From Patescibacteria group bacterium (GTDB lineage Bacteria > Patescibacteriota > UBA1384 > XYA2-FULL-43-10 > 1-14-0-10-43-13): DNA of 64,000 bases. The notes beneath the pieces are model-generated. The model saw only the letters and a list, made by a program, of their open reading frames with translations. It was not told the DNA's origin and made no database searches. The position numbers and the translations under genes are program-made. This document shows positions 1-64,000 of this stretch, in pieces. The stretch lies in the NCBI GenBank assembly GCA_041649155.1, contig JBAZNP010000001.1:430564-494563 (forward strand), read 5' to 3'. Every line of letters begins with the position of its first letter. Positions within the stretch are counted from its first letter, which is position 1.

Positions 1-1966
1 TCGAAAGGACTATATGGCCAGTAAGTGCGGCATGTACGGCCATCTCGGCCGTTTCTTTGTCCCTAATCTCCCCGATCATTATAATGTCAGGATCTTGTCT
101 GACTATGGAACGTAAGCCGGAAGCAAAAGTATAATTTATATCAGCATTAACCTGGCTCTGATTAATTCCTTGCATTCTATATTCAATAGGATCTTCCAGA
201 GTAACAATATTAACCCCTTCGCTGTATAATTTATCAATAAGAGCATACAGCGTAGTTGTTTTTCCTGATCCAGTTGGTCCTGTCACCAAGGTCATTCCAT
301 GGGATTTTTTAATACTCTCTTTGAGAACTTCCAGACCACTTCCTCTTACTCCAAGATCTTCTATGGACAAGATTCCGGTCATTTTGTCTAAAACTCTCAT
401 TACAATTTTTTCACCGTTTGCAACCGGCATTGTGGAAACACGAAAATCAATTTTTCTGTTTTCAAAATTTATTGTAAACCGGCCATCTTGCGGCAGCCTT
501 TGTTCGTCTATTTTTAAGTTTGAAAGAATTTTAATTCTTGAAACTACGGCAGGCTCAATATCTAAAGGCATTGAGATTTTTTTCTTTAGAACACCATCCA
601 GTCTAAATCTAACTTCTACTTCTTTTTCTGATGGCTCGATATGAATGTCTGAAGCTTTATCCCGTATTGCTCTTCGAAGCAGGGAAGTAACTATTCTTGA
701 TGCAGGTGCATTATCAGAGATGGATTCAATTAATTCAGATTTGCCTTCCTTCGCGTTCTCCGTTTTACTTTCTTGATCTGCGGTTTCAATGGCTTCCTCA
801 ACTTCTGTCTCAAGTCCGTTGTATTGATCGAGAACAAAATTAATGCCTTCTTCGGCTGCTAAGACTGGGATAATCGGGCCTGTTACCTGTTTTTTGACCA
901 GCTCTTTCGCTTCCAGATCCTGAGGGTCAACCATTGCAACGACAAGTCCTTTTTCATTTTCTTCAACGGGAACCAATTTATACTTTCTAGCCACTTTCTC
1001 AGGAATTTTTTGTAATATTTCCTTGTAAACTATTGTTTTTGAAAGATCCATAAATGATATGTTATCTTTGACTTTTGAAAAAGGGACTATTTCAACCGGT
1101 TCTTTATCCAGTTTTGTTTCTTCAATTTGTTTTTCAGGAGTGTATAGATTTGGTGTATTTTTAATTTCTGTTTTAATGCTATCAATTTTTCTTTCTCCGA
1201 CCGGTTTGTTTACTGGAATGGAACTTGATTCCTTCTGAAATATGCCGGAGTTTACCAGAGATATCTTGCCATCATCCTTCTTCTCCATATCGCTGTTTAT
1301 GGAATGCTCTTTGTGGTCGGTAGTGTCTATGTCTTGTCTTTTAAATATGCGTCCGAGAAATGAGTTGGCCCGTTTTTTATGTACTCTTATTGCATCTCCA
1401 AAAGTGGCCTCCTCTTTGCTTCCATCATGCATTAACTCTTCATAAATATTTACTGGAGGTTCGTTTGAAGCAGTTTTCTCTTCGATATTCGTATTATTTT
1501 TCGATATTTTAGTTGATATTTTATTTATCGGTATTTCGATCAGATTATCGTCTGACTCTGGTTTACTTTTATTTTTTTTCTGGGGTTCTTCCTGCGATTG
1601 CGGCAATATTGATTGGTAGACATTCTTATCGTTATTGATTTTATTTTTCTTTGCTCCATGCAGGGTTGCGTTCTCGACTACTCGCGAATTTTTTACCAGA
1701 TCCTTAATGTTCCCTGAAGGCATCCACTTGACTGCGTTTGTTGGAAGCATGACCATTTTTTTAGCTGCACCGAATTTGGGATGGAAGATCACTTTTGAGG
1801 GATAGTGAACGGTGTAAAAAGTGCCAAAATTTGAATAAACAATTTTTTCGCCTTTACTAAGAACGTCGCTTACTACAGCTCCAAAAGCGATTATCAAGTT
1901 CTCAGCTTGCTGCTGGTTTAAATTTGTTTGTTTTGCAATTTGCTTTGCTAAATCTTTTCTTGTCAT
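1..1966 (-). CDS. Type IV pilus / type II secretion assembly ATPase (PilB/GspE family), 3' end off-window. The N-terminus is an HU/IHF-like domain joined by a long low-complexity linker.
   Basis: Manual minus-strand translation from ATG at 1966 runs without a stop to position 1. Residues 1-90 read MTRKDLAKQIAKQ...GEKIVYSNFGTFYTV...LPTNAVKWMPSGNIKDLV (HU fold without the Arg-rich arms). A K/N/E/S-rich linker follows, then a T2SE_N-like region (ISFMDLSKTIVYKEIL...VARKYKLVPV, LVVAMVDPQDL) and Walker A LVTGPTGSGKTTTLYA (around 255-293 rc). Not in the ORF track because the ORF is open at the window edge. Confidence 0.7.
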   Translation of the reverse strand, partial: MTRKDLAKQIAKQTNLNQQQAENLIIAFGAVVSDVLSKGEKIVYSNFGTFYTVHYPSKVIFHPKFGAAKKMVMLPTNAVKWMPSGNIKDLVKNSRVVENATLHGAKKNKINNDKNVYQSILPQSQEEPQKKNKSKPESDDNLIEIPINKISTKISKNNTNIEEKTASNEPPVNIYEELMHDGSKEEATFGDAIRVHKKRANSFLGRIFKRQDIDTTDHKEHSINSDMEKKDDGKISLVNSGIFQKESSSIPVNKPVGERKIDSIKTEIKNTPNLYTPEKQIEETKLDKEPVEIVPFSKVKDNISFMDLSKTIVYKEILQKIPEKVARKYKLVPVEENEKGLVVAMVDPQDLEAKELVKKQVTGPIIPVLAAEEGINFVLDQYNGLETEVEEAIETADQESKTENAKEGKSELIESISDNAPASRIVTSLLRRAIRDKASDIHIEPSEKEVEVRFRLDGVLKKKISMPLDIEPAVVSRIKILSNLKIDEQRLPQDGRFTINFENRKIDFRVSTMPVANGEKIVMRVLDKMTGILSIEDLGVRGSGLEVLKESIKKSHGMTLVTGPTGSGKTTTLYALIDKLYSEGVNIVTLEDPIEYRMQGINQSQVNADINYTFASGLRSIVRQDPDIIMIGEIRDKETAEMAVHAALTGHIVLS

Positions 1967-2152
1967 AAAAATAACAGATTACTAATTATACAGATAATAC
2001 GAATCGGACGAGGTTGTTAATTGGGGCGATTGTATGATTATAAAAAGAACCACAAGAGAAAGTTCTGTGGCCGCCTCCTCCTTTTTAATTTTAACATTCG
2101 TTACGGTTTTAAACAATAGTTTTATACCGAAAAAAGCGGAAATATAGGCTAG

Positions 2153-2244
2153 TTGTCAGTAAATCAGTAATAGCTATTAGAAGTGACTAGCGACAACCTG
2201 CCTGCCGGCAGGCTTATTTACTTTACAACTGACAACTGTTTACA
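2153..2244. repeat. MITE-like element with terminal inverted repeats AGTTGTCAGT...ACTGACAACT. It contains a GCCTGCCGGCAGGC palindrome.
   Basis: The TIRs are seen directly. The internal segment GTAAATCAGTAATAGCTATTAGAAGTGACTAGCGACAAC recurs near 21400-21430 and 22323-22360. Confidence 0.6.
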
Positions 2245-2471
2245 ACCTTGTGGACTACTTTAGGGACAATTTTTTACTTGCAGGTTGGGACTGGATAAAG
2301 TTACTACAGTTCCCGAGTTATATGGCTAAGGGATATAATAACTTTGTATTAAAAGATACAAGTTACAAGAAACAATAACCAAATAAGCTTCAATATTCAA
2401 AAAAAACAATTTCCAAATATGTTTGTATCTTGTCGCTTGTCTCTTGAGATTTGTAAAATGGAATTTTACCC

Positions 2472-4094
2472 ATGGCTTTTTATCAAAAATATAGATCAAA
2501 GACATTTTCTGACCTAATCGGGCAAGACCAGATCAGGGATACTTTGATTGAGGCGATAAAGAGCGATAAACTGTCTCATGCTTATCTTTTAACTGGTCCT
2601 AGAGGGACAGGAAAAACATCAACTGCCCGTTTGCTGGCTAAAGCGGCGAATTGTTTAACCCTGTCTGAACTAAAAAAAGCAGGGAAGGAAATTTCAGGAG
2701 AACCCTGCAATACTTGTGATGCCTGTCTGGAAATAGGCCAAGGCAGATCGATCGATGTTATTGAAATAGATGCTGCTTCACATACAGGAGTGGACGAAAT
2801 CAGAGAGCTGATTGAAAAAGCTCAATTTGCTCCAAATAAGTCGAGCAAGAAAATTTATATCATCGATGAAGTTCACATGTTATCCAAAAGTGCCTTCAAC
2901 GCACTTTTAAAGACTCTCGAAGAACCGCCAAAACATGTTGTTTTTATTCTGGCAACCACCGAGGTTCATAAATTGCCGGCTACTATTTTGTCCCGAGTTC
3001 AACGCTATGATTTTCGCCGGGTTTCAAAGGATGATATTATTAAAAATTTAACCAAAATTGTTGAGGCTGAGAAGTTCGATATAGATAAAGGTTCTTTAGA
3101 ATTAATCGCTGCAAATGCTGAGGGCGGTCATCGTGATGCGATTGTTCTCCTGGAGAAAATTTCTTCTTTGGGGAAAAAGATAGACAGAGCCTCAGTTGAG
3201 AACATGTTAGGTATTGCGGATAGGGAATTTATATATGGGTTTCTGGGGGCGATTTTTGATAACAATCCGGAGGAGGGATTAAAAATCGCCCATCGTCTTT
3301 ATGATGAAGGGCTGGAAATGGTTCAGTTTAATAAAGACGTCATCGAAGTACTTCGAAAAATGTTGCTGTTGAAAGAGTCCGGTCAGGTATTGTTTGAAGA
3401 TACTGCCGAGAACGTTGCGTCAATAAAAGACCTGAGCGAAAAAGCATCTGGCGACCGGATATTGAAAATTGTAGAGATATTTTTAAAGTCAGGGAATTTA
3501 CTAAAAGATATTGCTTATCCGATTTTGCCGGTTGAGATGGCGGTCATTGAAAGTTCTGCAGAACTTTCAATTCAGAATCAAGAAGCTCGAATTATGAATC
3601 ATGAATTTAAGGCGACGGTGGAAGATGATAAAAAGTCTGTAACTCAGGAAGAAAAAAAGAGTTTAAATGGCGAATCAATAAAGGGTAAAGAAAATCAGCA
3701 AACTAAGGACAAGGAGCAAGTCCATGATTCAAAATTCAAAATTCAAAATTCTGAAAAAGATACTGTCCCTGTGGTTGTGCTTCAAATGACCGACGATGTT
3801 TGGGCGAAAGCAATGAGTGAAATTAAGCGGGCGAATGCTTCTCTGGCTGCTTTGATGCGCGATACAAAACTATTGGAGTATACTAAGGGCAAACTGATTT
3901 TGGGAGTAAAATTTAAATTTCATAAAGACAAGATTTCATCTCCTGAAAATGCTAAAATTTTAGAAAAAATATTTTATGACATAACCGGTGAAAATTGTGT
4001 AGTTGTTTGCAAGTTGATTGAATCGAAACCAAGAGAAAACAAAATAACTGACAGCAAGGAGCTGCAGAAAGCAGCCGAAGAAATATTTTCATAA
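2472..4094 (+). CDS. dnaX: DNA polymerase III subunit gamma/tau
   Basis: N-terminal clamp-loader AAA+ motifs (LLTGPRGTGKTS, DEVHMLS, SRVQRY). There is an in-frame AAATTC-heptamer insertion at 3726-3752 (HDSKFKIQNSEKD). Confidence 0.85.
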   Translation: MAFYQKYRSKTFSDLIGQDQIRDTLIEAIKSDKLSHAYLLTGPRGTGKTSTARLLAKAANCLTLSELKKAGKEISGEPCNTCDACLEIGQGRSIDVIEIDAASHTGVDEIRELIEKAQFAPNKSSKKIYIIDEVHMLSKSAFNALLKTLEEPPKHVVFILATTEVHKLPATILSRVQRYDFRRVSKDDIIKNLTKIVEAEKFDIDKGSLELIAANAEGGHRDAIVLLEKISSLGKKIDRASVENMLGIADREFIYGFLGAIFDNNPEEGLKIAHRLYDEGLEMVQFNKDVIEVLRKMLLLKESGQVLFEDTAENVASIKDLSEKASGDRILKIVEIFLKSGNLLKDIAYPILPVEMAVIESSAELSIQNQEARIMNHEFKATVEDDKKSVTQEEKKSLNGESIKGKENQQTKDKEQVHDSKFKIQNSEKDTVPVVVLQMTDDVWAKAMSEIKRANASLAALMRDTKLLEYTKGKLILGVKFKFHKDKISSPENAKILEKIFYDITGENCVVVCKLIESKPRENKITDSKELQKAAEEIFS

Positions 4095-4190
4095 AGATAC
4101 AAGACACAAGGAACAATAACCAAACAATATTCAATAAACAAACACCAAATGCTCAAATGTTTGAATATTATTCAATTGGTTATTTGATAT

Positions 4191-5660
4191 TTGTTTGTAT
4201 CTTGTAACTTGTTTCTTGGGATTTATCACGGAGGTGTAGTGGCAAGAGAAAATAACGAAAATTCGAATAGAACAAATGATCGCAAGAGGAAAGTCGTAAT
4301 TCCTTCCGGCGTTCGTATGCCTCCTCAAAATGTTAATGCTGAGAGAAGTGTTTTGGGCTCGATTTTACTTGACAAGGACGCAATAATAAAAATTATTGAT
4401 ATTGTTACGCCTGAAGATTTTTATGAGGATCGAAACGGTATTATTTATGATGCAATGATTAGCTTATTTGACAAGCGCCAACCGATCGATATCGTCACAA
4501 TCTCAGAGATCTTGGAGGCTTGCGGAAAGATTAAAGAGGTGGGCGGGTCAAGCTATCTGGCTGAAATTGTGAATGATACACCTTCCGCTTCAAACATTGT
4601 TCACTATGCTCAGATTTGCCGTGAGAAAGCGGTTTTGCGCCGACTGATTAATGCTGCCGGAAATATTACAGAATTGGGATATGATGAAGACGCCGAACTT
4701 TCCGAAACTCTTGATAAGGCGGAACAATCATTATTTGCTGTTTCGCAAAAATTTCTTAAGAATAAATTTATTTCAATTCAGGATGTTCTGACAGAGGCCT
4801 TTGACAGAATCGACAAGATCCACAAGGACAAAGACAAAGGTGCGCTTCGGGGTGTGCCAAGCGGTTTCCGCGATCTTGACAATGTCACGGCCGGTTTTCA
4901 AAATTCCGATTTAATTATATTGGCAGCCCGACCTTCAATGGGTAAAACTTCTTTTGCTCTGAATCTGGCTGAGAATGCAGCTATTGATGAAAAAATTCCA
5001 GTTGGAATATTCTCTTTGGAAATGAGCAAAGACCAGTTGATCGACCGTCTTTTGTCGTCTCAGGCTGCGGTTGATTCATGGAAATTGCGAACAGGGAACC
5101 TTACTGACGATGATTTTCCAAAAATTGGTTACGCTATGGGCGTTCTTTCTGAGGCACCGATTTTTATTGATGATTCGGCGGGTGGTAATATTATGGAAAT
5201 TAGAGCGAAAGCGAGAAGATTGCAAATGGAGCATGGACTAGGCCTTATTATCATTGATTATCTGCAGTTAATGGAAGGACGCTCGAAAAGCGGAGATGGA
5301 AATCGTGTTCAAGAGATATCGGAAATTTCTCGATCATTAAAAGGCTTGGCTCGCGAATTAAATGTTCCGATAATCGCTTTATCCCAGCTCTCCCGTGCGG
5401 TTGAGCACAGAGACAACAAACGGCCTCAGCTTTCAGACTTGAGAGAGAGTGGTTCGATCGAGCAGGATGCCGACGTTGTTATGTTTTTATATCGTGACGA
5501 GTACTACAACCCCGATACTGAAAACAAGGGGATTACGGAAGTTTTGATCAAGAAGCACAGAAACGGTCCGATCGGTCATGCTGATTTGTTCTTTAATCCA
5601 GGGCAGATGCGCTTTTCTGATTTGGAAAAAAACAGAGTTTCAAGCAATAACGAGGATTAG
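4191..5660 (+). CDS. dnaB: Replicative DNA helicase DnaB. The true start is probably the ATG near 4313 (MPPQNVNAERSVLGSILL).
   Basis: DnaB N-terminal motif ERSVLGSILLD, Walker A ARPSMGKTSFALN, IIDYLQLM, SQLSR, and C-terminal ESGSIEQDADVVMFLYRDEYY. Confidence 0.85.
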   Translation: MFVSCNLFLGIYHGGVVARENNENSNRTNDRKRKVVIPSGVRMPPQNVNAERSVLGSILLDKDAIIKIIDIVTPEDFYEDRNGIIYDAMISLFDKRQPIDIVTISEILEACGKIKEVGGSSYLAEIVNDTPSASNIVHYAQICREKAVLRRLINAAGNITELGYDEDAELSETLDKAEQSLFAVSQKFLKNKFISIQDVLTEAFDRIDKIHKDKDKGALRGVPSGFRDLDNVTAGFQNSDLIILAARPSMGKTSFALNLAENAAIDEKIPVGIFSLEMSKDQLIDRLLSSQAAVDSWKLRTGNLTDDDFPKIGYAMGVLSEAPIFIDDSAGGNIMEIRAKARRLQMEHGLGLIIIDYLQLMEGRSKSGDGNRVQEISEISRSLKGLARELNVPIIALSQLSRAVEHRDNKRPQLSDLRESGSIEQDADVVMFLYRDEYYNPDTENKGITEVLIKKHRNGPIGHADLFFNPGQMRFSDLEKNRVSSNNED

Positions 5661-5756
5661 GCAAGTTGTCAGTATTAACTTCAAATCATGACAAAATAAA
5701 AAAACATCCCCGCACCAGATTTCGGTGGGGGATATTGATCTAGCTGCTATTAACAG

Positions 5757-6008
5757 CTAGTTTATGGCTTCGATTGGAATAAATCCCAATCTAGCAGCTT
5801 TTCGCAGAGCTTGTATCCGGTTGGAAGCCTTAAGCTTGTTGTATGCATTGGCTAAATGATAGTCAATCGTTCGTTTACTGCAGACTAATATATCCGCAGC
5901 TTCTCGGGACGAAACTCCCTGAGAGATTGTAAGTAGAACTTCGGTTTCTCTCGCCGTCAGAACAACGGTTCTTGATGGTTCCTGTTCTGTGCTGATTGGC
6001 ATCACCAT
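5757..6008 (-). CDS. Stand-alone LuxR/FixJ-type HTH transcriptional regulator (83 aa)
   Basis: LTARETEVLLTISQGVSSREAADILVCSKRTIDYHLANAYNKL matches the LuxR-type HTH signature. A GGAGGA SD lies upstream on the minus strand. A hairpin plus T-run terminator sits at 5700-5740 on the minus strand. Confidence 0.6.
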   Translation of the reverse strand: MVMPISTEQEPSRTVVLTARETEVLLTISQGVSSREAADILVCSKRTIDYHLANAYNKLKASNRIQALRKAARLGFIPIEAIN

Positions 6009-6192
6009 TCTTTCTTGATCCTCCCCATCCTTGTTTTGTCGCTAAAAAACAGCTAACGGTTACATATTCTACAGATAAATCATCAAAATGTCAATGGTTT
6101 AAAAAATGTTAATCTCATCTATTAAATTTATTTTTTATTGTTTTCTGGACTATATATTTTATTATTATATCACTATATTGAGCGTTTAACCC

Positions 6193-6221
6193 TTGACAAA
6201 CTGTGGCTAAAGAGATACAAT
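6193..6221 (+). promoter_or_regulatory. Sigma70-like promoter: TTGACA, 17-nt spacer, TACAAT
   Basis: TTGACA at 6193-6198 and TACAAT at 6216-6221 with a 17-nt spacer, seen directly. Confidence 0.5.
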
Positions 6222-6227
6222 GATTTA

Positions 6228-6312
6228 ATCACTTTAAAAACTGAATATCATTGCTGAGGGGCGATGAAATGGATACTAAATTAGAACGCGCCTCTCAAAA
6301 AAGGCGCTTTTT
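6228..6312 (+). ncRNA. Candidate small RNA (~85 nt) between a canonical promoter and an intrinsic terminator
   Basis: Predicted TSS near 6228. Terminator GCGCCT-CTCAAAAA-AGGCGC plus TTTTT at 6288-6312. Only a 6-codon ORF (MKWILN) lies inside. The region sits in a 780-bp intergenic stretch divergent from the LuxR gene. Confidence 0.3.
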
Positions 6313-6676
6313 GTTAAAATATGGCTAGAGCGAGATGGGATTTTGAAAGGTTCACCCCTGCCTTTCTAGAAGGAAGATAATAAAATCGATAAAATAAGTG
6401 ATTGCATTATCTTCCTCCCAGCTCGTTCTTGCCAAACAGGCAAGAAAGCAAGTTTTCTCTAAAAGGAAAACAAAAACCAAAAACTGATACGCAAAAAAGT
6501 AAGAGGAAATCAAAAAGTTATCTTTTGCTAAATATTAAATTTAGTAAGGGATGCCACAAAACGATTAGTGTCGCTTTGCGACCCCTCTTACGGGCGTAAA
6601 TTAATGTGACCGGGCAATAATTAAAATAATAATTCCCGATTAGTTCACAAATTGATTTACGCTCCATCAAAAAAAT

Positions 6677-6700
6677 CCGATATTACGATCGGGTTTTTTT
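6677..6700. terminator. Bidirectional intrinsic terminator (CCGAT-ATTACG-ATCGG flanked by an A-run and a T-run)
   Basis: Hairpin with AAAAAAA upstream and TTTTTTT downstream, seen directly. Confidence 0.5.
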
Positions 6701-6785
6701 GTGTCACTTGTCCACTTTTTTGTTTTTGGTTGGTTTGGTATGATAATAAAAATGCCAAAATTTTGCGGGTGAGGGAGGCAGTAAA

Positions 6786-7004
6786 ATGATTGATTGGAAC
6801 AATGAAGCAAGCAGAATTATTGACCAAATCCGTGGTTTTTCAAGAAGAGGTATTTTGTCCGGAGACCAAAGAAGAGAGGTGCAAAAACTCTTTTCGGAAC
6901 TTGTAGTTCTGACAGGGTGCCAAGATATGGCAATGAGTTATTGCAAAGCATGCATGACACCGCATCTTCGCAATATTATCGCGAGCACAGATGCCGCAGC
7001 CTAA
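6786..7004 (+). CDS. Small hypothetical protein (72 aa)
   Basis: Strong SD GAGGGAGG 6 nt upstream of the ATG. A hairpin plus T-run follows the stop (about 7060-7110). Confidence 0.4.
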   Translation: MIDWNNEASRIIDQIRGFSRRGILSGDQRREVQKLFSELVVLTGCQDMAMSYCKACMTPHLRNIIASTDAAA

Positions 7005-7174
7005 GCGGTACATATCCACGCCTTAGTGCGTACTCCCCGAGGGACACTCAGTTCCGAGGGATTCCTTTTTTCAAAAAACCCTAGGCGCAAGACTGAATAG
7101 GTCTTTTTTATTTTGACTTTATTAAGAAGTGTCTGATACTCTAAAATTAGAATAAGATAGCTAGGAGGATCCTC

Positions 7175-7579
7175 ATGGCAGGAGAATGGTTATTTCCGGA
7201 AATGGAAAATTCAGTAGAGCCTGTTCCTGAAGTCGGGGGAAAACCAAAGAGTGATCCTTGGCTTGAGGAGTTTTACAAAGAGGCTGAAAAGAAGGGGACA
7301 GTTATTGCAATTGAGGAATTCTCTTCGATTGCTTTAACTGAAGACGATCATTTATTCTTGCATGAAGCTGAAGACGAGAAGCTTAAACTCAGAGCTAGTG
7401 CAAAGATTGCTAACCCGACTACTTCAGAAGAGCGAGAAAGATTATCTTTGGTATTGGATTTAATCGAGAAAACCACCTTGCCATATGCTCTAAATTGGAT
7501 AAAAAAAGAGTGCGATGCAATGTTCGTTCCGACAAACGAAGATGAGAGTCCATATCAAAGCCGAGAGCGGGCGGCATAG
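7175..7579 (+). CDS. Hypothetical acidic protein (134 aa)
   Basis: Canonical SD AGGAGG upstream of the ATG. No recognisable family. Confidence 0.45.
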   Translation: MAGEWLFPEMENSVEPVPEVGGKPKSDPWLEEFYKEAEKKGTVIAIEEFSSIALTEDDHLFLHEAEDEKLKLRASAKIANPTTSEERERLSLVLDLIEKTTLPYALNWIKKECDAMFVPTNEDESPYQSRERAA

Positions 7580-7699
7580 TCATTGCCTTAAGGGGCTTTT
7601 GGGCCAGACTGTTATATTTGTAGCAGGCTGGTCATTCTTTTTTTTAGTTGGTAAAATGGCTTAGTTAGTATTAAGTATCAAGTATTAAGTATCAAGCAC

Positions 7700-9706
7700 A
7701 TGGCAACGGAATTATTAGACAATTTGAATAAGAAGCAACAGGAAGCGGTTTTGGCGACAGAGGGTCCGGTTTTAATATTGGCTGGAGCTGGAAGTGGAAA
7801 GACAAAGACTCTGACTCATCGGATCGCTTATCTTATTGAGGAGAAACAGGTTTCGCCCTTTAATATTTTAGCTGTTACTTTTACTAATAAAGCAGCTGGA
7901 GAAATGGCCGATAGGATCGGCCATTTGTTGGGAGCAGGGAGCAGGGAGAATGGAGAGAACTCCAAGCTACCCTGGATGGGCACATTTCACTCAATTTGTG
8001 TAAAGGTCTTGCGAAGGGAAGCACATGTTTTGGGGTATGAGCGTAGTTTTACAATTTACGATTCTGGAGACCAGCTTTCGGTTATTAAAAGAATAATGAG
8101 AGATTTAAATATCGATCCGAAGAACTTTTCTCCAAAGTCGGTTCAATATTTTATATCTGGTGCGAAAAATGAACTTTTAACTGCGAAAGATTATAAGAAA
8201 TATGTTAATTCGCCCTTCGAGAATGTAACCTCGAGAGTTTATGAAAAATATGAAGCCTATTTGAGAGAAGCTAACGGCATGGACTTTGACGATCTTTTAA
8301 TGCAATGCGTATTTTTGTTTCAGCAAAATCTCGAAGTTCTCAGAAAATATCAAAATCAGTTTAAATATATTTTGGTTGATGAGTATCAGGACACAAACCA
8401 AGCTCAATACATCTGGACTAAGCTTCTGGCAGAAAAGCACAAAAACATTATGGTGGTTGGCGATGATTATCAAGCAATTTATGGCTGGCGGGGGGCAAAT
8501 TTTAAAAATATTTTAAATTTTGAAAAAGACTACAAAAATACTAAAATAATTAAACTTGAGCAAAACTATCGTTCCACAAAGACAATTTTAGCTGCGGCAG
8601 ACGAGGTAATTAAGTATAATAAGCTCCGAACCGACAAAAGTTTATGGACGGAAAATCCTAATGGTTTGCCAATCACAGTTTATGAGGCGTTGAATGAGAA
8701 AGATGAAGCGGAGTTTGTATGTTTAGAGGTCCGATCGCTGGCAAAGAGATATTTTTCGAGTGGAGCGAGAAGTTCTCAGCCTTCGGCTTCGAACAATATT
8801 TATAGTAATTTCTGCGTATTATATCGAACCAATGCTCAATCGCGAGCGGTTGAGGAAGCGATGCTTCGATTTGATATTCCTTATCGGGTTGTGGGCGGCG
8901 TACGTTTTTACGAAAGAAAAGAAATTAAAGATATAATTTCTTATTTACGTTTAGTAGTTAACCCAATGGACTTTGAGGCATTTAATCGGGCGGCTACATG
9001 TATATCGAGAGGTCTAGGAGAGAAAACATTGGCGCAAATAAGGGAAATTTCTAAATCCGAATTTCTAAATCCAAATCAAATTAAAAATCCTAAAATTTCA
9101 AAAAAACTTATTGATTTCATAATTTTAATATCAGAGATGAGACACCAGGCAGAGGATATGAGGCTTGATGATTTGATCGAACATATTTCCATAAAAACCG
9201 GTTATAAAAAACTTCTGCTTGACGGCACGCCGGAAGGGGAAGGAAGATGGGAAAATATACAGGAATTGATGACTGTAGCGTCACAGTTTGTCATTCCCGA
9301 TTTGATCGGGAATACAGATCTGGATCCTCGGGTCGAGCCCGAGAATGACAGCTCAAATAGTCTTGAGCGGTTTTTGGAACAGGTGGCACTTGTTCAAGAT
9401 ACGGACTCATTGAACAAAGGCACTGATGCAGTAACTCTTATGACCTTGCATTCTGCTAAGGGATTGGAATTTAAAACTGTTTTTATTGTTGGCGCGGAAG
9501 AAGGGATTTTCCCGCACTCAAGATCGTTAATTGACGAAAGTGAAATGGAAGAGGAAAGGCGTCTTGCCTACGTTGGCATCACCAGAGCAAGAGAGCGTTT
9601 GTACTTGATTTACGCCGAAGAGCGCAACATTTACGGCCGCTTTCAATCTAATCCTAAGTCAAGATTTATTGAGAACATCCCTGAAGAGTTGATTGATGAA
9701 TTGTAA
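7700..9706 (+). CDS. ATP-dependent DNA helicase UvrD/PcrA family
   Basis: Motifs AGAGSGKT, FTNKAAGEM, VDEYQDTN, LEQNYRST, VTLMTLHSAKGLEF and VGITRARERL. An in-frame low-complexity insertion lies at 9046-9110 (SKSEFLNPNQIKNPKISKK). Confidence 0.85.
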   Translation: MATELLDNLNKKQQEAVLATEGPVLILAGAGSGKTKTLTHRIAYLIEEKQVSPFNILAVTFTNKAAGEMADRIGHLLGAGSRENGENSKLPWMGTFHSICVKVLRREAHVLGYERSFTIYDSGDQLSVIKRIMRDLNIDPKNFSPKSVQYFISGAKNELLTAKDYKKYVNSPFENVTSRVYEKYEAYLREANGMDFDDLLMQCVFLFQQNLEVLRKYQNQFKYILVDEYQDTNQAQYIWTKLLAEKHKNIMVVGDDYQAIYGWRGANFKNILNFEKDYKNTKIIKLEQNYRSTKTILAAADEVIKYNKLRTDKSLWTENPNGLPITVYEALNEKDEAEFVCLEVRSLAKRYFSSGARSSQPSASNNIYSNFCVLYRTNAQSRAVEEAMLRFDIPYRVVGGVRFYERKEIKDIISYLRLVVNPMDFEAFNRAATCISRGLGEKTLAQIREISKSEFLNPNQIKNPKISKKLIDFIILISEMRHQAEDMRLDDLIEHISIKTGYKKLLLDGTPEGEGRWENIQELMTVASQFVIPDLIGNTDLDPRVEPENDSSNSLERFLEQVALVQDTDSLNKGTDAVTLMTLHSAKGLEFKTVFIVGAEEGIFPHSRSLIDESEMEEERRLAYVGITRARERLYLIYAEERNIYGRFQSNPKSRFIENIPEELIDEL

Positions 9707-9970
9707 ACAATAAATTCAGATATATAATCTCTGTTTGACAAAATCCGGTCTGATGGACTATCTTGATGTTATCAATCCAAGAGGTGTAGAGATGAGAGTG
9801 ATTTCTAGTTTCTTTTGGTTAGTTGTGGGGGCGATTCTTTTTCTTTGCTCTCGAGAGTATCGAGAGGTGTTCAGTGACGAAGCTTGTAATGGTTAGCTGT
9901 GGCTGGCTGGGCGATTTTTGTCCGGCCTTTTTTTATTTCCAACATTGACTATCGGTTTTTATCGGGTAAA

Positions 9971-10942
9971 ATGGTTTGTATAGTTATGAAATTCATTTTA
10001 AATCTATTGCTTGGGATTGCGCTTCCGGCTTTTGCCGCATCCAATCTTTCGTCTGACGTAAATTTAAACAGTCAAAACAGTTCCGGGGCGGGAAGCCGTC
10101 CTTATATTATTGAAATTGTGAGCGCGAAAGGCGATAAGACTTCGGAGGTTAAAGGGATTAGCGATAAAGGTGATCCTTTTTTAATATCCGAACAGGTTGG
10201 GGCAAACCCGTATAAAGAAGACAAATTTAGTGCTTTTCCAAGCATTGATATGGGAATAGGCGGCAAGATCACTTTATATCGTGCTCCGGATTATAAAGTG
10301 AAGGACGGAAAGAAAGAATTTGTTGTAAGAAGCTGGGCTAAAACAGTCGGCGATTTGCTGGATGAAAATAAAATTGCGCTAGGACAAGATGATAAAATAA
10401 ATTTTTCTCCGAGTACTCCGCTGGAGTTGAATATGGACATTAACATTATTCGAGTTGCTAGAACAACAATGATTGAATATGAGTCGATTGATTATCAAAT
10501 AGTCAAAAAAGAAGATCCAAATTTAGAAAAGGGCAAAACTAAAGTTGAGCAGGCAGGTAAAAAAGGTAAGAAAAATTTATTTTATGAAGTGACAAGAGAA
10601 GACGGAGTTCAGGTCTCTAAGGTTTTGAAGAAGACTGAAGTTGCAGAAGAACCGGTTGACGAAAAAATTACTGTTGGTACGAAAATTGTTAGTTACGGGA
10701 CGGGTGTTGCCAGCTGGTATGTGAATTCAAATCAAATGATAGGTGCTTGCAATCTCGTGCCAAAGGGAACAAAAGTCAGAGTGGTTAATTTATCTAATGG
10801 CAAAAGTGTTGAAATTACTACTTCCGGCGGTGGACTCAGATCTGATCGTATAGTAGATTTGTCAACGGCTGCGTTTCAGGCTCTAGGGGCTTCCACGTCG
10901 CAGGGAGTCATTGGAAATGTTAGACTAGAAAAAGTGTACTGA
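9971..10942 (+). CDS. Secreted cell-wall-associated protein with a G5 domain and a C-terminal 3D/RlpA-like double-psi beta-barrel domain (YabE/Rpf-like)
   Basis: Signal peptide MKFILNLLLGIALPAFAAS. G5-like segment KGKTKVEQAGKKGKKNLFYEVTREDGVQVSK. C-terminal SWY...GTKVRVVNLSNGKSVEITTSGGGLRSDRIVDLSTAAF, typical of RlpA/3D domains. A TTGACT...TAAAAT promoter lies at about 9946-9971. The track start at 9899 is probably too far upstream. Confidence 0.6.
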   Translation: MVCIVMKFILNLLLGIALPAFAASNLSSDVNLNSQNSSGAGSRPYIIEIVSAKGDKTSEVKGISDKGDPFLISEQVGANPYKEDKFSAFPSIDMGIGGKITLYRAPDYKVKDGKKEFVVRSWAKTVGDLLDENKIALGQDDKINFSPSTPLELNMDINIIRVARTTMIEYESIDYQIVKKEDPNLEKGKTKVEQAGKKGKKNLFYEVTREDGVQVSKVLKKTEVAEEPVDEKITVGTKIVSYGTGVASWYVNSNQMIGACNLVPKGTKVRVVNLSNGKSVEITTSGGGLRSDRIVDLSTAAFQALGASTSQGVIGNVRLEKVY

Positions 10943-10964
10943 AATAAAAATAAAAAAATTAATT

Positions 10965-11915
10965 ATGGATCTAACAAATAAATCAGAGTTGCTTGAGTAT
11001 TTGAAAAAGAATAATTTGTGGGCCAAGAAGGGTTTGGGCCAGAATTTTTTAGTTGATAAAAATGCTTTAGATCAAATTGTCGAAGCTGCGGAATTAACCT
11101 CACCCCAGCCCTCTCCTTCAGAAGGAGAGGGGGAATTGGTCGTGGAAGTTGGACCTGGCGTTGGAACTCTAACATTGGAATTAATAAAACAAGCCGGTGA
11201 AGTTGTTGCTGTTGAAATGGATGAGAAATTAGCAGAATTACTTAAGAGACAATTGTGTCATTCCCGATCTAGTCGGGAATCTACTATAGTGGATCCCCGC
11301 CTTCGCGGGGATGACAATGACAAGCTGAAAATTGTTTGCAGTGATATTCTGAGCGTCAACCTTAATGAGTTGGTGGGTGATCGCAAATACAAAGTGGTTG
11401 CCAACATTCCTTATTACATAACTTCAAAAATTATTGAATTGTTTTTGACGGCAGAAAATAAGCCGGAATCGATAGTGCTTCTGGTCCAGAAAGAGGTGGC
11501 GGAAAGAATTTGTGCCAAAGCCGGTGGCATGTCCGTTTTGTCTGTTTCAGTTCAGCTTTATGGTAAACCAGAAATTGTAGGCATTGTGCCGAAAGAATCT
11601 TTTTTTCCAAGTCCTAAAGTTGACTCGGCGATACTTAAAATATCGGACATTCAAGATCCATTCGACTCGCTATCGCTCGCTCAGGATGATACAAGAAACC
11701 TGTCAAAGTCGTTCTTCCGTTGTGTTCACATCGGCTTTGCATCACGAAGGAAAACTTTAGTGAATAACTTATCCGCAGGTTACCATATCGATAAGAAAAA
11801 AGCTTCTGATATAATAAATGCAATTGGATTAAGCGATAGTGTTAGAGCTCAAGAGCTGAGTATTGAAGATTGGGAAAAGTTGGCTCAAAAAATGAATCAC
11901 GAAGTAGGGAGTTGA
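10965..11915 (+). CDS. rsmA: 16S rRNA (adenine1518/1519-N6)-dimethyltransferase RsmA/KsgA, carrying two in-frame repeat-element insertions
   Basis: GQNFL, VEVGPGVGTLT, NIPYYITS and QKEV motifs. Relative to canonical KsgA there are extra segments: SPQPSPSEGEG at 11097-11135, and HSRSSRESTIVDPRLRGDD at 11266-11316 (51 nt). Confidence 0.8.
   Translation: MDLTNKSELLEYLKKNNLWAKKGLGQNFLVDKNALDQIVEAAELTSPQPSPSEGEGELVVEVGPGVGTLTLELIKQAGEVVAVEMDEKLAELLKRQLCHSRSSRESTIVDPRLRGDDNDKLKIVCSDILSVNLNELVGDRKYKVVANIPYYITSKIIELFLTAENKPESIVLLVQKEVAERICAKAGGMSVLSVSVQLYGKPEIVGIVPKESFFPSPKVDSAILKISDIQDPFDSLSLAQDDTRNLSKSFFRCVHIGFASRRKTLVNNLSAGYHIDKKKASDIINAIGLSDSVRAQELSIEDWEKLAQKMNHEVGS
11266..11316. repeat. Two tandem GC-rich hairpin modules (ATTCCCGA-TCTAG-TCGGGAAT and GGATCCCCGC-CTTC-GCGGGGATGACA) inserted in frame (51 nt) in rsmA
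   Basis: Palindromes seen directly. The same GGATCCCCGC...GCGGGGATGACA unit is intergenic at 44910-44935 and 47466-47492. Confidence 0.7.
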
Positions 11916-11919
11916 CCAT

Positions 11920-13404
11920 ATGAGTGAGGGGAAAGAAAAATCTCAATTTAAAGAGGGTTTTGAGGCGGGGTATGAAAAATCGCAAAAACTTTTTACGCTT
12001 TCTGAGTTTCGTAATGAACTCGGCATTCCTTTGGTTTTTGCGAAAAAGCTTGTTGTTTGGGGTGAAGTTGAAGCGGTAAAAGCTGCTGACGGTACGCTTC
12101 GTATTTCTGAAGAAGAACTGCTTGAAGCCAAAGAAATTCTGAAAAATCCTTGGAAGCGAGGATATTTATATTTAAAATCTCTTGGTCCTGGTATTATTAC
12201 TGGTGCTGCTGACGATGATCCTTCCGGTATTGGCACATATTCTTCTGTGGGAGCGCAATTTGGTTATTCTTTTGTCTGGATGGCGCCCTGGCTTTTGCCT
12301 TTGATGACTGCCGTTCAAGAATCGTGTGCCAGAATTGGCATTGTTACAAACAAGGGTCTGGCCGGAGTTCTGTTAAAACACTACAAAAAAAGTATTGTGG
12401 CCAGCATTGCTGTGCTTCTTGTGATTGCCAACATTGCCAATATTGGAGCTGACATTGCTGCAATGACTGCATCGGTTAACCTTATCGTCCCAATAAATTT
12501 TACGATAACGGCAATTGTGATCGCTATTTTGATTATTGCTGTTGAACTAACCATACCGTATAGAAACTACGCTAAATTTTTGAAGTGGCTGGCGTTGTCG
12601 TTATTTGCCTACATAATTACCGGTTTTATGATCCACCCTGACTGGCTTGCTATTTTTAAAGAAGCAATTGTGCCGGATCTGTCTTGGAATAAAGATTATA
12701 TCTTCGCGATGGTGGCTGTATTTGGCACCACTATCTCTCCATATCTTTTCTTTTGGCAAACATCAGAGGAGGTGGAAGAGCAGGCAGCAGAAAAATTTGA
12801 GCATAAAAAACTTGATCGTATGAATAATAGAATTGCTAAAATGAGAACCGATGTTAAAAGTGGTATGATTTTTGCCAATTTCACATTTTTATTTATAGTT
12901 ATTACCACTGCTTCTGTTTTATCTAAAAACGGTATTACATCAATTGAGTCAGCTGAGCAGGCTGCATTAGCTCTGAAGCCTTTTGCTGGTGATTATGCCT
13001 TTTTATTATTTGCTCTTGGTATTATTGGCACTGGTCTTTTGGCGGTACCGGTTTTGGCTGGATCGGGTGCCTATGCTCTTTGCGAGTTGATGAATTGGAA
13101 GGAAGGTTTGGAGGAAAAATTCTCAAGAGCAAAAGCGTTCTATTCAATTATTGCAGTATCAATTTTAATTGGCTTGGCTATAAATTTCATTGGTATAAGT
13201 CCGATGAAAGCCCTGTACTATTCGGCGTGGCTTAATGGTGTCATGGCTGTTCCTCTTCTCTTTGTGATTATGATTGTCGGTAATGATAAGAAAATAATGG
13301 GAGCGGAAACCCATCCTAGATGGGTTAAAGTGTTTGGCTGGGCCGCCTTTATTTTCTCGGCATTGGCTGTTTTGGCGACGATTGCCTTTATGTTTATTAA
13401 GTAG
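11920..13404 (+). CDS. Nramp/MntH-family divalent metal cation transporter
   Basis: GPGIITGAADDDPSGIGTYSSVGAQFGYSFVWMAP matches the Nramp DPGN/consensus transport motif region. About 11 predicted TM helices. N-terminal ~85-aa soluble extension. Confidence 0.65.
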   Translation: MSEGKEKSQFKEGFEAGYEKSQKLFTLSEFRNELGIPLVFAKKLVVWGEVEAVKAADGTLRISEEELLEAKEILKNPWKRGYLYLKSLGPGIITGAADDDPSGIGTYSSVGAQFGYSFVWMAPWLLPLMTAVQESCARIGIVTNKGLAGVLLKHYKKSIVASIAVLLVIANIANIGADIAAMTASVNLIVPINFTITAIVIAILIIAVELTIPYRNYAKFLKWLALSLFAYIITGFMIHPDWLAIFKEAIVPDLSWNKDYIFAMVAVFGTTISPYLFFWQTSEEVEEQAAEKFEHKKLDRMNNRIAKMRTDVKSGMIFANFTFLFIVITTASVLSKNGITSIESAEQAALALKPFAGDYAFLLFALGIIGTGLLAVPVLAGSGAYALCELMNWKEGLEEKFSRAKAFYSIIAVSILIGLAINFIGISPMKALYYSAWLNGVMAVPLLFVIMIVGNDKKIMGAETHPRWVKVFGWAAFIFSALAVLATIAFMFIK

Positions 13405-13418
13405 CAAGTTATTCTCCT

Positions 13419-14294
13419 TTGTGTTATAGTGAGCGCATGAAAAATATCTCAAAAACTGGGGATGCTTCTCCCAGAGAAGCGTCCCCACGATATGGAACGT
13501 TATATATTGTGGCTACTCCAATTGGCAATCTTGAAGACATTACACTTCGGGCGCTTCGTGTATTAAAGGAAGCCGATCTAATTGCCTGTGAAGACACTAG
13601 AGTAACGAGAAAATTACTCGAACATTTTGACATAAAAAATACAACAATATCGTATTTTCAACATTCCAAGCTATCTAAAATCGAATATATTATCAATCAA
13701 TTAACATTGGGTAAAAATATTGCTTTAGTCACAGATGCCGGAACGCCCGGCATTTCCGATCCGGGACAGGCCCTAATTCATAGAATTAGGGAAATTTCTA
13801 ATTCCAAATTTCTAATTTCTAATCAAAACCCAAATTCTAAAATCTCAAAAAGCTCAAATTGTCATCCTGAACTTGTTTCAGGATCTCATGGGATTTTGGA
13901 TCAAATCTGGAATGATAATAAAGAAATTAAAATAATTCCCATTCCGGGTTCTTCGGCACTCACGGCTGCGGCTTCTGTTTCAGGGATGATTGAAAAAGAA
14001 TTTTATTTTGCTGGTTTTCTGCCAAAGAAAAAAGGCCGACAAACTAAATTTAAGGAACTTTCCAAATTAAATGTTCCAATAGTCATCTATGAATCAGCTA
14101 ACCGCTTGGAAAAGGCTTTGGGGGAAATTAGAGAATATTTTGGGGACAACACCAAAGTCTTTATTGCTCGCGAAATCACCAAAATGTTTGAAGAATATTG
14201 GGGCGGAAGCGTTGATGAGATTATAAAAGATCTACCAAATCATCAATTGAAGGGGGAAGTGGCATTGATTATTAAAAATAATAAAATTAGATAG
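13419..14294 (+). CDS. rsmI: 16S rRNA 2'-O-ribose C1402 methyltransferase RsmI (tetrapyrrole-methylase fold) with a ~35-aa in-frame repeat insertion
   Basis: LYIVATPIGNLEDIT, CEDTR, ALVTDAGTPGISDPG and FLPKKKG motifs. The insertion at about 13790-13890 (ISNSKFLISNQNPNSKISKSSNCHPELVSGSHG) is built of TTCTAAT repeats plus the hairpin TCCTGAAC-TTGTT-TCAGGA. Confidence 0.75.
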   Translation: MCYSERMKNISKTGDASPREASPRYGTLYIVATPIGNLEDITLRALRVLKEADLIACEDTRVTRKLLEHFDIKNTTISYFQHSKLSKIEYIINQLTLGKNIALVTDAGTPGISDPGQALIHRIREISNSKFLISNQNPNSKISKSSNCHPELVSGSHGILDQIWNDNKEIKIIPIPGSSALTAAASVSGMIEKEFYFAGFLPKKKGRQTKFKELSKLNVPIVIYESANRLEKALGEIREYFGDNTKVFIAREITKMFEEYWGGSVDEIIKDLPNHQLKGEVALIIKNNKIR

Positions 14295-14337
14295 TTTTTA
14301 AGCTTTTTATTAACTTTTCTTAATATTTTCTTAAGAG

Positions 14338-15108
14338 TTGAAGGATATAATAACTCTTATGAATAAAGTATACACTCTAAAAGATAATGATCTTGTTTTG
14401 GGTTTTGACAAGAAATATGTGCTCAGGATAAAAGACCTTGATGAGGCTGACAAGCCGAGAGAAAAACTCATAAAACACGGATCTGATTTCCTTTCAGTTT
14501 CCGAGCTTTTGGCTGTCATATTTAATGTCGGGACAAAGAAAGAAAATGTTCTGGAGATGACTCAGCGTATTCTTAGGGAATATGGAGAAAAGGCGATTGT
14601 GAGTGAGAAAAGGCCGGCTAGTCTGGCTAAAGAACTGGAAATTCCTCTTAATAAAGCTTGCCAAGTTGTTGCTTGTTTCGAGTTGGGAAGGAGGTATTTC
14701 TCGGAAAAAGACGGAAAAGCAGTGTTTGTAAGAACAGCAAAACAGGCGTTTGATTATCTTTCTGATATGCAAAATTTGCCAAAAGAATGTTTCAGAGGGC
14801 TGTATTTAAATAGCCGATACCAAATCATTCATGATGAAGTTATCTCGATAGGGAGTTTAACTTCGAACATTGTTCATGCCAGAGAGGTTTTTCGTCCGGC
14901 TGTTGAGTGTTCGGCGGCGGCAATCATTGTCGCGCATAATCACCCGTCCGGAAGCTTGAAACCAACTCAGTCCGACATTGAAGTCACGGAAAAACTAGTT
15001 AAAGCGGGCGAAGTTTTGGGAATTGATATTTTAGACCATCTTGTTATTGCGAAAAATAAATTTATTAGTATTTTAGAGGATAAAGATTATGAAAATGAAA
15101 AATTATAG
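14338..15108 (+). CDS. radC: RadC-family JAB/MPN domain protein
   Basis: HNHPSG motif with downstream D, within AIIVAHNHPSGSLKPTQSDIEVTEKL. Confidence 0.7.
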   Translation: MKDIITLMNKVYTLKDNDLVLGFDKKYVLRIKDLDEADKPREKLIKHGSDFLSVSELLAVIFNVGTKKENVLEMTQRILREYGEKAIVSEKRPASLAKELEIPLNKACQVVACFELGRRYFSEKDGKAVFVRTAKQAFDYLSDMQNLPKECFRGLYLNSRYQIIHDEVISIGSLTSNIVHAREVFRPAVECSAAAIIVAHNHPSGSLKPTQSDIEVTEKLVKAGEVLGIDILDHLVIAKNKFISILEDKDYENEKL

Positions 15109-15376
15109 CATGGACCCGAATGAGTTCTTATTGCTTGCAGAGGAACAGTCAAGCGCATTTATCAACGATTTAGAGCTTCATGATTCTGGAAACGGGACAA
15201 GGGAGGGGCTAAAATTTCACATTAGTTCAGATGATTATTTTGGTACTTTGGCTTCAATCATGCGCTTGCTTATGGACGAAAAATTGGATCACAGCCCAAA
15301 ACATAAAGAGGCAATGCAAAAAATTGCGGATGATCTCATCTTTCTGCAAAAGAACTACAAAATCGCTAAGAAGTAG
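15089..15376 (+). CDS. Small hypothetical protein (95 aa)
   Basis: GAGGA SD 8 nt upstream. Overlaps the radC stop by 20 nt. No family recognised. Confidence 0.3.
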   Translation: MKMKNYSMDPNEFLLLAEEQSSAFINDLELHDSGNGTREGLKFHISSDDYFGTLASIMRLLMDEKLDHSPKHKEAMQKIADDLIFLQKNYKIAKK

Positions 15377-15625
15377 CAACAACAGATTACAGATAATACC
15401 AATAATAACAAATCACTAATAATACAGATAATACGAATGGGGAGGTAATGCGAACCAGGAAATCTGTATTATTCGTACAATTCGTCATCTGTTGTTTAAT
15501 TGTTTTGTTCTTGTGGGACGGGGGTGATTTTGGTAATATCAAATAAGAAAACAACAGATGGTGAATATTACAGATTACATAGAAAGATTGCCACGGTCGC
15601 CAAGATGACCTCGCAATGACAAAAT

Positions 15626-17107
15626 ATGGCGAAAAAAATTTACATTACAACTGCGATTGATTATGTTAATGCCAAGCCCCATGTCGGCCACGCGGTCGAA
15701 AAAGTGCAGGCTGACGTTTTGGCGCGCTGGTATCGGAATGTGCAAAATCAGGACGTTTATTTTGTTAGTGGAGCGGACGAGAATAGCTTAAAAAATGTTC
15801 AGGCAGCCAGAAAAGTTGGCAAGCCGGTCAAAGAATATGTTGATGAGTATGTTAAATATTTTGAAAACCTAAAAAAAGAATTTAACCTTTCATATGATTG
15901 TTTCGTTCGCACAACAGAAGAAAGACATTTTAAGGGTGCTCAAAAATTCTGGAATTTATTTAAAAAAGAAGATATTTATAAGAAAAATTACAAGGGATAT
16001 TATTGTGTCGGTTGCGAGGAATTCAAGCTCGAAAAGGATTTAATTGATGGGAAATGTCCCGAGCATGGAACGGCTCCTGAGCTTATCGAAGAAGAAAATT
16101 ATTTTTTTGCTCTTTCCAAGTATCAAGACCAGTTAATCAAACTTATCGAGAGCGGTAAGCTTGAAATTTTGCCTGATTTTCGCAAAAACGAAGTCTTAAG
16201 TTTTATTAAGGGCGGTTTAGCGGATTTTTCGATCTCCCGATCGGTGGAACGTGCGGAAAACTGGGGTGTGCCGGTTCCAAACGATCCAAGTCAGGTGATG
16301 TATGTATGGGTAGATGCGCTGTCGAACTACATCACTGCTTTGGATTTTGATACTGACGGGGAACTTTATAAAAAATATTGGGAAGGATCTGATGAGAGAA
16401 TTCATGTAATCGGGAAGGGAATTTTACGATTTCATGCGGTATATTGGACAGCGATGCTTTTGTCAGCCGGTCTTCCTTTGCCGACAAAAATTATTTCTCA
16501 CGAATATATTACGATTGACGGAAAGAAAATATCTAAATCATTGGGCAATGTTATAAATCCTGAAGAAGTGGCTGACAAATTTGGTGTTGACGGATCGAGA
16601 TATCTTTTGGTTTCTTCTTTGCCAAGCTCAAAGGACGGAGATATAAGTTGGGAAAAGATGGAAGAAAAGTATAAGGCTGATCTTTCGAATAGCTTGGGGA
16701 ATTTGGTTCAAAGAACTATCTCAATGATCAATAAATATGAAATCAAAACGGATAGGAAGATGCGATACTATTCTCAGGAGGAGATATCGGATGCAGACGA
16801 AGAAAAGACTGCAAAGCTGATTTATGATGATTATATGACTGAATTTAAGTTTGATTTTGTTCTGCAGGGAGTTTGGGGCGAAATAAGAAAGTTGAATATT
16901 TTTATTGATGACAAAAAACCTTGGGTTCTTGCTAAAGAAGACGACACCGCTGAACTCGCAAGAGTTTTAAATGTTGTTTACTGGGAGCTGTTTGATATCG
17001 CCAAGATGGCGGAACCTTTTATGCCGGAAATAGCTGAAAAGATTAAAGATCAGTTAGAAAGTTTGAAACCGGAACCACTGTTTCCAAGATTGAACGAGGA
17101 AAAATAA
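15626..17107 (+). CDS. metG: Methionine--tRNA ligase (catalytic core, short form)
   Basis: Class I HIGH-like HVGH motif, Zn knuckle CVGCEEF...CPEHG and KMSKS as KISKSLGN. Confidence 0.85.
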   Translation: MAKKIYITTAIDYVNAKPHVGHAVEKVQADVLARWYRNVQNQDVYFVSGADENSLKNVQAARKVGKPVKEYVDEYVKYFENLKKEFNLSYDCFVRTTEERHFKGAQKFWNLFKKEDIYKKNYKGYYCVGCEEFKLEKDLIDGKCPEHGTAPELIEEENYFFALSKYQDQLIKLIESGKLEILPDFRKNEVLSFIKGGLADFSISRSVERAENWGVPVPNDPSQVMYVWVDALSNYITALDFDTDGELYKKYWEGSDERIHVIGKGILRFHAVYWTAMLLSAGLPLPTKIISHEYITIDGKKISKSLGNVINPEEVADKFGVDGSRYLLVSSLPSSKDGDISWEKMEEKYKADLSNSLGNLVQRTISMINKYEIKTDRKMRYYSQEEISDADEEKTAKLIYDDYMTEFKFDFVLQGVWGEIRKLNIFIDDKKPWVLAKEDDTAELARVLNVVYWELFDIAKMAEPFMPEIAEKIKDQLESLKPEPLFPRLNEEK

Positions 17108-17115
17108 ATCAAAAT

Positions 17116-17228
17116 GTCATTCCCGCCCCGATGAGTTATCGGGGTAAACATCTGGCGGTAATCCAGAAACTATTGTATAGATCCCCGGGCACCACTTCAA
17201 AGCTACACCGCTGGTCCCGAGGATGACA
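17116..17228. repeat. TGTCAT...ATGACA-bounded GC-rich palindromic element (113 nt)
   Basis: GTCATTCCCGCCCCGATGAGTTATCGGGG...GGTCCCGAGGATGACA. The ends are inverted. Same family as 43609-43689, 50298-50391 and 56864-56946. Confidence 0.65.
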
Positions 17229-17243
17229 GAAAGTAGGAGGGTC

Positions 17244-18083
17244 ATGTTTGAAGTAATTATTGCATCACTAGGATATGCCGGCGGCGTTATTGCTGACAAG
17301 TTTGTGTTATGCAAATATAGAGTGCCGGTGATGCGATTCATTCCGCTTTTATTTATTTGGCTGGCCATAATTACGGCAGTCTTTTTGCCGAGGTGGGGCG
17401 GTTTTAACTTTGATTTAATATCAGATTGGAAATATATAGCACTTTTTGTGCTAATGATTTTGATCGCAATTTGTTGGAATTTGCTTTATTATCAGGGAAT
17501 TCAAAAGGAGGATCTGCATGAGTTTGAGTTGATAATGCTTTTATCTCCACTTATGACGATTATTTTCGCCACGGTATTTTTGCCAACCGAGCGAGACTGG
17601 AGCATTTTTGTGCCTGGCATTATTGCTACTGGAGCGCTTCTGGCAACTCGCTTCAGGGGCCACCACGTTCGAATTGGCAAAGTGGCTTGGAGGACAATAA
17701 TAGCGATGATTCTAATGTCTTTAGAGTCGATACTTATCAAAGAGTTACTCGGGGCACTTTCTCCTGTTGCTTTGTATTTTGCTCGTACAGTAGTAATAGC
17801 AATTGTATTTTTGATTATGTTTAAGCCTAAGCTATTAGAAATGCACCGTAATGCCTTTGCTCTGGCTATTCTTTCAGCTGTGTTCGGTGTTGTCCAAATG
17901 GTTTTAAAGTTTTATGGCTTTCAAAGCTTGGGAGTGATCGAAACAACTATGATTTTAGTTTTGGGTCCGTTTCTTGTTTATCTTGCTTCCTCAGCATTTT
18001 TTAAAGAACATTTATACAAAAGAGATGTTTTCGCGGCCATAACTGTGGTACTTTGTATTTTATATGTACAGTTTTGGAGATAA
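17244..18083 (+). CDS. Polytopic membrane protein (about 8 TM), unknown function
   Basis: Hydrophobic helices throughout. AGGAGGG SD before the ATG at 17244. The track start at 17223 would read through the repeat element. Confidence 0.5.
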   Translation: MFEVIIASLGYAGGVIADKFVLCKYRVPVMRFIPLLFIWLAIITAVFLPRWGGFNFDLISDWKYIALFVLMILIAICWNLLYYQGIQKEDLHEFELIMLLSPLMTIIFATVFLPTERDWSIFVPGIIATGALLATRFRGHHVRIGKVAWRTIIAMILMSLESILIKELLGALSPVALYFARTVVIAIVFLIMFKPKLLEMHRNAFALAILSAVFGVVQMVLKFYGFQSLGVIETTMILVLGPFLVYLASSAFFKEHLYKRDVFAAITVVLCILYVQFWR

Positions 18084-18159
18084 AATAGTTATCAGTAAAT
18101 CAGTTGTTAGCTGTCAGTTTTAAAAACTTAGAACTGATTCACTTACAACTTACAACTTT

Positions 18160-18945
18160 ATGTTCATTGATACTCATGCACATTTGAATTTCCCTGAATT
18201 TAAACACGAAGTGTCGTCGGTTTTGGGTCGGGCAAAAAGCGCTGGAGTCGATAAGATCATCAATGTTGGTGTTGATCTGCCGACTTCCAAAACTTCCTGC
18301 GATCTGGCTAGGCGTTATCCGGAAGTTTACGCTACTGTTGGAATTCATCCTCATTCTGCACTTGATTTAGATATTGAAAGCCGAGGAATTTTGCTGGCAT
18401 ACGCAGGTCAGCAAAAAGTGGTTGCCATCGGGGAAATTGGTCTTGACTATTATTACTTAAAGCGATCGTCTCAGTTTGCCCGTTATCCCTCGCGGGAAGA
18501 GCAGATTTTTTGCTTTGAACAAATGCTTGATCTGGCAATGGAGACTAATTTTCCGATTATTGTTCATTGCAGGGAAGCTGAAGCTGACATTCTGGCCATT
18601 CTTAAAAGTTACAGTGGAAACTTAAGAGGCGTACTCCATTGTTTTTCCAGCGATTATGCTTTTGCTGAAAAAATATTAGATATTGGTTTAGCAATTTCTT
18701 TTACGGGAAATATCACTTTTAAGAAAAATACTGAAATTCAGGATGCAGCAAAAAGAATTCCAATCGGTTCGATAATGGTCGAGACTGACTGCCCTTATTT
18801 GTCTCCCGAGCCGTACCGTGGTAAGAGAAATGAGCCTGCTTATGTGGTTGAAGTGGCGAAGAAAATTGCTGAAATCAAAGATTTGAGTCTGGCTGAGGTT
18901 GAAAAGGAGACGACCAAAAAAGCTAATAAGCTTTTTAAACTCTAG
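18160..18945 (+). CDS. TatD-family metal-dependent DNase/hydrolase
   Basis: IDTHAHL, GEIGLDYY, HCREA and VETDCPYL motifs. Confidence 0.8.
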   Translation: MFIDTHAHLNFPEFKHEVSSVLGRAKSAGVDKIINVGVDLPTSKTSCDLARRYPEVYATVGIHPHSALDLDIESRGILLAYAGQQKVVAIGEIGLDYYYLKRSSQFARYPSREEQIFCFEQMLDLAMETNFPIIVHCREAEADILAILKSYSGNLRGVLHCFSSDYAFAEKILDIGLAISFTGNITFKKNTEIQDAAKRIPIGSIMVETDCPYLSPEPYRGKRNEPAYVVEVAKKIAEIKDLSLAEVEKETTKKANKLFKL

Positions 18946-19045
18946 GGAAGTGTTGCTGATATTGTTAAAATATTAAAAAAAGACAATTGTATTATGATTA
19001 GTCATTTTTTATTGATATACTAATATAGTTTAAGAGTGAGGGGCA

Positions 19046-20143
19046 ATGGCAAAATCTGTCGTTCTGGAAGTCAAAAATGTGAAGAAAACTTTTCATCTTG
19101 GTAAAGAAGATCTTGAAGTTTTAAAGGGAATAAATTTAGAGATCTATTCTGGTGAATATGTTATATTTTTTGGTCCCTCCGGTTGTGGAAAATCAACTTT
19201 GTTAAATGTACTATCCGGTTTGGAGCCTCCTACCGAGGGCCAGCTTTTGGTTAGGGGGGAATCTCTCTATAAAAAAAGTCAGAAAGAAATCACGGACTAC
19301 CGGCGTTCCAAGATCGGAATTGTTTTTCAGCAATTTAATTTGCTTCGAGCACTTACAATTCAGGAAAATATTGCTTTGCCGCTTGCTGCCGGTGGTGAGG
19401 GTTATAAGAAAAGAATGGACAGGGCAGCCCATCTTTTAGATACGGTTGGGCTAAAAAAATATATGAAACATAAGCCGACAGAACTTTCAGGGGGGCAGCA
19501 ACAGAGGGTGGCGATCGGGAGAGCGTTGTCAACAAATCCGTGGATATTGATATGCGATGAACCCACAGGGAATCTGGATTCAAAGTCGGCTGATGAAATA
19601 ATGAATATTATTGAAGGATTAAATTCTAAATCAAAGAGAACTGTTTTATTGGTAACTCATAACCCTGACTATTTGCATTTTCCTCACAGAGTTTTTTATT
19701 TGAAAGATGGTGAAATAATAAAAACTCAGGTTAATCGCGATATTACAAAAGAAGATTCAGGCCATCACGATCTTTCTTCTGGCAATATTGACTATAAATC
19801 GGCTTTTGAAAATATTAGCAGACCAAAAGGAACAGAAGATTCTGCTAAAAATGAGACTGAGCAAAATATTAAACATGACGATGAGACTAAGGTGTCCGAG
19901 AGAGACAAGCTTGAGAATGTTGATAAATTCCCAAGCTATGCTTCCGTGAAAAAAAATGAAAAGAACGATGATTCTGATTCGCTAAAAGATAATGAGCAAC
20001 CATCGCAACAAAAGAGTTCTTCGAAAGAATTATTTTCTCCTGAGCCAGTAGAAAAACCAACTGAGAGAGGGGTATTTGAGTTACTGGATTACTATAATAA
20101 AAAACAGCCTGCAGTTGAGATTGAGTCAGAGGAGAAAGAATGA
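19046..20143 (+). CDS. ABC transporter ATP-binding protein (FtsE/MacB/LolD-like) with a ~150-aa disordered C-terminal tail
   Basis: Walker A GPSGCGKST, Q-loop, signature LSGGQQQRVAIGRAL and Walker B ILICDEPTGNLD. The tail is K/E/D/S-rich. Confidence 0.8.
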   Translation: MAKSVVLEVKNVKKTFHLGKEDLEVLKGINLEIYSGEYVIFFGPSGCGKSTLLNVLSGLEPPTEGQLLVRGESLYKKSQKEITDYRRSKIGIVFQQFNLLRALTIQENIALPLAAGGEGYKKRMDRAAHLLDTVGLKKYMKHKPTELSGGQQQRVAIGRALSTNPWILICDEPTGNLDSKSADEIMNIIEGLNSKSKRTVLLVTHNPDYLHFPHRVFYLKDGEIIKTQVNRDITKEDSGHHDLSSGNIDYKSAFENISRPKGTEDSAKNETEQNIKHDDETKVSERDKLENVDKFPSYASVKKNEKNDDSDSLKDNEQPSQQKSSSKELFSPEPVEKPTERGVFELLDYYNKKQPAVEIESEEKE

Positions 20144-21324
20144 GAACTATTGATATATTAAGAATATCGTGGAAGAATTTGTCCTCAAATATGATGAGGA
20201 CAATGCTTACGGTTTTGGGTATTTCTGTTGGTATCGCCACTATTGTTTTTCTGATTTCACTTGGCTTCGGATTGCAGGAACTTTCTGTAAAGAAAATTAG
20301 TTCAATATCTTCTTTGACTGCTTTGGACGTAACTCCAGCTCAGGGCTCAGTCGTTCTTAATGATGCCTCTCTAAAGGATTTTGAAAAGATACCAAATGTC
20401 GAAAAGGTCAGTCCTCTTTATTCCTTTGCTGGTCAGGCTGCTATCCAATCAAAGCAGGCCGATATTGTCGCTTATGGAGTAAACGCTGATTATTTTAGTC
20501 TGCAAGGATTAAAGACGAAAACTGGTGGAATTTTTAATGACTCCGACACTCCAATTGTAGTTTCTACGGCTTTGGCTAAAGCACTTGATGTTGGTGAAGA
20601 TGCCTTAATGTCCAAGGATTTGGACATTAAGGGCTATTTTCCAACAGAAAATTCAAGCGAAGTAACAAGTAAAGAATCGAAATATCAAGTGGTGGGGATT
20701 ATTGACGACGGTTCCAGCTCATTCGTTTATTTACCATTAAAAACAATTAAAAATCTATTAAACAATGATAGTGTTTATAATTCAGCCAAAGTAAAAGCTA
20801 ATTCAACTGATAATCTACCTGGTGTAAGAACGGTTATTGAGTCAAAGGGTTATAAGGCAGTTTCCATTGCTGATACAATCGGTCAAATCTATCAATTTTT
20901 TAAGATCATTCAGATTGTACTGGCATCTTTCGGCGCGATTGCTCTGATTGTTGCCTCAATTGGAATGTTTAACACTATGACCATTGCTCTTCTCGAGCGA
21001 ACCCGTGATATTGGGATTATGAAGGCACTGGGAGTGCAAAACGGTTCTGTGCGCAAAATGTTTTTGGCTGAATCTTTTCTTATAAGTTTCATCGGCGGAA
21101 TTGTAGGAATTCTGATGGGTCTTTTTACTGCGAAACTGGTTAATTTTATTATAAATGTTTTAGCTAAGAGTGTCGGCGGGGAACCGGAAAAACTATTTTC
21201 CACGCCAATTCTTGCTGTTTTGATAATTATTGGATTTTCAATTCTGGTTGGTGTTACGACTGGTTTTTATCCATCAAAACGTGCGGGAAAGCTTAATCCG
21301 CTGGATGCTTTGAGATACGAATAG
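20140..21324 (+). CDS. ABC transporter permease, FtsX/MacB-like, with a large extracytoplasmic domain
   Basis: 4-nt overlap with the upstream ATPase (ATGA). One N-terminal TM, a ~230-aa loop, three C-terminal TMs and an FtsX-type terminal motif. Confidence 0.75.
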   Translation: MRTIDILRISWKNLSSNMMRTMLTVLGISVGIATIVFLISLGFGLQELSVKKISSISSLTALDVTPAQGSVVLNDASLKDFEKIPNVEKVSPLYSFAGQAAIQSKQADIVAYGVNADYFSLQGLKTKTGGIFNDSDTPIVVSTALAKALDVGEDALMSKDLDIKGYFPTENSSEVTSKESKYQVVGIIDDGSSSFVYLPLKTIKNLLNNDSVYNSAKVKANSTDNLPGVRTVIESKGYKAVSIADTIGQIYQFFKIIQIVLASFGAIALIVASIGMFNTMTIALLERTRDIGIMKALGVQNGSVRKMFLAESFLISFIGGIVGILMGLFTAKLVNFIINVLAKSVGGEPEKLFSTPILAVLIIIGFSILVGVTTGFYPSKRAGKLNPLDALRYE

Positions 21325-21325
21325 G

Positions 21326-21440
21326 CGCAAGTTGTCAGTTAATCAGTTAATCAGTTAATCAGTTAATCAGTTAATCAGTTAATCAGTTAATCAGTAATAA
21401 CTATTAGAGGTTACTAGCGACAACTTACAACTTATTTACT
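21326..21440. repeat. Octamer microsatellite (TTAATCAG, about 8 copies) fused to a MITE-like core (CAGTAATAACTATTAGAGGTTACTAGCGACAAC) and ACAACTTA repeats
   Basis: Tandem copies seen at 21343-21405. The core matches 2170-2205 and 22330-22360. Confidence 0.65.
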
Positions 21441-21464
21441 TACAACTTATAATAGGGAGGGATC

Positions 21465-22085
21465 ATGAAATTAAATTTTAAAAAGCAACATTTTGGCGTA
21501 GTGACTGTTGTGTTTTTAGTTTTAATCATCGTTGCTTTGATTGTGGCTTTTCCGAAAACCAGAAATGGGATAAAGGATGTCATGAATATAAAAAGTTCTG
21601 ATGAGCTAATTTCAGAGGCAGCTGAAGCGCAAAAAACAGGAGATAAGGCAAAAGCAATAACTTTGTACGAAGATGCTTTGGAAAAAGACGGATCGAATGC
21701 TAAGGTCAGGAACGATTTGTCAATTTTGTATTATGAAAATAAAAACTATGACAAGTCTGTTGAATCTTGGAAAAAAGCTGCTGAGTCTAATCCCAATGAC
21801 AGAATTGCCTTAAACTTTTTGGCCAATTCTTACAGGGAGATAGGTAATAATGAAGAGGCAATTAAATATTACAAGCTAGCGATTGAAGCGGGGAACACTG
21901 ACAGTGCGGGCAACCTGGTGACAATCTACAATCTTGAAGGCAAATATGATGAGTCTATTGCCCTTCTTAACTCATTAATTGAAAAATATCCGGACGATAT
22001 AATTTTAAAGCGACTTTTAGCTTCCACCTACAGCAAAAAAGGTGATACTGTAAAGGCAGATGAAATATTAGCAGCAATTAGATAA
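21465..22085 (+). CDS. TPR-repeat protein with an N-terminal membrane anchor
   Basis: N-terminal TM (VVTVVFLVLIIVALIVAF) followed by TPR-like 34-residue repeats (AITLYEDALEKD..., AIKYYKLAIEAG...). Confidence 0.55.
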   Translation: MKLNFKKQHFGVVTVVFLVLIIVALIVAFPKTRNGIKDVMNIKSSDELISEAAEAQKTGDKAKAITLYEDALEKDGSNAKVRNDLSILYYENKNYDKSVESWKKAAESNPNDRIALNFLANSYREIGNNEEAIKYYKLAIEAGNTDSAGNLVTIYNLEGKYDESIALLNSLIEKYPDDIILKRLLASTYSKKGDTVKADEILAAIR

Positions 22086-22381
22086 GTAAGTTATCTCAGC
22101 CAGACCTGCCTGCCGGTAGGCAGGGGCTGATCCGCCTTTGGCGGAAGTTCTCAGTTAATCAGTTACTGAAAAATGATAGTGAGAGAGTAGTCCACAGTTT
22201 GGACTGCTCTTTTTGATGTGTTTTTAAGATATAATAAAACTAAGCGCAGGAATGGGCAGTTTTTGAAGTAAAATGAGCAGTTGCCACCGCCTCTGGCGGG
22301 GTCCGCAAAAAGCGGGATAAGTAAATCAGTAATAGCTATTGGAAGTGACTACTTTCTACTGACAATTTAAGAGCGAGGGGC

Positions 22382-25300
22382 ATGGAGGAATTAGATAAAA
22401 AACAGTTAGACGAGATTGCGCAACAAAAAGAATACCTCATTAGGCGTGAGGAGCTTTTGGATTTGAAAATTAATGCCATTCAGAAGTCAACAAAAACTAA
22501 CATCAAAAGACTTCAACCTCTTCATGAAAAACTAAGAGCCAAGTGGAGATGGTATTATAAGTGGCATCTTTCTCCTTGGTCAAATATTCTCCATTATTTT
22601 GTTCTAATTACCGTTCTTACTGGTTTCAGTTTCTCTGCATTTACCCAAATGGGATCATTCTTTTCTATCCAAAGGGCTAGAGCTGCTGCTTTTACTTCTG
22701 TGGCCGATGGGGCTTGGAGTGATCAGTGTACATGGATTGTCACATGTGATAGCGGAACTCCCGGAGCTAGTGATTCTGTCACAATTAATCATGCCGTCAC
22801 GGTTTCTGCTGATGTTTCTGTCGGAGGAATCACAGTTAGCGATACAAAAACTTTAAGCATAAACACAGGAATAACCATTACCGCTTCTGGCGCAGTCGAT
22901 CTGGGAATCTCCGGGACAGTATCTGGAGCTGGTACTCTAACTCTCCCTGACGGAGCAGGAGCACTGCTTGATCTTGATGGTACGCTAAGCAGTAAGGTTC
23001 GCTTTGACACCGTCACAGCTGACGTCGCCATTCCGGCTAGAACTTACGGTGGAGTTGTTGAAGTATATAACAATACAGCTACGAATTATAATGCTACTCT
23101 TGGAACTACAAGTGGACAAACAATCACTTTCAGTAACAACTTTAATCCTATTACTGATTCAACTGGCCAAATTTTACTTAAAGCTGATACCTATAATCCA
23201 AGTATTAATGTTGTCGGTAGCTACACTACCACCAAGAATAGTACAGGCGTGATCACTACAAATATGGGCTCAGGCACATGGACCGTTTCCGGCAGCTGGA
23301 ACACCTGTCAGGGCAATGCAGGAATCGTGAACAAAGGCACCTCTACTTTGATTCTAAATGGCAGCAATCAGAGCATATCTGTTGCCAACGGTAGCAGTGT
23401 TTTTTATAATTTAACTATTAGCGGCACTATTAACCCGAAAAATGATTACAGTGGTACGCCCTATGTAGCTCATCAATTTACTGTTACAAGTGGTGCTGTT
23501 TTAACATTGGGCTCTAGCGCTGGAACGCTTGTTGAAAATGGAGGTACTGTCTCGTTAGGGGATTTTTCAACAATTACCGGTACAGGGATACTAATTTTAC
23601 AAGGTAGCTCCGGTTCTTCTCTGGGAACAAATGGAACGATTAGCTCAACCGTAAAATTTGACAGTAATGGTATAGATGGAGGTGTTGCTGCCCGAGACTA
23701 CTATGGGCCAGTCATTTTGAGTGATTGTGCTTATTCTAATAGAACTTTAACCTTGGGTACTGCCATTAGCCAAACGATTAACTTCCACTCTGACGTGACA
23801 ATTAAAACCTGGTGTGGAGGTACTGCTACGCTTGCCGTTACTGCTGCTACGTACAACCCGAACATTAATATTTTAGGCAATTTGACAGTTTCTCAATTGG
23901 CTGGCACAACAATTACGACTAATATGGGTTCTTCCACTTGGACAGTTTATGGCAATGTCGATCTAACTGGTTCTACAATTACTCCCGGCACTTCCATTAT
24001 GAATATGGCTAAGATGTCAGGTATCCAAACATTAAATACTGGTAACACTTCACTTGGTAGTGTTGTTCATATAGGTAGCGGCACGCTTCAAGCAGTTACT
24101 AATAATGCCGGCATGGCAAACTTTACTGCTCCTGTTACTTATTCAAAAATCAAAACTATTATCATAGATCACACTAAAGTTGGCGAAGCCCTAACTGATT
24201 TCCCGATGCTCTATTCAGTTACTGATGTCAACTTGAAAACTGTTGTTAACGGCGGAAGCGTTACTAATGCCAATGGTTATGATATTATTTTTACCGATTC
24301 AAATGGTGCCAAGCTCGATCATGAATTGGAAAAATATGATGCCACGACCGGAGAGCTGACTGCATGGATTAAAATTCCTTCATTATCAAATACAGTTGAT
24401 ACAACTCTGAATCTTCTTTACGGTAACTCCACTATTTCAACTTCTCAAGAAAATAAAACTGGCGTTTGGAGCAATGGATATGCAGCGGTTTGGCATATGA
24501 ATGAGGGCTCGGGAAATATTAATGATTCCACTGCTGGAGTAAATTATGGCACCACTACAAATGTCACTTATGGTGCAAGCGGAAAGATTGGATCTGCAAC
24601 AAGCTACAATCGTACAGGCAGAATAAATATTACTACAAGCCCGGTGATCGCAGGAACGTTTACGTACGAAGGATGGACCAAACCTACCAATCCTGAAAAT
24701 GATACTTTAGTTTTTGTTGGATCGAGATCTCCTGAAACGCATGGCTTTAACTTGAAGTATAATTGGGCAAAAATTCAAGGAGATTTAGGTAACGGTACGA
24801 GCTGGATAAGTGGTTTTGGCCAAACAACCGGGTTTTCTCCAGTGAGTGGTACTTGGTATCATGTCGTACTCGTTGTCACGCCTACAACTTGGCAATATTA
24901 TGTAGATGGTGTGCCCAAAGGAAACGGGAGTCTTTCGGGGTCGTCCATTCCAATATTTTCAGATTCTCAACATCTAATAGCTATAGGAGCAGGAGGACAA
25001 GAAGGAGGCGATCCGTTTGTTGGATCAATAGATGATTCAAGGATATCGCCAGTTGCTCGTTCTGCCGGGTGGATTTCTACTGAATATGCCAACCAAAATA
25101 TCCCTTCAGCCTTTTATTCTACAGGCGCAGAAGCAGCTACGACACCGACCATCGATGCTAATGGCTTGTCTTTCAATGTTGGTGGAAATTTTGTTGGTAA
25201 TTCTCAGCAAACTTTTTCTTCAACTGGCACTTTGGCTATGATCTCAACTACTACTGGTCATACTATTGCAGCAAATGGTATGACGATTCCAAATATTTCA

Positions 25301-28300
25301 TTTTCTGGCACAAATGGGAGATGGTCCTTTTCTGATAATACAACTATTTTAGGGAGTCTTACTATAAATTCAGGTGCTATTTTGGACGGTGGTACAAGAA
25401 CTATAACTGTTGGGGATAATACAGGAACTGATGACTGGATCAACAATGGTACATTTAATTACGATACTTCAACTGTTAACTTAATCGGAACAGGAAATAT
25501 CAGCAGAACTGCTTTTAAAGATCATGCCTTTTTTAATTTAACCGCGGCAGCAGCCGGAAAAACTACTACAGCAAGTTTGTATTCTACCATATCAGTATAT
25601 GGTACTTGTACCTTTGGCTCAGGCACGTTCAATGCTCCTACCTCAACTGACAAACTACTTGCTTTTTCGTCTGGCGGAACACCGTTTGTTACAGCTGGCG
25701 CAACATTAACAGGCAAGATTGGGTATGGATCAAGCAATACAACCAATATCGCAGCTACAACGTATGATATATTGTTAATCCAAGCAAGTAACGGCGCAAT
25801 TAATACTGCAGCTGGAAACATAACAGCTAACTCCATTATCTTGAGGCATGGAACAGGAGTGAGCGGTTCTTTTGATACCAACGGTCACGATCTAACCGTG
25901 ACTGGTGATCTAGACATCGGACAAGATAGTTATAACAGAAAAAATACTTTCAAACCCAGCGCAGGAGGCAATATAAATGTGGGGGGGAATGTTAATATTA
26001 ATTTAGATACAGCGACAGGTAATAATGCTATTGATTTATCTTCTTTTACCGGCACTTTTAACGTGGCCGGTAATTTCACCAATAACGACACTTTCACGGC
26101 TGGCAATTCTACCGTCAATTTCACTGGTGTCAACCAAACAATCACAGGCTCAACCACGTTCTACAATTTCAGCAAAACAGATACGACGAATGATTCCACT
26201 GACAAAACATTAACCTTTGCAACTGGTTCAACTACAACAATAAGTAACAACCTAACTCTAACCGGATTAGACGATAATGACAGAGTAAATCTGGTTTCTT
26301 CTTCGCCTGGTACGACATATAATTTAGCAGGTCTTTCTGGCGCGAAGACGATTTCCTGGGTTGATGTTAAAGATTCAATCGCTTCCGCTGAAATAGTTGC
26401 TTCAGAAAGTAAAGACTCTGGCAATAATACCAATTGGAATTTGGTAAAAACATTAACTTTTTCCGTCACACCATTAACTGGAACTGTAAATTCTCCGCTA
26501 GCTGCCGCTATCACTGCCAAAGATGGGACAGGGGCCGCAACTAACGCAATTGGAGATGGAATTATTTTATCTGCTGACTCTGGGACTATTACACCTAGCA
26601 CTGTTACTCAGGCCAACATGACGGGTGGTTCATGGACTAGTAATATCGCTCTCGATGCAGTAGGCGATAGAACAGTCACTGCCACTTTAACAGGATTAAC
26701 TCCTCTAACTGATACAATCATCATTTCACCCGATGTGCTCGATCACTTCGTTATTTCCGGTGTTCCCGCATCAGTTACAGTACAGTCTTCCTTTACTAAT
26801 CCAATTATAGTTACCGCTTACGATGCTTGGGGTAATATCAAGATAGATTATGTTGGCCAAATTTACTTCACCTCTACTGATGGGGCAGCCACACTTCCAT
26901 ATACATCGGGGAGCAAATACATTTTTACCGGTCTTGATGCCGGTTATCATTCTTTTCCTGGTTCCGGTTTCAAATTAAACTCTACCGGTACCTATACAAT
27001 ATCAGTTACTGATTCTGTTGCTGCTATTACTGAAGAATCGAGCAGTATCACATCCAATCCTGCTGCTTTGGGTTCATTTATAATCTCCGGTTATCCTGTT
27101 TCAACTGTTGCTGGTGATGCTTTTGCCACTCCAGCTAACGATATCACGGTCACAGCCAAAGACATTTATGGAAATGTTAAAACCGATTATACTGGAGATC
27201 TCTGGTTTACAACCACCGATGCTTCAGGTTCGGTAGTTTTACCTTACACTTCCGGCAGTCACTATACTTTTGTCGGAGGCGATAGTGGCGTTCGTATGTT
27301 TGCCGGTTCCGGTTTCACATTAATAACTGCTAACGGCACCAAAACAATCTCTGCAACAAATGGATCGGTTGCTGTCACTTCCAGCCCAATTACTATTAAT
27401 CCAGCTACACTTCACCATTTTACACTTGGAGATTATCCTCAGGCTTCGGCTAATCAATTCGCGACAGCCGGATATGACTGGTCAACCACCGGCACGGGTG
27501 GCGGGTCAAATGCTCCATATGATATAGTCGTGACTGCTTATGACAACTTTGGGAATGTTAAACAGGATTTTGCCGGTACGGTCTGGTTTACCATTGAGAA
27601 TGGCATTACTTCTGCTTTTCCATATGATTCTGCTGAAAATTCATATACCTTTAGCACAAATGGCGGAAGTGTAAGAACGACTAAGGCAGATAGTTCTGAT
27701 AATGGCAGACATATTTTTGACGCCAATACGTTCACAATTTCCACAGCAGATCCGTCAGCTGATTTTACAGTCAATACTTCTGGGATATCTTCAACTTTCC
27801 AGATTAAAATTAAGCCTGCTTCTATTGCTTCAGTTACTGTTACACTCAATCCTACTTTTTCAAACAAACTCGTCGACACACAATTAACTGAAAATGTTAT
27901 TATTACGGCTTACGACTCTGCAGGCAATGTTAAAACGGATTATGAAGGTGATATTTATTTCACCTCATCTGATACATCTGCTGCTTTGCCTTATACAGAA
28001 CAAAACAAATGCACCTTTTCTCTTCTCGATGGTGGCACAAAAACATTTACTTCAGCCAATACCCCAACCAACTATTTTAATTTTCACACAGGTGGTAATC
28101 ATACCTTAAGCGTAGTAGCGGAGGCTGATGTTGATACGATTGTTGGGAATTCCTCAACTTTTACAATCTCTGCTCATACTTCGACCAGTGTTCAGGCTAC
28201 TGCTGGCCATACTCAAGCCATTTTGGACTGGCTCAATCCGACTGATCCGGCTGTTTCTAATATGAATATCTATCAATCTGATACAGAAGGAGTATTGGGA

Positions 28301-30619
28301 TCGAAAATTGCCTCTCCTTCTGTTAATGCCGGAACATATTCTCAATACATTGTGACTGGTTTAAATAACGGTCAGACCTACTACTTTACACTTAAAGCTG
28401 TTGTTAAGACTCCCCAGCAGATAGAGGTGGAGTCGATCGCTTCAGATCAGGTCTCGGCTATGCCGGCCGACATTGCGGCCAGAAATATTTCCGCTATTCA
28501 ATTAGCTGATGACAGAGTTAAAGTGGATTATGATTTGAGATACGACTCAACAGTCTCTATTCAATACTACAATCCGGATACCTCGACATGGGCCAGCGCT
28601 TCAACCGGAGCTCAGACGGGGGATGTGGGGGCGGGTCAAACTGGCACAGAAGGATTAACTAGTCATACAGCTTACTGGACAGCTAAAACTGACTTTAATA
28701 CTAAGTATTATTCCTCTTCTCAGGGTTTTAAGATTAGAGTAAAGGTAGTCGTCCCAAGTCAGGGTGATTCTCAAGCAACTTCACCAAGTCCGTCTTTTCA
28801 ACTTGATACAAAAGATCCGTTCAGCACTTCTTTAACTGTTGATGCATCGGGTGATTCTACGGCTAATTTAACAATTGCAGCTTCTGAAAATGGTTCCAAT
28901 ACAATTACGATGATGATTGCCAATGAGCCTACATTTGCAGGCAAAACATATCAAGCTTATGCGACTTCGATTACAAACTGGAACCTGGAAGACAAGAGCG
29001 TTGTTTATATTAGGTTTAAAGATCCGTATTCAAATACTACAACTATCCATACTGATTTAGTGCCGGTAGTAGATAATTTTATGATAAAAGATAATTCTGA
29101 TTTACGAACTCCTGCATACCAGTTGGTGGTGAGCTGGGCGGATAGCACGATAGATAATTTTGATCGTTATATTATTGAAAGGCAGGTCGATAATGGAGCA
29201 TTTAGCGAGCTAGTACGAACAAACCAGCCGGCCCATCTTGATATTAAGCTTTCAAAAGAGAACTTATATGGTTATAGAGTGAAGGTTCTTGATCAAAATG
29301 GTAATATTTCCCGTCCGACTGCAGTGTTGTCATCAAAGCCGGGTCTTGCTCCTGATGTAACCGGAACTCCAAGCGTCGAGGTCTTTGGATATAAGCAGGA
29401 TGTGGGTGTTAGGGTGACAGTGAAGTGGAATACTGATCAACTTTCGGATTCATTTGTGGCTTTCTCTACTGAAACTCTTGATGCGGGTCAAAATACACTG
29501 ACAACTTCAGGTCAAAATGCCAATATCATCGGTCAGCTTGATCGTTCAAGTACTCATGAAGTAACAATCACTAATCTTTTGCCTGGCAAAAAATATTCAA
29601 TGAAGGCTCTCTCTCAGAATGATCAGAAAATTACTGGTTATTCGAACATATTCGAGGTAAATACTCCGGAGTATTTACCTTTGCAGATCAAGAGTCTCGA
29701 GTTTACAGACATTCGTCCTGATTCTGTCTGGATTAACTGGCAAACTAACAAAGTTTCAACTACGGAACTCTTCTATGGTTTGGGCAGTAGTTTCGATAAG
29801 GTTCTGAATGATGATACCTTGAATACTGATCATAAGTTTAAAGTTGAGAATTTAACTCCTGGACAGGATTACAAGCTTAAAGTAGTTGCGGCAGATGAAG
29901 ATGGTAACGTTGTTAATTCCGATGAGTATGAATTGACTCCGCCAGCAGAACCTATTGTTTCGGGGGTTTCGGTGTCGGATATACTTAATAATCAGGCTAC
30001 GGTTAAATGGACAACCAATGTTAATACGGATTCAAATGTCGAATATGGATTAGATACTAGTTATGGCGCTCAGTCCGGCAAGTCTGACATGACAACTCAG
30101 CATTCAGTTACATTATTGGGTCTTGAAGGAAAAACTACTTATCATATTAAGGTAAAATCTAAAGATGTTTATGGTAAAGAAGCGGTTGCAGGAGACATGG
30201 CCTTCACTACAACAGCAGACAACGATCCTCCTAAATTAGTGGAAGTTCAATCCCAGCTCTCTCAGGTTGATTCTCCTCAGGGACCAAAATACCAGACAGT
30301 AATATCCTGGAAGACTGACGAAGGTTCAACCAGTCAGGTTGAATTTGGCGATAACGCTGCCGGTAAATATTCCAAATCTACGGCGGAAGATCCTTCTCTT
30401 AACATGACTCACGTCGTTATTCTTTCTGATTTGAAGCCAAATTCAGCTTATTCATACAGAGTCGTTTCTAAAGACAAATCAGGCAATGAGGCTAGATCAC
30501 AGAATTATACAATCATCACGCCTCCTCAGGAAAAATCACTGGTTCAGGTTGTTATAAGTAGTCTTTCAGAAACTTTCTCATGGGTTGGAAAATTAAGAAG
30601 CAAGTGGTTTGGAAATTAG
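22382..30619 (+). CDS. Giant (2745 aa) membrane-anchored cell-surface protein with beta-helix/T-rich repeats, a LamG (concanavalin-A-like) domain, multiple Ig-like (Big) repeats and C-terminal fibronectin type III repeats
   Basis: N-terminal coiled-coil plus one TM. LamG_3-type signature DDSRISPVARSAGWISTEYANQ at about 25030-25090. Repeated TAYD.WGN.K.DY.G...FTS.D......PYTS modules (Big-like) at about 26700-28100. FN3-like repeats with W..N......VEYG...Y and LKPNSAYSYRV from about 29300. Confidence 0.65.
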   Translation: MEELDKKQLDEIAQQKEYLIRREELLDLKINAIQKSTKTNIKRLQPLHEKLRAKWRWYYKWHLSPWSNILHYFVLITVLTGFSFSAFTQMGSFFSIQRARAAAFTSVADGAWSDQCTWIVTCDSGTPGASDSVTINHAVTVSADVSVGGITVSDTKTLSINTGITITASGAVDLGISGTVSGAGTLTLPDGAGALLDLDGTLSSKVRFDTVTADVAIPARTYGGVVEVYNNTATNYNATLGTTSGQTITFSNNFNPITDSTGQILLKADTYNPSINVVGSYTTTKNSTGVITTNMGSGTWTVSGSWNTCQGNAGIVNKGTSTLILNGSNQSISVANGSSVFYNLTISGTINPKNDYSGTPYVAHQFTVTSGAVLTLGSSAGTLVENGGTVSLGDFSTITGTGILILQGSSGSSLGTNGTISSTVKFDSNGIDGGVAARDYYGPVILSDCAYSNRTLTLGTAISQTINFHSDVTIKTWCGGTATLAVTAATYNPNINILGNLTVSQLAGTTITTNMGSSTWTVYGNVDLTGSTITPGTSIMNMAKMSGIQTLNTGNTSLGSVVHIGSGTLQAVTNNAGMANFTAPVTYSKIKTIIIDHTKVGEALTDFPMLYSVTDVNLKTVVNGGSVTNANGYDIIFTDSNGAKLDHELEKYDATTGELTAWIKIPSLSNTVDTTLNLLYGNSTISTSQENKTGVWSNGYAAVWHMNEGSGNINDSTAGVNYGTTTNVTYGASGKIGSATSYNRTGRINITTSPVIAGTFTYEGWTKPTNPENDTLVFVGSRSPETHGFNLKYNWAKIQGDLGNGTSWISGFGQTTGFSPVSGTWYHVVLVVTPTTWQYYVDGVPKGNGSLSGSSIPIFSDSQHLIAIGAGGQEGGDPFVGSIDDSRISPVARSAGWISTEYANQNIPSAFYSTGAEAATTPTIDANGLSFNVGGNFVGNSQQTFSSTGTLAMISTTTGHTIAANGMTIPNISFSGTNGRWSFSDNTTILGSLTINSGAILDGGTRTITVGDNTGTDDWINNGTFNYDTSTVNLIGTGNISRTAFKDHAFFNLTAAAAGKTTTASLYSTISVYGTCTFGSGTFNAPTSTDKLLAFSSGGTPFVTAGATLTGKIGYGSSNTTNIAATTYDILLIQASNGAINTAAGNITANSIILRHGTGVSGSFDTNGHDLTVTGDLDIGQDSYNRKNTFKPSAGGNINVGGNVNINLDTATGNNAIDLSSFTGTFNVAGNFTNNDTFTAGNSTVNFTGVNQTITGSTTFYNFSKTDTTNDSTDKTLTFATGSTTTISNNLTLTGLDDNDRVNLVSSSPGTTYNLAGLSGAKTISWVDVKDSIASAEIVASESKDSGNNTNWNLVKTLTFSVTPLTGTVNSPLAAAITAKDGTGAATNAIGDGIILSADSGTITPSTVTQANMTGGSWTSNIALDAVGDRTVTATLTGLTPLTDTIIISPDVLDHFVISGVPASVTVQSSFTNPIIVTAYDAWGNIKIDYVGQIYFTSTDGAATLPYTSGSKYIFTGLDAGYHSFPGSGFKLNSTGTYTISVTDSVAAITEESSSITSNPAALGSFIISGYPVSTVAGDAFATPANDITVTAKDIYGNVKTDYTGDLWFTTTDASGSVVLPYTSGSHYTFVGGDSGVRMFAGSGFTLITANGTKTISATNGSVAVTSSPITINPATLHHFTLGDYPQASANQFATAGYDWSTTGTGGGSNAPYDIVVTAYDNFGNVKQDFAGTVWFTIENGITSAFPYDSAENSYTFSTNGGSVRTTKADSSDNGRHIFDANTFTISTADPSADFTVNTSGISSTFQIKIKPASIASVTVTLNPTFSNKLVDTQLTENVIITAYDSAGNVKTDYEGDIYFTSSDTSAALPYTEQNKCTFSLLDGGTKTFTSANTPTNYFNFHTGGNHTLSVVAEADVDTIVGNSSTFTISAHTSTSVQATAGHTQAILDWLNPTDPAVSNMNIYQSDTEGVLGSKIASPSVNAGTYSQYIVTGLNNGQTYYFTLKAVVKTPQQIEVESIASDQVSAMPADIAARNISAIQLADDRVKVDYDLRYDSTVSIQYYNPDTSTWASASTGAQTGDVGAGQTGTEGLTSHTAYWTAKTDFNTKYYSSSQGFKIRVKVVVPSQGDSQATSPSPSFQLDTKDPFSTSLTVDASGDSTANLTIAASENGSNTITMMIANEPTFAGKTYQAYATSITNWNLEDKSVVYIRFKDPYSNTTTIHTDLVPVVDNFMIKDNSDLRTPAYQLVVSWADSTIDNFDRYIIERQVDNGAFSELVRTNQPAHLDIKLSKENLYGYRVKVLDQNGNISRPTAVLSSKPGLAPDVTGTPSVEVFGYKQDVGVRVTVKWNTDQLSDSFVAFSTETLDAGQNTLTTSGQNANIIGQLDRSSTHEVTITNLLPGKKYSMKALSQNDQKITGYSNIFEVNTPEYLPLQIKSLEFTDIRPDSVWINWQTNKVSTTELFYGLGSSFDKVLNDDTLNTDHKFKVENLTPGQDYKLKVVAADEDGNVVNSDEYELTPPAEPIVSGVSVSDILNNQATVKWTTNVNTDSNVEYGLDTSYGAQSGKSDMTTQHSVTLLGLEGKTTYHIKVKSKDVYGKEAVAGDMAFTTTADNDPPKLVEVQSQLSQVDSPQGPKYQTVISWKTDEGSTSQVEFGDNAAGKYSKSTAEDPSLNMTHVVILSDLKPNSAYSYRVVSKDKSGNEARSQNYTIITPPQEKSLVQVVISSLSETFSWVGKLRSKWFGN

Positions 30620-30654
30620 GGTTAGTATTAAGTATTTAGTATCAAGGAAAAACC

Positions 30655-31842
30655 ATGAAAATTGGAATTTTTACAGAATGTTATTTGCCGGTGATGAATG
30701 GGGTAGTTGTTTCGGTTGAAACATTTAAAAAGGCCCTAGAAGAAAGGGGCCATGAGGTTTTTATATTCGCACCGGAGCATCCTGAAGCGGAGGATCAAAA
30801 AAATGTTTATCGATTTCCTTCAATTACCGATCCGAAGGGACGGCTTTATCCGATATTATTTCCATCGGTGGAAGTTGAAAAAATCTATCTGCCAGAAGAA
30901 GTGATAAGGGATTTAGACATTGTACATGCGCAACATATGTTCACTGCCGGAAGACTGGCTCGATATGTAGCTAAAAAATATGACAAGCCTTTGGTCTACA
31001 CTTATCACACATTAATTGCAGAATATACCCACTATGCAGGCATATTTTCTTCAGTAGTTCGAGCTTATCTCAAGAATATGTCCAAGCGTTTTTGTAATAC
31101 TTGCGACCAAATTGTTACTCCTTCAAAATCAATGAAGAAAATATTGCTAGAATATGGAGTAAAAACTCCTATTGGTGTTGTGATGACAGGAATTGAACCT
31201 AAAAACTATAAGCATCGAGAGAGCTCTGATATTCGAAAAAAATATAATATTCCGGAAGGCGATAAAATTTGCTTGTATTTATCACGAATTGCTAAGGAAA
31301 AAAATCTTGATTTTCTTTTTAAGGCATTTGTAAAAATCAAAAAAGCCTATCCAAAATGCCATTTACTTATGGTCGGCGGGGGACCGGAGGAGAGGTGGTG
31401 CAAGGACAGAATTAAGGAATTAAAAATTCAAAAATCAGTCACATTGACCGGAATGTTACCTAAAGAGGAAGCTAATAAAGCCTTTGGTTTGGCTGATTTA
31501 TTCACCTTTCCGTCATATACAGAAACTCAAGGAATTGTAGTGGCTGAGGCAATGGCATCAGGCACACCTCCGGTAGCAGTTGGGAAAATGGGGCCGACTG
31601 ATTTGATACACGATGGCAAAGATGGTTATTTGACTAAGCTCAATATTAAAGATTTTGCAGACAAGACGGTGAAGCTCTTAAAAGACGATGAATTACGGGA
31701 AAATTTTGCTAAAGAAGGTCTTTCAAGGGTTGATGAATTTTCAACTGAAACTTCTGTTGATGACATGTTGAAAATTTATGAGAAGGTTGTGAGAGAAAAG
31801 AAGATTCAGAACGAAGAAGCTCTGCTCAGAGAAGCAAGCTAG
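30655..31842 (+). CDS. GT4-family glycosyltransferase
   Basis: GT-B fold motifs MKIGIFTE.YLP..NGV and C-terminal E.QGIVV.EAMASGTP....GP.DLI.DG.DG. Confidence 0.75.
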   Translation: MKIGIFTECYLPVMNGVVVSVETFKKALEERGHEVFIFAPEHPEAEDQKNVYRFPSITDPKGRLYPILFPSVEVEKIYLPEEVIRDLDIVHAQHMFTAGRLARYVAKKYDKPLVYTYHTLIAEYTHYAGIFSSVVRAYLKNMSKRFCNTCDQIVTPSKSMKKILLEYGVKTPIGVVMTGIEPKNYKHRESSDIRKKYNIPEGDKICLYLSRIAKEKNLDFLFKAFVKIKKAYPKCHLLMVGGGPEERWCKDRIKELKIQKSVTLTGMLPKEEANKAFGLADLFTFPSYTETQGIVVAEAMASGTPPVAVGKMGPTDLIHDGKDGYLTKLNIKDFADKTVKLLKDDELRENFAKEGLSRVDEFSTETSVDDMLKIYEKVVREKKIQNEEALLREAS

Positions 31843-32075
31843 CGATTATTGAGAATACCTTCTGTTTCTTTTGAAACAAATCGGTTTATCAAATCTCTTT
31901 GATCCATGTTCGTTGTATCTATTCCCAGCGATTCAAGATGATCCTTAACCTCCCGAACTTTTTTTGATCTTTCTTCATTTGGCATTTTGTCTAGCTTTCC
32001 GTTCATCTCTTCAATTTCCTGCTCTTTCGCGGACAAGACTTCATTTATTTGTGAGAAACCATTTTCTATGCCCAT
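31839..32075 (-). CDS. Small coiled-coil hypothetical protein (78 aa)
   Basis: ORF with charged heptad character, convergent with the GT4 gene. Weak support. Confidence 0.3.
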   Translation of the reverse strand: MGIENGFSQINEVLSAKEQEIEEMNGKLDKMPNEERSKKVREVKDHLESLGIDTTNMDQRDLINRFVSKETEGILNNR

Positions 32076-32221
32076 TTTTCTCCTTATTTTAATTTCTTAA
32101 ATTATAACAAAAAATATTATTTAAGTTTATTGAATTAACATTATTGACATATTTTTGTGGAAATGTTACCTTACATGTAATAGCACATAAGCGTATAAGC
32201 TAATAAGTAGTAAGCAAAATT

Positions 32222-32428
32222 ATGAAAAACATTTCAACAAACAAATTGCAAAATGAATTATCAAAAGTGATTAAGGAAGTTGAGGGTGGGGAAGTCTATC
32301 AGGTGGCACGATATTCAAAACCGGTGGCTTATCTTGTTTCGCGTGAAAAATACGAAGACTTGATTAATAAGAGCAGCTGTAAAGAGTGTATGGAAGACCT
32401 CAGGAAGATAACAAAAAAATTGACCTAG
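32222..32428 (+). CDS. Phd/YefM-family antitoxin-like protein (orphan)
   Basis: ISTNKLQNELSKVIKEVEGGEVYQVARYSKPVAYLVSREKYEDL follows the Phd/YefM N-terminal pattern. No toxin ORF is adjacent. Confidence 0.4.
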   Translation: MKNISTNKLQNELSKVIKEVEGGEVYQVARYSKPVAYLVSREKYEDLINKSSCKECMEDLRKITKKLT

Positions 32429-32477
32429 CTATCATTTTAATTTTCAATTTAAATTATAAATTAGTAAATTTTAAATT

Positions 32478-33656
32478 ATGAATATATATTTAGATAATGC
32501 GGCGACTACAAATATTGATCCGAAAGTAGTTGAGGCGATGAATAAATCGTACCAATTTTTTGGTAATCCATCTTCTTTGCATACTTTTGGACAGGAGGCC
32601 AGAAAATTGGTTGACCAGTCTCGAGACACAGTGGCGGAATTTTTGAATTGCAAACCAACTGAAGTGATTTTTACATCAGGTGGAAGCGAATCGGATAATT
32701 TGGCGATCAGAGGAATAGTTAACAGTATACAGATAACAGATAACAGTATAAAACCACATGTTATTACTAGTGCGATTGAGCATCATGCGGTTTTGCATAC
32801 GGTACAGGATCTGGAAAAGGCCGGTAAAATTGAGGCAACTTATGTCAAACCGAATGAAAAAGGCATTATTCAGGTATCTGACGTTGAAGCGGCAATAAAG
32901 CCAAACACTGTTTTGGTTTCAATAATGTATGTGAATAATGAAGTTGGAACGGTTCAGCCAATTCGGGAAATCGGTAAAATTATTGAAAAAGAAAATAAAG
33001 ACAGAAAAGTACGAATATATTTTCACACTGACGCGGTGCAGGCTGCGGAATTTTTCAATATGGATACAAAATATTTGCACGTTGATCTTCTGACTCTTAC
33101 AGCTCACAAATTTCATGGTCCGAAAGGGATTGGGGTTTTATTTATAAAAAAAGGAACGCCGATTGAGCCGCAAATTATTGGTGGCGACCATGAGTTTAGA
33201 TTTAGAGCAGGAACGGAAAATGTAAGTTCAATAGTCGGTCTTAAGACCGTTATTGAGCTGGTAGAAGGTAGAAGGAAGAAGGTGGAGGGAATTAAGAAAT
33301 TAAGGGACAAATTGGAGGATTGGATATTAAAAAATATACTGGAAACGTATTTAAATGGTGATAAGGAGAATCGAAGCCCGGTCATTTCCAATATTAGTTT
33401 TAAGAATGCTGAGGGCGAGGCGATAATTTTAAATTTGGATTTTATGGGAATTGCTGTGTCGTCCGGTTCAGCCTGTACAGCCAGAAGTCTTGATCCGAGT
33501 CATGTTTTGATGGCGATGAACACGCCGCGTGAGTTGTCACATGGTGCAATTAGATTTTCTCTAAGTCGGGAGACAACAGAAGAAGAAATTGACAGGGTTA
33601 TTGAAGTGCTTCCTGGTATTATAAAAAAATTAAGGGAGATGAGCCCTTTTGGATAA
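32478..33656 (+). CDS. Cysteine desulfurase (NifS/IscS class V aminotransferase)
   Basis: FTSGGSESDN, PLP-lysine region LLTLTAHKFHGPKGIG and active-site SSGSACT. An in-frame ACAGATAACAG-type insertion lies at about 32720-32752 (NSIQITDNSIKPH). Confidence 0.85.
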   Translation: MNIYLDNAATTNIDPKVVEAMNKSYQFFGNPSSLHTFGQEARKLVDQSRDTVAEFLNCKPTEVIFTSGGSESDNLAIRGIVNSIQITDNSIKPHVITSAIEHHAVLHTVQDLEKAGKIEATYVKPNEKGIIQVSDVEAAIKPNTVLVSIMYVNNEVGTVQPIREIGKIIEKENKDRKVRIYFHTDAVQAAEFFNMDTKYLHVDLLTLTAHKFHGPKGIGVLFIKKGTPIEPQIIGGDHEFRFRAGTENVSSIVGLKTVIELVEGRRKKVEGIKKLRDKLEDWILKNILETYLNGDKENRSPVISNISFKNAEGEAIILNLDFMGIAVSSGSACTARSLDPSHVLMAMNTPRELSHGAIRFSLSRETTEEEIDRVIEVLPGIIKKLREMSPFG

Positions 33657-33795
33657 ATATTGTTATATTGTTGCATTGTTATATTGTTAACCGCCCCTAA
33701 CCCCTCGCTCCCACCCCCTCTGACTCCCCCTCGGGCAGGGGGAGAACCGCTTGAAAAGGAGGGGAACAATAAAGCAATATAGCAATATAATTTTA
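33655..33795. repeat. MITE-like element with ATATTGTTAT / CAATATAGCAAT inverted ends and a CTCCCCCT-CGGGC-AGGGGGAG hairpin core
   Basis: The ends are reverse complements. Same family as 44581-44670, 48876-48915/49280-49320, 52496-52615 and 53440-53535. Confidence 0.65.
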
Positions 33796-33806
33796 CGGAG
33801 TAAATT

Positions 33807-34196
33807 ATGGAACAATATACAGAAAAAGTAATGGATCACTTTGCTAACCCTCGTAACGTGGGTGAGATTAAGGATGCTGACGGTGTCGGGGAAGTTGGTA
33901 ATCTTAAGTGTGGTGACGTTATGAAAATTTATATTAAAGTGGAGAGTAGAGCTGGTGAAGAGTACATTGAAGATATAAAATTTAAGACTTTAGGCTGTGC
34001 AGCTGCCATTGCGTCTTCTTCGATGACTACCGAGCTGGCAAGAGGAAAAAAATTGGATGAAGCTCTGAAGATTTCCAAAGACGATATTAATGAAGCATTG
34101 GGCAAACTTCCCGCACCAAAATACCATTGCTCAATATTGGCGGCAGAAGGAATTAAAAAAGCAATCGAAGATTATAAATCAAAAAAGAAAGGTTAA
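33807..34196 (+). CDS. Fe-S cluster assembly scaffold protein (NifU/IscU/SufU N-terminal domain type)
   Basis: MDHFANPRNVG...NLKCGDVM...LGCAAAIASSS...YHCS, with three conserved Cys. Confidence 0.75.
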   Translation: MEQYTEKVMDHFANPRNVGEIKDADGVGEVGNLKCGDVMKIYIKVESRAGEEYIEDIKFKTLGCAAAIASSSMTTELARGKKLDEALKISKDDINEALGKLPAPKYHCSILAAEGIKKAIEDYKSKKKG

Positions 34197-34198
34197 TA

Positions 34199-34999
34199 GT
34201 GGATTTTTTTGACGGAAAAAAGATTAGAGATGAGATAATTAGTGATTTAAAAACAAAAGTTGCTAAGATGGATCGCAAACCTGGCCTAGCTGTTTTTTTG
34301 GTTGGGAATGATGTTGTTTGTGAGAGATATGTTGCTCTAAAGAAGCGTATAGCCGAAAGTATTGGTATATTTGTTAGAGTTTACAAATATGATGAAAACT
34401 GCGAGCAGAAAGAAATTATAAATAAGATAACTGAACTAAATTCGGACAATACAATCGACGGGATTATGGTTCAAATTCCCATTCCTAAGAATTTTGACAA
34501 ATTTGAGATCATTAACGCAATTAGTCCGGATAAAGATGTTGACGGTCTGCGTTTCTGCGGTGGTTTTCATTCTCATTTCACTCCTCCGGTAGTGCTAGCT
34601 ATTTTGAAAGCGGTTGAATTGGCCAATAAAAATATAGAAGAATGTGAGGTTTTAGTGATAGGCAGAGGCTTTTTGGTCGGCTGGCCTGTTGCTCAGTGTA
34701 TGGAAGAGGCAGTTAAAGGTCTTGTTATTGCTGACAGAAATACAAAAAATTTAAGCTCTATTACTAAAACTGCAGATGTCATTATTTCCGCTACTGGTGA
34801 AGCTGGTCTTATTAAACCTGATATGGTTAAGGACGGCGCGATTTTAATTGATGCCGGCACTGCTGAAGTTGGTGGAGAACTCTTGGGAGACATTGATACT
34901 GAATGTTATGGAAAAGCCTGTTACTACACGCCTGTTCCAGGTGGCATTGGTCCTGTGACTGTGGCGATGCTTTTGAAGAACTTAGTATTGACAAAATAA
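34199..34999 (+). CDS. folD: Bifunctional methylenetetrahydrofolate dehydrogenase / methenyl-THF cyclohydrolase
   Basis: IDG KKIRDEI, GIMVQIPIP, DVDGL, VIGRG..VG.P and PVPGGIGPVTVAML. Confidence 0.8.
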   Translation: MDFFDGKKIRDEIISDLKTKVAKMDRKPGLAVFLVGNDVVCERYVALKKRIAESIGIFVRVYKYDENCEQKEIINKITELNSDNTIDGIMVQIPIPKNFDKFEIINAISPDKDVDGLRFCGGFHSHFTPPVVLAILKAVELANKNIEECEVLVIGRGFLVGWPVAQCMEEAVKGLVIADRNTKNLSSITKTADVIISATGEAGLIKPDMVKDGAILIDAGTAEVGGELLGDIDTECYGKACYYTPVPGGIGPVTVAMLLKNLVLTK

Positions 35000-35037
35000 C
35001 TAAAATATTGTAAGCTGCTTAAGCTTTCGGAGGAATT

Positions 35038-35544
35038 ATGGGAGAAACGTATACGGGAGGTATCTTGGAAGAAGAACTTCTTGGAAGAATTGAGAGTGAA
35101 GGTGAAGTTAGCCTCAAAAATTTAAAAAAATACATCAAATACAGACAAGCTATTGATTTGGTGAAAAAAATTCAACCGAAAGATAGCGATCCGTCAGATC
35201 CAGAGCCATATTTTGCCAGCGATCTTTTTGCGGAGCTGGCCGAAGATTTGGAACTGGAAGATTATGGGAATCTACGGTACTATACGGCGGTTGGGTCCAG
35301 AATGGATTTTTTTCATGGAGTTGATGCTTTCTTTGAATGGGAGCTGGATGATGGGAGGATAGTTCAAGCAACAGTTGATCTCACTATGAATAGCGAAAAA
35401 GAGGATTATAAAGCCGACCTTGTTATTCAGGTGAAAGATGATGATCTTGACCTTGAAAATAATAGAGTGGCCTATAGGGATTTTGTTGTATCGGAGGCAA
35501 AAAAAATTGCAAGTATTCTTCGAATCAGGAGGGATCATATATGA
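35038..35544 (+). CDS. Hypothetical acidic protein (168 aa)
   Basis: No family recognised. Translationally coupled (ATGA overlap) to the next ORF. Confidence 0.4.
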   Translation: MGETYTGGILEEELLGRIESEGEVSLKNLKKYIKYRQAIDLVKKIQPKDSDPSDPEPYFASDLFAELAEDLELEDYGNLRYYTAVGSRMDFFHGVDAFFEWELDDGRIVQATVDLTMNSEKEDYKADLVIQVKDDDLDLENNRVAYRDFVVSEAKKIASILRIRRDHI

Positions 35545-35843
35545 ATGACGATCAGAAGAGTAAACTACTGGGAAGGATTAATCTGCCTTTGCCGGAGGGC
35601 GGCAAACAACCTAATATGTTTGAGCTTGCCAAGCCCTTTGATTACAAGGGCACGATCATCAGATCATTCTGCACGGGCTGCGGAATGATGATAGAAGTTC
35701 AGGAAATCAATGGTTTGGCAGATCTTGCTCATAAAGCAGGAATTACCGGCCAGGAAGATTTATCGGGTAAGTACTTTGAGGCAAAACAATGTCCTATTTG
35801 CAGCAATGATTTTACCGGGGTTGAGTTGAAGGAGATTAAATAA
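35541..35843 (+). CDS. Hypothetical small zinc-ribbon protein (CTGC...CPIC)
   Basis: Two CxxC pairs separated by 39 residues. 4-nt overlap with the upstream ORF. Confidence 0.4.
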   Translation: MNDDQKSKLLGRINLPLPEGGKQPNMFELAKPFDYKGTIIRSFCTGCGMMIEVQEINGLADLAHKAGITGQEDLSGKYFEAKQCPICSNDFTGVELKEIK

Positions 35844-35925
35844 GGAGGATATCATAGGAGCGCCGAATTCGGCGCTCCTATTTGCGTGTAGTGACAAATT
35901 TTGTTAAAAGTGGTATCATTTTTAG

Positions 35926-37086
35926 GTGAAAAAAATAACAGATATAAAATCTAAAAAAATAAAAGTTGCTATCGGCATGTCAGGCGGCGTTGACTCTTCG
36001 GTTGCGGCTAAATTGCTTAAAGATCAAGGCTATGAAGTGGTCGGTTTTATGATGAAACTTTGGCCCGGGTCTGAAATCAAATGTGATAAAGACAATGCTT
36101 GTTGCGATATAGACGGCTTACAGGATGCAAAGAGAATTGCGGCAATTTTAGATATTCCTTTTTATGTTGTTGATGTTAGGGAAAAATTTAAGAAGGAAGT
36201 GGTTGATTATTTCATTGAAGAATATAAAAACTTACGAACTCCTAACCCGTGTGTTAAGTGTAATGAAAAAATTAAATTTGGCTGGCTTCTGGATTTTGCC
36301 AAAAAAACCGGTTGTGATTATTTGGCGACTGGACACTACGCTCGAATTGCGAGCGATTCAGGCAGTTGTCAGTTGTCAGTTGTCAGTTGTCAGAATGGCA
36401 ACACAACTTTTCATCTGTTTAAAGGCAAGGATGAGAACAAGGATCAGTCATATTTTTTATATAGGTTAAATCAAGACCAGCTCAAGCATATTATCTTTCC
36501 TGTTGGCGAATATACCAAAGAGGAAGTGAGAGCGTTAGCAAAAAAGTGGAATTTGCCGGTTCATGAGAAGAAAGAGAGTCAGGAGATTTGTTTTATTCAG
36601 GAAAAAGATTACAGGGATTTTTTAAAGAAAAATATTCCGGCCGATTTTTTTAAGCCAGGTGAAATCGTAGATCTATTCGGAAATATTGTTGGTAAGCACG
36701 AAGGTCTTATTAATTATACGATTGGACAGAGAAGGGGCATCGCGCAAGATACAAGCAACAAGATACAAGATACAAAACCAATGTATGTGATTGGGTATAA
36801 TGTTGAGGAAAATCGGCTAATTGTTGGCGAAGATAAAGATATTTATAAAGATCATATGAATGTTGAAGATGTTCATTTTATTCAGAATCAAGAATCAAGA
36901 ATCAAGAATCAAGAAGATGTGCAGGTAAAAATTCGTTACAGGCACCCTGCGGTTCCTTGTAAGATCATAATTCATAATTCTAAATTCATGATTCAATTCA
37001 ACGAGCCTCAACGGGCGATTACACCAGGCCAAAGTGCGGTTTTTTACGAAGGAGAAGAGGTTCTAGGTGGGGGAATAATACAATAA
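35926..37086 (+). CDS. mnmA: tRNA-specific 2-thiouridylase MnmA with four in-frame low-complexity insertions
   Basis: PP-loop SGGVDSS, NPCVKCN and GHYAR. Insertions: 36363-36388 (CAGTTGT x3.5, giving SCQLSVVSCQ), about 36750-36778 (CAAGATA repeats), 36883-36916 (AATCAAG x4.5) and 36963-36995 (TTCATAA repeats). GTG start. Confidence 0.85.
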   Translation: MKKITDIKSKKIKVAIGMSGGVDSSVAAKLLKDQGYEVVGFMMKLWPGSEIKCDKDNACCDIDGLQDAKRIAAILDIPFYVVDVREKFKKEVVDYFIEEYKNLRTPNPCVKCNEKIKFGWLLDFAKKTGCDYLATGHYARIASDSGSCQLSVVSCQNGNTTFHLFKGKDENKDQSYFLYRLNQDQLKHIIFPVGEYTKEEVRALAKKWNLPVHEKKESQEICFIQEKDYRDFLKKNIPADFFKPGEIVDLFGNIVGKHEGLINYTIGQRRGIAQDTSNKIQDTKPMYVIGYNVEENRLIVGEDKDIYKDHMNVEDVHFIQNQESRIKNQEDVQVKIRYRHPAVPCKIIIHNSKFMIQFNEPQRAITPGQSAVFYEGEEVLGGGIIQ

Positions 37087-37132
37087 TTATTTACAACTCT
37101 AGTTTAAGATAACAGCTAGACATCAATTTTGT

Positions 37133-39283
37133 ATGTTAATTGATACCAAAATTCAATATATAACCGGCGTTGGTCCGAAAATGGCAACAAAACTCAATCG
37201 TCTAGGAATTGAAACTATTTCCGACCTCATTTTTTATTATCCAAGAGCGTACAAAGATTTCACCCAAATCAGCAAGATTGCTGATTTGGGACACCAAAGA
37301 AATTGTGAAGTCACTATCAAAGGTAACATTATCGGTATTGCTAATAAGAAAACCAGCCGAAGACAGTTTACGATTACGGAAGCGATAGTGGAGGATGGCA
37401 CGGGAAGCATCAAAGTTATTTGGTTTAATCAGCCTTTTTTGGCTAAAATGCTTAAGCCTGGTCGGGAAGTAATATTAAACGGCAAAATTGAATACAATTT
37501 TTACTCAAAGGAAATCGTAATGCAGTCTCCGGAAAGGGCAATTTGCGAGAGTATTGTTCCGATATATGGCGAAACAGAAGGGATGTCGAGCAAGTACATT
37601 GGGAAACTAGTCATGAGTATTATGAAGCATGCTTCAAGTATCGAGGAATGGCTACCGGAAAAATTATTGAATGAATATAATCTAATCGGTATTCAAGAGG
37701 CTCTTTTAAATATTCATCAGTCAAAAAACTCGGAAATGTTAGTGCGGGCAAGACAAAGAATCGCTTTTGATGAGCTTTTTATGATTGCTTTACGGGCGAA
37801 TTTGAGCAAAGAGGAGATTAAAAAAGAAAATGCGCCAGAGATAAAAATTGACGATGAGAAAATTGCTGAATTTGTAAAAGGTCTGCCTTTTGAGCTGACA
37901 GATGATCAAAAGAAATCGGCTTGGCAGATTATCAAAGATATTGCTCAAAATAAACCAATGAATCGCTTGTTAAATGGCGACGTGGGAAGTGGCAAAACAG
38001 TTGTGGCTGCAATCGCGGCGTTTGCGGTAGTAAAAGCAGGTTTTCGGGTAGTTTTTATGGTGCCGACGAGCATTCTTGCTAACCAGCACTATCAAACATT
38101 TTGCAAATTGTTTGAGAATAGTGATATTTCGATCGGATTGTTCACGCGAGAACGGCAAGAATTTGAATCACGAATCTCGAATCATGAATCAAGGGATGTT
38201 AAAAAAACACATAATTCAAAATTCATAATTCATAATTCTGACATAATTATCGGTACTCAGGCCTTAATTCAAAAGGGCGTCGAGTTGGAGAACGTTGGAT
38301 TAGTTGTTGTCGACGAACAACATAGGTTCGGCGTAAAACAACGCTCTGCGTTGCTTGAACTGAGAACCTGCCTGCCGGTAGGCGGGCTGACAACTGCTCA
38401 AAAAATGCGTCCTCACTTTTTGAGCATGACTGCTACACCAATTCCCAGAACGTTACATTTAGCTCTGTTTGGTGACTTGGATATTTCTGTGATTTTGCAA
38501 AAACCAGCTGACAGAAAAGAGGTTAAAACGCGGGTTGTTGAAGAAATTAATCGTAACAAAGCCTACGAGTTTATTCGTAAGCAAATTCAAGCTGGAAGAC
38601 AGGCATTCATTATTTGTCCTCTGATCGAGGACAAATCAATTTCTAATGACAAATTTCTAATTTCTAATCAAGTCCCAAATTCCAATAACCAAGAAGCGGA
38701 ACACAAGACGGTTGTGGCTGAGCATGAGAAGCTGAAAAAAATATTTCCGGAATTTAATATTGGAATGTTGCACGGAAAGCTAAAGTCAAAGGAAAAAGAC
38801 GAAATCATGAAGGGTTTTTCTGATAACAAAATAAATATTTTGGTCAGCACATCGGTTGTTGAAGTTGGAATTGATGTGCCAAATGCAACAGTAATGGCTA
38901 TTGAGGATGCAGAGCGCTTTGGTTTGGCACAAATTCACCAGTTCAGAGGGCGGGTTGGAAGATCTGATCATCAGTCATTTTGCTTCCTGTTTTCCTCTAC
39001 AATGAGTCATAAAGCGAGAAAACGTTTAGAGAGCCTAGAGATGACTTCTGACGGATTTCGTTTGGCAGAAATTGATCTGGAGACTCGCGGTCCAGGAGCT
39101 GTGTTTGGCACTGAACAGTCTGGTCTTCTTGATCTGAAAATGGCTGATTTCAGCGACAGAAATTTAATTGAACAGGCAAGCTCGGCTGCAAGGGGGATTG
39201 TCGAAAATGACCCTGAGCTCAAAAAGCATCCTTTGCTAGGGGAGAAGATTTCCAATTTTATACAAAACAAACATTTGGAGTGA
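37133..39283 (+). CDS. recG: ATP-dependent DNA helicase RecG with three in-frame repeat insertions
   Basis: Wedge/helicase motifs GDVGSGKT, DEQHRFGV, SMTATPIPRT and QFRGRVGR. Insertions at 38164-38240 (AATCA/TTCATAA heptamers), 38360-38396 (CTGAGAACCTGCCTGCCGGTAGGCGGGCTGACAACTG, the intergenic MITE core) and 38641-38690 (TTCTAAT repeats). Confidence 0.85.
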   Translation: MLIDTKIQYITGVGPKMATKLNRLGIETISDLIFYYPRAYKDFTQISKIADLGHQRNCEVTIKGNIIGIANKKTSRRQFTITEAIVEDGTGSIKVIWFNQPFLAKMLKPGREVILNGKIEYNFYSKEIVMQSPERAICESIVPIYGETEGMSSKYIGKLVMSIMKHASSIEEWLPEKLLNEYNLIGIQEALLNIHQSKNSEMLVRARQRIAFDELFMIALRANLSKEEIKKENAPEIKIDDEKIAEFVKGLPFELTDDQKKSAWQIIKDIAQNKPMNRLLNGDVGSGKTVVAAIAAFAVVKAGFRVVFMVPTSILANQHYQTFCKLFENSDISIGLFTRERQEFESRISNHESRDVKKTHNSKFIIHNSDIIIGTQALIQKGVELENVGLVVVDEQHRFGVKQRSALLELRTCLPVGGLTTAQKMRPHFLSMTATPIPRTLHLALFGDLDISVILQKPADRKEVKTRVVEEINRNKAYEFIRKQIQAGRQAFIICPLIEDKSISNDKFLISNQVPNSNNQEAEHKTVVAEHEKLKKIFPEFNIGMLHGKLKSKEKDEIMKGFSDNKINILVSTSVVEVGIDVPNATVMAIEDAERFGLAQIHQFRGRVGRSDHQSFCFLFSSTMSHKARKRLESLEMTSDGFRLAEIDLETRGPGAVFGTEQSGLLDLKMADFSDRNLIEQASSAARGIVENDPELKKHPLLGEKISNFIQNKHLE

Positions 39284-39362
39284 ACGAATAAAATGTGATA
39301 AAAATATCGTGGCCGCGCAAAAGTTATCACATTTTTATAGCTTTTTAATTTTTTCTTAATAG

Positions 39363-39908
39363 TTGTCTTTATATGATATCGATGTGGAAAAAGATGAATT
39401 TGATCTCGGTAATTTAGTCGAAAAATATCGCCTTTTGATTGGTGGTGGATTGCTTTCTTTGATCTTGATTGGAGCAGGAATTTTGTTGTGGCAGGAGAAT
39501 TTTGCGAAGCAAAATTCAGAATCAAGAATTACAAATCTTGAATCAAGAATTAATCAACTTGAAGATAAATATAAAGAGTATGAAGTATCTGGTATTAAGT
39601 ATCAGGCAGAGGAACAGGCTTCACAACAAAGTATTCCTGAACAGGGGCAGGTAGCAGGAGCAAGTAGTCAGAATGCAGATAACAGTAAACAGATAACAGC
39701 ATTAGCACCGGTCGGCGGGAAAATTAATATTAATACTGCGAGTGTGACTGAGCTCGATTCGTTATCGGGAATTGGTCCGACTTATGCTCAGCGGATTATC
39801 GATTACAGAAATTCAAATGGTGGTTTTAAGTCAATTGACGAGATCAAGAACGTAAAAGGCATCGGCGACAAGACTTTTGACAAGTTTAAAGATAGGATTA
39901 CGATTTAA
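39363..39908 (+). CDS. comEA: ComEA-family competence protein (membrane anchor plus tandem HhH DNA-binding domain)
   Basis: [22 protein letters not shown]-terminal [55 protein letters not shown]. The linker carries AATCAAG and CAGATAACAG repeat insertions. Confidence 0.7.
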
Positions 39909-39948
39909 CGTTGTAAAAATAGTTGTTTTTGTGTACAATCTCAATATT

Positions 39949-40032
39949 GCGGGTGTGGTGAAATGGTATACACGGCAGTTTTAGGAACTGTTGCCGAAAG
40001 GCGTGGAGGTTCGAGTCCTCTCACCCGCACCA
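39949..40032 (+). tRNA. tRNA-Leu (anticodon TAG), with a long variable arm
   Basis: GCGGGTG acceptor, D-arm, anticodon loop TTTAGGA, long extra arm TGCCGAAAGGCGTG, T-arm GAGGTTCGAGTCCTC and 3' CCA. Folded by eye. Confidence 0.8.
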
Positions 40033-40300
40033 AGAAGAATTTCCAATATTTGGGAGTTCTTTTTGGTATATGCTAATATTTAATTATGAATGATAAAGAT
40101 GATCAAAAACATGATAATTTAGATGAGATTGAGGAAAAGCTGATCCTCGAAGAGCAGGAGAAGAGGAAAATTCCCATGTCTGTCTCAGGCAGGAGCGTTT
40201 TTGAGATCAAACGAATAAAGGATAATAATAAAAAAGATTAAACTCATAATAGATATTTAAAAGGCCGGTGTTCAGCGGGTCTTTTTTTGAGCTTAATATA

Positions 40301-40329
40301 TTGACAAATACTTAAAAATAGTGTATAGT
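40301..40329 (+). promoter_or_regulatory. Canonical sigma70 promoter: TTGACA, 17-nt spacer, TATAGT
   Basis: TTGACA at 40301-40306 and TATAGT at 40324-40329, seen directly. Preceded by a hairpin plus T-run terminator at about 40264-40290. Confidence 0.55.
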
Positions 40330-40336
40330 CTAGGCA

Positions 40337-40492
40337 ACAAAGCTGAAGACCGATACCGCAAACTTGTTGAAAAACAAGGACGCAAAGCTAGATCGACTTA
40401 GGATCGATCCAAGGGCCTGAAAGTGGCAGCCAGTTGCCGAACCTTCGGCATGATCTCAGCTTTGTAATACACTCCTACAGGGGGATGTTACA
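40337..40492 (+). promoter_or_regulatory. Structured ~155-nt 5' leader, a candidate riboswitch that resembles the c-di-GMP-I (GEMM) aptamer
   Basis: ACCGCAAAC, then hairpin CUUG-UUGAAAAA-CAAG, then GACGCAAAGC, then hairpin GAUCGA-CUUAGGA-UCGAUC (40356-40405). This parallels the GGCAAAC, P1 hairpin, GGACGCAAAGC, P2 hairpin layout. Downstream lie the competing hairpins GGCA-GCCAGU-UGCC and GCCGAA-CCU-UUCGGC, and an SD (AGGGGGA) that can pair with an upstream CUCCU. Confidence 0.35.
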
Positions 40493-41140
40493 ATGCAGAA
40501 CGAGGTTAAGGAAAGAGCGACATGGAGATTATATGAGGGCGAGAGTTATATTTTTAATGGAGAGGTCTGGAAGAATAGACCATTACCAGTCACGATTTGG
40601 TGCCCATGGTGTTACCGTGAAACCAAAGTGATTGAGGTGTTCTATTCCGGCTCCCCTCAAGAAGTCTCCGGAAATTGTCTTAGTTGCGGCAAGAAAGTTG
40701 CAATCAAGGCAGAATTTAGCAAGCCAATGCCGGTTCCTGTGATTTCAGAAGAGCCGACTTATGGGCAAAATCGTTTCTTTGGGGTAATGCTTGGCCTGGC
40801 GGCGCTTGCGTCACATCGAGCAGTTCGTCCAGGTATGATGCCGAGAGTCCCCAATCCCTTACCTGATTCGGTTCAGGAAGGAAAGGAAATTTCATGTGAC
40901 AGGAAGTTGTTACCTCTTCGCAAAGAAGTAACAATTAAGTGTGATTGCGGAGGACAAACTGAGTCATTGGTTGTTCTTCGCAATTATGATGCGTATCTTG
41001 ATGAGAAAAAGGCGCTTGGACCTGATTTCACATCGAGAATAGGGTATCTCCGATATGCATTTGTGTATTCTCGGTTATACTTATCAGGTTTTTGCGGTGA
41101 ATGCCGCAAAAGAGTTGAGGCTTCTATTAAGCTCGACTAA
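40493..41140 (+). CDS. Hypothetical double zinc-ribbon protein with a central hydrophobic segment (215 aa)
   Basis: CPWC...CLSC and CDCGG...CGEC motif pairs. Hydrophobic stretch FFGVMLGLAALA. Followed by terminator GGACCG-GCGAATAT-CGGTCC plus T-run. GC visibly higher than in neighbouring genes. Confidence 0.5.
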   Translation: MQNEVKERATWRLYEGESYIFNGEVWKNRPLPVTIWCPWCYRETKVIEVFYSGSPQEVSGNCLSCGKKVAIKAEFSKPMPVPVISEEPTYGQNRFFGVMLGLAALASHRAVRPGMMPRVPNPLPDSVQEGKEISCDRKLLPLRKEVTIKCDCGGQTESLVVLRNYDAYLDEKKALGPDFTSRIGYLRYAFVYSRLYLSGFCGECRKRVEASIKLD

Positions 41141-41149
41141 ATTACAAAA

Positions 41150-41178
41150 AGGACCGGCGAATATCGCGGTCCTTTTTC
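41150..41178. terminator. Bidirectional intrinsic terminator between convergent genes
   Basis: GGACCGGCGAATATCGCGGTCC hairpin flanked by A-run and T-run. Confidence 0.55.
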
Positions 41179-41192
41179 CTTATGTAAAAAAG

Positions 41193-41996
41193 CTATTTTA
41201 CATTAACAGTGCCATCTTCTTGCTTGATTTCGAACTCAAAATCGAATGGATCAGATGGAATGGCCTTTAAGATTCTAGCACTTACTAAATCATTTAGTTC
41301 TGCGGGATATTTTTTATTTATCTCATAATATTGTTTTGAAGCTTGTTCCAAGAGGTTCATTATTTCAAAATGGATAAGATAGTTTTTAGCTCTTTCTTTT
41401 ACGATTTCGTCATTTGTTGTTTCGTAAATTCCGGCCCAGATTTGCTTTGTTTGTTCTCGTTTGTCTGATCTTGATCCATATCTGGTTGAAACTTTTTTAA
41501 TTCCATCGGGAACACCTGGTGTGTTTGCGGTTATATCAAAATATTTAGCGGCATTAACCGAATCATCTTTATCTAGATGGTAGGTTGTAGCCAGATAGTA
41601 AGGAATTCTCCAATCATTATTGATGTTTTCAACGCCTTTTTTGGCTAGTTCAATGCCTTGGTCAGTAAATTTAATACTTGGTAAGACAAGTGCCCCGAAT
41701 GCATAGGGATAGGCGAATTTGGAGTCCAAATCAGTTGATAAAGAAAGATAACTTGGTAATTTCTCACTCGTTTTGCTTTCACTTCCACCGAAATATTGAA
41801 TGGCTAAGAGCCAAGTTGCATCGGCTGCCGCATTATCTAACCCGAGATCGGCTACTTTGATAATTTCTGGTTTTAAAACCAAGGGTTCTCTAAATAGCAT
41901 ATTCTTTTTTTGAACATCAAAAAGATATTGGACGGAAATGACGCCCGCCATGCAGGTTAGCAATAAGATGGTTGATAGATATTTTTTCATAAACAA
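41193..41996 (-). CDS. Putative lipoprotein (267 aa), unknown function
   Basis: Signal peptide with lipobox LLTC (MFMKKYLSTILLLTCMAG). Last gene of an ABC operon. Confidence 0.5.
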   Translation of the reverse strand: MFMKKYLSTILLLTCMAGVISVQYLFDVQKKNMLFREPLVLKPEIIKVADLGLDNAAADATWLLAIQYFGGSESKTSEKLPSYLSLSTDLDSKFAYPYAFGALVLPSIKFTDQGIELAKKGVENINNDWRIPYYLATTYHLDKDDSVNAAKYFDITANTPGVPDGIKKVSTRYGSRSDKREQTKQIWAGIYETTNDEIVKERAKNYLIHFEIMNLLEQASKQYYEINKKYPAELNDLVSARILKAIPSDPFDFEFEIKQEDGTVNVK

Positions 41997-42101
41997 GTTG
42001 TCGGTAAATCAGTTGTCGGTAAATCAGTACTAAGAAATCCCTTGTCGAGCTCGGAACTATCTCGCGACTTACAACTTACAACTTATTTACTTACTACTAA
42101 A

Positions 42102-42863
42102 TTAAAGGTCCTGTTTCTTCAAGGCTGAAATCGCTAAGGAAAGCAAGACTGTTGTGAAAAGGACGGAATAGACTACAGGGTAAATTATCTGGGCGGAATT
42201 GGGAAGAGAACCATAGACAACATCATTTCGCAAATTGAATTTTTCTAGATTTGGGAAAATATAATAAGCAATTCCAAGCAAATAATGGATAAATGGTCCT
42301 GATTTTTCGGCAAAACTTTTTGTAATACTAATGGAATGACCGATATAAAGAATGATAATGGTGTAAATTGTTCCGGCTAATGGAGCGGTAATGGTTGAAA
42401 ATACGATAGTAAGTGCAATTAAGATCGCTATTTCAAAAATCAAAAGCAAAATTGCGAATAGGGAAACATAGTCGAATCCGCCGCCTTTGATACCAACAAC
42501 AGTTAAGTAAATTCCAGTCATGAATAGAATATTCAGACTAATACTGGACCAGAGGCCAAAGAATTTTCCAAGGATAAATTGAAAGACTGAGACAGGTTTG
42601 GAAAATATTATATAAAGAGTTCTCTTCTCCAGTTCCTTGTAGACAAGCGAGGTTCCGAGAAAAATGGTGATGATTAAGCTAAACACGTAAATGCCGGCTA
42701 GCCCAAGATCTTTTATTACTTTAATGTCTTCGCCAAGCGAGATTGATCCAAACATGGTGGTGGAGATTAGAAAAAGAAGAGCAAAGGCGAGGATGCCGTA
42801 TAGAATTCTATCCCGAATGGTTTCTTTAAATGTATTTTTTGCGATAGTTAATATATTTTTCAT
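42102..42863 (-). CDS. ABC-2 type transporter permease (6 TM)
   Basis: Six hydrophobic helices. Immediately downstream of, and co-oriented with, the ABC ATPase. Confidence 0.6.
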   Translation of the reverse strand: MKNILTIAKNTFKETIRDRILYGILAFALLFLISTTMFGSISLGEDIKVIKDLGLAGIYVFSLIITIFLGTSLVYKELEKRTLYIIFSKPVSVFQFILGKFFGLWSSISLNILFMTGIYLTVVGIKGGGFDYVSLFAILLLIFEIAILIALTIVFSTITAPLAGTIYTIIILYIGHSISITKSFAEKSGPFIHYLLGIAYYIFPNLEKFNLRNDVVYGSLPNSAQIIYPVVYSVLFTTVLLSLAISALKKQDL

Positions 42864-42868
42864 AATGT

Positions 42869-43555
42869 TTACTTGCTTATTAGCTTATCTACAAACGCAT
42901 CTTCCAGTGATTTGTTTTTGCAAAATCCCTTCACGTCTCCGGAATATATCAATTTTCCTTTGTTAATAATGCCGATCTGATCGCAAATTTCTTCAACATC
43001 AGAGAGAATGTGGGAGTTAAAGAAGATGGTTTTACCTCGTTTTTTAATGTCCAAAAGGATTTCTTTGAACTCGCGACGGCCGATGGGGTCCAAACCGTCC
43101 AGTGGTTCATCTAAAAAGATATAATCAGGATCATTTATTATTGCCTGAGCCAAGCCAAGTCGTTGTTTCATGCCTTTAGAAAAATTCTCTATTTTTTCTT
43201 TTGCTGCTTTTTCTAGACCGACTTTTTTGAGCATTTTTTCTGAGTCACCATTGGTGATGGTGAATAGATTTTTCATGAAGTTTAAAAACTCTAAAGCAGT
43301 CAGGTGGTCATAGAAATATGGGTCCTCCGGCATGAAACCAATGATTTCTCGGTTTTTGGATATTGGTTTTCCGCCTATTTCAATGATGCCTTTTTGAGGC
43401 TTGCTTAAACCGACGATCATTTTGATAGTGGTTGTTTTACCGGCGCCGTTTGGACCAAGAAATCCAAAGATGGAGCCCTTTTTGATTTCAAGGTTCAAAT
43501 CATCAACTATTTTGGTTTTCCCGTAGGATTTTGAAAGGTTTGTAATTTTGATCAT
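42869..43555 (-). CDS. ABC transporter ATP-binding protein (ABC-2/CcmA-like)
   Basis: Walker A GPNGAGKTT, signature FSKGMKQRLGLAQAI and Walker B IFLDEPLDGLD. Start chosen at MIKITNLSKSYG. The longer track ORF reads into the palindromic repeat at 43609-43689. Confidence 0.8.
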   Translation of the reverse strand: MIKITNLSKSYGKTKIVDDLNLEIKKGSIFGFLGPNGAGKTTTIKMIVGLSKPQKGIIEIGGKPISKNREIIGFMPEDPYFYDHLTALEFLNFMKNLFTITNGDSEKMLKKVGLEKAAKEKIENFSKGMKQRLGLAQAIINDPDYIFLDEPLDGLDPIGRREFKEILLDIKKRGKTIFFNSHILSDVEEICDQIGIINKGKLIYSGDVKGFCKNKSLEDAFVDKLISK

Positions 43556-43608
43556 AATGTTAAACAAGTAAGCGTATAAGCTAATAAGCAAGCAAGTATT
43601 TATTTTGT

Positions 43609-43689
43609 TGTCATTTCGACCCCGTGAGCTTTGTCGAACGGTTGGAGAAATCTTATCAAAAGATCCCTCCACTGCGGTCGGGATGACAG
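43609..43689. repeat. TGTCAT...ATGACA-bounded palindromic element
   Basis: TGTCATTTCGACCCCGTGAGC...GCGGTCGGGATGACA. Ends inverted. Confidence 0.6.
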
Positions 43690-43796
43690 AGTGTGTAACA
43701 AAATCATTTTAAAGCGAAATATTTTTTTGTGCAATATTGTCGAGGAGGCGGTTTTGTGGTATAAGAATGACAAAGTAGGATGCGGGAATAACATCG

Positions 43797-44816
43797 ATGA
43801 ATATTCAAAAACGAAAAATTATTGCAATTGTGGGGCCGACGGCTAGTGGAAAAACGGCTGTTGGAGTGAAGCTTGCCAGAGAATTTAATGGTGAGATTGT
43901 TTCAGCTGATTCTCGCCAGGTTTTTCGTGGACTCGATATTGGAACAGGCAAAGATCTAGCTGAATATGGCGAGGTTAAATATCACATGATTGATATTTGT
44001 GAACCTGAAGAAGATTTTAATTTGTTTAAATATTTGGAGCTGGCTAGGGCGGTAATCGAAGATATTTTTTCGCGAGGGAAATTGCCGATTATTGTCGGGG
44101 GAACAGGACTATACATCCAAGCGCTCACCCAAGGGTTCGCGCTTGAAAAAATTCAAAATTCAAAATTCAAAATTCAAAATTATAGTGAGCGTTTCACGCA
44201 CGGACTATTAGATAGAGGAGCATTGAATAGTAAGACGGTTTCAGAGCTGCAAAATATTTTACAAGAGCTAGACATTAAAGCGTATGAAAATTTGGCGGAT
44301 AAGAAAAATCCTCATAGGCTTATTCGGGCAATTGAGAGAGCGCAGAGCAGAGAAGTTATTACGAAAGAAAAGCCCGATTTTGAAGTGCTGCAAATTGGTT
44401 TGGACTGGCCCAGAGAGGAACTAAATAAACGGATTGATAAAAGAGTTGATGATAGATTTGAACAGGGAATGCTTGGCGAAGCTGAACTATTATTAAAATC
44501 GGGGGTTGATCCGGAATGGTTATTAAAATTGGGGCTAGAATATAGAATAATGACCAGCTTTCTTCTTGAAATCGCTAAATTGTTAAATTGCTCTATTGCT
44601 GACCTCACCCCAACCCTCTCCTTGTTAAGGAGAGGGAGCGTCGATATAACAATGGAACAATATAACAATGATTTTGAGTTGATGAAAGATCAACTCAAGT
44701 TGCGTTCTCATCAATATGCTAAAAGGCAAATGACTTGGTTTAAAAGGTTTCCTGAGATTACTTGGGAAAAAGATTATAAAAAAATAAGTGAATTAGTTGA
44801 AAATTATTTGAACTAA
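43797..44816 (+). CDS. miaA: tRNA dimethylallyltransferase MiaA with two in-frame repeat insertions
   Basis: P-loop GPTASGKT, SADSRQV and ..AKRQMTWF. Insertions at 44147-44182 (AAATTC x5, giving KIQNSKFKIQN) and 44581-44670 (a complete ATTGCTCTATTGCT...CCCTCTCCTT-GTTAA-GGAGAGGG...ATATAACAAT MITE-like unit, near-identical to the intergenic copy at 53440-53535). Confidence 0.85.
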   Translation: MNIQKRKIIAIVGPTASGKTAVGVKLAREFNGEIVSADSRQVFRGLDIGTGKDLAEYGEVKYHMIDICEPEEDFNLFKYLELARAVIEDIFSRGKLPIIVGGTGLYIQALTQGFALEKIQNSKFKIQNYSERFTHGLLDRGALNSKTVSELQNILQELDIKAYENLADKKNPHRLIRAIERAQSREVITKEKPDFEVLQIGLDWPREELNKRIDKRVDDRFEQGMLGEAELLLKSGVDPEWLLKLGLEYRIMTSFLLEIAKLLNCSIADLTPTLSLLRRGSVDITMEQYNNDFELMKDQLKLRSHQYAKRQMTWFKRFPEITWEKDYKKISELVENYLN

Positions 44817-44909
44817 ATGTTCTACGGATATTTGTCTTTAGCACAAGTAGCTTTTTTTGTGCTTGATTTGGTAGTATTATAGAAAACATGATTTACTAAT
44901 AACTATCTT

Positions 44910-44962
44910 GGATCCCCGCCTGCGCGGGGATGACAAAATGGGGCGCGGGGATGACAAAAATA
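44910..44962. repeat. GGATCCCCGC-CTGC-GCGGGGATGACA hairpin plus a partial second copy, upstream of glmS
   Basis: Seen directly. Near-identical to the unit inside rsmA at 11291-11316. Confidence 0.65.
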
Positions 44963-45008
44963 GATGCAGGGATGGAGTGGAGGGACGATAAAATATTAAG
45001 GAGGTTTT

Positions 45009-46787
45009 ATGTGTGGAATTGTTGGATATTTTGGAAATAGAAATGGCGTTAATGTAGTTGTTGATGGCCTTAAGAAGCTTGAATACAGGGGATATGACTC
45101 TTGGGGAATTGCCCTTCGACAAGCTCAGGGTAAACTACTGACATATAAACGAGTCGGCAAGATTGGTTCTCTTGATCCTAAAAAAGATCTGAAAGATTTT
45201 TCGGGAAATGTTTGTATCGGTCATACAAGATGGGCAACTCATGGGGGAGTAACGGAAAAGAACTCTCATCCGCATCTTTCTCAAAACGGTCGGTTTGCAG
45301 TCGTTCATAATGGGATTGTCGAGAACTATCAGGAATTAAGAAAAGAGTTGGAAAGCAAAGGTGTAAAGTTTAAATCTGAAACTGATACTGAAATTATTCC
45401 AAATTTAATAGAACTAGAATTCGCAAAAAAGAAAGATTTTACTAAATCAGTTATCTCCGCGCTCAAAAAATTGGAAGGAAGTTTTGCGGTTGGAATTTTA
45501 GATTCAGAGTCAAATTGCCTTATTGGAGCAAGAAGAGGAAGTCCGTTAGTTGTCGGTTTGGGTGATAGAGAATTTTTCTTAGCTTCGGATGTGCCGGCAT
45601 TCTTAAATTTTACGAATAAAGTTGTATTTTTAGATGAAGATCAGCTTGCCAAAATTGAAGATGATTCATATGAAGTGATTGATATTTCTACTGGAAAAGA
45701 GATAAGGGCTAAAGTTACAAAAATTGAATGGTCTTTTGAGGAGGCGGAAAAAGGTGGCTATCCTCATTTTATGATTAAGGAAATGTTGGAACAGCCCAAC
45801 GTAATTAAAAAAACCATTGGTACAGACATTCCTGAGCTGGAAAAAGCGGCTAAGTTAATCAAAAAAGCAAAAAATATTTATATCGTTGCTTGTGGGACAG
45901 CTTTGCACGCCTGTATGTATGGTAGCTATGTTTTGGCTCATAACAATGAATTAAATGCTCGCCCAATTTCGGCGGGGGAATTTCCATATTTTTCTCATTT
46001 GATTAATAAAGACGATTTGATAATCGCTGTATCACAGAGCGGTGAGACGGCTGATGTGTTGGAATCGGTTAAAAGCGCTAAAGAAAAGGGTGCCAAGATT
46101 CTTGCTCTTGTAAATGTGATGGGTTCGTCTTTGATGCGGATTGCTGATCAGGCCATTTTGACAAAAGCTGGTCCGGAGATTTGCGTTCTTTCAACGAAGG
46201 CCTATGTTTCTCAAATGGCGATGTTTGTGATGTTGTCTTCTGTCTTGAAGAATAACATTGAGGAAGGCAAGAAGATATTGAAACAAGCTCAGGATGACAT
46301 TCTTAGTATTATTTCTGATAAATCCCGATCAAAAATCAAGAAACTGGCTCAAAAATTATCAAAACTAGACAATATTTATGCCATTGGCCGCGGATTTAAC
46401 TACGCCACTGCGCTCGAAGCTTGCCTTAAGATTAAAGAAGTTTCGTACATCCATGCCGAGGGTTTTGCTGGCGGTGATCTGAAACATGGACCAATTGCAT
46501 TAGTCGAAAGTGGGACGCCGGTTTTGGTTTTTGTCGGGAATGACGGTTCGGAGAGGGAAATTATCTCTAACGCGATGGAAGTAAAATCACGTGGAGCGGA
46601 TGTAATCGGCATTTCCTTTGAAGACAATTCTGCTTTTGCTACTTTTTTGCCGGTTAAAAAAAATGGGATATATACTCCCATTTCTTCTATAGTTTATTCT
46701 CAACTTTTGGCCTACTATATCGCACTTGAAAAGAATTTAGATCCAGACAAGCCAAGAAATTTGGCAAAGAGTGTGACGGTTAAATAA
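45009..46787 (+). CDS. glmS: Glutamine--fructose-6-phosphate aminotransferase (isomerising)
   Basis: N-terminal MCGIVGY (Ntn Cys), SIS-domain motifs and C-terminal ...SVTVK. Confidence 0.9.
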   Translation: MCGIVGYFGNRNGVNVVVDGLKKLEYRGYDSWGIALRQAQGKLLTYKRVGKIGSLDPKKDLKDFSGNVCIGHTRWATHGGVTEKNSHPHLSQNGRFAVVHNGIVENYQELRKELESKGVKFKSETDTEIIPNLIELEFAKKKDFTKSVISALKKLEGSFAVGILDSESNCLIGARRGSPLVVGLGDREFFLASDVPAFLNFTNKVVFLDEDQLAKIEDDSYEVIDISTGKEIRAKVTKIEWSFEEAEKGGYPHFMIKEMLEQPNVIKKTIGTDIPELEKAAKLIKKAKNIYIVACGTALHACMYGSYVLAHNNELNARPISAGEFPYFSHLINKDDLIIAVSQSGETADVLESVKSAKEKGAKILALVNVMGSSLMRIADQAILTKAGPEICVLSTKAYVSQMAMFVMLSSVLKNNIEEGKKILKQAQDDILSIISDKSRSKIKKLAQKLSKLDNIYAIGRGFNYATALEACLKIKEVSYIHAEGFAGGDLKHGPIALVESGTPVLVFVGNDGSEREIISNAMEVKSRGADVIGISFEDNSAFATFLPVKKNGIYTPISSIVYSQLLAYYIALEKNLDPDKPRNLAKSVTVK

Positions 46788-47004
46788 GTAGTAAGTTGTA
46801 AGTAAATAAGTTATAAGTTGAACAGGAACTTGTTTCAGGATGATAAGATAGATGGCGTTTGACTTACTGCTGATTTACTGACTACTGACAACTAGCTTCG
46901 GTACTTTTTTCTTCTCTTCAAGATATTCAATCCACTCACCAAAGCAAGCTCGGTGAGGGATTTCGCTGGCTTGGATAAATACGAGAATTAGTTCAAAGTT
47001 TTGT

Positions 47005-47418
47005 TTATTTATACTTTTTGCGTCGTTTTAGGATGCTCAATTTAGCGATTTGTTTCTCTAAGTGGGCAGCGGCATCGGCGTATTCAATATCACTCTTGGC
47101 ATTGGCGAGCAAGTGCTCGGCATGATTTTTGGCTTCTTCAATTTTGAGTGCGTCAAGAGAGTCAATGTCTTCAGCAGTATCGGCCAGAATTTTCACTGTA
47201 TTGTTTGATATTTCTACAATGCCGCCCTCGGTAGCCAGAATATTCTCTTTTCCGTTGATTTTTAATCGTATTTCTCCGGGAGACAAAAGAGAAATCACCG
47301 GCATATGATTTGGTAAAATCGTAATTTGACCATCCGGAGTCGGGAGGGTGGCTTCGGATACAGTCTGGTCGTACTTTACGCCTTCGGGCGAAATAAGTTT
47401 TAAGTTAAAGGTATTCAT
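47005..47418 (-). CDS. atpC: F1 ATP synthase subunit epsilon
   Basis: MNTFNLKLISPEG...TEGGIVEI pattern. Last gene of the atp operon. The track's upstream extension overlaps hairpin GGATCCCCGATCGAGTCGGGGAT. Confidence 0.7.
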   Translation of the reverse strand: MNTFNLKLISPEGVKYDQTVSEATLPTPDGQITILPNHMPVISLLSPGEIRLKINGKENILATEGGIVEISNNTVKILADTAEDIDSLDALKIEEAKNHAEHLLANAKSDIEYADAAAHLEKQIAKLSILKRRKKYK

Positions 47419-47495
47419 AATTGTTATTCCGGACTTGATCCGGAATCTATATAAATAATTATTCTGGATCCCCGATCGAGTCGGGGATAGCAAAA

Positions 47496-49282
<1,787 letters not shown>

Positions 49283-49319
49283 AGCAATATATCAATTTAA
49301 CAATATAACAATTTGCGCT

Positions 49320-50258
49320 TTAGCGCATTGCTTCTGCTGCGCCTGAAATCTCGGCGATTTCATTTGTAATCGAATTCTGCCTGATTGTGTTATATGTCAG
49401 AGTTAAATCGTCAATTAAGTTGCCGGCATTGTCCGTTGCATTTTTCATTGCTACCATTCTGGATGAATGTTCGGAGGCATTTGCCTCAAGAACTGCTCCG
49501 TAAATTTGCATTCGGATGAATCGATATAATAATTTTTCCAGAATTGTGTCGGCATTCGGCTCTAATTTATATTCGGTTTGACTAGAGGGGACTGTCCTTT
49601 CTGGGGTCTGGGGACTGTCCCCGGATTCCCAAAGTTCTGGCAGGTCTATATGATCTTTTTCTAGCGGCATGACTTGTTTGACTACAGGAATCTGCTTCAG
49701 AGATGAAACAAAGTGCGAATAAATTATAACCACTTTGCTATATGTTCCGTTTAAATATTCTCCATTCGACATTTTTGATATTGGGATTATATCTTCTAAA
49801 GAAATATTATTTTCCAGTCCGTCAAAAGCGGCAATTAATTTTCCAATTTTGTAATTATTTACAAATTCGGCGCCTTTTTTACCAACGGCAATGATGTCGC
49901 AATCACCCAAAAATTCACATTTATTATCGGTAGGGCAGCACTCTGCTTTTACAAAACTTGTCAATTTTTTTAGAGCATCGGAATTATAGGCGCCACAAAG
50001 GCCTCGATCTGATGTTACAAAAATGATGGCTGTTTTGTTGGTCTCTTGCGGTCTAAGAAGGGGATGATTTTTTGGTAAGGTCAGATTGGCAAGTTTAAGA
50101 AGCATATTCCATGAATTTTGGACATAAGCTCTTGCTTCTGTGATTGATTTGATCGATTTTTGCATCTTAACAGAAGCGACCATTTCCATCGCTTTGGTGA
50201 TTTGTTTTGTGTTATTGACCGATTTTATTCGGCGTCTAAATTCTTGTGTTGATGCCAT
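49320..50258 (-). CDS. atpG: F1 ATP synthase subunit gamma, with internal in-frame direct-repeat and Cys-rich insertions
   Basis: N-terminal MASTQEFRRRIKSVNNTKQITKAMEMVA and C-terminal ITNEIAEISGAAEA. The direct repeat GGGGACTGTCC x2 at 49590-49640 encodes ESGDSPQTPERTVPS. The CCPTDNKCEFLGDC segment is atypical. Confidence 0.8.
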   Translation of the reverse strand: MASTQEFRRRIKSVNNTKQITKAMEMVASVKMQKSIKSITEARAYVQNSWNMLLKLANLTLPKNHPLLRPQETNKTAIIFVTSDRGLCGAYNSDALKKLTSFVKAECCPTDNKCEFLGDCDIIAVGKKGAEFVNNYKIGKLIAAFDGLENNISLEDIIPISKMSNGEYLNGTYSKVVIIYSHFVSSLKQIPVVKQVMPLEKDHIDLPELWESGDSPQTPERTVPSSQTEYKLEPNADTILEKLLYRFIRMQIYGAVLEANASEHSSRMVAMKNATDNAGNLIDDLTLTYNTIRQNSITNEIAEISGAAEAMR

Positions 50259-50297
50259 AATATTCTTAATTTATAATTTTCAATTTTTATCCCTAAC

Positions 50298-50391
50298 TGT
50301 CATTGCGAGGAGCGTAAGCGACGAAGCAATCTGTTGTAAGATTGCCACGCCTCTTCGAGGCTTCCTCCAGAAGCGGACAAGTGCAATGACG
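50298..50391. repeat. TGTCATTGCG...GCAATGACGA-bounded long imperfect palindrome (94 nt) in the atpA-atpG spacer
   Basis: Inverted termini GTCATTGCGAGG / CAAGTGCAATGAC seen directly. Confidence 0.6.
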
Positions 50392-50398
50392 AATGATA

Positions 50399-52030
50399 TT
50401 AGCCTGTCGTTGCGGTTGCTTCTTCTGTGGTTTCGGTATCCTCTTCGTTGGTCTCTTCTTTATCTTTCCTAACCTTTTTCTTTGAAGATTTTTTATTCTC
50501 TTTCACCATAACTTCTTCAACTCTTTTTGTATTCTTCTCAAGAAACTCTTTCAATTTTTTCTCATTCGCTTCTGACATTTCACCGGTTTTTCTAATATCT
50601 ACTAAAATTCCTTTGATTCCGATTCGGGCTTTTTTAAGCAATTCCTCTTCAGCCTTTTTGATCTCAGATATTTCATAACCATCCAAATAGCCGTTGGTAG
50701 CGGAGTAAACCATCAAAACCTGTTCCTCAATCGACATTGGTTGATATTGGGGCTGCTTTAACATTTCCGTTATTCTCTTGCCTCTCTCGATTGACTTTTT
50801 GGTTTCGGGGTCAAGATCGGAAGCAAACTGGGCGAAGGCAGCTAGTTCTCGGTATTGTGCCATTTCAAGCTTGAGTTTACCAGCTACTTTTTTCATAGCC
50901 TTGATTTGAGCTGAACCACCAACACGAGAAACGGAAATTCCAATATTTAATGCCGGACGAATGCCCTGGTAGAAAAGGTCTGACTCAAGAAATATTTGGC
51001 CGTCGGTGATAGAAATAACGTTTGTGGGGATGTAAGCGGAAACATCACCAGCTTGAGTTTCAATGATAGGAAGAGCGGTAATTGAACCTCCTCCATAATT
51101 TTTATTCAATCGAGCCGAACGCTCAAGAAGTCGAGAGTGGAGGTAAAAAACATCGCCAGGGTAGGCTTCTCGTCCTGGGGGACGTCGCAAAAGCAGAGAA
51201 ACCTGACGATAAGCCCAAGCGTGCTTGGTTAAATCATCATAAATAATTAAAACATCTCTGCCTTTCTCCATAAAATATTCGCCAATAGCGCAACCAGCAT
51301 ATGGGGCAATGTAGGCAAGGGGAGCGGGATCGGAGGCACCAGCCACGACAATGGTTGTGTAATCCATGGCACCATGTTCTTCTAAAATGGCAGCGAGCCT
51401 GGCGATTTTAGACTGTTTTTGGCCGATAGCAACGTAAATACAGATTGGCCTTTCGTCTTTTGGCAGGTCTTTTTGGTTGATGATCGTATCAATAGCAATA
51501 GCGGTTTTGCCTGTGCCGCGGTCGCCGATAATTAACTCACGCTGACCTCGCCCGATCGGAATTAGAGCATCAATCGCTTTCATGCCGGTTTGAAGCGGCA
51601 TAGTAACGCCTTGGCGGGTGATCACGCCAGGAGCAACTTTTTCGATCGGCATGTTCTTGTCTGATTTAATTTTGGCTTTTCCGTCGATTGGTTCTCCAAG
51701 TGGATTTACTACACGGCCGACAATATCGTTGCCAACTGGTATTTCTGCGATTTTACCGGTCGTTTTTACTTTATCTCCAGCTTGAATGTGAGTATATTCG
51801 CCAAGAACGATCGCGCCGATGGAGGATTCCTCTAAATTAAAGGCCATAGCTGCGATTTTGCCCTCTTTAGACTCGATTTCAAGAAGCTCGCCACTTTTTG
51901 CGTCTTTTAAGCCGTATATTTTTGCGATACCATCGCCGATTTCCGCGACCTGACCGCCGGTCTCCTCTTTTTTATCCAAGTCAAAATTCAGGATTTCTTT
52001 TTTCAATTCTTCAATTAGATTGTCTTTCAT
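50399..52030 (-). CDS. atpA: F1 ATP synthase subunit alpha with a ~45-aa K/E/T-rich C-terminal tail
   Basis: [12 protein letters not shown]-loop and alpha-subunit core. The tail ...[31 protein letters not shown] is not normally present. Confidence 0.9.
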
Positions 52031-52099
52031 GGTACTCCTAGTTGTCAGTAAATCAGTTGTCAGTTCTCAGTTATTTACAACCTACTACTGTTTTACTTA

Positions 52100-52495
52100 C
52101 TACTTGTTATTATTTAAGGCGTTTTTAAGCCGGTTTACTTTGTTTTCTAAACTCAAATCAATTTCTATATCATCTGCTTTGACTATTATTCCAGCAGTTT
52201 GACTGGGTGTAATTATATTTTTTAAAATTAACTCTTTTTTAAATTGTTTAGTCAACTTATCTTCGATTTCTTTGGTTTGATCTTTGTCTAATGCTTTTGA
52301 CGAATAAACTTTAACTAAAATTTTATTGTTTTGTTTCGCATACTCAGAATCAAGGCACTCAAGAATTTTTGATAAATCCTTATGCTGATTGTTTCGCTGC
52401 AATTTGTACCAGAAATTCTTGGCGATATCTTTGATATTGCCTTGTTCCATTCCTGCAATCAGGACTTTTGCATATTGTTCTGGGGTAATTTTCAT
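52100..52495 (-). CDS. atpH: F1 ATP synthase subunit delta (short form)
   Basis: Position between atpF and atpA. Length 131 aa. Weak OSCP-like pattern. Confidence 0.55.
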   Translation of the reverse strand: MKITPEQYAKVLIAGMEQGNIKDIAKNFWYKLQRNNQHKDLSKILECLDSEYAKQNNKILVKVYSSKALDKDQTKEIEDKLTKQFKKELILKNIITPSQTAGIIVKADDIEIDLSLENKVNRLKNALNNNK

Positions 52496-52615
52496 AATAT
52501 TAATTGCTATATTGCTATATTGCTATATTGCTATATTGCTATATTGTCATATTGCTACTGCCCAGGCTCCTGTAGCCTTAACAATTTAACAATAAAACAA
52601 TGTAACAATAATAAT
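52496..52615. repeat. (CTATATTG)x5 tandem array plus inverted AACAATTTAACAATAAAACAATGTAACAAT. A MITE-like unit of the ATATTG/CAATAT family.
   Basis: Seen directly between atpH and atpF. Confidence 0.6.
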
Positions 52616-52618
52616 GAT

Positions 52619-53101
52619 TTATAACTCTTTAATTGCTTGTTCTGTTAATTTCGCTTTGCTATTGGCATCTATTTCTTCGCCAACGATCTTATCCAATGCC
52701 ATTACTACAACGTTCGATAACTCTTTTTTAGCTTCTTTTAAGGCTCTTTCCTTCGCCATGCCTGCTTCTTCGTCGGCATTTTTTAATATTTTATCTGCCT
52801 GATCGTTTGCTTTTTTAACTATGGATGCGGCTTTTTCACTCGCTTCCTTTTTGGCTTCTGAAATAATTTTATCAGCCTCTTTAAAGGCATCATCCTTTAT
52901 CTTGTCAGCATTTTCTTTTGCCTGACCCAAACATTTCTCTGCATTTTCCGAATCCTTTAATCCTTTACAGATTTTTTCCTCCCTGTCGCTCAACATTTTT
53001 GTGATTGGTTTATACAAGAATTTGGAGAGTACCAAAAAAAGTACAACAAAATTTACTATTTGCGCGATCAATAATTTTAAATCTATTCCTAAAGCTTCCA
53101 T
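52619..53101 (-). CDS. atpF: Fo ATP synthase subunit b
   Basis: N-terminal TM (LIAQIVNFVVLFLVL) followed by a long charged helix. Operon position. Confidence 0.65.
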   Translation of the reverse strand: MEALGIDLKLLIAQIVNFVVLFLVLSKFLYKPITKMLSDREEKICKGLKDSENAEKCLGQAKENADKIKDDAFKEADKIISEAKKEASEKAASIVKKANDQADKILKNADEEAGMAKERALKEAKKELSNVVVMALDKIVGEEIDANSKAKLTEQAIKEL

Positions 53102-53188
53102 GATAATTTTCTCCGAAAATTAGTAGTCAGTACTCAGTAGTCAGTTTTCAGCTAAGTGCTGATTTACTGACAACTGATTTACTAACAA

Positions 53189-53437
<249 letters not shown>

Positions 53438-53439
53438 TT

Positions 53440-53535
53440 ATATTGTTTTATTGTTACATTGCTCTATTGCTAACCTCGCCTACCCTCTCCTTAGAAAGGA
53501 GAGGAGCAATATAACAATTTAGCAATACAACAATT
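53440..53535. repeat. Complete MITE-like unit: ATATTGTTTTATTGTTACATTGCTCTATTGCT...CCCTCTCCTT-AGAAA-GGAGAGG...AATATAACAATTTAGCAATACAACAAT
   Basis: Near-identical to the copy embedded in miaA (44581-44670). The same hairpin core occurs in rsmA at 11097-11135. Confidence 0.65.
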
Positions 53536-53536
53536 A

Positions 53537-54286
53537 TTAGTGTGCTTCTGCGGCATGGTCTGTTATAGCCATTTTTATAAATACTAAAGCAAGCATTGTG
53601 AATACTAAAGCCTGAATGAAACCGACGAATATTTCAAGCAGATAAAATGGCAATGGCGCAACATAAGGAACAATCATAGCAATAACCGTAAGTAAAACTT
53701 CTCCGGCAAAAATATTTCCGAACAGACGAAAGGAAAAGGAAATCATTTTGGAAAATTCTGATACTATCTCCAGAGTGCCGACGAAGAAATCAATTGGTCC
53801 CTTGAAATTAATAAATCTACTAAAGTATTTGGTAAATCCAATAGCGAGTACGCCGAAAACCTGAACCATTACGACGGTCAAGATCGCGAGAGCTAAAGTT
53901 GTATTGAGATCGGCGTTACCGCCACGGAAAATTGGAATGAAAACTTCTTTGCCGTGATGGATTTCATGAAGGCCGATTGTACCAACACCAGGAAGAAGAC
54001 CAAGCCAGTTGTTTGTAATGATAAAAAGAAATATTGTCGCTAAAAGAGGGAAATATTTCTTCGTTTGTTCTTTGTCGTCTATTACGCTGTTAACCATATT
54101 AAACAGAAGCTCAACTATTGTCTCAAAGAAGTTTTGGATTCCACGGGGAATATCTTTTAAATTTCTGGCGGCTAAAACACCAAAAACAATAAGCAGCAAA
54201 GTGGCAATCCAGCTTGTTAGCATTGAGTTTGTGATCGGCATTGATCCAATGTGCCCGATTTTTTCAGCAGCTAAGGAAATTTCCAT
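53537..54286 (-). CDS. atpB: Fo ATP synthase subunit a
   Basis: Five TM helices. Conserved Arg in FSFRLFGNIFAGE. Confidence 0.8.
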   Translation of the reverse strand: MEISLAAEKIGHIGSMPITNSMLTSWIATLLLIVFGVLAARNLKDIPRGIQNFFETIVELLFNMVNSVIDDKEQTKKYFPLLATIFLFIITNNWLGLLPGVGTIGLHEIHHGKEVFIPIFRGGNADLNTTLALAILTVVMVQVFGVLAIGFTKYFSRFINFKGPIDFFVGTLEIVSEFSKMISFSFRLFGNIFAGEVLLTVIAMIVPYVAPLPFYLLEIFVGFIQALVFTMLALVFIKMAITDHAAEAH

Positions 54287-54380
54287 GAAAATTTTTAATT
54301 TTTAATTTAAAATTTCTAATCAATTTCTAATTTTAAAATTTTTAAACATTAATCATTAAAAATTGAATAAAAATTAAGAA

Positions 54381-54626
54381 TTAAAAATTTCTGATAGCGT
54401 CTCTAACAATTTTTCTTAAAGTAAAGTAAACAATTACTGTAGCAAGGAATAAACCGGCTAAGAATAAGTAAGGTGCTGTTCCATATTTGTTGTCCAGATA
54501 ACGACCTAAAAGGCCGAATATTACTAATGGAAGGGCAGTCGCAAAGCCAATCTGTCCGATTAATGAAAAAGAGAAAATCATACTCTTCTTCAAAGAATTA
54601 TCTTTTTTTGTGTCTTCTTTTTTCAA
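54381..54626 (-). CDS. AtpZ/AtpI-like small membrane protein, first gene of the atp operon
   Basis: 81 aa, two TM helices. Position upstream of atpB. Confidence 0.45.
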   Translation of the reverse strand: MKKEDTKKDNSLKKSMIFSFSLIGQIGFATALPLVIFGLLGRYLDNKYGTAPYLFLAGLFLATVIVYFTLRKIVRDAIRNF

Positions 54627-54788
54627 AATCTATAAGCCCAAGCTAACACTGCCACGAAGCGCTGTCAATATAGGGGACTATTGACGGAAATTAAGACCTG
54701 TGATAAGGGTTTTGTAAATTATTTTAATATTTCGTTAATTTATGTTTTTTTAATGTTTTGTTAAGTCTCTCTGCATAAAATAAATATT

Positions 54789-56342
54789 GTGAATAAAGTT
54801 GCAAAAATATTTTCGGCTGCGACGGTTGGTCTGGAATCGTATTTAGTTGAGGTGGAAGTCGACATAGGAGCAGGGCTTCCTTCTTTTAGTATTGTTGGTC
54901 TTCCTGATAAGGCGATTGATGAAAGTAAGGAGAGAATTCGAGCGGCGATCAAAAATTCTAATGTAAATTTTCCCCAGCATCGTCTTACAATAAATTTGGC
55001 TCCAGCTGACGTTAAGAAAGAGGGGCCTAGTTTTGATTTGCCGATGGCGGTTGGAATATTGCTGGCTGGCGAGCAGCTTCAACATATTCCTGAATATAAA
55101 AAATCATTGTTTATTGGTGAACTTTCGCTTAATGGTGAGCTTCGTCACGTTAACGGGATTTTACCGATAGTGCTTTTTGCGGCTCAAAATGGATTTGAAC
55201 GGGTGTACTTACCTGAAGTGAATGCTCACGAGGCATCTTTGATAAAAGGAATTGATATTTTTGCTGTCAAAGATTTGAAACAGTTGGTGAAACATTTGAG
55301 AAGCGAAGAAATCATCAAGCCGTACCCAAAAGTTACAAGTTACAAGAAACAAGATACAAACAATACTGAATTCGACTTTGCGTATGTGGCGGGACAAGAA
55401 CAGGTTAAGAGGGCGATGGAGATTGCGGCTGCGGGAAATCATAACATTTTACTTTCCGGACCTCCCGGGTCGGGTAAAACTTTGTTGGCCAGAAGCATTA
55501 CTACGATTTTGCCGGAAATGGACGAGGATGAGATGCTTGATGTGACCAAGATTTATTCTGTGGCAGGAATGCTGATAAGTGGCGAGCGTAGTCGAACCAT
55601 GAATAGTTTGATATCGGAGCGTCCCTTTCGTTCTCCTCATCATACGACATCAAGCGTAGCTCTTATCGGAGGAGGGCAGTGGCCTCGCCCAGGAGAGATA
55701 AGCCTTTCCCATCGAGGCATACTCTTTTTGGATGAATTTCCTGAGTTTCCAAGGAATGTATTGGAAGCATTGCGCCAGCCGCTCGAAGATGGTGTTGTCA
55801 CTGTCTCGCGTGCGCAGGGAAGTTTGACATTTCCGGCTGAATTTTTGTTGGTCGCGGCACAAAATCCCTGTCCTTGCGGTTATCTTTCTGATCCGGACCG
55901 GCGTTGTATTTGTACTCCAATTCAGATTATGAGATATCAGAAAAAGATCTCCGGTCCGCTTTTGGATAGGATTGATATTCACATTGAAGTGCCAAGGCTG
56001 AAATATGAGAAGCTGGCAAGTAAAAAAGTAGCAGAGTCATCGAGCGAAGTTAAAAAAAGAGTGCAGGAAGCGAGGAATATTCAAAATAAAAGGTTTGAAG
56101 GTTTGAAAATCAAGGCAAATTCGGGGATAAATTCACGTAGAATTAAGGAATTTTGCCAGCTTGATCTTGAAGCTGAAAGGGTTTTGGCTAGTGCAGTTGA
56201 GCAAATGAAGCTTTCTGCTCGTGTATATCACAGGCTTTTAAAAATTGCCCGAACAATTGCGGATTTAGAGAAATCCGAGATCATCCAGGCAAACCATATC
56301 GCTGAAGCTCTTCAATATAGGCCGAAAGAGAAAGCTTATTGA
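54789..56342 (+). CDS. comM: Mg-chelatase-like AAA+ ATPase ComM/YifB family
   Basis: Lon-like N-domain, Walker A LLSGPPGSGKT, Walker B ILFLDEFPEF and C-terminal helical domain. In-frame insertion at about 55330-55365 (KVTSYKKQDTNNT from ACAAGTT repeats). Confidence 0.85.
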   Translation: MNKVAKIFSAATVGLESYLVEVEVDIGAGLPSFSIVGLPDKAIDESKERIRAAIKNSNVNFPQHRLTINLAPADVKKEGPSFDLPMAVGILLAGEQLQHIPEYKKSLFIGELSLNGELRHVNGILPIVLFAAQNGFERVYLPEVNAHEASLIKGIDIFAVKDLKQLVKHLRSEEIIKPYPKVTSYKKQDTNNTEFDFAYVAGQEQVKRAMEIAAAGNHNILLSGPPGSGKTLLARSITTILPEMDEDEMLDVTKIYSVAGMLISGERSRTMNSLISERPFRSPHHTTSSVALIGGGQWPRPGEISLSHRGILFLDEFPEFPRNVLEALRQPLEDGVVTVSRAQGSLTFPAEFLLVAAQNPCPCGYLSDPDRRCICTPIQIMRYQKKISGPLLDRIDIHIEVPRLKYEKLASKKVAESSSEVKKRVQEARNIQNKRFEGLKIKANSGINSRRIKEFCQLDLEAERVLASAVEQMKLSARVYHRLLKIARTIADLEKSEIIQANHIAEALQYRPKEKAY

Positions 56343-56439
56343 TTCTTAAAAAAATGTGGACCGCAGCTCTGAGCGTAGCTGCGGTCTTTGCCAGTGAGGG
56401 TTATTTCCCTCATCTTGTTATAGATTGGTGACCGATCGA

Positions 56440-56859
56440 TCAGTGAGAACCGACCAGTCCGCGTGCTGCCTCGTAAGCGGCACTGCTCCACTTAAAGGGG
56501 GCAGAGTCCTTTTCCTTGAGCCGGAATAAGATTATTCCCTTCTCTTCAATACACTCAAGAAGAAGCTTTCCTCCCTCTACTGTTGCAGATAAACCAGCCT
56601 TCATTGACTGAAGGAGCCTTGTTATCTTGGTCACTCTGCATAGTTCGCAGGGTATTACCAAGATGCCGGTTTCTGCTGATTTGACGATATCGATCGCCTC
56701 ATCTAATCCTTTGGGGAGAATTATCTCCGTTGCCTTTGTTTTTCCCACCACTTGTTCCACTTTCCATTCCTCCTTGATGTTCTCTATGCTAGAGACAGTG
56801 GTTATATGAAGAGAATTATACTGATAGTTTAGCTGTTTGTCAACAAAAAAACCGCTCAC
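56440..56859 (-). CDS. Hypothetical protein (139 aa), with higher GC than surrounding genes
   Basis: ORF only. No family recognised. Confidence 0.4.
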   Translation of the reverse strand: MSGFFVDKQLNYQYNSLHITTVSSIENIKEEWKVEQVVGKTKATEIILPKGLDEAIDIVKSAETGILVIPCELCRVTKITRLLQSMKAGLSATVEGGKLLLECIEEKGIILFRLKEKDSAPFKWSSAAYEAARGLVGSH

Positions 56860-56863
56860 TCTT

Positions 56864-56946
56864 TGTCATTCCCGCGAAGGCGGGAATTCACTAAGATTTA
56901 CTATCCTGGATCCCCGGGCCATGGCGTTGCCTGCCCGAGGATGACA
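56864..56946. repeat. TGTCATTCCCGCGAAGGCGGGAAT...GCCCGAGGATGACA palindromic element
   Basis: Inverted TGTCAT/ATGACA ends with internal ATTCCCGC-GAAG-GCGGGAAT hairpin. Confidence 0.65.
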
Positions 56947-56968
56947 TGGAGAACGGCGTTTTTTTGAA

Positions 56969-57313
56969 TTATTGTGTTTGAATATTGGCGACTCTGTATA
57001 TCCAATCGCCGAATGAGCTTAAAACGTTTGTTTTTGCGCCCAACAGACAGATCCCTGTGAAGAGTACGCCAAGGATTAGGATTATGAATAATATCTTTTT
57101 AACATCTTTTTTGACATGATCGTATTGATTGTTTGAGTAGGGGTCATCGGTTTTGGGAGATGTTGGTTCTGTGACCTTGTTATCTATCCCATTGGAAATT
57201 GATTCTTCTGAGACAACAGGATCAGATGAAATAAATGTAGTGGTATTAATTTCTTGTGGAGTTGACTTAACTGACTTATTTTTCTTGAATTTTTTATTCT
57301 TTTTCTTTGACAT
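56969..57313 (-). CDS. Small K-rich protein with a C-terminal TM anchor
   Basis: Start taken at MSKKKNKKFKK. Hydrophobic segment ILFIILILGVLFTGICLLGA. Confidence 0.35.
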   Translation of the reverse strand: MSKKKNKKFKKNKSVKSTPQEINTTTFISSDPVVSEESISNGIDNKVTEPTSPKTDDPYSNNQYDHVKKDVKKILFIILILGVLFTGICLLGAKTNVLSSFGDWIYRVANIQTQ

Positions 57314-57492
57314 GTATTCCTTCCTTCTTAAATGGCTCATAATTAATGTAGTATATGATGGGAAGTTTGGCAATCCCATTTGATAAAATAGGATCACATT
57401 GAATAATATTATTAAATAATCAGGGTTTACACTTGTGCCTGATTATGTTAATATTTTTATTGTTTAGTAAGGATCGGGGCTTGTGTAAATTC

Positions 57493-57567
<75 letters not shown>

Positions 57568-57594
57568 TTCGACTCGTCGTCGATAAATTTGTTT

Positions 57595-57668
57595 GGTCTG
57601 GTGGCCGAGTGGTTAGGCAGCGGTCTGCAAAACCGCGTACCCCGGTTCAAGTCCGGGCCAGACCTCCA
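57595..57668 (+). tRNA. tRNA-Cys (GCA)
   Basis: Acceptor GGTCTGG/CCAGACC, anticodon loop CTGCAAA and T-arm CCGGTTCAAGTCCGG. Confidence 0.75.
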
Positions 57669-57758
57669 AAATTAGAATTAAGAATCTGGAATTACGAATC
57701 AAGAAGAATTGAAAATTTATCCATAATTCATTATTCTATATTCATAATTCTTTCATGT

Positions 57759-57833
57759 GCGGGTATCGTATAGCGGCTATTATACGTCCTTGCCAAGGAT
57801 GAGATACGGGTTCGACTCCCGTTACCCGCTCCA
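57759..57833 (+). tRNA. tRNA-Gly (GCC)
   Basis: GCGGGTATCGTATAGCGG...CCTTGCCAAGG...GGTTCGACTCCCGTTACCCGCTCCA. Confidence 0.85.
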
Positions 57834-57878
57834 TAATAAAAGCCACAGCTTGTCTGTGGCTTTTATTATGGAGCGGGT
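57824..57878 (+). terminator. 25-bp perfect inverted repeat (hairpin terminator) whose left arm includes the last 10 nt of tRNA-Gly
   Basis: ACCCGCTCCATAATAAAAGCCACAG-CTTGT-CTGTGGCTTTTATTATGGAGCGGGT, seen directly. Confidence 0.6.
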
Positions 57879-58000
57879 TAGAATTTTATGTCAATTTATC
57901 AAATGTGCCCAGTTCATTTTTATTGACAGAATAAAGAAAATATTCTATAAGAATATTGACAAGGCGTTGCTTTAAGAGCGCTTTGAAGCATTAAAAAAAT

Positions 58001-58285
58001 TTGAAAGGGGTGGCTAGACTGTGCATTGAACAGATTCGTGCGGTAGTAGAGGGAAACATTGTTTTCGGTAAAAATGGCTCTTATATCGTCACTCGGCCTA
58101 TTGATCGAGATGATTTAGGGTCAATTACGTTCTCTATGTCTGTTTGGTCTGAAGAAACACAACCTGAATCAGGACACGTTGTCATTTTGGAAGCGCTTAC
58201 AAAGAAGCGCGGAGGATGGCGAGCTGGTCAGGCGAGATTTCTTCGGCTGGAAGACGAGAGACCAGCAATCAGCAAAGGAGCATAA
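58001..58285 (+). CDS. Hypothetical small protein (94 aa), first gene of a higher-GC two-gene cassette. Start ambiguous (TTG 58001 or GTG 58010).
   Basis: Promoter-like TTGACA-17-TATAAG at about 57927-57955. The stop TAA at 58283 lies 2 nt before the TTG start of the next gene, whose SD AAAGGAG lies inside this ORF's 3' end. Confidence 0.4.
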   Translation: MKGVARLCIEQIRAVVEGNIVFGKNGSYIVTRPIDRDDLGSITFSMSVWSEETQPESGHVVILEALTKKRGGWRAGQARFLRLEDERPAISKGA

Positions 58286-58287
58286 AA

Positions 58288-60333
58288 TTGGGAAAAGCTG
58301 TAGCTACAGGAAGAGGTAATGAGGATGTTGTTGAGCTTGAGCAATTGCGATTGTCTCCAGTCGTGCGAGATTACCCCGAGCCTTGTTTTTGGGAAGAGGA
58401 CAGCGAGAGACTTGCACACATAACAATCGTAAATGGCAACGATTTTCCGAAGCAGAATATACTTGAAGGTCTCGGAATTGTCTCCGGACTCAGTAGCTCG
58501 TTTGGTATTTGCGACCCAGAGGAGATCAGAAAGCGTATCTCCTTAATGCGATTTTTCTGCGAAAATCCGGATATCAGAGAATGGTTTTCAGGGATGCGGA
58601 TAAAATTTGATATGCCGAATAATGAGCAGACTTTTGTGTCGTTCATTAACACAGGAGAGCGCAACCCCTATTGGTCTGGTGTTCATGAATTTTTAGGAGT
58701 AATGAACAAGACCAAAAACAAGAAATTGATGCCTGATGAACTGGCATCGTTTCTGAGAGTACTGGAAAGGTCAGCGGGTCTTGAGCAGGATGAACAGGCG
58801 ATGTTTGCTGCCATCGACAAACGGATTCAGAACATTGCTCATCTGGAAGGGTTTGTTGAGTTCGGTGTATCTCAGTTCACCAGTTCTAGTTGGTACCTAG
58901 TCAACGGAAAAGAAGATGGTGTTACTCACAAGGCTTCTCTTTCGGCTATGCGAACTGCGTGTTTTGGTTATCGTCGCTATTCAGAGGCAATCCGGAACTT
59001 TACTTCGAAACCTTATCCGGAGTGGTTTGACCAGTGGTGGAATCCAAGACGTTGGTTCGCAAATATTGAGGTAGAGAAAAAGCGAATTGATGAAATGAAC
59101 GCAGAGGCAAGGGCTGCAGTATATGCGGATCAATCAGTATTATCAATTCCGGATATGCTGCTGGCTGATATTCATAAGGCGGTAACTGATCGTATTAACA
59201 GTTTGCGCCTTGGTGTACGTGATCTTGCGTATGGATGTTTGTTAGTGCGTTTCTCCTATGCTTCAGGCAGGTTGAGACTCCAGATCTACAATCTCACGGT
59301 TGGATCTTATTCCAGTGCGCCGGAATTCCAGTTCGCCAAAGAAGACGTGTACAGGGGCAAGGTTGCAGAGGAAATGTGCTCTAACTGGGAACACCTGGAT
59401 CAGCAGATGAATGATCAGATACTGTCGGTCGCGAGCGTTGGCATACGTCGTAAGCTGCTCAAACAGAACAAGAATCTATTTTGCGAGTTTGAAGCGCCTA
59501 GTCCTCAAACAAACGAGAAGTACCAATGGGATTCATTGAGTACTTTCTATCGCCATCTGGCGGTAGATGCAGTCTACACTGAGTGCATCAAGCATAGGCG
59601 GTACTTCTCGGCCAGCTTTGCCCAGCTCGGACGGATAAGTTCATTAGCTGAACGGCTCTGTGACGTGGCGCGCGAGTTGAAAGCTCCTCTATGCTATCCT
59701 GAGATCGTGGAAGAAGAGGATGATTCGGTCGTCGAATTCGATGGAATTTATCCTGTTGCTTTGTTGGCTGATCTTGCTGGCAAAAAGCCGGTCACGATCA
59801 AGGGGAGTATTTCAGGGGCAAGCCAAGTGGTGGGTCTAACTGGCAGAAACACTGGTGGTAAGACGGTCACTGCATTAACAATTGCAGCTAACATCTGGTT
59901 GGCTCAGAGCGGACTTCCGGTTCTTGGGCGATCGTTCCGTCTGAACGTCAAAAAGACTCTTGGTATGGTGTTTTTGGGTAAGGACGAAGGTTCGAGAAGT
60001 GACATCTTGCTGGGCAAGATCAAAGCGGTTCTCGAAGTTGCTTGCGTTCACAAAGGCAGTGAGATGGTAGTTATCGTGGACGAGCTTGGGGAAGGAACTC
60101 AGGAATCCTCCGGCGAAGTGTTTGGAAAGAGACTTCTGGCTACGCTTGCCGATAAGGGCATTACTACTCTATTCACAACGCAAATACTTGGTGTTGCTGA
60201 GTATGCCCAGGATTATCTGGATGCCCAATGCTATCGCTTGGATGCCAAACATCGTATGTGGTCTGGCATCGGCGGCGGCCAATTTGAGGCGTTGTTGAAA
60301 GAGCGTGGTATTGAAAAGCTCTTAGTACAGTAA
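58288..60333 (+). CDS. Divergent MutS2-like ABC ATPase (MutS domain V) with a ~520-aa uncharacterised N-terminal region and no Smr or mismatch-binding domains
   Basis: Walker A LTGRNTGGKTV (MutS2 reads GPNTGGKTV), Walker B/D-loop VVIVDELGEGTQESSGE and signature region ST..ILG. The protein ends about 20 aa after the ATPase. TTG start with an SD. GC by eye is about 10 points above neighbours. Confidence 0.55.
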   Translation: MGKAVATGRGNEDVVELEQLRLSPVVRDYPEPCFWEEDSERLAHITIVNGNDFPKQNILEGLGIVSGLSSSFGICDPEEIRKRISLMRFFCENPDIREWFSGMRIKFDMPNNEQTFVSFINTGERNPYWSGVHEFLGVMNKTKNKKLMPDELASFLRVLERSAGLEQDEQAMFAAIDKRIQNIAHLEGFVEFGVSQFTSSSWYLVNGKEDGVTHKASLSAMRTACFGYRRYSEAIRNFTSKPYPEWFDQWWNPRRWFANIEVEKKRIDEMNAEARAAVYADQSVLSIPDMLLADIHKAVTDRINSLRLGVRDLAYGCLLVRFSYASGRLRLQIYNLTVGSYSSAPEFQFAKEDVYRGKVAEEMCSNWEHLDQQMNDQILSVASVGIRRKLLKQNKNLFCEFEAPSPQTNEKYQWDSLSTFYRHLAVDAVYTECIKHRRYFSASFAQLGRISSLAERLCDVARELKAPLCYPEIVEEEDDSVVEFDGIYPVALLADLAGKKPVTIKGSISGASQVVGLTGRNTGGKTVTALTIAANIWLAQSGLPVLGRSFRLNVKKTLGMVFLGKDEGSRSDILLGKIKAVLEVACVHKGSEMVVIVDELGEGTQESSGEVFGKRLLATLADKGITTLFTTQILGVAEYAQDYLDAQCYRLDAKHRMWSGIGGGQFEALLKERGIEKLLVQ

Positions 60334-60489
60334 ACGCTAAAGCGTTTCAGGAAAATATTTATCCTTCCGGCATTGTTGCTGGGAGGATTTTTTTTAGCCG
60401 TTTTTATCGTCTTTGGGGTTGTAAATAAGTGTAAAGTCCAGTATTATGCTTGAAAAGCAAGGCAAATCAGTTTATTATGTTAAACATAC

Positions 60490-60708
60490 ATGTCAAATAT
60501 ATTTAAAATTATTCAAATTGTTCTGGCTATCCTACTCATGGCTGCAATTTTAATGCAGCAGAGAGGGTCGGGTCTTGGTATGGCATTTGGCGGTCAGGGC
60601 AATGTTTACCGATCACGCAGAGGCGCGGAAAAAATCCTGTTTATTGCAACTATTGTTATCGCTGTTCTCTTTTGTTTAACTGCTTTGGCCACAGTTTTCT
60701 TGGGCTAG
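60490..60708 (+). CDS. secG: Preprotein translocase subunit SecG
   Basis: 72 aa, two TM, with LMQQRGSGLG...GG motif. Confidence 0.7.
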   Translation: MSNIFKIIQIVLAILLMAAILMQQRGSGLGMAFGGQGNVYRSRRGAEKILFIATIVIAVLFCLTALATVFLG

Positions 60709-60833
60709 GCGCAACTATGAAATTATTTTTACAAATTATTGCTAATTTGTGTGCCCATTTGATTGATTTATTAAAAAATCTTTTTTTAATTATTTTAACT
60801 TTTTCTAAACGAGTTAAGAAAAGTATTGTACTC

Positions 60834-62249
60834 ATGAATAAGACTGAAAAGATACTGGCAGTCTCTTTTTTTATTTGTGCATTGGTTCTATCAGGATTGA
60901 AAGTTAAAGATGGTTTCTTTGAAAGAACAGTCACTGTTCCTGCCAGCGGTGGTGTATACAAAGAAGCAGTTTTTGGTGATTTTAAATACTTAAATCCGCT
61001 CTTGGCATCAACCGATGCTGAAAAATCTACATCAAAATTGGTTTTTTCCGGACTGATTAAGTACGACAAAAACAACAATGTTATCCCTGATATGGCTGAA
61101 AAGTGGGAAATTTCACCGGATAATTTGAAATATACTTTCTATCTTCGAAACGATGTTATGTTCCACGATGGCAAGAAGCTGACTGCTGAAGATGTAGCAT
61201 ACACGGTTGAAAAAATAAAAGCACCAGCATTTGAGAGTCCATTGTCGAGTGCCTGGGCTGATATTAATGTTACGGTTGACGGGGATAAGGTTATTTTTGA
61301 CTTGCCGAGGGCCTATGGTCCCTTTATCTATAATTGTGATTTTGGAATTTTGCCTTCACATTTATCTGATGACGAGTTTAACAGTAAGTTGGTTGGAACC
61401 GGTCCATATAAATTTGTTAGCACGGCGACCAAGAATAATAAAATTACTAAGTTAAATCTTGAGAGCAATTCCTTGTATTTTAATGGCGAGCCTTACATTG
61501 CCAAGATGGAGTTTGATTTTTTTGGTAATAAAGATGACGCGAAGCTTGCTTTTAAGAACAAAGAAACGAATGCGATTTCTGGTGTGAGCAGTGATGATAA
61601 AAATTTGACCGATTTATCTTTTAAGACAAATAAAAAACTCGGCCTGATTTTTAATTTAAGGAAAGATCAATTTAAAGATAAAGCTTATCGTCAAAATATT
61701 TTAAGCGATGCTAAACCAGCAGATGATAATGCCGAGCCAACAGGCGATGTAGTAAAAATAACTTTAACGACTTTGGATAATGAGCTACAAAGAAGCAAGG
61801 CTGAAGAATTAAAAAAACAATTTGCTGAAAAAAATATAAACTTGGATATTAAATATTTAAACTCCGTGAAAATGCAGGAAGCTTTGAGCAGCAGAGATTA
61901 TGAATTATTACTGGTTGGTTTTGATTTTGGATATGATCCTGATCCCTACGTGTTCTGGCATTCTTCACAAATGGAGCAGCTTAATTTTGCTGGTTTTAGC
62001 GACAAGAACTCAGACATTTTGCTTGAAGACGCAAGAATGTTGACTGATTATGCAGCTAGAAATGAGAAATATAATCAGTTCTTTGAGACTATAAAAAACG
62101 AAGCTTTGGGAGTTTTCTACGATCCGCTCAGCTCCTCCTATCAAGTAAAGCCTGAGATTAAAGATGCGACTGTTAATTGTAGCGAAGCTGATTATAGATT
62201 TAATGGAGTTGAGAAGTGGTATATCAAAACTAAACGGGTGAAAAAGTAA
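60834..62249 (+). CDS. ABC transporter substrate-binding protein, family 5 (oligopeptide/nickel-binding type)
   Basis: Signal anchor then SBP_bac_5-like pattern (..LVGTGPYKFV...). Start taken at MNKTEK. Confidence 0.65.
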   Translation: MNKTEKILAVSFFICALVLSGLKVKDGFFERTVTVPASGGVYKEAVFGDFKYLNPLLASTDAEKSTSKLVFSGLIKYDKNNNVIPDMAEKWEISPDNLKYTFYLRNDVMFHDGKKLTAEDVAYTVEKIKAPAFESPLSSAWADINVTVDGDKVIFDLPRAYGPFIYNCDFGILPSHLSDDEFNSKLVGTGPYKFVSTATKNNKITKLNLESNSLYFNGEPYIAKMEFDFFGNKDDAKLAFKNKETNAISGVSSDDKNLTDLSFKTNKKLGLIFNLRKDQFKDKAYRQNILSDAKPADDNAEPTGDVVKITLTTLDNELQRSKAEELKKQFAEKNINLDIKYLNSVKMQEALSSRDYELLLVGFDFGYDPDPYVFWHSSQMEQLNFAGFSDKNSDILLEDARMLTDYAARNEKYNQFFETIKNEALGVFYDPLSSSYQVKPEIKDATVNCSEADYRFNGVEKWYIKTKRVKK

Positions 62250-62303
62250 ATCAGTTGTCAGTTCTCGGCCCGCCTGCCGGCGAGGCAAGTTGTAAGTAGT
62301 TAT

Positions 62304-62389
62304 GGGCGCGTGGCGGAATGGTAGACGCGCTACGTTCAGGTCGTAGTGAGAGCAATCTCGTGGAGGTTCAAGTCCTCTCGCGCCCACCA
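62304..62389 (+). tRNA. tRNA-Leu (CAG), with a long variable arm
   Basis: GGGCGCGTGGCGGAATGGTAGACGC...TTCAGGT...long arm...GAGGTTCAAGTCCTCTCGCGCCCACCA. The minus-strand track ORF at 62010-62390 overlapping it is spurious. Confidence 0.85.
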
Positions 62390-62445
62390 AATAGCTACCC
62401 CCATTGTTTTAATTGCAAAAGAATATTATTATTTAAGCAATAACT

Positions 62446-63018
62446 ATGAATAAAAATGTGTTCATCTTTCATGGGACAGAAGGTTATCCTGAAGAAAACT
62501 GGTTTCCATGGTTGAAACAAGAACTAGAGGAAAGAGGTTATCAAGTATTTGTGCCTCAATTTCCTTCGCCTCCAATTGTGCCTGCAAAAATAGCAGAATG
62601 GTTTGATGTGCTAAAAGACTATGAAAAGTATATTAACAAAGATACGATTCTTATCGGGCATAGCTTGGGTGGTATTTTTACGCTTCGCATACTTGAAAAA
62701 TTGAAACATCCAGTCAAGGCGGCATTTTTTGTTGGGACACCAATAGGAGTTAAACCTATTCTTAACTACGATCGAGACAGCAGTTTCAGCGGTTTTTCTT
62801 TTAATTGGAAAGTTATAAAAAGTAAAGTTTCTCATTTTGTAGTTTTACAATCTGACGATGACCCCTACGTTTCTCTCGGAAATGGAGAGGAGCTTGCGAA
62901 GCATTTGGATATTAATCTGGATTTTGTGCCAAATGCTGGACATTTCAATAAAAGGGCGGGATATCTAAAATTCGAGGAACTAAGAGACAAGGTTCTCTCT
63001 ATTCTTGAAAAAGAATAA
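62446..63018 (+). CDS. Alpha/beta-hydrolase-fold serine hydrolase (YdeN/RBBP9-like)
   Basis: VFIFHGTEGYPEENWFPWL, nucleophile elbow GHSLGG and C-terminal DDDPYV. Confidence 0.6.
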   Translation: MNKNVFIFHGTEGYPEENWFPWLKQELEERGYQVFVPQFPSPPIVPAKIAEWFDVLKDYEKYINKDTILIGHSLGGIFTLRILEKLKHPVKAAFFVGTPIGVKPILNYDRDSSFSGFSFNWKVIKSKVSHFVVLQSDDDPYVSLGNGEELAKHLDINLDFVPNAGHFNKRAGYLKFEELRDKVLSILEKE

Positions 63019-63115
63019 GCTAGATCTATTTTAATTTATACTTATTTTGACAAGTGGGATTTTTTCGTATAGAACATAAGCAGAGTTTACGATCGAGAAA
63101 TGAAAAGAAGGGGGG

Positions 63116-63433
63116 TTGTTATGCATGAGGAAAGGCAAACTTTTTGTTGCGAATTCGCGACTAGTTCTGATTGTTGTAATATCGCCGTTAAGCATTCCTT
63201 ATGTTATTAACGGAATGCTTAAGAAGGAGAAATTGACTGTGCGGGAAAAAATTGTCTTTTTTTCTCTTCTAACCATCTACATTGGCTCCTGCTATGTAAC
63301 TAATTTGGCAGGATGTTCCGCGGCAAAGGTGTTTGAAGCGGCATTTACATGTTTCCTTGTTGGTGGGCTTGCGCAGGAATTCTACGAGGCGATTGGGAGC
63401 CACAGGGATTGCCAAGAGAGGGATGAAAATTGA
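63116..63433 (+). CDS. Small hypothetical membrane protein
   Basis: Two hydrophobic helices. 4-nt overlap with the next ORF. Confidence 0.3.
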   Translation: MLCMRKGKLFVANSRLVLIVVISPLSIPYVINGMLKKEKLTVREKIVFFSLLTIYIGSCYVTNLAGCSAAKVFEAAFTCFLVGGLAQEFYEAIGSHRDCQERDEN

Positions 63434-63969
63434 GACGAATTTGTCCGAGTATTTGCATCGACGATATCTTCTTAATTAACTATCTGTCGCTTTGGAAACA
63501 GGACTATAGACTGCTCGTCTTCGATATTGATCATACTTTGCTGCCATGTGGCTTAAGACGATTATCAGTGAGGGCGAGAAGGAAACTTCGAGAGCTTCAT
63601 GAAATGGGGTTTCAGATTGCTTTTTTGACCAATACGGTTGTTCCATGGCGGCAAAAAAGAGCAAGAGAGATTGCTGCCTCGGCCAAAATTAGGAGTATAG
63701 TCCTTGTCTGTTGTAATGGCTTTCATTGTAAGCCGCGCCGATGGGGATTTGATGAAGTATGTGGGGTCTCTGGGATATCGCCTAATAAGGCGGTAATGAT
63801 AGGAGATATGCTGTGGCGCGATATCGAAGGAGCCCAGAAAGCAGGTTACGGTTGTACTATCCTTGTTAGGCCACATGGACCGGACAATATCTTTATTCGA
63901 CGTTGCCGGCGCAAAGAGCTGGAGATAAAGAATTGGCTCAAAGAGATCGGGTTGTTACGTTCATGGTAG
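63430..63969 (+). CDS. HAD-superfamily phosphatase (YqeG-like)
   Basis: Motif I VFDIDHTL, motif II FLTNT and motif IV GDMLWRDIEGAQKAG. GC higher than the window average. Confidence 0.55.
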   Translation: MRRICPSICIDDIFLINYLSLWKQDYRLLVFDIDHTLLPCGLRRLSVRARRKLRELHEMGFQIAFLTNTVVPWRQKRAREIAASAKIRSIVLVCCNGFHCKPRRWGFDEVCGVSGISPNKAVMIGDMLWRDIEGAQKAGYGCTILVRPHGPDNIFIRRCRRKELEIKNWLKEIGLLRSW

Positions 63970-64000
63970 TGGTATCAAGTTTTGGTGCCACTATATTTTT

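Follow-up and report, generated by a model that had tools for sequence, protein, structure and literature searches.

Short dispersed repeats in the spacers and conserved genes of a Patescibacteria genome, some of them in-frame additions to proteins

Can short repeats that are scattered through the spacers of a very small genome also enter conserved genes, and what becomes of those genes? The question is raised by a stretch of 64,000 nt (the window) from a MAG of tiny-genome, groundwater-type Patescibacteria, for which an earlier note had described several unrelated repeat families both in spacers and, always in frame, inside a dozen conserved genes. The window contains 25 non-redundant tandem arrays of period 7 and 10 of period 8; the means over 30 dinucleotide shuffles were 1.8 (maximum 5) and 2.1, respectively. 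Several families of GC-rich hairpins are also present. Repeats were found at or near every position named, far above the shuffle expectation, and the families do occur in both settings; the observation of repeats inside conserved genes is largely real. Intact ORFs contain about 24 copies, in about 10 housekeeping enzymes, at a density approximately 5-fold below that of the spacers. In the window and in the loci of relatives, one element can be found in unrelated genes and spacers alike, with shared segments of 45 to 107 nt, and the elements are spread patchily across the Patescibacteria loci compared.

Three sets of elements are present. Family 1 consists of GC-rich hairpins that carry an invariant TGTCA tag on the 5' side, occurring singly or as inverted doublets of 58 to 114 nt, which is the architecture of REP/REPIN sequences. 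Of 315 occurrences of the tag, 32 are followed by a hairpin, the background being 2.1%, and compensatory changes occur at six of seven stem pairs in a set that was picked by a hairpin finder, so that its 100% pairing is true by construction. Family 2 comprises other GC hairpins (CCCTCTCC..GGAGAGGG and CCTGCCTGCCGG..). Family 3 comprises arrays of 7- to 8-nt units that share an invariant 4-nt core (GAAT, CAGT, CAAG or ATTG); in spacers such arrays make up both inverted arms of long palindromes with a GC hairpin in the centre. Nested insertions in hairpin loops were seen in ksgA of one relative (L003) and in another locus (L023). Four intergenic copies, with no strand assigned, are as follows.

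17115-17228: TGTCA...TGACA doublet of 114 nt in the metG/eamA spacer
33657-33790: composite palindrome with ATATTGTT arms and a CCCCCTCGGGCAGGGGG hairpin, whose core recurs nested in the L003 ksgA
53437-53536: composite palindrome, the reference copy of the miaA element
56864-56946: TGTCA-tagged hairpin doublet of 83 nt

For ksgA and rsmI, filled sites in the window were compared at the DNA level with the closest relative, L002.

11097-11135, plus strand: ksgA site 1, CCCTCTCCTT-N3-AAGGAGAGGG hairpin element, +27 nt relative to L002
11256-11316, plus strand: ksgA site 2, TGTCA-tagged hairpin doublet of 61 nt (CHSRSSRESTIVDPRLRGDD), net +60 nt relative to L002
11657-11690, plus strand: ksgA site 3, +24 nt (PFDSLSLAQDD) missing in L002
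13448-13492, plus strand: rsmI N-terminal hairpin, +45 nt (GGGGATGCTTCTCCCAGAGAAGCGTCCCC), missing in L002 and L003
13784-13905, plus strand: rsmI, +120 nt relative to L002, an AATTTCT-type element together with a TGTCA hairpin (CHPELVSGSH); the gain over solved RsmI is about 42 aa

Net lengths are multiples of three at all of these filled/empty pairs (three in ksgA, two in rsmI). The first ksgA insert and the rsmI insert, earlier placed at about 13790-13890, are indeed extra sequence; so is the second ksgA insert, but it spans 61 nt and a net 20 codons rather than the 51 nt (11266-11316) and 17 codons first given. The third ksgA site (about 11657-11690) and rsmI 13448-13492 had been overlooked. 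A repeat-copy search of the window and the compared loci found no second copy for three inserts, ksgA site 3 among them. Elsewhere the elements are conserved far above their host genes. The copy at ksgA site 2 matches one in the recG of L007 at 59 of 61 positions, against 59% identity for the L007 RecG protein; over 45 nt, the rsmI element and a copy in the L003 uvrD are 98% identical; and GC-rich hairpin doublets are 97% identical across genomes that are about 60% identical in protein. Among 120 KsgA homologues, sites 1, 2 and 3 span 6-33, 8-76 and 12-63 residues, respectively, and hold many different repeat-type peptides. In an AlphaFold model the KsgA fold is retained (TM 0.85-0.89) and the inserts are predicted as low-confidence coil.

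Two helicase genes and two tRNA-modification genes hold further copies.

8737-8789, plus strand: uvrD, window-specific +42 nt (AKRYFSSGARSSQP) with inverted ends (ATATT..TCGA / TCGAACAATAT), +13 aa relative to PcrA
9037-9104, plus strand: uvrD, AATTTCT-type element (ISKSEFLNPNQIKNPKISKK) of the family of the rsmI and recG copies, common to L002 and L003
9289-9350, plus strand: uvrD, REPIN-like TGTCA-tagged hairpin doublet of 62 nt (VIPDLIGNTDLDPRVEPEND), +16 aa relative to PcrA
36363-36393, plus strand: mnmA, CAGTTGT x4.4 array, +13 aa relative to solved MnmA
36745-36775, plus strand: mnmA, CAAGATA array in a native loop, +1 aa
36884-36995, plus strand: mnmA, two arrays, AGAATCA and an inverted TCATAAT, on either side of a conserved 50-nt coding segment, +2 and 0 aa
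38159-38240, plus strand: recG, full GAATNNN / NNNATTC palindrome within a loop variable among relatives
38360-38396, plus strand: recG, CCTGCCTGCCGGTAGGCGGG hairpin, with family members also at 2197, 22105 and 62262
38638-38685, plus strand: recG, element of AATTTCT type with 90% identity to the copy in rsmI
44148-44181, plus strand: miaA, AAAATTC x4.9 array, +8-10 aa relative to solved MiaA
44566-44672, plus strand: miaA, complete composite palindrome that runs from an ATTG octamer arm through a CCCTCTCC hairpin to a CAAT octamer arm, a gain of about 32 aa

Both miaA inserts (about 44147-44182 and 44581-44670 in the earlier note) are extra relative to solved MiaA. The larger one belongs to one family with the intergenic element, though at 76% identity it is not the near-identical copy of 53440-53535 that had been reported. 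The recG segments at 38360-38396 and about 38641-38690 do consist of repeat-derived sequence, and the loops that hold them differ among relatives. Four inserts had been counted in mnmA; only the first is a gain, its CAGTTGT run being related, as proposed, to an arm of the intergenic element at 2153-2244, whereas sites 2 to 4 overwrite native loops. The same is true of the uvrD segment at 9046-9110, where the window protein is 8 aa shorter than PcrA and which L002 and L003 share. Two extra UvrD loops relative to PcrA, at 8737-8789 and 9289-9350, were missed in the earlier reading.

The remaining intragenic features lie largely in linkers.

3569-3607, plus strand: dnaX, heptamer arm of GAATNNN type (QNQEARIMNHEF), in the linker that follows domain III
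3722-3751, plus strand: dnaX, NNNATTC heptamer arm (HDSKFKIQNS), the inverted partner of 3569-3607, about 115 nt apart
32720-32751, plus strand: nifS, ACAGATA heptamer array (IQITDNS), +4 aa relative to solved IscS, common to L006
39513-39699, plus strand: comEA linker, GAATCAA, AGTATNA and CAGATAA arrays
49590-49640, minus strand: atpG, expanded loop, +18 aa relative to the solved gamma subunit, with a local GGACAGTCCCC direct repeat
55330-55360, plus strand: comM, inter-domain linker holding an ACAAG-type heptamer array that adds 3 aa and matches intergenic 2351-2375 at 96% identity

The dnaX arm at 3569-3607 is a new observation. Insertion is not confirmed for the dnaX and comEA arrays, which occupy unconserved linkers, or for nifS and comM, where the gain is only 4 aa (shared with L006) and 3 aa. 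AtpG has an extra loop, but the data do not support calling it a dispersed repeat: no other copy was found in the window or in 85 loci.

These comparisons support at least eight sites as lineage-specific additions, missing from L002 or from solved homologues, while roughly half of the sites first listed are repeat sequence within native loops or linkers, with no net insertion. As about half of the intragenic arrays show no net gain in length, evolution in situ or gene conversion would fit them as well as insertion. The proposal of new surface loops fared similarly: extra loops are present relative to solved KsgA, RsmI, MiaA, MnmA (site 1), UvrD and AtpG, the KsgA inserts being modeled as coil, but not at about half of the listed sites.

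The elements multiply and disperse. We consider it probable that they are short, non-autonomous DNA repeats, that genes keep only those copies that preserve the frame, lack stops and lie in tolerant loops, and that these are translated. They would be moved by a single-strand-DNA transposase acting in trans. No transposase or RAYT-like gene lies within the window, and no target-site duplication is definable at the inserts. A copy in a gene would be retained only if it lands in a tolerant surface loop or linker, in a stop-free orientation and frame and with a net length that is a multiple of three, and frame statistics and the structure model suggest that it is then translated as an additional loop peptide. 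The same loops would be targeted repeatedly, with new elements nesting within old ones, and old copies would decay or be trimmed until repeat sequence merely fills the native loop. Heptamer arrays may then slip in 7-nt steps, possibly shifting the frame of the host gene. Slippage is directly visible at three arrays when two assemblies are compared; the ENA assembly of the same genome has one CAGTTGT unit fewer in mnmA, which is frameshifted as a result, so that the inserts are not always in frame, as had been asserted.

A different origin, in which native variable loops and low-complexity linkers drifted by slippage and AT-biased mutation to heptamer periodicity and were never mobile DNA, would account for the 0 to 4 residues added by three of the four mnmA arrays, uvrD 9046-9110, comM and nifS relative to solved homologues, for the arrays in the unconserved dnaX and comEA linkers, for slippage by whole units and for the different heptamers that relatives bear at the corresponding mnmA and rsmI positions. 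However, drift leaves unexplained the segments common to unrelated genes and spacers, the clean empty sites in L002 and the near identity of GC-rich doublets across divergent genomes, and we regard it as unlikely. It is also possible, if quite improbable, that the elements are functional nucleic-acid signals (S1-, Csp- or CsrA-like single-strand binding sites, or hairpins for mRNA processing or pausing) and that intragenic copies are selected for regulation. Spacer arms lie immediately 3' of stop codons and 5' of start codons, in many cases where a Shine-Dalgarno sequence is missing (uvrD, tatD and a glycosyltransferase), like TAACTGA arrays (PMC4679880). The composite elements fold much more strongly than shuffled sequences do (z -4.4 to -8.1), and the inverted arms in mnmA bracket a conserved 50-nt segment. 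Against such a role, presence differs between close relatives, the folds of GAAT-type arms are weak (z -0.4 to -2.4), no Rfam family is matched and genes hold fewer elements per length than spacers.

Intervening sequences are known from the rRNA genes of the candidate phyla radiation (CPR), and the mnmA frameshift in one assembly would suit inserts that are removed from mRNA or bypassed by ribosomes, host genes that are pseudogenes, or assembly artefacts. Yet two independent assemblies are identical at every insert, related inserts are present in MAGs from other samples and net lengths are multiples of three. Each of the 24 intragenic elements is open in the frame that its gene uses, where on average about three of six frames are open (product 10^-8.6), a statistic with some circularity, since ORFs served to define the genes. 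We judge this explanation very improbable.

Cyanobacterial STRR heptamers are a further comparison among heptamer repeats. Elhai and colleagues reportedly described, in 2008, small dispersed repeats of cyanobacteria that are very short hairpins, insert into genes and nest in other repeats; by description, these resemble the present elements in all three respects but differ in sequence and phylum. The comparison with Rickettsia palindromic elements made in the earlier note is apt. Those elements lie in frame in unrelated housekeeping genes, compatibly with the protein fold, and also in non-coding DNA (Ogata et al. 2000, 2002; summarised in PMC10969869). Several palindromic families and a reduced genome are further likenesses, whereas the present elements are shorter (about 25-120 nt versus about 100-150 bp), unrelated in sequence, often built of 7- to 8-nt tandem arms and hosted by Patescibacteria, with the same protein loops targeted repeatedly across lineages and near-identical copies in distant genomes.

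REP/REPIN sequences are GC-rich imperfect palindromes of 20-40 nt with a fixed tag at one end, often in inverted doublets that fold into a long hairpin (Bertels & Rainey 2011, PMC3116915); REPs inside ORFs encode 20-30 aa, many in replication or repair genes such as UvrD and RecB (Di Nocera et al. 2013, PMC3733652). The tagged palindromes here share the doublets and a location mostly just downstream of genes, but the tag is TGTCA rather than GTAG or CGTC, the window has no RAYT gene and about half of its copies lie within genes, as only a small minority do in Proteobacteria. In Beggiatoaceae, Cyanobacteria and Bacteroidetes, direct repeats of the heptamer TAACTGA are mainly intergenic, beside starts, with few in ORF surface loops (MacGregor 2015, PMC4679880). 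Arrays of 2-6 units, a heptamer with ACTGA/TCAGT, translatability in one orientation only and a few intragenic copies in surface loops (peptide LSVINYQ there, QLSVVSC here) are common to both; the present case differs in having several families, of heptamers and octamers, whose 4-nt cores are not the same, in the inverted arrangement of arms about GC hairpins and in frequent occurrence in conserved enzymes. The novelty implied earlier was overstated, because intragenic translated REPs (PMC3733652) and heptamer arrays in ORFs (PMC4679880) had already been published. What the Patescibacteria case contributes is an additional example of the Rickettsia/REP phenomenon, and no new kind of biology is claimed.

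Tandem arrays with a period of 7 nt are far more numerous in the window than expected by chance. Tandem Repeats Finder detected 25 non-redundant arrays of this period, against a mean of 1.8 and a maximum of 5 in 30 dinucleotide-preserving shuffles, together with 10 period-8 arrays (2.1 in the shuffles). Of the heptamer-type arrays, ~18 are in the 55.8 kb of coding sequence and ~12 in the 8.2 kb of spacers, so that spacers have about five times the density; coding sequence nevertheless remains far above chance. Some units resemble CAACTGA/TTACTGA (CAGTTGT, TCAGTTAA), while others have the unrelated cores GAAT, CAAG and ATTG. Spacer copies adjoin start codons. Arrays of AGTATNA and ACTTACA units at 7667-7696, 18141-18158 and 30624-30646, for example, end a few bases before the starts of uvrD, tatD and a glycosyltransferase gene, with no intervening Shine-Dalgarno sequence, and resemble the TAACTGA arrays of Beggiatoaceae.

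The window has a G+C content of 39%, and ~86-87% of it is coding according to public gene calls. It carries dnaX, dnaB, uvrD, ksgA, rsmI, radC, metG, nifS/nifU, folD, mnmA, recG, comEA, miaA, glmS, the atp operon, comM and a gene for a 2745-aa surface protein. Rfam recognized only tRNAs and a c-di-GMP-I riboswitch in the window, with no match to the repeats. Downstream of the riboswitch (40347-40441; 44.4 bits against a gathering score of 35) is a 215-aa ORF with a weak double-zinc-ribbon match. On the minus strand, between atpD and atpG, the gene (48877-49312) for a 126-aa member of the 23S rRNA intervening-sequence protein family (PF05635) is bounded by inverted ATTG/CAAT octamer arrays and has a cassette-like appearance within the operon. 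The G+C peak of the window (47%, 58010-60333) contains a 681-aa ORF whose only match is a weak one to MutS domain V; three clustered tRNA genes, with a GAAT-type palindrome (57669-57750) separating them, come before this ORF.

Spacers consist mostly of composite palindromes. In these, three to seven units of 7-8 nt, all with the same 4-nt core (CAGT, GAAT, CAAG or ATTG), form one arm, which is followed by a centre, often a GC-rich hairpin, and by the inverse arm. The inverted 7-8-mer arms are terminal inverted repeats, as in MITEs, and the composites fold much better than shuffled sequences (z -4.4 to -8.1). A hairpin scan combined with a repeat finder defined the GC-rich families as follows.

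GC-rich repeat families of the window
11109, 44614, 53484: GC hairpin CCCTCTCCTT-N3-AAGGAGAGGG
2197, 22105, 38370, 62262: GC hairpin CCTGCCTGCCGG(Y)AGG
Third GC-rich family: GC hairpins with TGTCA in front
9289-9350: inverted TGTCA doublet in uvrD
11256-11316: inverted TGTCA doublet in ksgA
Remaining two TGTCA doublets: in spacers

A role of the GC hairpins as intrinsic terminators was considered and set aside by eye, because the inspected copies had no T-run downstream.

The TGTCA-tagged family has the layout TGTCA, a 7-8-bp stem, a loop of 3-5 nt, the complementary stem and TC(C/T)A. Like REPs, these are multi-copy, GC-rich imperfect palindromes of 20-40 nt, with seven hairpins in the window and 23 across loci from related genomes, and, like REPINs, they form inverted doublets with a short spacer, which fold into a single long hairpin (four in the window, 58-114 nt). 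The 61-nt ksgA doublet folds at -32.8 kcal/mol (z -5.7). Among the 23 copies, from six genomes, six of the seven stem pairs show changes in both partners, and the tag never varies; the percentage of pairing in this set is high by construction, because the copies were picked by a hairpin finder. A less biased test gives a hairpin directly after 32 of 315 TGTCA occurrences, compared with 2.1% for permuted tags or arbitrary positions. The family departs from REPs in its tag, which is neither GTAG nor CGTC, and in its location, as five of the seven single hairpins detected by the scan, and two of the four doublets, lie within ORFs, whereas REPs are predominantly extragenic. The TGTCA family thus has a REP/REPIN architecture with another tag. 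In one related locus (L023, 370-800), a 101-aa ORF, whose GIY-YIG-like motifs were assigned by eye only, is followed directly by a cluster of approximately nine TGTCA-tagged hairpins, one of which holds a CCTGCC-type hairpin nested in its loop.

All of the intragenic segments listed in the earlier note contain the motif described for them and are read through in the frame of the host gene. Whether they are insertions was assessed by comparison with the closest relative found, a syntenic locus from a Logan assembly (L002) with ~80-85% nucleotide identity. This relative has empty sites in ksgA and rsmI, relative to which the window has gained 27, 60 and 24 nt at three ksgA sites (11097-11135, 11256-11316 and 11657-11690) and 45 and 120 nt at two rsmI sites (13448-13492 and 13784-13905). 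The second ksgA insert had been given as 51 nt; the element is 61 nt long and the net gain 60 nt. No indel of ≥10 nt was found inside the coding sequences of nine neighbouring genes in the same alignment (those for a G5 protein, nramp, radC, metG, eamA, tatD, abc, ftsX and tpr), and the alignment gaps by the ends of tatD and ftsX lie at or just beyond the stop codons. No target-site duplication was discernible at the ksgA and rsmI filled/empty pairs. The third ksgA insert and the N-terminal rsmI insert had no second copy in the window or in 85 loci.

Homologous proteins vary at the same KsgA positions. Among the 120 nearest homologues, the first site has 7 residues in 106 and 13-33 in 13, and nearly all of these 13 have a P-x-P...G-E-G peptide encoded by the same hairpin type. 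The second site ranges from 8 to 76 residues, while the third has 12-16 residues in 72 proteins and ≥5 residues above the mode in 48. Solved structures lack the extra residues at the three KsgA sites and ~42 aa of RsmI. An AlphaFold model of KsgA (pLDDT 85, pTM 0.83; TM 0.85-0.89 normalised to solved chains) places all three inserts in coil outside the core, with low pLDDT (<50 for residues 102-117), and predicts that the protein keeps its fold despite them.

Additions to UvrD, MiaA, MnmA and AtpG were judged by alignment to solved structures. UvrD has 13 extra residues at positions 348-367 and 16 at the hairpin doublet, and MiaA has 8-10 and ~32 extra residues. The miaA element, described as near-identical to a spacer copy, is 76% identical to it. 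In-frame palindromic inserts absent from orthologues, a feature of Rickettsia palindromic elements (RPEs), are present in ksgA, rsmI, uvrD and miaA. Other proposed insertions fared less well. Only the CAGTTGT array among the four mnmA sites lengthens the protein appreciably (13 aa), the other three adding 1, 2 and 0 residues; the atpG segment does add 18 aa relative to the solved structure, but no second copy of it was present in the window and 85 loci. The uvrD segment at 9046-9110 is common to L002 and another related locus (L003), and at this segment the window protein is 8 residues shorter than PcrA. The comM and nifS arrays add only 3 and 4 residues, the latter array also being present in the related locus L006, and those of dnaX and comEA lie past the final conserved domain or in the linker between membrane and HhH. 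The repeats of these last five genes, uvrD 9046-9110 included, and of the three mnmA sites occupy native loops without lengthening the protein. Recombination or template switching between copies may have produced some intragenic repeats, especially such length-neutral arrays replacing native loops. The L002 uvrD gene has, at window position 7966, a GC-rich heptamer array (ACGCCCT x3, 21 nt, ALRPTPY) with no window counterpart, which adjoins the position of the window's own GGGAGCA array.

For many sites, sequence comparison argues for insertion as the origin of the intragenic copies, and for dispersal of the elements rather than local drift. The same elements are found in unrelated genes and in spacers, and several copies are conserved far above their hosts: the ksgA doublet is identical at 59 of 61 positions to a copy in recG of the related locus L007, whose RecG is 59% identical, and over 45 nt a copy in L003 uvrD matches an rsmI element at 98% identity. 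The spacer hairpin at 33697-33745 recurs nested in the ksgA hairpin of L003, and L023 has a second nested insertion, within a hairpin loop. Relatives also have inserts at sites of their own: the same TGTCA doublet occupies two sites in the RecG genes of L006 and L007, and NifS of L006 has three inserts (up to 56 aa). In the L006 nifS orthologue (~1500-2950), four indels absent from the window measure 6, 15, 56 and 12 aa, the 56-aa insert being several hairpin-type peptides in series. The window's clade is densely populated by heptamer arrays and TGTCA hairpins, whose distribution in other Patescibacteria is patchy. Two concatenated insert peptides gave no match in a word-indexed protein search, and an exact 29-mer scan of JGI metagenomes gave only 3 loci, one within a 281-aa ORF. 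When 1.84 billion representatives were searched exhaustively with the 30-aa region of the ksgA insert, only 10 matched; they provide no census of host proteins, because those inspected were translated CRISPR arrays whose CCCCGC..GCGGGG stems are similar. Translations of such CRISPR repeats (proteins P0125-P0134) resemble the insert peptide DPRLRGDD, and public protein sets include long spurious ORFs that read through CRISPR arrays.

Each of the 24 intragenic elements is open in the frame of its gene, with about three of six frames open on average; four have a single open frame, which is the one used. The product of these chances is 10^-8.6, an argument that is partly circular because ORFs defined the genes. 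None of the window's housekeeping genes is interrupted. The frame statistics favour translation of the inserts. The claim that the reading frame is always kept, however, fails in an independent second assembly of the same genome (ENA ERZ27247363, 603 kb). Over >60 kb, this assembly differs from the window only at three tandem arrays, which makes these the sites that change fastest. The mnmA array (36363-36393; 9238 in locus L086) is shorter by one CAGTTGT unit; this causes a frameshift, so that the gene caller splits mnmA into two ORFs and a 178-aa product is recorded from two ENA contigs; MnmA is intact (386 aa) in NCBI and JGI. The intergenic octamer array at 52503-52557 is one ATTGCTAT unit short in the ENA assembly, and that at 21335-21395 has ~four extra TCAGTTAA units.

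There are partial precedents for these observations. RPEs are the classic case of in-frame palindrome insertion (PMC10969869), but they are ~100-150 bp long and reside in Rickettsia, whereas the elements described here span 25-120 nt and reside in Patescibacteria. Di Nocera et al. found REPs inside ORFs of several species, often as dimers whose translations span 20-30 aa, with a concentration in genes for replication and repair, UvrD included (PMC3733652). MacGregor described TAACTGA heptamer arrays beside start codons in three phyla, with a few inside ORFs, in one orientation only, surface-loop location included (PMC4679880). The window arrays are likewise 7-nt direct repeats above chance, denser in spacers and close to start codons, but their unit is not TAACTGA. 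The present case differs in its TGTCA tag, its arm-hairpin-arm composites, the large share of genes that are affected, and its host phylum. Our literature search on the insert peptides, and on Patescibacteria with MITEs or palindromic repeats, found no prior description.

How the elements move is suggested by their REPIN-like form and their nesting in hairpin loops, because of which we propose that an enzyme acting in trans on single-stranded DNA may transpose them. No transposase was found by Pfam in ten window ORFs, mostly unannotated ones, no RAYT (Y1 HUH transposase) in the 64-kb window or the flanks read, and no IS element within the window. A broader reading, which we regard as rather unlikely, is that the TGTCA doublets are an active family transposed as single-stranded DNA by an unrecognised enzyme. 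They would then spread horizontally among co-occurring Patescibacteria, keeping ~97% identity between genomes with ~60% identical core proteins, and would favour hairpin loops and a few positions in nucleic-acid enzymes. The attached heptamer arrays would act as slippage switches by which housekeeping genes, mnmA among them, are turned off and on in a population.

If insertion of repeats is the correct interpretation, selfish short repeats would be a major cause of differences in protein length in an ultra-small genome, and the KsgA loop of 8-76 residues in the 120 closest homologues would be built from repeat translations. Such repeats can lead to split genes, spurious ORFs and inflated "novel" insertions when proteins of the candidate phyla radiation (CPR) are annotated; repeat-derived segments should be masked in phylogenomic alignments. 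The array polymorphisms in whole units, one of which frameshifts mnmA, offer a specific, testable example of how repeats can inactivate a tRNA-modification gene, and these findings bear on how reduced genomes tolerate mobile DNA.

Follow-up and report, generated by a model that had tools for sequence, protein, structure and literature searches.

A candidate GEMM-I riboswitch with C at ligand-contact position 20 upstream of an orphan zinc-ribbon gene in Patescibacteria

Introduction

Gene regulation in the Patescibacteria (CPR) is almost unstudied, and no description of a natural riboswitch or of c-di-GMP signalling in these bacteria was found in the literature searched. Does a stretch of 64,000 nucleotides from one such genome (termed the window) nevertheless hold a cyclic-dinucleotide riboswitch, and if so, which ligand might it bind and which protein might it control? 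The question arises from a sequence-only reading, which pointed to a leader resembling the c-di-GMP-I (GEMM-I) class ahead of a gene for a 215-aa protein, in what looked like a CPR genome. The NCBI source of the protein, "Patescibacteria group bacterium," agrees with that placement.

Organization of the locus

The features of the locus are collected in Table 1. The layout proposed from sequence largely holds: the tRNA-Leu(TAG) gene, the terminator of the 51-codon ORF (a hairpin with a U-run), the promoter, and the 215-aa ORF were all recovered. The 51-codon ORF itself, initially placed at 40085–40240, lies one base further on. This small gene is a transcription unit separate from, and upstream of, the riboswitch promoter, and its product is 51–67% identical to those of small ORFs at the equivalent position in the related loci L003, L006, and L007; locus L013 also has a 51-aa ORF there. 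In L007, the tRNA occupies the equivalent position as well. The IS30-like gene of L007 has inserted into the unit and does not belong to it.

The TTGACA...AAAATAGTGTATNNT promoter is kept in related loci, and the leader that separates it from the 215-aa gene is about 157 nt long, close to the first estimate of about 155 nt. The terminator that closes the unit is bidirectional, as predicted, with folding energies of −17.9 kcal/mol (plus strand) and −19 kcal/mol (minus strand) and z scores of about −4.7 (−4.8 and −4.65). All nine distinct loci of the protein family carry promoter, aptamer, and gene together; thus, the whole unit is conserved before every known member of the family.

The unit had also been described as a higher-GC mini-island next to a tRNA gene. 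GC content is indeed elevated (0.45–0.48 over 40350–41100, compared with 0.33–0.40 in the flanks). However, gene order is the same in L003 and L007, namely RecG, ComEA, tRNA-Leu, the small ORF, the riboswitch gene, a convergent gene of unknown function, and an ABC-2 permease, and no integrase is present in the window unit. Because the unit sits in conserved synteny, a mobile island was rejected.

Table 1. Features of the locus (window coordinates).
Feature	Position	Strand	Basis
tRNA-Leu(TAG), upstream neighbour (context only)	39949–40032	+	ARAGORN; Rfam tRNA 57 bits
Small 51-aa gene, function not assigned	40086–40241	+	ORF call; homologous small ORFs
Intrinsic terminator of the 51-aa gene	hairpin 40259–40285, then U7, to 40288	+	fold −11.2 kcal/mol, z −2.3
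Sigma-70-type promoter, TTGACA-17-TATAGT	40301–40329	+	11/12 positions matched
Shared 5ʹ switching strand CAAAGCUGAAGACCG; partner 40438–40449 (P1 core and extension) or 40452–40464 (P0)	40338–40352	+	
GEMM-I (c-di-GMP-I-type) aptamer	40347–40441	+	RF01051 covariance model; nine-leader covariation
Equivalent of Vc2 G20 (G-alpha contact), here C	40357	+	RF01051 model position 11; mapping checked against PMC3764141
First aptamer hairpin CUUGUU-GAAA-AACAAG, GNRA tetraloop	40363–40378	+	six of six pairs covary across leaders
Equivalents of C44 (40381), G45-C46 junction pair (40382–40383), A47 (40384), A48 (40385)	40381–40385	+	invariant in 9/9 leaders
Lineage-specific extra hairpin GAUCGA-CUUAGGA-UCGAUC in 5ʹ strand of second aptamer stem	40391–40409	+	hand parse
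C92 equivalent (40437) and small hairpin H (CCGA/UCGG), candidate sequesterer of C92/C93 in the unbound state	40437–40448	+	
P0 3ʹ strand GAUCUCAGCUUUG; predicted to lengthen the start-codon hairpin once released	40452–40464	+	RNAalifold, forced folds, pairing table
Hairpin burying Shine-Dalgarno GGGGGA (40480–40485) and AUG (40493–40495)	40459–40496	+	folding
215-aa ORF	40493–41140	+	ORF call
Bidirectional intrinsic terminator, shared with convergent gene 41193–41996	41146–41177	both	folding

The aptamer and its covariation

The leader scored 44.4 bits against the covariance model RF01051, whose gathering score is 35, over the full length of the model (positions 1–87) and with an E-value of 2e-5 across the whole 64-kb window. 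RF01051 is also the best-scoring member of its clan for this aptamer. The features on which the GEMM-like assignment was first based, CCGCAAAC, GACGCAAAGC, and two hairpins, are all present, and an aptamer scoring 35–75 bits is found at 9/9 distinct homologous loci.

The proposed stems covary among these nine leaders. In the trimmed core of the alignment, 94.9% of cells are paired, compared with 84.7 ± 1.3% in shuffles (0/500 reach the observed value), and 11 of 26 pairs are changed on both sides, a number attained in 1 of 500 shuffles. As a control, slid registers gave only 19–49% paired cells. The second stem, which was parsed by hand and trimmed for this alignment, is paired in all leaders and shows compensatory changes; MAFFT/RNAalifold runs on the raw leaders misalign it because of lineage-specific insertions. 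One such insertion is the extra hairpin of the window, which accounts for the lower Rfam score of the window aptamer, and insertions at the same site also occur in L006 and L009. The P1 core, the two stems, the conserved junction bases, and the C44-G83 bridge are features established for this leader. This comparative evidence identifies the leader as a true c-di-GMP-I (GEMM-I) riboswitch aptamer of a Patescibacteria genome; two outcomes that would have counted against the call, no significant cmsearch hit and no covariation in the stems, did not arise. A chance resemblance, with no riboswitch present, was rejected as scarcely credible in view of the E-value, the occurrence of the aptamer before every homologous gene, and the strong covariation.

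Position 20 and the ligand pocket

Most of the ligand pocket is canonical. The elements GACGC-AAA-GC and (G/A)-C-CGAA are invariant in 9/9 leaders and include, in the window, A47, A48, and A49 (40384–40386) and C92 (40437). The C44-G83 interhelical pair is present (C40381, G40429), and the 3ʹ-bulge G is kept in all leaders. Likewise, the G-C and C-G core pairs of P1 are invariant, including the G14-C93 pair that caps P1. The roles of A47, A48, C92, C44, and G83 have been described (PMC3764141, PMC6140456).

The exception is the G20 ligand contact of RF01051, which is missing from the window aptamer. In its place is the C directly 5ʹ of GCAAAC in CCGCAAAC, a substitution that the sequence-only reading overlooked, and this base is identical in three assemblies. 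Only G and C occur at position 20 in the nine leaders: C20 in the window, L003, and L006, and G20 in L007–L010, L013, and L014. The three C20 aptamers differ in background, each sharing 78–90% identity with a G20 sibling, and no other pocket base varies. All three precede long two-domain proteins of 209–233 aa. None of the curated Rfam variants (GAC, AAC, GGC, UAU) combines C20 with A47 and C92. In viral contigs, a sample too small to give frequencies, the C20 core pattern had seven matches, none of them an aptamer, and the G20 pattern occurred at 19 loci, eight of which hold nine real aptamers.

Expression platform

The alternative pairings and the hairpin burying the Shine-Dalgarno sequence that had been proposed as an expression platform do exist in the leader. 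The closing helix, P1, is paired in 60/63 cells of the leader comparison. The competing long-range helix, P0, is predicted by RNAalifold, with 92% of cells paired and a compensatory change from C-G to U-A specific to the window. Hairpin H, which forms in folds of the P0 state, is paired in 26/28 cells in one pairing count and in 100% of cells in another. In the outer stem of the Shine-Dalgarno/AUG hairpin, 92% of cells are paired, and two of the pairs are compensatory. These platform helices fail shuffle controls because they are too conserved: for P0 together with H, 110/500 shuffles reach the observed value, and for P1 together with the sequestering hairpin, 22/500 do. The platform signature CCGAAMCTTCGGN{2,3}GATCTCN{0,1}RRCTYTG had a single match in metagenomes and a single match in GTDB genomes, each within an unrelated CDS and with no aptamer, which marks both as chance matches.

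State energies were compared with ViennaRNA by forcing P1 or P0 in seven leaders. In these ensembles, P0 was 0.9–7.2 kcal/mol more stable than P1 in 6/7 leaders, the exception being L006, where P1 was more stable by 1.5 kcal/mol. The mean probability of being unpaired from −6 to +9 around the AUG was approximately 0.59 when P0 was forced and 0.27 when P1 was forced; all seven leaders had the higher value in the P0 state. The change is confined to the AUG region, accessibility of the Shine-Dalgarno sequence being nearly equal between the modelled states.

From these models, a mechanism can be proposed in which transcription from the sigma-70-type promoter would yield the GEMM-I leader and place the 215-aa zinc-ribbon protein under translational control. 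With no ligand, 40338–40351 and 40452–40464 would form the 13-bp helix P0, hairpin H would tie up C92, and the start-codon region would be relatively open, leaving the gene ON. With ligand bound, the 5ʹ strand would close P1 and its extension, and the freed GAUCUCAGCUUUG would lengthen the Shine-Dalgarno hairpin over the AUG and first codons, turning the gene OFF. The riboswitch thus modelled probably shuts off the zinc-ribbon protein gene. Locus L013 offers an independent check, as it has a terminator platform; closing P1 in the model brings the probability of the terminator to 0.98, compared with 0.37 when the RNA folds freely, which suggests the same OFF polarity.

The downstream protein

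The product of the downstream gene has two Cys4 (zinc-ribbon-like) domains with a disordered linker between them. The double zinc ribbon anticipated earlier stands as two Cys4 clusters, although the second is CxC...CxxC (C150, C152, C201, and C204) rather than CxxC...CxxC. In the AF2 model, pLDDT is 85–95 for residues 8–79 and 120–215. The hydrophobic segment at about residues 94–105, which had prompted the idea of a membrane protein, lies in the linker at pLDDT 32–40 and is not conserved in homologues; as no transmembrane helix is conserved or predicted with confidence, that idea was rejected.

No Pfam, NCBIfam, or PDB family matched the protein, and no structural neighbours were found. The DZR family (PF12773) scored 16.6 bits (E 0.009) over residues 36–75 only, below its gathering cut-off of 27.3. 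Relatives number only about ten among billions of proteins.

Discussion

The window riboswitch is a variant of the known GEMM-I class. It shares with the c-di-GMP-I riboswitch (RF01051; Vibrio cholerae Vc2) a three-helix architecture, a location in the 5ʹ UTR, and a score above the gathering threshold. As in Vc2, the first hairpin is GNRA-capped and lies between G-C and C-G junction pairs, and the GCAAA and GACGCAAAGC cores are present with A47, A48, A49, C92, the C44-G83 bridge, and the G14-C93 cap. Unlike Vc2, it has C at the G20 contact and a second stem with an inserted hairpin, a truncated tip, and no tetraloop receptor; it also differs in its CPR host and in a regulated gene from an orphan family. 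The cGAMP riboswitch (GEMM-Ib, Geobacter Gs1761) has the same fold and is defined by a change at position 20, which makes it a precedent for specificity. However, GEMM-Ib has A20 rather than C20, and the window differs from it in phylum and in having no exoelectrogenesis genes. The variants c-di-GMP-I-GGC (RF03167) and c-di-GMP-I-UAU (RF03168) belong with RF01051 to clan CL00126. The first requires G47, whereas all leaders here have A47 (window 40384); the second calls for U at positions 20 and 92, both of which are C in the window. For several sibling leaders the GGC model gives the highest score, since it covers P1 and lacks the receptor. OFF switches of the GEMM-I class are known in translational form (Vc2, upstream of tfoY) and in terminator form (Bc1, Cd1) (see PMC11218506). 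Like them, the present switch would use a ligand-stabilised P1 to free a strand that occludes the ribosome-binding site or start codon, or to let a terminator form; unlike them, its predicted competitor is a long-range 13-bp helix involving the very 5ʹ end of the RNA, combined with a C92-sequestering hairpin, and its polarity comes from modelling.

The best joint explanation, at a probability of about 0.72, is a GEMM-I riboswitch that switches between P0 and P1, is turned OFF by its ligand, and has c-di-GMP as the likeliest ligand. Judged from sequence, c-di-GMP is favoured because the pocket outside position 20, A47 and C92 included, is canonical. The ligand is not certain, because the G20 contact base is C, and mutation of G20 in Vc2 is reported to lower c-di-GMP affinity 30,000-fold (PMC4744006). 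A cytosine could still read guanine, either as C+ in a Hoogsteen pair or in a Watson-Crick pair, though with affinity probably altered. No GGDEF, EAL, or HD-GYP motif was found in ORFs of at least 100 aa in the window, which is a small part of a genome of about 800 kb and in which the genes examined are housekeeping genes.

Two other readings of the aptamer must be weighed against this one. The C20 leaders may be a GEMM-I specificity variant for another cyclic or linear dinucleotide, just as G20A gave rise to the cGAMP class. In the switch from GEMM-I to GEMM-Ib, specificity is determined by the base at position 20 (PMC6140456), and the absence of the C20/A47/C92 combination from the Rfam classes, its recurrence in three otherwise invariant backgrounds, its association with two-domain proteins, and the lack of any genuine C20 aptamer in viral contigs, compared with nine confirmed G20 aptamers, all fit such a variant. 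However, base-pairing reasoning allows C to read guanine, as set out above, only G and C are seen at position 20, and no candidate alternative ligand or synthase was found. Furthermore, syntenic orthologous genes stand under G20 in L007 and under C20 in the window, suggesting that the two bases are interchangeable. A specificity variant is thus possible but unlikely. Equally tentative is the broader proposal that C20/A47/C92 leaders form a hitherto unrecognised specificity or affinity class of the GEMM-I fold, restricted to one Patescibacteria lineage, which would respond to another signal or, through a protonated C, to c-di-GMP in a pH-dependent and lower-affinity manner.

The other reading holds that the window aptamer is degenerate, having lost G20, the tip of the second stem, and one junction base and gained an insertion, and that it no longer binds any ligand, leaving the leader as a structured but constitutive 5ʹ UTR. 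In Rfam score it ranks among the lowest of the family (44.4 bits vs 59–75 for six others), of its second stem only 3 bp and a 7-nt loop remain, with no tetraloop receptor, and its J1/2 junction is one nucleotide shorter than that of the other leaders. Against decay, the leader keeps every other pocket base, the complementarities that form P1, P0, and H, and the sequestering hairpin, and P0 carries its window-specific compensatory change. Moreover, two further leaders also have C20, and the divergence of their stems is compensatory; GEMM-I aptamers that lack the receptor form an ordinary subtype. Degeneration is therefore improbable, and a ligand-responsive switch, with c-di-GMP as its most likely ligand, is preferred.

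The recurrence of C in place of G20 in otherwise intact switches is a natural experiment on how variable the specificity position can be. If the C20 leaders are a new class, the orphan two-domain zinc-ribbon protein would be a cyclic-dinucleotide effector in ultrasmall episymbiotic bacteria. In the six siblings with G20, a canonical GEMM-I aptamer is strictly tied to one orphan family, which names a candidate output protein and implies that these reduced genomes may use, or eavesdrop on, a cyclic-dinucleotide signal.

A GEMM-I aptamer precedes an orphan gene family

The leader of the 215-aa gene is a real GEMM-I riboswitch, belonging to a known class by both fold and score. When the full window was searched with Rfam 15, RF01051 (c-di-GMP-I) was the sole match besides five tRNAs. 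Its score is 44.4 bits, where the gathering score is 35 (window E-value 2e-5; model positions 1-87), which bears out the GEMM-like leader proposed in the sequence-only reading. Alignment to the model was perfect for the first hairpin (CUUGUU-GAAA-AACAAG) and for the two conserved cores, and poor for the second stem.

On sequence comparison, the 215-aa protein is an orphan. Named "hypothetical protein [Patescibacteria group bacterium]" in the database, on a 799-kb contig, it matched only itself when 5.8 billion clusters were searched by word index; exhaustive phmmer against 1.84 billion representatives found eight relatives, and a profile search found two more. The relatives' contigs were retrieved and scanned with Rfam, and in all nine distinct loci a GEMM-I aptamer (35-75 bits) lies immediately 5ʹ of the gene. 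Also conserved beyond the aptamer are the promoter, 5ʹ segment, post-aptamer segment, Shine-Dalgarno (SD) sequence and first codons (ATGCAG). In the related locus L007, P0004 was probably assigned the wrong start (5830); a conserved in-frame ACAATGCAG start at 5809 yields MQRQKVVMMR..., as in the MQRQ N-termini of short family members.

Features of the window and of related or viral loci
Feature	Locus	Positions	Remarks
tRNA-Leu(TAG)	window	39949-40032	
Small charged-protein ORF	window	40086-40241	51 codons
	L003	955-1197	
	L006	275-445	
	L007	4180-4356	
	L013	94-249	
Modest terminator	window	40259-40288	hairpin + U-run, 3ʹ of 51-codon ORF
Promoter	window	40301-40329	TTGACA-17-TATAGT, 11/12 consensus positions
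Leader	window		~157 nt, 5ʹ of 215-aa ORF
Shared 5ʹ strand	window	40338-40352	
RF01051 match	window	40347-40441	plus strand
Position 20	window	40357	C
Extra hairpin	window	40391-40409	
	L006	about 598-617	
	L009	about 149-173	
CCGA/UCGG hairpin	window	40437-40448	
P1 partner	window	40438-40449	
P0 partner	window	40452-40464	
Intrinsic terminator	L013	about 466-497	
215-aa ORF	window	40493-41140	
Bidirectional terminator	window	41146-41177	strong
Convergent neighbour	window	41193-41996	minus strand
	L003	2052-2849	
	L007	6482-7384	
IS30-like transposase gene	L007	4620-5609	HTH_38 + rve domains
Zinc-ribbon gene + P-type ATPase	L009	764-3418	
	L010	802-1452	
2745-aa ORF	window	22382-30619	
PF05635 gene	window	about 48902-49282	minus strand
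	L001 coordinates	18410-18790	
c-di-GMP-I aptamers	L025	3917-3997	viral contig
	L033	4873-4953	viral contig
	L029	2306-2968	viral contig

Fold and covariation

Three leaders (the window, L006 and L009) have an extra hairpin, inserted into the second stem at one common point of its 5ʹ strand. These hairpins are unrelated to one another, so the site tolerates, or favours, a further helix. Their presence accounts for the lower Rfam scores of the three leaders, as does, in the window, a second-stem tip shrunk to GCC-UGAAAGU-GGC. Once the insert was deleted and the variable tip swapped for GAAA, the nine cores were aligned by MAFFT in the expected register. Covariation was found in the proposed stems: standard pairs occupied 94.9% of 234 cells, compared with 84.7 +/- 1.3% in shuffles (0/500 reached this value), and 11 of the 26 pairs changed on both sides (1/500 shuffles). 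In the first stem, each of the six pairs covaried, and overall pairing dropped to 19-49% when partners were slid by 1-3 columns.

An altered ligand contact at position 20

In the Vc2 aptamer, C22-G45, C44-G83 and G14-C93 pair, and G20, A47-A49 and C92 are conserved (PMC3764141). Vc2 numbering was mapped onto the leaders and checked against that source. None of the nine differs at A47, A48, A49, C92, C44, G83 or the P1 cap. Position 20 does vary: three leaders (window, L003 and L006) have C and six (L007, L008, L009, L010, L013 and L014) have G. That C is unchanged across three assemblies of the genome to which the window belongs, and in two samples for L003 and L005. Curated variants take their names from the bases at positions 20/47/92, as seen in the structure line of Rfam's GGC model, and C/A/C matches none of GAC, AAC, GGC and UAU; one defining ligand contact is thus altered to a base outside all curated variants.

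G20 contacts the Hoogsteen edge of one c-di-GMP guanine, G20A gives the cGAMP class (PMC6140456; PMC5888326), and mutation of G20 in Vc2 reportedly costs 30,000-fold in affinity (PMC4744006). The C20 leaders might, on these grounds, be a specificity variant for a ligand other than c-di-GMP, and they are exactly the three that precede two-domain proteins of 209-233 aa; we consider such a change of specificity unlikely. Position 20 varies between G and C alone, with the rest of the pocket fixed, and we read C20 as a functional alternative rather than decay. By base-pairing chemistry, cytosine could in principle recognise guanine through a C+:G Hoogsteen pair or Watson-Crick pairing, and c-di-GMP is for this reason still the most likely ligand of the C20 aptamers, perhaps with altered affinity. 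The protonated A20 already described (PMC6140456) offers an analogue for such a reading of guanine by C20.

Judged by aptamer-core identity, every C20 leader is closest to a G20 leader (L003-L008, 90%; L006-L007, 86%; window-L010, 78%), and C20 leaders are only 72-79% identical to one another, so the G/C change arose more than once or leaders recombined. A small census of viral contigs yielded nine aptamers confirmed as genuine, each with G20, and none with C20. On contigs retrieved for this census, pemK RNA motifs accompany c-di-GMP-I aptamers; L029 has two aptamers about 490 nt apart.

Expression platform

A single 5ʹ strand has two conserved alternative partners. With one it forms the P1 core plus extension, which closes the aptamer (60/63 cells paired); with the other it forms P0, a 13-bp helix predicted by RNAalifold (92% paired) with a compensatory C-G to U-A change in the window. 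Complementarity of the CCGA/UCGG hairpin holds in 26 of 28 cells, and with P0 formed this hairpin would tie up C92 and C93. A downstream hairpin (92% paired, two compensatory pairs) hides the SD (CUCC/GGGG) and, via UUGUAAU/GUUACAA, the bases preceding the AUG; the 5ʹ half of this hairpin shares bases with the 3ʹ strand of P0. An SD-sequestering pairing and alternative pairings, as anticipated from sequence, are thus present.

Each state was forced in ViennaRNA for seven leaders. P0 exceeds P1 in stability by 0.9-7.2 kcal/mol in six, the exception being L006 (-1.5). Around the AUG (-6 to +9), the unpaired probability is 0.34-0.74 with P0 versus 0.16-0.41 with P1, higher with P0 in 7/7, and SD accessibility hardly changes. 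In L013, an intrinsic terminator (UCUCGC...GCGAGAUUUUUU) replaces SD/AUG occlusion, and P1 has its own extension (UGCGGUU/AAGCCGCA). Terminator probability there is 0.98 with P1 and the pocket closed versus 0.37 free, and in the free state the 3ʹ P1 strand would make an antiterminator. Since these two unrelated designs agree, ligand probably turns the gene off. The platform model draws on conserved dual complementarity and energetics rather than strong covariation; shuffle controls (110/500 and 22/500 reach the observed values) are uninformative because the sequences are too conserved.

The zinc-ribbon protein

AlphaFold2 with a seven-sequence alignment predicts two domains with confidence (pLDDT 85-95), at residues 8-79 and 120-215; a linker (residues 80-119, pLDDT 32-40) connects them. 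Of the two CxxC...CxxC pairs originally described, the N-terminal one stands, and the C-terminal domain instead has CxC...CxxC, with C150, C152, C201 and C204 invariant. The C-terminal domain occurs alone in five of nine family members examined. Pfam DZR scores 16.6 bits, under its cut-off of 27.3. A membrane protein had been suggested; because the hydrophobic stretch falls within the non-conserved linker, membrane location is unsupported. We infer a predicted role as a small soluble zinc-binding protein, repressed at high signal.

In L009 and L010, a type-II (Ca2+-like) P-type cation ATPase lies 80-100 nt 3ʹ of the zinc-ribbon gene on the same strand, and the two may form a riboswitch-controlled operon; the window gene is monocistronic.

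Genomic and signalling context

Every element first listed for the unit, from tRNA-Leu to the bidirectional terminator, was confirmed, as was the raised GC (0.45-0.48 vs 0.33-0.40 in the surroundings). The interpretation as a mini-island did not hold. The window, L003 and L007 share the order RecG, ComEA, tRNA-Leu, small ORF, riboswitch gene, convergent unknown gene and ABC-2 permease, and the unit is therefore a chromosomal feature conserved in the lineage rather than a mobile island. An IS30-like transposase gene separates the small ORF from the riboswitch promoter in L007, where promoter, aptamer and gene are all intact; in most of the loci that have the small ORF, it adjoins the unit directly. 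The small ORF, conserved 5ʹ of the unit in several loci, encodes a highly charged protein of 51-58 aa (motif ...EEQEKRKIPMPVSGRSVFEIKRIK...) without family assignment, DUF3496 matching only below threshold. The convergent neighbour (265-300 aa), conserved in synteny, has no Pfam or NCBIfam family in the window, L003 or L007.

The window genes examined are housekeeping, and GGDEF, EAL and HD-GYP signatures are absent from the window, which covers less than a tenth of the genome. Elsewhere in the window, a giant ORF with DUF2341, Laminin_G_3 and fibronectin-III-like matches probably encodes a surface protein, and the F-type ATP synthase operon contains, between its beta and gamma subunit genes, a gene of the "23S rRNA intervening sequence protein" family (PF05635).

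The literature searched contained no description of natural riboswitches or c-di-GMP in Patescibacteria. The GEMM-I leader, probably a translational OFF switch, places this riboswitch class in a phylum where such signalling is essentially undescribed, in control of an orphan protein family.
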